This document shows positions 1 to 64,000 of a DNA stretch of 64,000 bases, piece by piece. Location of the stretch: contig NC_135915.1 in NCBI RefSeq assembly GCF_964194155.1, forward strand, positions 3,720,001-3,784,000, written 5' to 3'. Made by a program: the position numbers and the translations under genes. The notes below the pieces were generated by a model. It ran no database searches. It was not told the origin of the DNA and worked only from the letters and a program-made list of their open reading frames with translations. Within the stretch, counting starts at the first letter, position 1. Every line of letters starts with the position of its first letter. This DNA is from Cetorhinus maximus. Taxonomy: Eukaryota.

Positions 1-110
1 CAAAACAAAACAAAAACAGAATTACCTGGAAAAACTCAGCAAGTCTGTCAGCATCGGCGGAGAAGAAATCAGTTAACGTTTCGAGCCTTCATGGCCCTTC
101 GGCAGAACTG
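1..110 (-). mobile_element. Penelope-like element terminal (pseudo-LTR) fragment
   Basis: Matches the terminal repeats of the Penelope-like element at 13765 and 17050 (tacctggaaaaactcagcaNgtct...gcatcggcggagaaga...tttcgag...cccttc). Confidence 0.8.
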
Positions 111-2329
111 CAGCATATAGAAGAGGTAGGCCTAGAAAAACGGAGAACTTTTCATCACAAGTGGTTGCATGGCTGGACGCATTTTGACCCATTATAACCT
201 AAAAACACATTCACTTTCACTGAGTAATTTGCACTAGACTTTTTCAGCTGCATTTCCAGGCTTCTCGAGTCTTCCTCATGCATATTGCACCACCCTCTCG
301 TCACCAACACCGCCCACACCCCCCCTCCCCCAACCACTGGCATTTCAGCTGGACAGAGCCAGACCACAAGTGATACTGGAGGTAGAAGTGTGTTCGTTTG
401 GCAGTGGATTTCGAAGCCTGGTGCAAGCTTTCTCCCGCGCAAATAGAACCTTCCTCTAGCACACTCATCTCAATGTCGCAAGAATGTTCAATGCTGCGTG
501 TTCAGGTGCGCTTTCAGTTTTCCATCTGAGCTGAACTGTATCTCCGTCCACCCACTGATGGTACTCCCGTGCAGCACCTGTGCCCGCCCAGCAAGAGGTT
601 CCTAAAACATTTGATTTCAAAACGATAGACTGACTAAGGCTTACTTTCAGCTCCCCTGTTGTTATTCCTGCCCCAGACACCCATGTCCTTTCCACCATCA
701 CTGTTGAGGTCCTTGGCTTTACCTTCGAAATCATCAGCATCACCTACCAAAGAGAAACCATTGTTTTCCGGGATCCCCTGGTTAACATGCACTTTCCTTA
801 CATCCCCGATAATCCCACCCCGATCCACATTGATCTCCCCAATCGCTTTCTTTCCACCTCCAGGGTCTTTGTCTGACTCTGAGTCCGTAACCATCCACTC
901 TCGCTATCAATTTTACCTCTACCATCTCATCCTCAGTCATCAGTCTACAAACTTTCTGGCTCACTCTGCCGCCGCCACCTCCCCCCCCCCCCCCCCCCGC
1001 CACTACCTCCAATACTCACAATTCCTCTTGCCATGCCCACCCACACTCTGTTGTCTCTAGAGGAGGGAGTCATTGATTCCACAGGCAGCTACCTTGCACG
1101 TTCACTTGGAAATCACCACATCTCCTTCTCTTACTTCCTTTTGAACCTTACTCCCTACTCCACCCTTACTCCCTCCTCCCCCCTGACTCATTCCTCCCCC
1201 AGGCTACTTCGCCCCTGTGATCTGCATTCACCCCACGAATTCCTAACCACCTGCGAAGCCCTCCCCCCGAGATTCGTTCTCCAATCAGACATTCTTCCCC
1301 ACTGTGAACTATTTCGCTTATACATTCCTACCCCCTTGTACCTACTTGGTCGGTTGCCAGAGTTTCGCCACTAAACTCCCCTCACCATGTACTTCCTCCC
1401 CGCCTCATAGCCTGCACCTCGCCCGCCCCCCGAAAACATCGATTGCCCACTCCCAACCTCAGCCCCTGATACCTTTGTTCCCACCATCCCAACCTTTCCT
1501 CGCCTGAACACCTCCCTCTCCTAGACAAACCTAGACCTTCCATCCCACCACCCACTTGCCCATTATCCCTACATTTCCAACTCACTGCTGTACCTTCCTC
1601 TCTTTCCCCAAACACCCCGTGGCGATCATCCAAAGCAGCCCCTTTCCAGGTACTTGATATCCAAAAGCAGCAGGCAGACATCACTGAACACCTCCCACAT
1701 TCCCTGTGTGGTTGCGTGGCAGAGCCATGTCCATCAGAATCATTCCCTGCTACAATGCAAGTGCTCCTCCAGGGTCCAGTATCTGTAGAGCTGCAGCATT
1801 TTCTTCTCCTCAGGTGTCCGTGTTATGAGCAAGGCCCTCATGCTCAGTTCAGACTTTTAACAGTAAGTCCCGACTTCTGTACATCACACCTGTCAAGACA
1901 TATTGTGGGCTGGCATTGTTCCTGCTGACGTGGGGGACAAACCCAGTGTGTCTGGAAGAATCCGGCGAGCAGGCAAGATGATGAGATGCTCATAAATTGA
2001 AATTAGGTTCCTGATATTGGACCCAGGGAAAGCCATTGACGGGTAGAGTGGACGATCGCAAATTGGTTTCACCATAAAACCAAGTTTTCGCGTGGTTGCT
2101 AGTTTGACGAGCCCCTGCCGCCATGACAACCGATGCCAAGAGTGGTGGAAAATTCTGTCCACTGTAAATAGTGATGCAGTCCACGTGGTTCCCCTGTAAA
2201 ATGCTTGCCGGCTAAATGGGTAGTTCCACACTTCATGGGAAGCACTTTGAATGCTGACAACGTCCAGAAGAACACCTGCCAGATAGTGGCTACCGCCCCA
2301 GGTATTCGTCACAATTACTTACTCACAGC

Positions 2330-5140
2330 TCAGGGATTCATTTCAAATGTGGCCGAGTCCCCAGAGATTGATTGCAAATACTGACACACTCCCCAATAAG
2401 TAATTGCAATCACCCATACATTCCCCGGGGGTTCCCCATAGATTCTGACACAAGGCCCTCTCTTAATACTGATATATTCCCAAGTAAAATTCTGTTTATA
2501 ATGCCACACAAAATCACAAATGCTCTGTAAACAGTGACATAAATTCCAGTGGCCCCGTCTAAGTACTGGCAAAACTCCTGTCAGCATCTTTCAAATACTG
2601 ACGTAGGCAGGGATTAATGATAAATAGCGACACATTCCCCAGAGATTCATTTTGTACACTGCCAAACTCCCCAGGGATTAATGATAAATAGCGACACATT
2701 CCCCAGAGATTCATTATGCATACTGGCAAACTCCCCAGGGATTTATGATAAATAGCGACACATTCCCCAGAGATTTATTATGCACCCTGGCATACTCCCA
2801 AGGGATCAATGATAATTAACGACACATTCTCCAGAGGTTCTTTATAAACACTGGCACATTCCTCAGGAATTCATTAGACATAATGACGCAGCCCCCAGGG
2901 GTTCATTATAAATATTGACACACAGCCCAGGGATTCATGATATTTGCTGACACGCACCCGAAGGCTTCATTATAAATACTCAGACACTCCCCGGGGATAC
3001 TTTTAAAAAATGACACACTCCCCAGGGATTCATGATAAATATTAACATACTCTCCAGGGGTTCATTATAAATATTGACAAACTCCCCAGGGATTCATTAA
3101 ATATACTGACACTTTCCAGAGGGATTCATTTTAAACACTTTCACCAACACACCCCCTACCCACAGGAATGCTTTTGAAACACTGACACACCCTCCGAGGT
3201 TTCTCTGCTAATACTCAAGTCCCTCTACACTCCCTCGCCTTTATTATAAACACTGGCACACGACCCTGGGGGTTCTTTATACTGATAAACAGCTCTGGTA
3301 TTTTTTACAATCACTCACGCACTCCCAAGGGATTCAGTATAAACACTGACACACTCCTCAGGAATTCGTGATAAATAGAGTAACAATAGCCAGGGATTGA
3401 ACAGAAATACTAACAAACATCACTGGATTCATTATAAACACTGACAGACTTCCCAGAGAATCCTGATGAATACTGACACACTCAACAGGGATTCATTCCA
3501 AATACTGTCACGGTTACCTTGGTTTCACTATCAATATTTACAAACTTTGCGGGGATCCGATGTAAAGACTAAATAGCAATCTCCCTGTGGATTCATTGCA
3601 AATACTGACACACTCCCCAGGGATCCATTACAAATCCTGTCACATTCCACAAGGATCCATTATAAATACTGACGCACTCCCCATGGCTTCATTATTAATA
3701 CTGACACATTCCCCTGGGGTCCATAGTAAATACTGACACACACCCCACAGATTCATTATAAATACGGACGGGCTCCGGGGAATTCCGTGTGAATGCTGAT
3801 GAACTCTGCAGTGATTCAGTCTGAATACTGACACACTCCCCAGGGTTTTATTATAAATTCTAACGCACTCCCCAAAGATATGTTATGAATAATAAAATAC
3901 TCTTCACAGATTCATTAACAATACTGACACACTGTCTACGAATTAATTTTAAATACTGTCACGCCTCCATCCAAACCTTGGATCCTTTATAAATGCTGAC
4001 ACACTCTCCAAGGATCCATACTAAATACTGACACACTCCCCAAAGATTCATTATCAATACTGACGAGTTCCGTTGGAATTCCATCTGGATGCTGAAAAAC
4101 TCTGCAGTGATTCAATCTGGATACTGACACAATCCCCAGGTTTTCGCAACAAATTCTCCTCAGGGTTTCATGTTAAATACTGAGAACCTCCCCATAAATT
4201 CGTTAGAGTTACTGACACACTCCCCGGGGATTAACTATCAATAGTGACACCTTCCCCATTTATTAATTATGAATACCTACACAATTCCCAGCGATTCTTT
4301 AACAACACTGACAAAGTCCCCAGGGATTAACTATAAACACTGACACAATATCCAGCTATTCGTTATCAATACGAGCACATTCGGCAAGGATGAATTGTAA
4401 ACAATGCCACAATCCCCAGAGATGCATTATGAATACTGAATCAAATCCCAATGTTCAATTATAAATTCTGACACACTAAACACTGAGTCATTATAATTAT
4501 GTCAGTCACCCCAGGGATTCATTATAATTACTGGAACACTCCCCAGGGATTAATTACCAATACTGACACATTATTCGGGGAGTCAATATAAATGCTGACA
4601 CACTAACCTAGGATTCATTATAAATACAGGGTAGGTCCAAACACATTCATTGTATAACCTGATGGACTACTCAGTTACTCATTATTAATACTGACACACT
4701 CTTCAGGGAAAAATTAAAATAACCGACACACTCCCTGCGATTCATGTTAAATACTGACAAGCTCGCCAGGGACCCATTAAGAAAACCTAACAGACTCACC
4801 ATTGATTCATTATATAAATACCGAAACACGATGCATGGATCACTGTAAATATTAAAACACTAGCCAGGGATTCAGTAAAGATTCTGACCCACAAGACACG
4901 GAACCAGCATAAACACTGAAACACTCCCCATGGACGCATAATCTATACTGACATCACCCCCCCCCACCCCCAACAACCCACCCCGCACCTGCAATGCCCG
5001 AGGTATTCATTAGAACTGTTGTAATCCTCCACAGGGTTTCATTATAATGACTGGCACATCAACATGTCTTAGTTATAAATATGAACACATTCCCCAGGTG
5101 TTCTTTCTAAATACTGACACACTCCTCAGTGATGCTGATT
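2330..5140. repeat. 32-bp degenerate minisatellite, consensus ~ACTGACACACTCCCCAGGGATTCATTATAAAT, about 85 units
   Basis: The unit is visible throughout. A 64-bp dimer phase recurs at 2611, 2675, 2739 and 2803. Confidence 0.95.
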
Positions 5141-5329
5141 CTGATAGGTCCAGTTCAGTCAGTGGAACGTTACAACAAACATAGAGAGTTAGAAACTTGA
5201 ATTCACAGATGAGTGACATATGGCCCAAAATGTTTCTGTTGAATGATAACGTTGTCCAGCCTAATCTCAATTTTCTGTTCGTGGTCCTCATTTAACAGCA
5301 ATTCAAGTGAACGCCAAAACATTTTTTTT

Positions 5330-8300
5330 TTTTGTTCTGCAAATGATAGGAGGCTTTCTCCCTGGACGATCCTTTCTGCCAGTGTGTTCCAGACGGGATT
5401 GTTGTGAGTATGAGGAAATGGTGTACCATGGAAGAACAGGATATTCCAATGGTAATTACGCAACAGAGACAGTCACACAGATCACTGATATTATCCCCAC
5501 TCCCTCAAAAATTGGGAAATAGGTGCCAACAATGAGATGCGGAACCTAGAGGACACTAGCATTCAGAGTTCCAAAATGTAAGTTGAGGTTTTGTAAATGC
5601 CAGGGGTAATGATTCAATTGGGAAATACTTATCCTGGATATTGAAGTCGAGCGAAATTGACATTTTATTGAACAGGTAGAAAAATAAATGAAGATGACTG
5701 TGCTCTCCATCCTCTTTGGAGTCGTGTGGTGTAAAAGTGTGGGCCCTGAACTAGGTTTGCGCCCATGAACGATCACCTACCTGGATGAACAAGGCCAAAC
5801 CTGAATTCTATGTGAAGGAACTGCATTTTACATGTCCTTTTAAGAGTGAAAATTTTTTGGATAAAGGGGAAATATGATGCAGCAGTGGATTAGATTTGAT
5901 AAGGTAGAAAATTGAAGGGAGGCAGATTGCCGCATATTGTATCATTCAATGAGCCAGCGAAAGCAAGTGCAATAATTCGATCACAAGAAATATGAACAGA
6001 GATGGGCCAGTCATTCCATCGAGTCTATTATAGAGTGAATAAGACCACGACAGTTCTGGTTGTAATCTTAAATCCACTTCCTTGCTTGTCCACCGTAATC
6101 CTTGAGACCCTTGAAGATCAAAATCTGCCTGAATGTGCATTGAATATATTTAATAACCCAGCCTCCACAACTCTTTGGGAAAGTGAATTGCATAGTTTAT
6201 CAAGCATTCAGGAAATAAATTTTCCTCATCTTTGTCCTAATTGGGAGACCACTTCATTTGAAACTGCCCCCTTTTTCTACAATCCCCCACGTGAGGCAAC
6301 AGCCTCTCAGAATCCATTCAGTCAAGCTCCTCTAATTCTCTGTTCTTCTGAATTCTACTGTAGCAAGGTGGAAATGGTGGTAAAGGGACAGTGTGTACAA
6401 TGTAACAACAAGTGGACATTTTTTTGGCGGCCGGGGTGGGGTCAAATGTTGATCTCTGGGAATGTAAAAGGAAAGTGAAACCCTTGAGAAAGAAGTGGGA
6501 GAAGTGGCGCCCTCTACCTCGCACAGTCCTTAAAGCCTGCAGCTCAGAAGAAATGATGAAGAAAAGGAGTTTGAGCATTGATATAATTATGGATGTCAGT
6601 ATGGTCGGAACGGTGAAAATAGATACCGTTTAAGATCATTGAATGGCGAGTTAAGGAACGCTCAGGAACAAATCAAAGGTTTCTTACAGCAAATCAATAA
6701 TGTCACAAAAGATCAGCTATATGAGGATCTAATAATCACTGTCAATTTAATAACATTTCTTTGACTCTAGTTAGCATGCCAAAGAAGAACTAAATTCTAG
6801 CACAGAAACAGAACAGAAAGATCTGTGTGTGATTCACAGGAAAGTACAGACCAACCATGATTGAGAGAAATTAGAGGATCTATCAGTACCTAATTGGATT
6901 AACAGTGACCACTTAACTCAATTGACAAAGAACTAAATTTCACCTTATTTGAATATATGTAGAATAAGAAGGTTGATTAATTCACATATAGTTTATCACA
7001 GATGTAAAATTAGTGTTACCGATACAGTGTTAGGAATAATGTTGAAATTCACTCTTCAAGCTCCAAACCATCAGGCGTATCTCCTGATTACCGCAAAAAG
7101 CATTAGACATGTGCTACAAAGGCCGTAAATAGTGTCAGGTATTTGAGGCAAAGCTTGTAATGTAGCGTTGAACATCTCTGCGAGTGTCATGGATAACTAG
7201 GACCCCATCCACAACCCTGGTGCGATGGCAGCAAGTAAGAGATACAGTAATATGTCCTTAAAGTTTAAATATCCATGAAAGATCAGGATATGGATTCTCG
7301 CCATGCAATCCACACCATGGAGATATTGAATTGAATTGTTCCTTATGTTTGTAGAGAAGATGGAGAGCAGTGCATGTCCGCAACTGCAAAATCTTCCAGT
7401 TATGCAAATCAGGCCTGACGCCATGTTACGCATTCTACCTGTTCTATAGATCCACCTCTTGTGGTGCAAACAGAATATAGGAAACCACGAAATTTAGACC
7501 TCGGAAAGGAAATTGTTTTTTGATGTATCAGACCCACTCTAGCAAAGCATAATGGGTGAATTACTTCCTAAATTTGGCTCTGGTGTATACCTGCTTGTCT
7601 CTGAGTTCCAGAGAAAATAATTACATTACTGAATGACAGTGGCCGAACCCAGCATATATTACGGTTATTATCGGAAAGAAAAACTGAAGCGGGGTAATTC
7701 ATAGAAAATATTAAAAAAGTCCATGATGAATGCACTTATGGAATTGTTAATCAACGTTTGAGGTAAATCCTTGGATAAGATTCGTGTCTCATGTTTTAAC
7801 CAGAACTCAGTTGATCTCAGTGAATGATTTAGTATTCCTAGCAATGGCAGAGAGAATATGGCGGATGAAGGCCGAACAGACGTTAGTGCATGAGCCTTTA
7901 TCAAGAATAGTTGGAGAAGCTTCTCTAAATGTGAATGATTCCCTCAGGAGACAGAATATCAGCCACTTTGTGAGTGGGGATGTTAGCCAGTCCTTCAGCG
8001 ATAATTAGACGAAGTGCATGACCTTCTCAGGCTGTCTGTTAGGGTAGGGCCGATTGCATACACAGTCTCCAGAACTTTTAATGGTGGCATTAGCAATTGC
8101 CTTGAAATACCGATGTCGTGTTGCTGGGAAAATCCCAAACGTGTCCCCAGTGGATCTCTGGAAAATCCGGATGCGTTGGTATTGAATGAATGTTGGTTTT
8201 CAGGGCATAAGTTTCGCAGGTCATCCTGCACATTAGGTATCCATTCGTAACCACCTCCTTGGAGAGTTTTGTTTTCATTGACATTGCCACTCCGATATTG

Positions 8301-8450
8301 GTGAGTAGTTAAGGAAGCATTCCACGTTGTGCCTCCTTGGGCTAATTCAAAGTCCATTGACCAAAAGTGTTTCAATTTGGATGAGATCTCAGATTTTTCT
8401 TCATATCGCCAACAATGTCACTGAAGTGAGCAGCTAATCGCTAAAAATAA
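5330..8450 (+). mobile_element. Highly decayed endogenous retrovirus/LTR-element remnant (integrase-like and env/fusion-protein-like pieces)
   Basis: Broken frames read K**EAFS (5341) and WEILILDIEVERN*HFIEQV (~5619), resembling the integrase motifs KWVEAFP and WGxPxxIxSDxGxHFxxQV. KKR|SL at ~6560 is followed by a hydrophobic stretch and a heptad-like LRSLNGELRNAQEQIKGFLQQINNV. There are many stops and frameshifts. Confidence 0.4.
6040..6365 (-). mobile_element. CR1 LINE 3' fragment
   Basis: Similar to the 3' ends of the CR1 copies at 22960-23350 and 38250-38650 (cagcctccacaactctttgggaaagtgaatt...). Confidence 0.6.
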
Positions 8451-8879
8451 AGCACTGGAAGATGTAACTTCTAATGAGAAGTAAGTCAAATTACATTGAT
8501 CAAGAAGAGCAAGCGTTAATACCCCCACACTGTTCTGAATGAGAGTCTGCAGCTGATCCATCCAGGATATGGGAGCATGGAGAATTGGGTGGGGGTTGTG
8601 GTTGGGCGGGGCCAGTGGGATGACGTGCGGTAACTGCGAGTGAGATGAACTATTCCTTTTCTATATTTTCAATCATAGACATTGAATCATCGCAATGAAT
8701 TTTTAATAACCTCCGAACTGTGAAAATCGAAGTCATTGTCCTCTGTGCTCACCACTGACCCCATACTTGGCATTCTGAATCCATCCGTCCATCTGGCGAC
8801 TGTATGTTTTTCAACTAGACCGTATCCAACTTTCTTTTCATAATCAAGTTTGACAGAAGTTTATATTTTATTATTATTC

Positions 8880-9700
8880 ATGTTCAGTATATGGGCGTCG
8901 GTGGTGAGCATTTATTTTCCATCCCTAATTGCCCTTGAGATGGTGATGGTGAGCTGCCTTCTTGTGGTGTAGTTACACCCAGAGTGCTGAAAGTGAGGAA
9001 ATTCCAGGACTTTGACTCAGCACCAATGAAGGAGTGGTGATATTGCTCCAAATCAGAATGGTGAGTGGCTCGGAACGGAACTTCCAGTTAATGGTGCTCC
9101 CATGTGCCTGCTGCCCTTTTCCTTCTAGGCAGTAGAGATGCTGGGTTTGGAAAGTGCAGCCTACAGACTTTTGTTAATTTCTTGCTGTGCAGCTTGTATA
9201 TGGTACACTCTGCTGCCAGTGATCGTTGGCGGTGGGGAGAGTGATGTTTTATGTATGTGGTCCCAATCAAGTGGACTGCTTTGCGCTGGACGTTGTCAAT
9301 CTTCTTCAGCATTGTTGGAGGTTCACTTCTCTAGGTAAGTGGAGAGTATTCCATCACACTCCTGACATTTGCTTTCTAATTAATGGAAAGGATTTTTGCG
9401 GGGGTGGGGGGGAGGGGTCTGGCAGGAGGTGAGTTAATCTCTGCATAATTCCTAATCACTCATCTGGTCTGGTAGCCCTTGTATTTATGCGACTCGTCCA
9501 GCTCAGTTTCTGGTAAATGGTAACCCCTGAATTTATACAGTAAATTTAACATCAAGGGGTTATGGTTGGATTCTCTCTTGATGGAGATGGTCATTGCCTG
9601 GTAATTGTGTGGCCCGATAGTTACTTGCCACTTCTCAGCCCTGGCCTTGACAGGGCCCAGGCCTTGTTGCATTTAGCCATGGACTGCCACGGCATCTGAG
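8880..9700 (-). mobile_element. L2/CR1-clade LINE, RT C-terminus plus 3' tail
   Basis: Minus-strand ORFs LKKIDNVQRKAVHLIG...SLAAECTIYKLH and AEKWQVT...YQAMTIS. The tail reads ataaatgct...gacgcccat on the minus strand. Confidence 0.75.
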
Positions 9701-10973
9701 GAGAAGCACACATATCACGGTGATCACTAAGAATATCCATTTTCACCTCTGAATCCGTACCTGTGTCGAACCTGTGCTGCAATATCCCTGCATGTGTTTG
9801 ATGGGAAAGAGTGTCCCCATGCTGTAATGTCTAGGGAGAGCAAAACAAGAATGTTTGCTCTCCCCAATATCTTGAATTCCAAAGCGTTAATACCAGAACA
9901 GTTTATGCTTTGTCAGGCCTGTTTCTGCGAAACTCTATCTGGACATTGCAGGATAATTGGTCTCTCACTGGAATCAAGGTGACAATGTTAATTCCTTTAC
10001 GGGTATGGACTGACTGTTTCTATTGAACTACGTTAGGAATCACAGCTAGCCTGAATCGTGAATGGGCTGACTTTCAGAGTCAAGGAGGACCCTTGGGAAA
10101 TAGCTGGAATCGACCTGTCTGTGGCAAAAGGAAAATCCCAGTCGAATATCCCCATTTATAATAATAAATATATTTTATAAACCATCTTATAAATCGATCT
10201 GCAATCTCCAATACTTGCATAGGTACACCCCCTATTTTTCTGAAGCATCTTTAAAACTTGACCTGTGTCACATCCACATTGGCATTGTTCATATAAGTTT
10301 TTTTCAGTTTTCAGAACAAAACAATTAAACGGCACACGATCAAATAGATTTTGGAAGTCGAGACATTTAACATCACCTACATTATCCTCATCAATGTTTA
10401 TATTTTTTCATCAGCAGCCTCAATCAATTTTAGTGGATATGATGTTTCATCAAAATATGTGTCCTGCATTTCATATATTAATCGATTTTTCTCCCATATA
10501 ATGATTTTTTAAAACCAGACGATAGCATCAAGAAATTGACCCATCAGCACTATTTTAATGTCCCACTTGTAGTTACATGAATTACTTCTCTCTTTTTCTC
10601 TCCCTCCCTCTCTATCTTTAAATAATAGCATGTACAATTTACAACCCTTCAGTCCTCTGGCACTACTATGATATTCATGTGTGAAGAAAAGACAGTAGGC
10701 AGTGTCTAGATTATATTTACCTACCTTGCCTCAGCAACATCCATAGATAACGCACAGGCCTGGCAAATGGTCGGCTTCTTTGTGAAACAACAAGTTTGAA
10801 AGTGGTGAACTGAAGCTGTTTGTTCAGCGCCTTAATTAATGGCAGTCTCCATGGAGAATAATTGTGCGACTGGAGGCTTCTGCTCTGCTACTAATGATGA
10901 ACTCCTTTCATTCTATTATTCCGTAGTTTCAACGGGAACATCATCTCCATCACAGGAATCAGCGGGTCAAGAG

Positions 10974-11166
10974 ATGAGGGTGAGGAGAGATCCGAATCTA
11001 AGGACAATGAATTTCTATTTTGCTAATAAGAATGGAGATCTATCCTATTGGTTTATAACTGTATCTTATTACTCTCCTTGTATTACATTGGAATCTCGGA
11101 CCTTTTATGCACTTAAGTTGATTCAACACTTGTACTGTTCCATCTTGGCAATTTTTAACGTCCCTG
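10974..11166 (+). pseudogene. Exon 1 of GPR139/GPR142-like GPCR pseudogene (N-terminus and first half of TM1)
   Basis: Frame ...TLESRTFYALKLIQHLYCSILAIFNVP-G|gtaaat parallels the intact gene's IFYPILAVIGVP-G|gtgagt. The phase-1 donor is at 11167. The 5' motif gggaacatca (~10934) is shared with the intact gene (~36506). The start codon is uncertain (10974 or 11007). Confidence 0.75.
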
Positions 11167-11639
11167 GTAAATTTCTAACAAGCTCTTAATTCTCTAAGCA
11201 ATGCTTACTGTTCCTCTCAATTACTCTTCACTCCTTATTGCTGCTGTTGATCCTGCTGATCTCTGTCTTGAGTTATTAACTTTGCAAACCATTGCTAACT
11301 GCATTAAAATTCATTTAATTTACATCCTCATCTTGAAATCTGCTCGTGCTCATTTTAAACTGTGTTACCAATTATTAGATCGGTAAACCACGATCAGTGG
11401 CGTTACCCATTTTTATTTATCTATCGCGACGATGGATGTCATTGTTTCCTGTCCAGGTCACAAACTCTATTCTCTATAACTGGACTCACTTACATCCCTG
11501 GCCAATACCTCAGGGTGAACAACGATTTTTGCAACCTCAGTGAACGATTTAACGCTGAGATGGATAACAAAACCAGATCATCTCTGTTACCAATCCTCTC
11601 TGCTATCACCTCAATAACATTGTCCTCTATATCAGCCTG

Positions 11640-11900
11640 CCTGCTGCATTAACTGGCCATGGTTATATCCAGATTCAGGTATTCCAATGCCATGCTAGAC
11701 AACCTCCTTGCCACAACACACATGAGCTACAGTTAGACAAAATCAAAGCTGCCCATACCCTAACAGACACCAACCCCCATTCGCCCCCTAATCCTATAAA
11801 ACCTGATCCACATTAATTCCTGTCTGGCAGAAATTGAATCTTTACGTCTTCATTCATGTATTAAAATTCCTCCATGAAGTCGATCCGAAATTTGAGCCAA
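11640..11900 (+). mobile_element. L2 LINE RT C-terminal fragment
   Basis: AMVISRFRYSNAMLDNL resembles the L2 motif AFVTSRLDYSNALLAGL. Confidence 0.5.
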
Positions 11901-12124
11901 TTCGTCTGTATCTCAGAAAATTATTTCCATTTAGTTGTTCACGCAGCACTTTTTCTAAAGTGTATTTCTTTATTCCTGTGCCATTCTCCGGCTATTATTT
12001 GGGCATCATAGAGCTACTGGTGCCAGCGCTCTAAAGATCAGAAACCTTGAAGTGCCACTGATCGCCATTGCCGTTGGCCAGAATGTGATGAAACACATTT
12101 GGAACGTTTTCAGCGCCTTTGAAC

Positions 12125-12650
12125 TGCTGAAACTTGGTCCGTAAAAGTCCACTTAAAAAGTGCAGGATTGAGCTTAAGAAAATAATTAGGAGAGGAAAGA
12201 GGGGACATGAGAAAGATCTGGCTGGTAAAAGTAGGGAAAATCCCAATGTATTCTATCAGCATATTAATGGGAAGAGGATAAACAGTGAAGGAGGAGAACC
12301 CGTTAGGGAACAAGGGGCACATCTATGGTGGCATCCAGAAGACATCGGTAGAGTGGTGAACGAATACTTCACATTCGTCTTCACCCAAGAGAGAGTGGAT
12401 AAAGGTATCGAGCACGAGCATTCAGTCTTCGAAGTTCTTGAGCAAATTGATGGAGGGAGTGAAAAGGTTTTGGAGATGTTTGCAGGCTTTAAAGTTCACA
12501 AATCTCCAGGTCAGAATGATTGTGTCCCAGACTGCTAACGGGCGCAAGGGAGGATATCGCATGGGTTCTGACCAAAATTTGCAATTCCTCTCTGGCCACG
12601 GGGGAGGTGTCAGAGGACGGGAGAACAGCTAATGTGGTTCCATTCTCTGA
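12125..12650 (+). mobile_element. CR1 LINE ORF2 internal fragment
   Basis: KKIIRRGKRGHEKDLAGKSRENPNVFYQHINGKR...NEYFTFVFT...KSPG, typical of the CR1 ORF2 linker and RT start. Confidence 0.85.
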
Positions 12651-13764
12651 TATCATCTAATTCCCTACGGCAATCCTCACGAAGCAGGTTCTGAAACAAA
12701 ACAGGTTTGAGGGAATTGCGTACAACAGGCATGCTTTCACTGTAAAGGGTTGTTTTTCTCCTTTCTGGCTGACAGGTGTCCCGGGCTCGTCCCGGCTCGG
12801 TTCCACAGTAAGCGAGCTGAATATACACCTCGGGAAACTGTCGATGAACTGTAATTGTCAGCTTCATCATTTGGGCAAGATGCTGACAAGCAATCCATTG
12901 CTCACAGTGGGATAGACGTGTGCAGCAGCTCTATTGTCCCAGTCTCGAAAGTTTGCTGCATGTGCACCAACAGTTTGCGCTCCTGATGAAATTTAAAGGC
13001 AGCGTCCGATCACTGGACAGCTCAGCTCTGTCCATGAGTTACACAGTTTAGTGGGCACAGTACCAGAATAATTTCCTGGATTTTTTTCCGTTAGGAACTG
13101 TCCACTTTGCTCACTTAAAATTTGTTGAACGTCGTCCTCCATTTGAGATAAAACAAGGACTGCTGGAACATTAATTGTCAGTTACCCAAAGCAGCGAAAC
13201 AAGGTTCTCTTAAAATTCTCCAACTGAATGTCGGACCCATCCTTATGAAAGTAAGGGTTATTATATCATACCAAAATGTATTGCAGTATGGAATCTATAT
13301 TATCTTAATGAGCATGCACTGTATATCTATATTGCTACATCAAACACTCATGCATTATAACCTGCGTCTCAAACGCTTGGTGCATCACTCCACTGCAAAT
13401 AAGACTATGTCAGAAATTATTATTTCTGCAATCTTCAGAATGATTGTCAAAAGTGAGATTTATTTTGAAACGCCAGGAACATTCACTCAACATGTTGACA
13501 ACAAATGTTTCAAGTAGGACTCACCGCTTATGAATGACATAAATAGTGAACTGGTTATGGAAAATCAGCCTGAACTGGCGCCCAGAAAAAACTGTTAAGC
13601 GTTCGAATAAAATGTCCGCCACTGTAGCAATGATGCACATCTCCAGGCTCTGCAGAAATTGGATGCACGAAATGTTCCAGATACTGAAGCAAAATACAAG
13701 TTGATATATTGCGCTTTTCTGAAAGATATTAGCAATAGAGAGCAAATCAGCTATCTCCTTGACA

Positions 13765-16700
13765 GAAACAGAGACAGAAATACCTGGAAAAACTCAGCAG
13801 GTCTGGCAGCATCGGTGGAGAAGAGCAAAGTTGATGTTTCGAGTCCTCATGACCCTTCAACAGAACTAAGTAAAAATAGGGAAGGGGTGAAATATAAGCT
13901 GGTTTGGTGGGGCGTGGGGTTGGGACAAGTAGAGCTCGGTAGAAGGCCAGTGATACGTGGCGATAACCAAAAAATGTCACAGACAAAGCGTCAAAGATTA
14001 GTTGAAGGTGGTGATATTATCTAAGCAATGTGCTAATTAAGGGTAGAAAGCAGGACAAACAAGGTACAGATAGTCCTAGAGGGGGTGGGGTGGGGGGAAG
14101 GAATACTAAAATGGTTAAAATGTAGAGACAAAACAATGGGTGGAAATACATTTAAAAATAATGGAAGTAGGTGGGAAAAGAAAAATCTATATAAATTATT
14201 GGAAAAAAGAAGGAGGCGGAAGAAACGGAAAGTGGGTGGGGATGGAGGAGGGAGTTCATGATCTAAAATTGTTGAGCTCAATATTCAGCCCGGAAGGCTG
14301 TAAAGCGCCTAGTCGGAAGATGAGGTGCTGTTCCTCGAGTTTGTGTTGAGCTTCACTGGAACAATGCAGCAGGCCAAGGACAGACATGTGGGCATGAGAG
14401 CAGGGTGGAATGTTGAAATGGTAAGCGACAGGGAGTTCTGGGTAATGATTGCGGACAGACCAAAGGTGTTCTGCACAGCGGTCACCCAGTCCCCGTTCGG
14501 TCTCTCCAATGTAGAGGAAACAGCATTGGAAGCAACGAATGCAGTAGACTAAGTTGAGGGAAGTGCAACTGACATGCTGCTTCTTTTGAAATGAGTGTTT
14601 GGGCCCTTGGACGGAGAGGAGAGGGGATGTGAAGGGGCAGGTGTTGCATCTTCTGAGGTTGCATGGGTAGGTTCTGTGCAAGGTGGTTGAGGAGTAGGGG
14701 TGATGGGGGAGTGGACCAGGGTGTCACGGAGGGAAAGATCCCTACGGAATGCCGCCAGGGAAGGTGAAGGGAAGATATATTTGGTGGTGGCATCATGCTG
14801 GAGTTGGCGGAAATGGCGGAGGATGATCCTTTTAATGCGTAGGCTGGTGGGGTAATAAGTTAGGACAAGGGTGACCCTATCATGTTTCTGGGAGGGAGGA
14901 GAAGGCGTGAGGGCGGAGGATGCACGGGAGATGGGCTGGACACTGTTGAGGGCCCTATCAACCACCGTGGGTGGAAAACCTCGGTTAAGGAAGAAGGAGG
15001 ATATTTCAGAGGAACTGTTTTTGAAAGTGGCATCATCAGAACAGGTGCGACGAAGGCAAATGAACTGAGAGAATGGGATGTAGTCCTTACAGGAAGCGGG
15101 GTGTGAGGAGCTGCAGTCAAGGTAGCTGTGGGAGTCGGTAGGCTTGTAATGGATATTGGTGGACAGTCCATCACCAAAAATTAAGGCAGAAAGGTCAAGG
15201 AAAGGAAGGGAAGTGTCAGAGATGGATCATGTGAAAATGATGGAGAGGTGGAAATTGGAAGCAAAATTAATATTTTTTTCCAGTTCCGACAAGAGCATGA
15301 AGCAGCACCAAAGTAATCATCGATGTACCAGAGAAAGAGTTGTGGGAGGGGGCCGGATTAGGACTGGAACATGGAATGTTCCACATACCCCATTAAGATA
15401 CAGGTGTTGCTGAGGCCCATGCAGGTACACATAGCCACACTTTTATTTGGAGGAAGTGAGGGGAGTTAAAGGAGAAATTGTTCCGTGTGAGAACAAGTTC
15501 AGCCAGGCGGAGGAGAGAAGTGGTGGATGGGGATTATTCGGGCCTCTGTTTGAGAAAGAAGCGGAGAGCCATCAGACCATCCCCGTGGGATGTCCTTGGT
15601 GAAGAGGAGGTGGTTGCGGCCAGGGAACTGGAAATTGTTGATGTGACGTAAGGTGTCAGATGAATCGCGGATGTAGTTGCGAAGGGACTGGACAACGGGA
15701 CAGAGAAGGGAGTCAAGATAACGAGAAATGAGTTCCGTGGGGCAGGAACAGGCTGACACGAACGGTCTGCTGGGACAGTTCTGTTTGTGGTTTCTGGGTA
15801 GGAGGTAGAAGCAGGCCGTCCGAGGTTGGGCGACTATCAGGTTGGATGCTGTAGAAGGAAGATATCCAGAGGAGATGAGGTCAGTGACAGTCCTGGAAAC
15901 AATGACTTGATGTTCAGTGGTGGGGTAATGGTCCAGGGAGATGTAGGAGGAAGTGTCTGCGAGTTGACGCTCAGCCTCCGCGAGGTAGAGGTCAGTGCGC
16001 CAGACAACAACATCACCACCCTTGTCAGCGGGTTTGATGACAATGTTAGGGTTGGACCTGAGAGAACGGAGTTCAGTAATTTCAGAGAGAGACAGGTTAG
16101 AATGGGTGAGAGGCGCAGAGAAATTGAGATGAATAATGTCACGCCGACAGTTCTCAATTAAACGATCAAGAGAAGGTAAGAATCCAGAGGGAGCGGTCCA
16201 GGTGGAGGGAGAATATTGGAGGTGGGTAAAATGATCCGTTGATCGGGGAGAGGACTCCTGCCCAAAGAAGTACGCACAGAAACGAAAGCGGTGGAAGAAG
16301 AGTTCAGGATCGGGCCGAGCCCAAAATTCACCGAGATGAGGGCGTAAGGGTATGATACTAAGTCCTTTGTTGAGCACTGAACGTTCAGCATCGGAGAGGG
16401 GAAGGTCAGGGGTTATAGTGAATACCCGGCCGGGGCTGGGATTGGAAGATGGGATGGGAACAGAGGGACAGAGTGGAGTGTCCTGGATGGGTGTTGGTGT
16501 GGATGAGTTGTTGGATCTTGCGTTCCTTAGCACCTGAGAGAAAGATAAAAAGTTTCTTGTTGAGGCGTCGGATGAGACGAAGAATAAAATGAAACTGGGG
16601 GCACGCACAGCTTTGAAAAAGGGTGCTGCGGTGCTGCTGGAGGGAGATGTCGAGTGTGTTCATATGGCGGAGCATGGCACTGAGTGTGGATCTCAGAATG

Positions 16701-17385
16701 CGACGGGAACTGCAGTACGATGAGCATTGTATGTCCCGGAGATACCTCTAATCCTGGGTGGGTTCAAACATGAGGAATGGAAATTCAGTTGCAATCCACG
16801 TGGGGTAATTTGGAGACGCAGACAGTCACTGAGAAAGGAAATGTGGCTGTGAAAGCGGGTTTTAGTAAACACCTTGTCAAACACCAGGAGAGAAATGGAA
16901 AGCAATGAAGGTGAACAAGGCAAAAGAGAGATTCGAAAATGCTGACGGAGACTAGGACAATACTTCTTCAAGGTAGGCATTTCTTGAAGAGAACTGCAGC
17001 AATTAAACACAGAGATAAAAGCAAAGAACTGCGGCTGCTGGAAATGCAAAACAAAAACAGAGACAGTAATACCTGGAGAAACTCAGCAGGTCTGGCAGCA
17101 TCGGCGGAGAAGAGCACAGTTGAAGTTTGGAGTCCTCATGACCCTTCAACAGAACTAAGTAAAAATAGGAAAGGGGTGAAATATAAGCTGGTTTAACGGG
17201 GGAGGGGGGGTGGGATGGGTTTGTTGGGACAAGAAGTCAGTGATAGGTGGAGATAACCAAAAGATGTCACAGACAAAAGGATAAAGAGGTGTTGAAGGTG
17301 GTGATATTACCTAAAGGAATGTGCTAATTATGAGTAGAAAGCAGGACAAACAAGGTACAGATAGCTCTACTAGGGGTGGGGTGGT
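13765..17385 (-). mobile_element. Penelope-like retroelement, near full length but disrupted: RT plus GIY-YIG endonuclease, flanked by direct pseudo-LTRs
   Basis: IVIKPADKGGDVVVW (ORF 15499-16608), YIDD at 15316-15327, and NLVYCIRC..C..LYIGETER.LGDR.AEH GIY-YIG (14256-14681). The ORF start MPTLKK is at ~16980. Direct repeats lie at ~13765-14110 and ~17050-17385. Confidence 0.93.
13829..13867 (-). ncRNA. Minimal type I hammerhead-like motif in the Penelope pseudo-LTR (variant core)
   Basis: The minus strand reads AGUU-CUGUUGA-A-GGGUC-augag-GACUC-GAAACAUC-AACU. Stems I and II pair, but core A6 is substituted. Confidence 0.55.
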
Positions 17386-17719
17386 CTCTCTGAGATGGAA
17401 ATATAGCAGACTTCTAGTTTGGAGGATGGTGCAGGATTCTGAAGTCAGGAATTGTTCGGACTCGTGCTTTACAAACCGAACACAAGAACATACCCCCTCC
17501 CCTGCCCGGCAACAATCGCACACTCCCCCACCTTCCGGCATGCCTCTCTGTCCCAGTTCCTGATTTTAAATGCATTATTTTAGTGTATATTGCATTTTAT
17601 CCTTTTAATACCAACTTGTTTCATTTCACTCTTCTCTGCATCTTTCAGGTGTCCAGTCATTTCACCAGTGACACTCCGTCTTCCTGAATTATTTTACTAT
17701 CCTTCTCATTGTTTATTAA

Positions 17720-18760
17720 TATTTCTCACTTTCTAAACATCTGAAATATTTACAAGTACTTGTGTGTGAGTACGCCCTAGGCCATAAAACATATAAGAAG
17801 AGCAGTGGGGCCAACACCGAACCAGCGATCCCTCTTGGACAGTTCTTCGTAATGTGAAAAAAAGACAACCATTCTCCCCTGCTCTCTGCCTTCTGTAGCG
17901 AAACCAATTTCAATGCCTGGCTGTTATCAGCCTTTAATCCCATGTGTTTCAAAGATGTTACAAGTCTGTTATGTGGCAGACTTTGCAAGGCCAGGAAAAT
18001 TGGCAATGTCTGTCAGGAGTAAGCTTGCGTCATCAAATTGAACCGAACTTAATGATTTAATTCAGCCGACAGAGTCTGTATTGGTTCTTTTGAAGATCAA
18101 AAATTGTCCCGTTCCCTGGCTCTCTCCCGATCCCTGTATTTTTCTCCTTTCATAGATTTGTCAATTTCCCTTTAAATAGGTACATAATCAATTTCCACAA
18201 TCCTATCAGCCAGTCGATTCCAAATCCAACGCACTCACTAAGGTAAAACGATTTCCCTCACATTACATTTTTATATCAATCATGTTGAATCTGTGCCCTT
18301 TGGCAATCGAACTCTGAGCGAATGAAACAGATCTCTCCATTTAAATGATTTCACCACTCATAATTCTAAATAGCTCCATCCAGTTTCCTCCTATTATCCT
18401 GTGCTCTATGGAGAACAAGCCCAGCTTCTCCACATTATCCACGGACCTATAAAATCCCTCATATTGGGAATAATTCTAGTAACACGCATCTATGCCAACT
18501 CAAGATTTTCACATCCTTCCTGAAATGTGTAACCCAGCATTGCATAAAGAACGCCAGGTGGAATTAAATTGGGCCTTGATTCAGGTTCTCCATAACTTCC
18601 TGTACTTTATACTCTGTGACTCAATTATAAAGCCCAGAATTCAATCTACTTCACTAGGACCATTATTATCCAGCCCTGTCAATTTCGGAGCTTTGTTCAC
18701 TATTACCGCAGGTCTTTCTGTTCTTGCACCCTCTATTAATATTCAGAATTTACCTTCTTT
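17720..18760 (-). mobile_element. Old CR1 LINE fragments (RT GxxQGSVL.P.LF region and 3' end)
   Basis: Minus-strand ORF ...CPRGIAGSVLAPLLFLYV. The downstream part resembles CR1 3' ends elsewhere in the window. Confidence 0.6.
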
Positions 18761-19442
18761 TGTATCTCCATCTTCATCCTTCCAACATGACATATCTGAA
18801 ACACCTTTCATTCAAATTAAATATTGGGGAGGCTGGATCTTTGTTTTAAATCCCCACCTCAAATCCTGTCCCCCAACTCCATCCCTCTCCCGGTAACTGT
18901 TTCAGGCTGAACCAGACTATTCCAAAATTGGTGTCATACATTCAGACTGTCACTAAGATGGCCAATTTCAACTTGCGGCAACATCCCCGACTGTTTTTCA
19001 TTAAAGAAATACAGCACTGAAGTGGTTAAAGCATTCCTCCTCAGGAAACTTCAATAGAGAACAGGATCTAAGGAGAAATTATTCCCAATGTCTCCTCTAT
19101 CTGTAACACATCTATCACGCCTGGCTCCTGTCCACACATGTTCCCCCATCACTACTCACTTCACCCATCACCACGGTTAACCCCGATAGCCCGTCACTTC
19201 TGGTTAGCACCATCACCTCTGTCGCCCCTGTCATTTCTACCTCGCCTCTCTGCGGCCAGTTCTTGTTATTTACTCTTTGTTTCATGCCAATGTATCAAAG
19301 AAATATCTCATTAGTTCTTTCATGTCAATTTATCACAATACATCACAGGGTTTTGGAGCACCTCTCAATAACATTTGATCAAGCTGGTAACGTTGGCCCC
19401 AGCCTGATGTAAAATGCCATTGTGTATTTCCCTTCCTGACAG

Positions 19443-20317
19443 TTAACACATTCACGATTGTGATCCACAAGTGCAAAAGTTGTGGTCTCTCCAAATGTCT
19501 CACTTGTTAACTAATGGTCATGTCAGTGGCCGATATACTGGTCGTTATATTCGGCCTGATATTGAGAGTTTTTCCGACTGTTTATTCGGAACAGTTTTAT
19601 TTCCTGAAGTCCATCCCCCTGTTTAACATCCATTCCATCCCGTTTTCTGCAGCCGCTGCCTGTTCTGTCTTAACCTTCACCTTGGACCAATTTGTGGCCG
19701 TTTGTTGCCAGAAGCTGAAAGATAAATGTGCCAATTAGAAAACAGCAGCTGTGATGCTGGGAACTGTGGCTGTGATGAACTGTTTAAAGAACATATTCTG
19801 CTCAATTGTGTTAACGGGTGTGTATCAACTATTGAACACCCCTTGGTTCTATGGGGTAACAACTTAAGTTCTGGAATCTCCGCGTTGGACCACAGTCGAA
19901 TGCCTCCACAACATTTTAACCCCGGGTGTGCCGTTGACCTGATACTGCTGCTCAACGTTTTCACTGTCAGACACATTTTAGTGACCAAGACAGCCCACAT
20001 GAGACTGCGGGCTCACAGCAGTGGCGAGAGTTGCAGAGATGGAGAGTATCAGGAAATCAATAATTTTAGTGCTTCTTATGTTGGGAAATTTCTTCCTGTT
20101 ATGGGCAATGCTAATGGTTTATTCTAAATGGGGGAGTATGAAAATTTCGGGTATTATTCTGTGCTTCTACATTCTTTGTTCAGGATATGGCCTTCATGGT
20201 GAACCTGCTGCGTTCCTGCACAGGCACTGCGGTGCATGCCATGACCCCCTACTAAGGTCAGAGACCAAGAGTGTGCTGAAATATGCGTTTACTCCAATTC
20301 TTCAATTCATTAAATGA
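19443..20317 (+). pseudogene. Exon 2 of GPR139/GPR142-like GPCR pseudogene
   Basis: Acceptor ttcccttcctgacag|TT. Reads NTFTIVIHKCKSCGLSKCLTC*LMVMSVADIL..DQFVAVCCQKLK..*KTAAVML..LLNVFTVRHILV..EMESIRKSI..GNFFLLW, collinear with the intact gene. Stops at 19508 and 19736, plus frameshifts. Confidence 0.92.
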
Positions 20318-20589
20318 AGTGAAGATCTTAATTACAGACTTCCCAGGCTTCTCTCGTTTTAACTGATATTTACAGCGGGCGTACAGACTTTCACTTGGGG
20401 AAATGAATCAGTCAGAATTTCCTGACATTTCCCAATTAATTTCATATTTCCAGCGGGATTAGCGGGTGGGTGTGGAGGGAACGAATGCCACCACCGACAA
20501 CTTTCCCGTCTCGTTGGCTGGTTCCATCTGACGACCACCATGTTACATTATGACAGCATCAATCTTGTTCACCGTGAAAAAAAAAAATA

Positions 20590-21360
20590 CAGGAAACGAT
20601 GGAGAGAGACAGAGGGAAGAGGCAGACAAGGAGAGACAGAAACACAGCCGGAGAGAGAGTCAGCGAGAACGAGAAACAGAGGGAGAGAGACAGGTATAGA
20701 TGTACAGTGATAAAGATAGTCAAGTAAAGATAGAGAGATTGAAATAAAGAAGGGAACGAAATAAAGAGAGAGAGGAATAGGGGCATGGAGAGATGACGAA
20801 TTGGAATGGTGATAGACACAGGCAGAGACACACAGAGCGAGAGAAAGGGAGAGGGAGACAGGGATAAACGGAGAGAGAGAAAGAGAGAGAGATACAAAGA
20901 CAGAGGGATTGTCAGAGAGAGGGAGAGGCAAAGAAATAGATAACGAGTTGCCAAGAAAGTTAAAAAGATGGGGAGAGTGAGAGAGAGGGACTCCGACAGA
21001 CAGAGATGTAAAGAGGCAAAGGGAAAATAGAAAGAGAGAGTTAGACGGAGAGAGAGAGAGGGATAGAGAGTGTGTGTGTGAGAGGGAGAGAGAGAGAGAC
21101 AGGGAAAACAATGGAGGGAGAGAGAAAGGGAGAGAGTGAATAAAGTGACATAATAATATGGAGCGAGAGAGAGATGGGAGGGAGACAGAGAGAGAGATAA
21201 AGGGAGAGATACAGAGAGAGAAGGGGAAAGAGACATAGAGAAGCGAGGCACACACATAGAGATAGAGCAGATAGGGGAGGAGAGATGTAGAGAGAGAGAG
21301 AGAGACAGAGAGAGACAGCGAGAGAGAGTGAGAGAGAGAGGGAGAGCGAGATACAAATAG
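20590..21360. repeat. GA-rich low-complexity tract
   Basis: Near-pure purine + strand with (GA)n and (GACA)n runs. Confidence 0.95.
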
Positions 21361-21364
21361 ACAC

Positions 21365-22650
21365 AGGTCAGAGTTTTCCCTGTCCGTTGCTGTCGGGTGT
21401 GACATTAGGCCTGAGGTGACAAAATGGCAGGAAGGTCAAAAATCACTTTCACGCCGCTATGAAAACAAGTTGCAAACTCCCGCTGCGTGAGTCAAACCCA
21501 GGCCGACTTTCCCACTCCCAGGTGCCTGGGAATTCATTTTAATGTCCCTGCAAATCATTATAAGCCATACTCGTCAGATTCATCCCAGAACGTACCACCA
21601 TCCAGGCAATCGCACCGACGTGTTTCACAATTGAACATAAGTGACGAGCACCTGAGATCTGCACTGTGCTGGAGAATTTAAGTTTTGCTCGTCTACCTTA
21701 TTTGGAGTAGAACTCGCGGCCATCAGCGCCAGACTTCGTAGGCTGCATCTTCTCACTTTTGGCGGGGGGGGGGAGGGGGGAGGCTTACAGGCTGGGCACT
21801 GCCCACAAGTGTAAAGAAGGGATGTCATTTCAACGGCTGCAGGGCTGGGGCTTGCTTGGGGAAAGGGGAGAAGTGACCTCAGGCAAGGGAAGAGGCTGCA
21901 GGGCAAGATCAGTGCTGGGGGAGGAGGCTATCAAAGGTGATGTTTGAGGGAACATTCTGGTGTTTGTACGTGGACTCAAGATGGTCAGGGCTGAGGAGGC
22001 ATTCTCCGGATTAGTTGAGGCTTGATAGAGATGTGAGGGTGTGTGGATCATTGTGAGTGGTGATGTCAACTGAATGGCTATCAGTGAGGTGCCAGTGAAT
22101 GTGTGATGGCCTTGCGAGCGTTTAAATATAGAATGATAAGATGGCTGCCTTACTCTAGCGGCACGGATGAGATTGCGCGCCCTCCATCTGCACTGGGTGG
22201 CCAAAGGCTCCCGTGGATCATTGGCACTGACCACCACCGTCACCCCTCACAAGCTGGAGTTGTTCGATTGCTGCTCCTCCTGAGGCCAGAGTGGGTTGGA
22301 GGGCATCAGGTTGGGCCACCGAAAGGCATTCCAGTAACGGCCCACTGAACTCTTCTTGGCTTTCAGGACCATGTCTTCAGTGGTGGGATCCTGGTCTGCA
22401 AGCACTGAGAATAGGATGCGCAGCTGCATTTTATGTATGGCACCCGGAGGGAGCAAGCGGTGTGCTAACAGCACGGCGGAACATTCAGAGGCCACCCAGA
22501 AGCGAGAGGACGTGATCCCTCTGTCTGAGGACCATATGGCATGAAAAGTTGCCACTGTGGCCACTCGGGGGTTGGGAAGTGGATAAAGCTTCTTTCTTCC
22601 CACACAGAACTGCACTTAGCGCAATCCTGTGCTAATTCTGTTCACAGAGG
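21365..22650 (-). mobile_element. Decayed PIF/Harbinger-type transposon remnant with a Myb/SANT-like DNA-binding domain
   Basis: The minus strand reads MVLKAKKS... and then VTVVVSANDPREPLATQCRWRARNLIRAARV, resembling the trihelix signature W..VA..V......R...QC.KR..DL. No transposase was seen. Confidence 0.55.
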
Positions 22651-22957
22651 CGAAGTGGGAGAGTAAAATTGGCAGCGGCACAGGGAGAGAGACAGACAGA
22701 GGGGAAGAGCGTGAGAGCAAACGAGAGAGGGAGATCGAAACAGAGAGAGATAGAGAGAGACAGATTGAAAGTGAAAAAAAAAACACAGCGATATTGAGAG
22801 AAGGGCTGGGAATAGAGTCAGGCTGAGGAAGTTGCAAAGAGAGATTTAGACAGGGGGAGGGCCAAATATTGTAGGAAATAGAGAATGAGAGAAGCTGCCG
22901 CACACACATGCACACATATCCACAGATGCAAACACATACAAAACGGAAGTGAGAGAG

Positions 22958-25715
22958 AGACCATAAGAAATAGGAGCAAAAATTAGACCATTCAGACAAT
23001 CGAGTCTGCTCCACCATTCAATCAGCGCTGATAAGTTTCTCAACCCCATTCTCCCGCCTTCTCCCTGTAACGTTTGATCCCCTTACCAATCAAGATCTTA
23101 TCTATTTCGGTCTTAAATACACTCCTGACCACCACAGCCTTCTGTGGCAATGAATTCAATAGATTCACCACTCTCTGGCTAAAGAAGTTTATCCTTATAT
23201 CTGTTCTAAAAGGTTTTCCCTTTACTCTGAGGCTGTGCAATCGGGTCCCAACCTCTCCTACTAATGGAAACTACTTCCCCACGTCCACTCTATCCAGGCC
23301 TTTCAGTAATCTGAAAGTTTCAATCAGATTCCCCCCTCATCCTTCCAAACTCCTTTGAGTATACACCCTGAATCCTTAAAAGTTCCTCATATGTTATGCC
23401 TTTCATTCCTGTGATCATTCTTGTGAACATCCTCTGGAACTTCTCCAGGGGCAGAATAACCATCCTGAGAAACGGGGCTCAAAATTGCTCACAATATTTT
23501 AAATGTTGTCTGACCAGAGTCTTATAAATCCTCAGCAGCACATCCCTGCTTTTATATTCTAGTCCTCTCGAAATAAATGCCAACATTGCATTTAACTTCC
23601 TAACTAACGACTCAACCTGCAAGTTACTCTTAAGAGAATACTGACTAGGGCTCCCAGGTCCTTTTGCGCTCCAGGTTTCTGAATTATCTACCCATTTAGA
23701 AAATAGTCTATGCCTCAATTATTCCTACCAAAATGCATGACCTCACACTTCCCCACGTTGAATTCCATCTGCTACTTCTTTGCCCATTCTTCTAACCTGT
23801 CTAAAACCTTCTGCAGCCTCCTCGCCTCCTCAATACTACCTGTCCCTCCGCCTATCTTTGTATCATCTGTAAACTTAGCCAGAATGCCCTCAGTTCCTTC
23901 ATCTAGATCATTAATGTATTAACTGAAAAGTTGTGGTCCCATCACTGACCCTTGCGGAACTCCATTAGTTACCATCTGCCATCTTGAAAAGGACGCCCTT
24001 ACCCCCATTCTCTGCCTCCTGCTAGACAGCCAATCTTCTTTCCATGCTAGTACCTTGCCGCTAACACCATGTGCTCTTATCTTACTGAGCAGCCTCCTGT
24101 GCAGCACTTTGTCAAAGGCCTTCTGGATGTCCTAGTAGATAACATCCATTGGCTCTCCATTGTCTAACCTGCTCGTTACCACCTCAACGAATTCTAACAG
24201 ATTTGTAGGGCATGAGCTCTCCTTGATGATACCATGCTGACTTTGCCCTTTTTACCATGCACTTCCATGTATTCCGAAATCTCATCCTTCATAGTGGAGT
24301 CTAAAATCTTACCGAGGTCAGGCTAATAGGCCTGTAATTTCCCGTTTTTTGCCTCATTCCCTTCTTAAACAAGGGGGGTTACATTAACGATTTTCCAGTC
24401 CTTTGGGACCATCCCAGACTCCAGTGATTCCTGAAAGATCACCACTAACTCCTCCGCTATTTCTTCTTCTATCTCCTTCAGAACTCAGGTTGTAATCTAA
24501 CAGTTCCAGTTGATTTATCCACCTTCAGACCTTTCAGTTTTCCTAGCTCCTTCTCCTTGGTAATTTTCACCATACTCACCTCTGCCTTCCGACTCTCTTA
24601 AATTTTGGGGATGTTATTCGTGTCTTCCAACGTGGAGACTGACGCAAAGTACCTATTCAGTTCCTCCGCCATTTCTTAGTTCCCTATTACTACTCATCCA
24701 GCGTCATTTTCCAGCGGCCCAATGACTACTTTTGCCTCTCTCTTACCCTTTATACATCTAAAAAAAAGAACTCTTGCAATCTTCTTTTATATTACTGGCT
24801 AGTTTACGATCATATTTAATCTTATCCATCATTATTTCTTTTTTAGTTGTCCTCTGTTGGTCAATGTAGACTTCCCAATGCACTGGCTTCCCAATGCTCT
24901 TCGCCGCATTGAATGCATTCTCTTTTGCTTTTATGCTGTCTCTGACTTCCCTTGTAAGCTGTGGTTGCCTCGTCCTACCTTTAGTATGCTTATTCTTCCT
25001 AGGGATGAATTTTTGCTGTGTCTCCCAAATTACTCCCAGAAACTCCTGCCATTGCTGTTCCACTGTCCTCCCTGCTAGGCTCATGCCCCAGTCAATTCTG
25101 GGCCCCACCACAAGCTGCTCGAAAAAGCCATCTCGTAAACATTCCACACTTCATTTTCCTGGGATCCTCTACGCACCTCATTTTCACAGTCTACCTGCAT
25201 ATTGAAATGCTCCAAGATCACTGTAACCTTGCCTTTATTACATGCCTTTTCTATCTCCTGGAGTATCTTTTGCCCCACATCCTGACTACTGTTTGGAGGC
25301 CTGTACATAACTCCCATTCTGTTTTTTTTTTACTTTTCCGGTTCCTCAACTCTACCCACACAGATTCTACATCATCTGACCCTACGTCGTTTCTTGCTAT
25401 TGATTTAATTTCATTTCTTACTCACAAAACAACGCCTCCTCCTCTGCCAACCTGCCTATCTCTTGAATAGGATGTATATCCTTGAATATGTAGCTCCCAG
25501 AGCTGATCCCCTTGCAGCCATGTCTCCGTGATGTCCACCACATCATACCTGCCAATTTGAATCGGCACCAAACGCTCATTTTGCATATTTCATATACTGC
25601 GTGCATTCAGAAACAACACCTTCAGCTCTGTATTTTCCGTCATTCTTCTCATTGTCGTCCCTTTATATGATGCGCTTGAATTTTGATTCCTAGCCCTTTC
25701 CAAACTTAAGATAGA
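22958..25715 (-). mobile_element. CR1 LINE, most of ORF2 (APE endonuclease plus RT) and 3' end, disrupted
   Basis: ELKVLFLNARSI, GVMYRPPNSS, GVPQGSVMGPQLF, LYK.LVR.HL.YC.QF-like and NFFSQRVVNL.NSLP. Confidence 0.95.
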
Positions 25716-38244: not shown

Positions 38245-41200
38245 TTCCATAAGACATCGGAGCAGAAGAATGTCATTCCGCCCATAGAGACTCCTCCGCC
38301 ATTCAGTGAGATCATTGCTGATCTGATAATCATCAACTTACCAATTTTGCCTTTTCCCCAGAACATTTGATTCTCTGACTGACAAAAATCAGTCGAGCTC
38401 AGTGTTGAATATAATTAACGACCCATCAACTACAGCTCTTTACGGGAACTAATTCCACACAAACACTACTCTCTGAGAGAATACATTCCTCCTCATCTCT
38501 GTATTAAATTGGTGAACCTTTCTCTGAAATGATGCCGGCTCGGACTAAACCCTCCCAGAAAGGGAACCAACTTCTCAGCATCTACTGTGTCACGGCCCCC
38601 AGGAATCCAATATGTTTCCATAAGGTCTACTCTCATTCCATTAAGCTCCAATGAGTAAACTCCCAATATAATCAATCTGCCCACAGGAAATCGTCCCTCC
38701 ACATCCAGTACCAGCCTATTGAAACTTCTGTGGGCTGCCTCCACTTCCAGCATATCTTTCCTCAAATAAGGAGACCAAAATTGTTGACATTATTCTAAGT
38801 GAATGCCTTGTATAGTTCTAGCATGACTTCCCCATTTTTATAATCCATTCCCTTTGAAATTAAAGCCATCACTTTATTTCCCTTCCCTATCACCTGCTGA
38901 AATTAACATTTTCATATTCATGCACGCAGGCTCCCAAATCCCTCTCTGCTGCAGCTTTCTGCAGTCGTTCTCCATTTAAGTAATATTGAGCTCCTCTATT
39001 CTTCCTGCCAACGTGCATAAACCCACAGTTTCCGATAATATATGCCATCTGCCAATTTTTGCCAACTCACGTAACATTTCTATATGCCCCTGTGGGCCCT
39101 TTGAGTCTTCCTCACCACTTGCCTTCGCACCAATGTCTGTGATAACTGGAAATTTGGCGACAGTACATTCACTTTCATCATATCAGCCATTAATATATAT
39201 TGTAAGTAACTGTGGTCGCAGCACTGATTCCTGTGGCGCTCCACTACTTACAGTTTACTATTCTGAAAATACCCCCCTTATCTCAGGTCTCTGTCTTCTA
39301 TTAGTTAGCAAATCCTCTATCCATGCTAGTGTACTACTCCCAAGACCATGATCTCTTATCTTATTAAGCAGCCTTGTGTCTGGTACCTTATTGAACGCCT
39401 TTTTGGAAATACAAGAATATTGCATATCCTGGTCCCCCTTCACCAATTCTGCTTTTTACTTCCTCAAATAATTCTAATAAATTTACCAGGCACGATTTCC
39501 CCATCATCAACATGCTAACTCTGCTTGATTATATTATGTATTTTAAATGCTCTGCTCTCACACTCCTTGTAATAGACTTTAACCTTTTCCCAATAGCTCA
39601 TATTAAGCTATTTGGCCTATAGTTGCCTGAGCATTTTTCTCCCTGCCTTTTTGAATATGTTTGTAACTTTGGCAGATTTCCAATCTTCTGAGTCTTTTCC
39701 AGAACCAAACGATTCTTGGAAGATGACTGTCAGTGCATCCATTATTTCTGCAGATACTTCCTTTAATATCCTAGGATGCAACCCATCAGGGATTTATCGG
39801 CTTTTAGCTCCATTAGTTTCTTGATCACTTTTTCTCTAGTGATAGTTATTTCTTTATTCCCTTCCCCCGTTTTCCCCCTGATTATTTAGTATTTTAGGAA
39901 TGGGATTAGTGTTGTCTACCATGAAGACTGATGCAATGCATTAATTCAACTCCTCTGCCATTTCCTCGTTCCCCATTCTCATTTTTACAGCCTCATTCTC
40001 CAAAAGGCATTAGTCCACTTAAGCCTCTCTCTTCATTTTTTTTTATATTTAAAGCAGCGGCTATATAACGTTTTTATAAGACCTGCTAGTTATCGCTCAA
40101 TATTTATTTTCCCAATCTTTAATGTATTTTTTGTCATCTTTTCTTGGTTTTAAAAAAAATCCTAATCCTCTGGCTTACCACAAACCTTTGCCACATTGTA
40201 TGTATTTTTATTTCAACTTGACTCTATCCTCATCATCTTGGGTAAACTATGGTTGATTGTGTCCATCCTACAATCCTAAATCCTCACGGGCATATATCGC
40301 TTATATGAGTCATGAACTATTTTCTTAAACGTCTGCCATTGTTCATCAACCGTCTTTTCTGTTGAACTCCTTTCCCAGACTACTCCAGCCAACTCTGCCC
40401 TCATTCCTTTGTAATTATCCGTTTGTAAGTTTAGCACAGTTGTTTCGGACCCATTTTCACTCTCAAACTGAATGCTAAGTTAAACCATGTTATGGTCATT
40501 TTTTTCCTAGGGGACATTTTACACTTAACCTTTTACATTTATTAACCTGCCTCATTCCACATTAACAGATCCAAAGTAGACTGATCCCTGATTAGATCCA
40601 CAGCAAATTGTTCTAGGAAACTCTCCCGGATACACTCTATGATGTGATTTTCCCAAACAACATGGAGTTTCAAGTCACCCATGATTAATGTAGTGCCATT
40701 TTTTCATGTCATAACTATCTCCTGACTTATTCTCTTTCCTACGGTATAGCTACTGTTAGGCACCCTGTAGACTACTCGCACCACTGTCTTCACCCCCTTG
40801 TTATTTCTTACCTCAACCCATGTGAATTCTACATCTGCTGATCCAAAATCATTTCTTGCTATCCAACGTATTCGATCTCGTCGAAGAAAGATGTCCCACC
40901 ACCATTTTCATCCTGCCTGTAACTTTCGAAAATCACATGTCCCTGAATAATTAGTTATCAGCTTTGATCTCTTGGTAACCACGTCTCCGTAATGGCTATA
41001 AGATCATTTCCATTAACCTCTATTTCTGCCTTTAATTTATTTATTTGGTTCTGAATACGGCCAGCAATTAAGTAATGAGGCATGAATTTTCACTTTTTTA
41101 CCATTTCCCCATTTGAGTCAATTTGCTGTAGTGTTTTTTTATGTTTCTAAACTCTGTCCCTTACTGTCACATTCTGGATATCATTACCTAAATAGCTGCC

Positions 41201-42230
41201 CTGCAAAGTTCCCACATTGTTTTGCTTCTTAAACCTACAAATCCCCTCTCCAGAATTCCCGCTCACCTATTTATCAGAAAACACTCGCTAAAGCCCCAGT
41301 TATTCAATTCCCCACGACGCTGGAATCTGCATTTTTAAAGTGAAGCCCTTCCCACCCGAATAGCTCCCTCCTTTCCCAGCACTGGCGCCGGTGCCCCTGA
41401 AACACATTTTTCCCACACCAAACTTTGAGCACAAATTTAAATCCGTGACTTTATTTCTCCTATGGCAGTTTGCCCGTTGTTCAGGTAGTAATCCCAAGAT
41501 ATTTATCTCAGATGTTTTGCTTTTTAATTTAGCTGCTAACTGTTCGAGTTCATTCAGCAGAATTTGGTTTCTAGTTCTGTCAATGTCGCTGGCATCAACG
41601 TGGATGGTGACAATTTGATTTATCCCCTCCACTCCCAGTTCCTCTCCAGCCCTGAGGTGATGTCCTCGCACCAGGCAGGCAAGAGAGCCTTCGGAACTCA
41701 TGCAGTGAACAATACTCTTCGCCAATTATTATGTCCCCTACCACTACTGAATTTCTTAATTCCACCCCTAGCTGGAATGGCTGCCTGTATCACGGTGCTG
41801 TGGTCGGTTCGCTCATCCTTCCTGCAGTCCCAGCTCTCATCCACACATCTTCCAAGAACCTAGCCACTGTTGAACAGTTGCAGGGGCCAAGGCCCCTTTA
41901 ACGTGACCTCCTTGATCCCCATTACTAAGTCACCTGCGTTCAGACCATCCTGTCCCTGATCCCAGAACCAATTTTAAATTCCTGATCTGAGGGGTAAGAC
42001 CACCTCCTGGAGCAAAGTGTACGCATAACTTTCCCCTCCCTGATGTGGCACAATGTCAGCAGCTCGGAAACCAGCTCCTTAACTCGGATCCGAATGTTCT
42101 CGAGCTGCAAACTTTTGCTACTGATGTGCTCACTCTGGATCAACTTGGTGTCCAACAGGTCAACATTCTGCTGCAGCTACACATTAAATGTCCTGCCGTC
42201 GCTAATGTATTTTAATTAATTAATTAACCA
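38245..42230 (-). mobile_element. Near full-length decayed CR1 LINE (ORF1 with coiled coil and SGNH esterase-like domain, ORF2 APE-RT, 3' end)
   Basis: LQLENIRIRVKELVSELLTL and IVTIHVDASDIDR...LKSKTSEINILGLLP (ORF1), then KAFNKVP..RLLNKI..HG...LAWIEDLL..RRQR (RT). Confidence 0.92.
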
Positions 42231-42479
42231 AATACATTAGCATTTAAAGAATCTCCCACTAGAATCACTTGATTGTTATTTTTTTTTGCACAACAGGACC
42301 GAATGTATACTGAAGAATCTATTTTCAGAGGAAAAACACCCGACAGAGTACAAAGCAAACTAAAGACTTCAATTTTATTTTACCGACTACACATACCCAC
42401 CAAACAGCTGTTGTCGCGCTCTTTTCCCTCTCTGCTCTTTCAGGGTCTATCGCCTCTCTCCGGAATCTTAAATGATCTC

Positions 42480-43400
42480 TTTTTAATTGGTGATACAAAA
42501 GTTGGTGGGAAGGCAAGTGGTCAAGATGACACAATGTTTCCACAGAGGGGTACAGATAATTTAAGTGAGTGGGAAACACTTGGCAGCTGGAATATAACGT
42601 GGGAAAATGAGAGGTTATGCACGTTGGCACGAAGAATAGAGGAGCTGAATATTATTTAAATGGGGAATGACTGCAGAATGCTGCAGCACAGAGGGATTTG
42701 GCAGTCCGCCTGCATGAATCCCCCCCAAAAAACAAATACATAATTTCAGCAGGTGATAGGAACGCGACAGGATTGTTGGCATTTATTCAAAGGGAATGGA
42801 GGGAAAAATTGGGAGGCTGTTCTAGTACTTTGCACAGCATAGGTTAGGCATTGCCTAGAATACTGTAAACAGTTTTGGCCCCTTATCTAAGGAAGCATAA
42901 GCTGACATTAGAGGCAGCCCAGAGAAGTATCACTAGATTGTGCCCGGGTATGGAGGGTTTTCTTCTGTGGAGAGGTTGAGTAGATTAGACCTGTACTCAC
43001 TGGAGTCTGGAAGAATGAGATGCAGCTTTATTAAAACAAATAAGATTCTTGGGGAGCTTGGCAGGGTAGATGCTGAGAAGTTGATTCCACTTGCGGAGGG
43101 TCGAGGAACAGAGGGCATTTTCACAGAGTGTCGCCTATTTAACACAGAGATTAGGAGGAATTTCTTCAATCAGATCGTAGTGAATCGATGCATTATTTAT
43201 TGCCGATGGCGTTGAAGGCTGGGTCATTAGTCATATTCAAGGCAGATTTTCAATCAAAAATGCAACAAAAGGCTCTGGTAAATGTAAGGAAAGTGTAGTT
43301 GAAGATTATCAGGTCAGCAATGACCTCATTAAATGGCGAACAGATTCGTTGTCCGAGTAGCCTACTTCAGCAAATAGGTTTAATGATCTCTTGGAATCAT
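42480..43400 (+). mobile_element. CR1 LINE 3' fragment
   Basis: DTKVGG and ERLSRLDLYSLE.GRMR..FIKT.KIL...RRNFFNQ.VVN. Confidence 0.9.
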
Positions 43401-43594
43401 GCTCTCTACTCTCCCCCTGCTCAAAAATGCTGTGTGGCCATTCTCTCCGTGTGCTCCAATGGTCGCTCACTCAACTCACACTGTCTCACTGTTAATGTTC
43501 ACGCTGTTCCTTTTGGTCTCTCCCTGTTATTGGCACCGCTGTTTCTCCCACTCTCCCACTCTCATTGCCTGCTCTGTTCCTCTATCACTCATAG

Positions 43595-43865
43595 AGTCAG
43601 AGGGTCACAGTGTATCCGAGTTATACAGCATAGAAACAGGTCTTAAGGCCCATCATGACCGTGCCAGGAGTCAAGTACCTATCTATTCTAATCCCATTTA
43701 ACAGCTCTTGGCCCCTAACCCTGTATGCGATGCCGTTTCAAGTGCTCATCTAAATACTTCTTAAATGTTGTGAGGGTGCCTGCCTCTACTACCCACTCAG
43801 GCAGTGTGCTGCAGTTTCCAACATCATTCTGGGTGATTTTCACCCCGCCTCTAAAATCCTGCTAA
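43595..43865 (-). mobile_element. CR1 LINE 3' end fragment within CT-rich simple repeats
   Basis: tacagcatagaaacagg...ggccc...aaatacttcttaaatgttgtgagg matches the CR1 3' end at 49850-50050. Confidence 0.7.
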
Positions 43866-44139
43866 CAGCCTCGCTGCTTCACTCGCAGTTTCTCTCATAC
43901 TCTCCCGCTCCTAATGGCCCACAGCCCTCTCACTCTCTTAATGCTAATGGCCCCCTTGCTCCTCTCTCACTCTCTCACTGTTATTGGCCCCGCTACTCCT
44001 CTCTCACTGCTAACGGCCCCACTTCTCCTATCTCACTCTTCTCCAGTACAGTGGCACCCCTCAAATTGCCAGAACCCCCCTTATTTATGCAGCTACAGCG
44101 TCGTAATCCACAGTCATAACAGATGAAAAGTAAGCATTT

Positions 44140-46380
44140 ATAACATCACCTATGTCCTTCGCTTACAGCACAATCTGCCACTTTGTTCTCTGATGGGTCC
44201 TATTATTTCCCTGGTTATCCTCAAGCCCTGAATATAATTATAAAATGCCTTGGGGTTTTCCATTACCTTTCCCTCCAGTGTTTAGTAATGTTCGCTCTCC
44301 TAACTACTTGATAACTATCACACGCACTTTTTATGCTTCTCCAGGGCTTCCCCGTTGTTTTAACCTCCTGTATCTAGAATCAGTCACTTTTCCTTTTCCT
44401 TATTCAATCCTCCATATCCCTTGACTACCAGTATCCCCTGGAATTCTTTGTCCTACCCCTCACCTCTACCGCAACATGTTGGCCCTGAACTCTCACTATT
44501 TCCTTTCCGAAAGACTCCCGCAGGCCTGATGTAGACTTTCCTACAATTAGCTACTCCCAGTCCACTTTGGCCACAGCCTGTCATAAAATATGGAAGTCGG
44601 CCTTCCCAAATTTCAGGATCTTTAATTGCAAGCCATCTTTATCATTTTCTATAACTACCTTAAAACCGCAAGAACTATGGTCTCTCACCCCGAAATGGTT
44701 TCCCCCACGGACACTTATACCACTTTCCTGGCTTCATTCCCTAAGATTAGGTCCAGTGCCGCCCCTTCTCTCGTAGGGCTTTAGCGTTGGCTCAAAAATC
44801 TCTCTTTCAAGTACTTTAAGAATTCCAACATATCGAAGCCTCTCAACCTAAGTCTATCCAAGGTAACAGTGGTGAATTTAAATTTCCTACTCTTAATACC
44901 CTTGTACACATCTCTGAGATTTTCCTACATATCCGCTCCTCTAGCCCCCCTGACCCTTTGGAGGTATTTAGTGCACCCCCAGCAAAGTGATTGCCTCCTC
45001 TAATTAAGTTATCTACAGATGGCCTCATTTGAGGAACCTTCTAAAGTAACATCAATCCTTGAGGCTTTAATTTACTTCTTGATCAAGCGTGCAATGCCGG
45101 CTTCCCTTTTAACTCCCCACCACCAAGTCGCCACCAGCCCCCTGTCATGCCTGAACATTCTATACCCTGGCACATTGAGCTGTCAGTCCTGCCCTGCCAT
45201 CAACCATGTCCCTGTGATAGCAACAATATCGTATTCGCATGTGTTAATCAGCACCCTCAATTCATCTGCCCAACTTTTAAGAGTCCTTTCATTACAATAG
45301 CAGTGAACCAGCCTTGCATTATTCCCCTGTGCCTTAACTGGTCTACGTTTGCTCTACCTTCCAGACGCACTTAGTTCCTCTTCTATATTAGGCTTTGCAC
45401 CACCCTCTACTCTACCTTCACTCATTATTAAATAACAATACTGAATTAGTTTTACCTTCCCCCCACAACCCCACCCCAACATCACTAGCAAACCTCCCCA
45501 CAAAGATTTTGATCCTGTGCCAGTTCACGTGCAACCTGTCCGACGTGTATAGGTGCCAACTTCGCCAGAAACATTCCCTGATCAAGGAACCAGAAGGCCT
45601 CCCCCCAGCAACATTTCTTCAGCCACGCATTCTTCTTCTCTATCCTCATTTTCCGATACTCACTTTCACGTGACAAGCGGGTCATCCAGAGGTTGCAAGC
45701 TTTGAGGTCCTGCTTTTTAATCTGCTGCCTAGCTCCCTATGTTCATTTTGCAGGACCTCATCCCTCTTTCTACCTAAGTCGTTTGTACCAATGTGAACCA
45801 CGACCTCTGAGTTTTCCCTCCCTCTTCAGAATGCCCTGCAACTGTTCTGTGATATCCTTGACCCTGCTACCGGGGACGCAACACACCATTCTGGAGTCAT
45901 GCCTACAGCTGCAGAAGCACCTTTCTGCATCCTCACTATTTAGTATCCTTCCACTATTGCTCTAGCACTCTTACCCCTCCCCACTTGTGCATTCAACACA
46001 CACACAGTGCCTGGAATGTGACACTGGTTGCACTCTCCAGAGGAACATTCACCCTTACCCTTTTCCAACACAAAAAAAATAGGATTTCCTCATTACCTGC
46101 CTGGTGCTTTCATCATTACATACCTGTGGCTTTCCTCATTACATTCCTGCCTCCCTTCTTCTGACTGGTGGTCACCCACTCCCGCACTTCCTCAAGCTGC
46201 TGAGTGACCACATCTAAAAATGTTCTGTCCACGTAACTCTCAGCTTCGCGAGTGCAACGCTGTGTCACCAGCTGACGCTAACACGCCGAAACCCATTGCT
46301 CAAGCTGATAAATCCAGTGGCACTTCCTGCACATGTGGTCATTCACATTGCATTGCGTGTCGAAGAATCCTCATGCAAAT
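44140..46380 (-). mobile_element. Decayed CR1 LINE 5' part (ORF1 esterase-like region and endonuclease)
   Basis: Minus-strand EERICRKISE.C..VLRVGNLN.P..W (APE domain) and NAWLKKCC..E.F.F.D (esterase). Confidence 0.75.
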
Positions 46381-46649
46381 CACGTGACTGAGTCCCTTTG
46401 CCATACGTTTTGTTTAATTTTTATGTAGCAAAAGCTGTTTCCCTAAATTTAATCCATGTAAAAAAATGATTTAGCTTTTTTTCTGGCAAACTAAAGTCAA
46501 ATGCGCTGACTGTTACCTCCGGTAATGTAGTTTTAAAGTGGAGAAAAAAGAAAACACCTTACTCACTAACTACAATCCAGCTCTCTCCATTATCCTGACA
46601 TCACTCCTTTCGAATTCCTGCACCGCCCAGTACGTGTGTGAGAACAGGC

Positions 46650-46930
46650 TCTTTCACAATAAACTCCGCTATCGCTCTTTATACAGCCGCTCCACTCCCT
46701 CAAAGGGGCACTCCGCTACACACTTTACACAGCCGCTCTGCTCCGTCACAGGTAAACTCCTGCTCTATGTGCACCCGCTCCACTCTCGCTCTTTCTCCAG
46801 CCGTTCCATTCCCTCACAGGTAAACCCCCACTCTATATGCAACCGTTCAACTATCGCTCCTTATACAGCTGCTCCGCTCCCTCACAGGTAAACTCCTGAT
46901 CTTTAAACACCCGCTAACGTCTGGCTCTTT
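46650..46930. repeat. 68-bp tandem repeat, ~3 units
   Basis: cacaggtaaa occurs at 46747, 46815 and 46883. Confidence 0.8.
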
Positions 46931-47197
46931 TTTGTTGTTTCGCCTTTATTGTTTGTTTAATTTCCCCCTATATTTAAATTACTAAAATTTATAATAATCA
47001 ATAAGTGATTGTAACTCAGCTGCTAATTTCAATCTAAAAACAAAGCTAAAAGCTGAAATACTCACCAGCCAGTCGCCTGCCTGTCCTCCTGTGACCAAAC
47101 TCTGTTTTGGTGCTGAAATCCTGTCCTCCCTGTGAGGCTCAGACACGGAAAATGTTTAATCAATAATTTCCAGTACATTCTCCCCTCTCTCTGACAG

Positions 47198-48099
47198 TTA
47201 ATTTACTGGCAATTGTTATCCTGTCGCGGGGAAAGTGCGGCCTCTCCACCTGCACCACTCGCTACCTGGTGGCCATGGCAACGGCGGATCTACTGGTCAT
47301 TGTCACAAACGTCATACTGAACAAGATCAATAGATATTATTTCCCACTGAGTTTCCTGGACCTCACTCCTGTGTGTCGTGTTCACGCTGTCCTACAGGTT
47401 GCAGCCACAGACTGTTCTGTCTGGTTCACCGTCACTTTCTCTTTTGATCGATTTGTAGCCATTCGTTGCCAGAAGCTGAAAACAGAATATTGCACCGGGA
47501 AAACAGCGGCTGTGGTTCTAGCGACAACTGGTATCCTCCTCGGTTTAAAAAACATACCCCAATACTTTACACTGGAACCTGGACACATAATCAACAATGT
47601 ACCGTGGGGCTGTGTGGCAAAGCCAAGCGTCTTTACTAATCCTAGATGGGTTGGATTTAACTGGTTTCAGTCGGTTTTAACCCCTTTGCTCCCATTCGGA
47701 TTAATTGTGTTGATCAACGCTCTGACAGTCAGACACATTTTAGTGACCAGTCGAGTCCGGAAGGGACTGAGGGCTCAGAGTAAGGGAGAGAATCACAGTG
47801 ACGCAGAGATGGAGAGCAGGAGGAAGTCTATGATTTTACTCTTCACCATAACCGTCACCTTCATCCTCCTGTGGTCGGTGTATGTTATACAATTCTTCTA
47901 TATTGATGTGCGAGAGTTAATTTACCTCACCGAACCTGAATATATCTTCCAAAAGGTCGGGTTTATGCTACTGAAATTAAGTTGTTGCACAAACACATTT
48001 ATTTACACTGTGACTCAGTCCAAGTTCCGAGAGCAGATGAAGAAAACGGTGAATTATCCGGTTACATCAATTATTCAATTAATGAAGAAAAACACCTGA
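47198..48099 (+). CDS. Probable G-protein coupled receptor 139-like, coding exon 2 (TM1 second half to TM7 and C-tail). The spliced product is 321 aa.
   Basis: Acceptor tctctctgacag|TT. Uninterrupted frame VNLLAIVILSRGKCGLSTCTTRYLVAMATADLL...PVC...SFDRFVAI...PWGC...TPLLPF...FILLW...SCCTNTFIY...KFRE, stop TGA at 48097-48099. Confidence 0.95.
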
Positions 48100-49220
48100 C
48101 TGACAGACACCTCAGCCAATCAGAGAGATCCGGCCACTGACGGACAGGCGCTACTGCCAATGAGAAAGCTCCACATGCTGACTGACAGTCGCCTCACCCA
48201 ATCAGGGATCGCCGCTGCTAACGTCCAGCTGGTTGTGCCAATCAGGGCAATCAGCCCCATAATTGACAGGCGCGGCAGCCAATGGAGTAGCATCAGAATT
48301 TCATGCACAGCCACCTCATCAAATCAGGGAGAACCGCTCGCTGAATGACAGCTACCTGAGCCATAGTGACCTACCGGCTGACTGACAGTCGCTTCATCCA
48401 ATCAGGGAGCTGCAGCTTTTTGCCCAGAGTCACGTGGGCCAGTCAGGCTATTATTCCTGTGCGCCGACATTCATCTCAACCAATCAGGGAGTGACAACTG
48501 CTAACTGATAGACAGTTCAGCCAAACATAATGATAAAAACACAAAACTGCGGATGCTGGAAATGCAAAACAAAAGGTTCTGTTGAAAGGTCATGAGGACT
48601 CGAAACGTCAACTCTTTTCTTCTCCACCGATGCTGCCAGACCTGCTGAGTTTTTCCAGGTAATTCTGTTTTAGTTCAGCCAAACAGTTCATTCCAACAGC
48701 TGACTGGCATCAGCTTCATCCAATCACGTTGCTGCAACCAGTGACTCACAGATAGTTCAGCCAATCAGCGATCTTCACCAATGACCACAGAAGTATCAGC
48801 CCATCAGGGAGCTGAACACCATGACGGACAGCCGCATCAGCCAATCAGTAAGCTCCGACTGCTTCGGTCAGCACTTTAATTTATCAGACACCTCAAAGCA
48901 ACTCCCCCCATCGAGCGCGGAGATTCGTTCAATCACAGCGTTCAATAATTGACTGATAGCTCCTCAAACAAATGGAGAGTCCCTGCCCTGCCCGATTGGA
49001 GCGTTTCAGCATGAGAGTGACAGCTCTAATATCCAATCGGAGAGATGCAACAGCCCTGGAATTTCCAGGAGGAATGCAAATCCCGCTTCAAAATCCGACC
49101 AATTGCCTTTCTCACCCCAACAAAACCTATCGCTGCCCACTTGGCGATTGACAGCATCGTAAGCCAATGGCTGAGTTCCTTGCAGATCATTGGCCAATCG
49201 AAATTTGGCCCAATTGCTTC
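48097..49220 (+). repeat. Degenerate ~41-bp tandem array containing TGACTGACAG-N9-CCAATCAG
   Basis: CCAAT or a variant occurs at ~48116, 48157, 48198, 48238, 48279, 48398, 48480, 48720, 48762 and 48841. The array decays toward 49200. Confidence 0.8.
48528..48671. mobile_element. Short Penelope pseudo-LTR-derived insertion with an internal inversion and a 14-bp target site duplication
   Basis: agttcagccaaaca flanks it at 48514-48527 and 48672-48685. It contains the hammerhead-like CUGUUGA...GACUC-GAAACGUC at 48575-48613. Confidence 0.8.
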
Positions 49221-49249
49221 GATTCACAAAAGGTCACCAACAACCCACC

Positions 49250-49315
49250 GTCATGACGTCATTACGTGTGATCCTGGCTGGAGGTTGGTCAACGATCCTG
49301 AAAGCGGGGCGGCAC
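49250..49315 (+). promoter_or_regulatory. Promoter-like module: palindromic CRE and GC box after the CCAAT array
   Basis: ATGACGTCAT at 49253-49262 and GGGGCGG at 49306-49312. Confidence 0.4.
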
Positions 49316-49436
49316 TGGGAATTACGGCAGTGCAACGATATATCACTGATTCTAATTAAAGCTGGAACCGAAAGGCAGAAATTCAGAGATTGTAATAGGA
49401 GGAACACAGGGAAAAGGAAGGAAAAAGTTAAATAAC

Positions 49437-62695: not shown

Positions 62696-63312
62696 TTCAC
62701 TCTCTCTCTCTCTCCCACACATACAGGAAACAAACAGGCTGACAGACAGAGGCAGCTACACAAAACAGACTGACCCTCAGCGCTCTCCCACTGTAGGATG
62801 CTGTCATGTTCACATGGCACAGAAACACATTGCGTACACGCACACACATACACACACACATACACAGATCGACAGACAGAGAGACGTGCGCTCTCTATCT
62901 CACACACACGCACACATACAAAGGGACACAAACGGACAGGTGGACAGATACATAAATAGATGCGTGCACTCCGATAGGCACGCACAGTCATACACAAACA
63001 TACACACACGAACACAAAAATCATGCATACAGTCAGCCACACACACAGGCGGACATATACTCAAATGTGCGCCTACACGCATATACGCATGCACGTACAT
63101 ATAGACGGACAGGCACTCAGACAGACACAGACGCACACAGCCACGGACATACGCACAAACACAAAGACACACACATACACATTGTCACAAACATTCGCAC
63201 ACAAAAAGACGGACAGAAACTTAAATAGACATATTTACTCACACACTCAAATACATACACGCACACACAACCTCACCTTCAGCAATCTCCCTCGGCTGGG
63301 GTTTATCATATT

Positions 63313-63447
63313 NNNNNNNNNNNNNNNNNNNNNNNNNNNNNNNNNNNNNNNNNNNNNNNNNNNNNNNNNNNNNNNNNNNNNNNNNNNNNNNNNNNNNNNN
63401 NNNNNNNNNNNNNNNNNNNNNNNNNNNNNNNNNNNNNNNNNNNNNNN
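63313..63447. other. Assembly gap (135 N)
   Basis: Run of N. Confidence 1.
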
Positions 63448-64000
63448 GCACAAACAAATAGATGCTAAATAATTAAGATCAATTATACACTCTAGCATAA
63501 ATTGACATTTGGTTGCAAAGTTGGGCTTCAGACCCTATGCACAGGAATACAATTGTACGTGTTGCTTTTATTGGACATAATAACTAATCCACAGGTTATA
63601 ATGTTCGATCTGACTTGTAAAAGTTAACTTGTTAGCCAACACACAGACGGGTAAATTTAGTGTAAATAGTGAATTGATCATGATAACTAATATTAAGGAT
63701 ATAAAGTAAAGCTAATTGTTCTATTGGTCTTGAAAACATTCCATGGGGAGAAAAGAAAAATATAACGGTATTTCAGCTGATAAGCAACTAAATCAGAAGA
63801 TTGCTGAACTGTGATGAGAATAGAATAGCATTTCCAACGGGTGTGGACAAGTTAGTGGAATGGATAGGCAGGTGGTAGGTGACGTTCAACACAAATAGAT
63901 GCGAAATGATTTATTTTAGTAGCGAGAACATGAGGAGAGACAGCACAAAATAGAGGATACATCTCTGAAGGGGGTATGAGCAGAGGGACAAGTCATTGAA

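Follow-up and report, generated by a model that had tools for sequence, protein, structure and literature searches.

We suggest that an intact gene and a dead relative in a 64,000-nt stretch of the Cetorhinus maximus genome (the window; all coordinates refer to it) belong to a GPCR repertoire of chemical sensors, multiplied by tandem and block duplication and most probably expressed in olfactory-type neurons, a reading to which we give about an even chance. We infer the sensory role from pocket variation and promoter motifs: since the predicted pockets differ between members and the signalling side is conserved, these receptors are likely to be overlooked chemical sensors, possibly for smell, in animals to which only a few dozen are ascribed. 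Two features of a chemosensory repertoire are present: numerous clustered copies undergoing birth and death, and a variable predicted pocket combined with a conserved signalling face.

Both genes lie on the forward strand, and each consists of two exons split at VP|VN in phase 1, as the initial annotation had described. Gene B is intact, with two coding exons, 321 aa and a single terminal stop. Its first coding exon (36531..36594; 64 nt, or 21 codons plus 1 nt, with the ATG at 36531) encodes the first half of TM1, preceded by only a few residues, and ends in ...GVP+G ahead of the phase 1 donor GTGAGT. The intron (36595..47197, 10.6 kb, GT...AG) contains an 84-bp tandem array at 36926-37954. 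Exon 2 (47198..48099, acceptor ctgacag) supplies the rest of TM1 through to the stop and matches 7tm_1 with an E-value of 6.5e-21; the predicted structure of the protein is a seven-helix model with a pLDDT of 84.6. Directly after the stop of gene B, a 41-bp-spaced array of TGACAG...CCAAT units (48095..48531, forward strand) is found, which is present at 30/30 loci of the B clade and at 0/77 other loci tested.

A tblastn search of the whole window with exon 2 of gene B matches genes A and B only. Gene A begins with a 193-nt coding exon (10974..11166, phase 1, donor GTAAAT with its GT at 11167) of the long N-terminus type, which carries the first half of TM1 and resembles a subfamily with a DQNLRTIDWNV-type repeat found at other loci. 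About 45 residues precede TM1, so that the difference in N-terminal length from gene B noted earlier is borne out, with the start codon of gene A uncertain (alternative in-frame ATGs are at 10839 and inside exon 1). The intron (11167..19442, 8.3 kb) holds mobile-element-like remnants; a Pfam search of four mobile-element-like ORFs in the window found no domain. Exon 2 (19443..20318, acceptor ctgacag) is a pseudogene: it is 46% identical to an intact relative, carries frameshifts, and its best-scoring frame contains 7 stops. This agrees with the earlier view of one live and one dead copy.

The family has the hallmarks of class A GPCRs, namely the 7tm_1 domain, seven helices, N1.50, D2.50, DR at 3.49-3.50 and NxxxY in TM7; P6.50 and P7.50 are absent. 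In a profile search of 18 members, 7tm_1 matched 18/18, while 7tm_4 (1/18, E 7e-4) and TAS2R (1/18, E 3e-3) gave weak matches only, and on these profiles we ruled out membership of the OR, TAAR, V1R or T2R families. The Srx Pfam model matched 3/18 members and Srw 1/18; these models also match GPR139 proteins, and the Atlas neighbours include Srw clusters. The fold neighbours of the gene B model are mostly peptide receptors, including neuropeptide receptors.

By its phase-1 intron before N1.50 and its nearest named relatives, the family fits a broad GPR139/GPR142-related group, to which it is only 26-33% identical. The label GPR139-like of the initial annotation overstates the kinship: gene B shares only 3/32 predicted pocket sites with human GPR139 and, as set out below, 1 of 4 key ligand residues. 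The intron equivalence drawn earlier with human GPR139 holds for the gene of this genome, in which GPR139, GPR142 and two further paralogues share the position and phase of their acceptor with the family. True GPR139 is a single gene here (contig C267, 86% identical to human), and GPR142 a separate single gene (C25). In an LG+G4 tree, the ingroup is separated from two outgroup receptors at 100/99, with unnamed invertebrate-like rows inside it; the family forms a clade at 98/95, is joined by a salamander sister gene at 100/99, and stands apart from GPR139+GPR142 at 100/98. A quick mixture-model tree, built on a first set from which 16 rows were omitted for the LG+G4 analysis, also recovers the family clade. 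The family is therefore not the GPR139 orthologue, which is excluded by the tree, by the true orthologue on C267 and by the rejection of a family+GPR139 grouping (AU p 7.86e-35). The idea that a third or fourth paralogue is the direct orthologue was also dropped, since each has its own single copy here and the salamander gene is closer.

Two single-copy orphan paralogue groups form a 99/98 clade with the family, which is a branch separate from both. These groups fall in the range of GPR210A and GPR210B, orphan paralogues near GPR139/142 described from coelacanth, gar and teleosts (PMC6504862), to which they may correspond; they are single-copy, unlike the expanded family with its salamander sister. 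The terms 'shark' and 'cartilaginous' have 0 matches in the available text of that survey.

The family is far from the few copies that the initial annotation had weighed as an alternative. At least 1,866 loci of the C. maximus genome carry the exact TM3 family motif and 1,013 an exon-1/donor pattern (reversed-pattern controls, 0 in both scans), and four protein searches returned 129-131 matches each, in largely separate clusters. Exon 2 is intact in 22/50 sampled loci, which bears out the proposed birth-and-death evolution; of the ~1,900 loci, several hundred to a thousand would have an intact exon 2. Many subfamilies coexist at 45-55% identity; gene B matches 2,119 database clusters (90% identity), and the family is present in sharks, rays and a chimaera. 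Its public name, 'probable GPR139', is automatic, derived from GPR139 and misleading.

Of 30 relatives of gene A that were retrieved, none is intact, and one stop is common to 29/30, so that dead genes have been amplified too. The lesions of exon 2 are common to near copies elsewhere in the genome, of which there are at least 26 at 89-100% identity; six on contig C38 each lie 27.2-27.8 kb from a B-type gene. We conclude that gene A was already dead when its copying began, that B-type genes were often duplicated along with it in one block, and that the copy number of the family is in part uncoupled from function. On C38, a 748.8-kb offset separates the members of seven recurring gene pairs; among those compared, four show no difference across 3.9 kb, and a fifth differs at 1 base. 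Sets of top hits collapse at 99% identity to 16/30, 4/15 and 6/15 clusters.

The predicted pocket diverges more than the intracellular face. Gene B and its paralogue L136 are identical at 13/32 pocket sites and at 93/106 intracellular sites; shark and human GPR139 share 27/32 pocket sites. Overall dN/dS among intact copies is 0.41-0.54. At pocket residues, singled out for this measure in the initial annotation, it is 0.93 (0.71-1.16) vs 0.31 at intracellular sites in 31 disjoint pairs, and 0.87 (0.71-1.07) vs 0.21 in 26 disjoint pairs. The low intracellular values indicate purifying selection on the intracellular face of intact copies. Predicted pocket sites thus change ~3-4 times faster than that face, at a dN/dS not above 1, so that relaxed constraint fits equally well. 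Codon models of four clades gave likelihood differences of 0.25, 1.04, 1.77 and 3.60 from omega = 1 for the pocket, and the youngest pairs (pS <0.05, n=31) showed no pocket excess (0.44 vs 0.62 intracellular).

Gene B's best match among solved structures by sequence is GPR139/GPR142, class A receptors activated by Trp/Phe (PDB 7vug, 9m42; E 8.4e-8), with W6.48 kept; these are single genes here as opposed to an expanded family, and F109, H187, N271 and R244 are not kept in gene B. Binding of Trp/Phe by GPR139 is described as depending on F109, H187, W241 and N271 (PMC5430874), at which gene B has V, Q, W and F, respectively (1/4 kept). With so few key residues and pocket sites retained, amino-acid ligands are not to be assumed for gene B, and those of the family are likely not Trp or Phe bound as in GPR139.

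Upstream of gene B, on the forward strand, lie CTGTTTGTTCA (36364..36374, 167 nt ahead of the ATG), a putative site which we take to be of forkhead type and which recurs across family promoters, and the TATA box TATAAA (36437..36442, 94 nt ahead). Between them, TCCCTGAGGT (36415..36424) is an O/E (Ebf)-like site, weak in this gene because of two mismatches to the published core. Among 32 promoters, which are homologous and not independent of one another, forkhead-type sites occur in 15 (shuffle mean 1.2), TATA in 16 (3.3) and homeodomain sites, the other hallmark of OR promoters, in 18 (13, p 0.03), the last a marginal enrichment. The O/E form YYYCARRRR was not enriched (12/32, p 0.12). A composite promoter pattern, written with one spacer base too many, gave 15 matches, 12 of them on family-bearing contigs, and was set aside. 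With at most one mismatch, the O/E core of PMC3247239 (Table 1) is present in the interval 60-130 nt ahead of the start codon in 13/32 non-redundant promoters vs 33/1,113 flank windows, and 19/32 are without it there; O/E and TATA enrichment is described there as a mark of mammalian OR promoters. For GPR142 and the third paralogue, a search over 10 kb did not locate exon 1, which made their promoters unusable as controls.

Among the RNA runs on record, none listed holds exon 2 of gene B. Contigs of four presumed-RNA runs (related organisms, tissue not given) align on exon 2 with many differences; three listed presumed-RNA contigs continue across the splice site into the intron, and the exon1-exon2 joint is not among the joints shown. 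Our literature searches on the family and on GPR210, some swamped by general shark papers, found no description of the family. By term look-up, 'GPR139' is absent from PMC11979771, whose supplement may list the family, and from PMC8455134, and 'shark' from PMC12208981; GPR91 is the one term with 'GPR' that appears in the Squalomix preprint on tandem genes (10.1101/2025.06.08.657570), whose figure labels or supplements may list the family.

The chemosensory reading would work as follows: tandem and block duplications enlarge the family and mutation removes copies from it, a common intracellular face would couple all members to one G-protein pathway, each pocket would recognise different ligands, and the compact forkhead, O/E-like and TATA promoter would drive expression in one cell class, presumably sensory. 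The initial annotation had left the choice between sensory and immune sensing; what stands is birth and death in a family that is not GPR139 orthologous, qualified by an amplification partly blind to function. Ebf and forkhead factors are also active in B cells and other tissues, and such sites would fit B-lineage control; fast turnover, clustering and pocket variation are typical of immune receptor families too. Even so, we consider it unlikely that these receptors act on leukocytes or barrier epithelia and, in the manner of formyl-peptide receptors or MRGPRs, detect molecules derived from microbes or damage: neither chemokine nor formyl-peptide receptors lie close to the family, GPR139 is its best solved sequence relative, its fold neighbours are mostly peptide receptors, and the O/E-plus-TATA layout near the start resembles that of OR promoters.

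We attach a low probability to most copies being passengers of unstable segmental duplication, with selection preserving a far smaller set of functional genes, whatever their role. Such passengers are what the at least 26 copyings of an already dead gene A (six on C38 near a B-type gene), the near-identical pairs, the collapse of top-hit sets at 99% and the 28/50 sampled loci that fail the intactness test would lead one to expect, yet purifying selection on the intracellular face, subfamilies common to sharks, rays and a chimaera, the breadth of database clusters and promoter motifs persisting across subfamilies speak against it. GPR142 responds to endogenous amino acids, and neuropeptide receptors are among the fold neighbours, both consistent with functional receptors for endogenous peptides or metabolites in a tissue neither sensory nor immune (gut endocrine cells, gonads, brain). 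GPR139 is likewise reported to respond to endogenous amino acids (PMC5430874). This strikes us as quite improbable, since receptors for endogenous ligands keep their pockets (27/32 and 31/32 sites, shark vs bony vertebrates) and self ligands would hardly account for variable pockets in the hundreds.

Chemoreceptor expansion from a neuropeptide-receptor-like ancestor, as in nematode Srw/Srx and similar peptide-receptor-like expansions of invertebrates, is the same route as proposed here. Srw/Srx profiles match some members; the family is an independent expansion in cartilaginous fish. With OR, TAAR, V1R, V2R and T2R it shares clusters, birth and death, a conserved cytoplasmic face with a variable pocket, a short N-terminus in many members and, close to the start, sites of O/E-like and TATA type; it differs in being an unrelated branch with an intron-split coding region and a sensory role that is putative.

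Whatever its tissue, the family is likely to rank with the largest receptor families of these genomes. According to published accounts, sharks have few GPCRs and few olfactory receptors (PMC8455134, PMC10116579); the catshark, for all the size of its olfactory organ, has no more than 34 V2R genes and 4-9 genes in each of the other olfactory families (PMC10116579). Its olfactory neurons are all Go/TRPC2 microvillous cells (PMC10116579), which fits V2Rs and counts against the olfactory reading of the present family. Somewhat short of an even chance, in our view, is the further proposal that cartilaginous fish have independently evolved a separate family of olfactory receptors, its intact members numbering in the hundreds, from an orphan peptide-receptor-like gene kept single or lost in bony vertebrates. 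If true, the family would be at least ten times as numerous as all known cartilaginous-fish smell receptors, and the view of sharks smelling with a few dozen V2Rs would be overturned; the long-standing puzzle of few olfactory receptors in animals with large olfactory organs becomes directly testable.

Genes A and B, a broken and an intact receptor copy, both lie on the plus strand of the window (C38:3720001-3784000) and share a two-exon design with a phase-1 split at VP|VN, in agreement with the initial annotation, which had read them as co-oriented, divergent paralogues, one intact and one dead. Coding exon 1 of gene B (36531-36594) joins exon 2 (47198-48099; Pfam 7tm_1, E 6.5e-21) across a 10.6 kb GT-AG intron to give a product of 321 aa, and a structure model of exon 2 predicts a seven-helix receptor fold (pLDDT 84.6). 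Exon 1 of gene A (to 11166, probably from 10974) also ends in phase 1, while its exon 2 (from 19443) carries 7 stops in the best frame plus frameshifts. Identity between the two is 31% across the broken frame (51% for intact relatives). Exon 1 of gene A is similar to that of a long-N subfamily, whose asparagine-containing repeat is seen at other loci, and, judged from their sequences, A and B are members of different old subfamilies. No third family copy was found in the window with gene B exon 2 as query.

Several other features were observed at these genes. In the long-N subfamily (L182, L191-L201, L219-L220 and window 10974-11166), the short N-terminal repeat is DQNLRTIDWNV-like and variable in unit number, with N-glycosylation sequons and one ATG per unit. 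An array starting at gene B's stop codon (48095-48531) comprises nine 32-nt units spaced ~41 bp apart, and every unit contains TGACAG-like and CCAAT elements; at least three such composites follow the stop at 30/30 loci of gene B's own clade vs 0/77 other loci tested. The gene A intron contains broken minus-strand ORFs (14259-16659), which resemble a Penelope-type retroelement; a Pfam search of these ORFs gave no domain match. Tandem arrays (periods 32, 84, 32) occupy 2608-4962, 36926-37954, 53496-53709 and 61174-61450, the last two being inverted copies of one unit.

The copies are far from few. A search of the assembly with gene B exon 2 returned 5,321 first-look candidates, of which 131 were scored (72-100% identity), 78 of them on the window's own contig, C38, at 0.41-5.65 Mb on both strands. 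With queries taken from three further subfamilies, 129, 131 and 130 matches were scored. The first set extends over the full 65 Mb of C24, the second lies on contigs including C41, C44, C46, C48 and C60, and the third on contigs including C22, C118 and C37; only this third set partly overlaps the gene B set. A degenerate 31-base TM3 pattern, counted genome-wide as exact matches, occurred at 1,866 positions (956 + 910; reversed-pattern control 0). It recovers 26/26 diverse members, 25/30 B-clade loci and 15/15 in each of two other clades, and matches 0/30 gene A copies and 0/4 non-family receptors. An independent exon-1-plus-donor pattern gave 1,013 matches (490 + 523; control 0) and, since it fits 8/14 first exons found without it, points again to ~1,800 loci. 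These are counts of assembly positions, and distinct genes are fewer, because top-hit sets collapse at 99% identity to 16/30, 4/15, 6/15 and 17/18 clusters and many matches lie on small contigs. Exon 2 was intact at 22/50 sampled loci (Wilson 31-58%), drawn from the first 100 motif loci listed, on contigs C5-C19 only; if this sample is typical, ~580-1,080 intact exons would be expected genome-wide. C24 is 65.16 Mb long and has members all the way between 0.03 and 65.15 Mb, as if the whole were a chromosome-scale receptor array. A dense cluster at C14:20.71-21.32 Mb has short introns (~0.7-0.9 kb) and several truncated copies head-to-head, 1.4 kb apart.

Orthology to GPR139 is ruled out. Human GPR139 is gene B's best solved relative, at only E 8.4e-8, and a GPR139 motif occurs at one locus, on C267 (86% to the human protein, 95% to shark and ray GPR139). 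Searching with that gene returned itself, a C25 gene (55%, grouping with GPR142), a C5 gene and then mostly family members (26-33%). A tree of 60 rows unites the family, a Callorhinchus member among them, in one clade (98/95) with a salamander gene as sister (100/99); these and two single-copy groups form a 99/98 clade apart from GPR139+GPR142 (100/98), and a topology that places the family together with GPR139 is rejected (p-AU 7.86e-35). How deep the split lies is not fixed by this tree, since it also puts six unnamed invertebrate-like rows with the family (92/72), under a warning of long branches.

The C5 gene, L064 (C5:143968827-143969726), is a third paralogue near GPR139/142 and is single-copy. 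Its relatives, likewise single-copy-like, come from sharks, rays, chimaera, coelacanth, lungfish, sturgeon, gar and teleosts, with no tetrapod among the 120 matches listed; its best database match (100%) is named from Cetorhinus maximus. It is possibly one of the GPR210 sets; PMC6504862, which has no shark data, names GPR210A/B near GPR139/142 in bony fish. A fourth paralogue, L244 (C8:40642408-40643385), is the single match of a coelacanth-type gene (61% to the coelacanth protein); its exon 2, as assembled here, contains a single in-frame TAG. In all four paralogues the acceptor lies at one shared position ahead of the TM1 Asn.

Against the database, gene B exon 2 matched 2,119 clusters at 90% identity; among 120 listed, 119 carry the name of a shark or ray protein, almost always probable or putative GPR139, and one is unnamed. 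When 1.84 billion representatives were searched with a profile, 134 matched at E up to 1e-30, and the 20 looked up comprise 10 named elasmobranch or chimaera proteins, 5 unnamed and 5 that belong to bony vertebrates or sit next to them (salamanders, coelacanth, two teleosts, one UniRef entry without readable species). The genes are present in public annotation under an automatic name. No published description was found in the literature searched, most subscription papers being outside its scope, and the family is apparently undescribed.

The amplification is in part blind to function. Gene A exon 2 has 26 DNA matches at 89-100% among 40 scored, and 30/30 relatives fetched are broken, 29 with a common stop at codon 22. 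Six gene A copies on C38 sit 27.2-27.8 kb before a B-type gene, a spacing that identifies A and B in the window as a copied cassette; a fresh tandem duplication as their origin is out. Seven C38 gene pairs repeat at a 748.8 kb offset, four of those compared being identical over 3.9 kb and a fifth differing by one base. The repeated block (~2.73-3.02 and 3.48-3.77 Mb) spans at least 290 kb at near-total identity over the five pairs, and would reflect a duplication of very recent date or else a duplicate made in assembly. That the family consists mostly of passengers is improbable in our judgement. The dN/dS values indicate that intact copies are constrained as signalling proteins with fast-changing predicted pockets. 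For disjoint pairs out of a set of 100 intact exons, all unique, dN/dS was 0.93 (0.71-1.16) in the pocket vs 0.31 on the intracellular face at pS 0.05-0.15 (31 pairs), 0.87 (0.71-1.07) vs 0.21 at pS 0.15-0.40 (26 pairs), and 0.44 vs 0.62 in the youngest band (31 pairs); pocket estimates above 1, as under positive selection, were found in none of the three bands. Mean entropy across 18 diverse members was 2.13 bits at the 32 pocket positions (generic class A numbering, transferred by alignment) and 1.89 in extracellular loops; it fell to 1.36 at other TM sites and to 0.94 on the intracellular face. Gene B shares 13/32 pocket and 93/106 intracellular sites with its paralogue L136, and 11/32 and 89/106 with L075; shark and human GPR139 have 27/32 pocket sites in common. 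Of the residues reported to be key in GPR139 activation, F109, H187, W241 and N271 (PMC5430874), gene B retains only the Trp.

Promoters were taken from 64 first exons. In 49 of these an ATG lies 17-31 codons ahead of the donor, which gave 32 non-redundant promoters; for a few long-N genes the ATG used was an internal one. In the 200 nt next to the ATG we counted forkhead-type TGTTTRTT in 15/32 (shuffle mean 1.2), TATAWA in 16/32 (3.3), TGYAAC in 17/32 (6.1), homeodomain TAATKR in 18/32 (13.0; p 0.03) and YYYCARRRR in 12/32 (8.8; p 0.12), the patterns being either chosen after viewing the sequences or taken from background. The O/E (Ebf-type) core TCCCYNGRGA (PMC3247239, Table 1), with at most one mismatch, occurred 60-130 nt upstream, an interval picked after the first motif counts, in 13/32 promoters vs 33/1,113 flank windows (shuffle maximum 3), and at 20-200 nt in 14/32 vs 31/384. 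In mammalian OR promoters, an excess of O/E, homeodomain and TATA sites is reported (PMC3247239; PMC12547500). Foxj1 is reported to be active in the olfactory neurons of both zebrafish and mouse (PMC10810531), but those of the catshark are described as microvillous (PMC10116579). The 32 promoters descend from one ancestor and so reveal a conserved module, not its tissue. Ebf and forkhead factors also work in other tissues. We consider an immune repertoire unlikely, and service in some further tissue more unlikely still.

Cartilaginous fishes are described as having a relative paucity of GPCRs and olfactory receptors (PMC8455134). For the catshark, the published count is 34 genes in the V2R family and 4-9 in every other, and labelling for v2r1, a presumed co-receptor, marks 5.94 neurons per mm (PMC10116579). 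When tested for membership, the present family fell within no known chemoreceptor family. We conclude that it is a real, very large orphan GPCR family of cartilaginous fish, which at the level of sequence resembles a sensory repertoire in its genomics, and which we regard, on an evenly balanced judgement, as a putative chemosensory repertoire.
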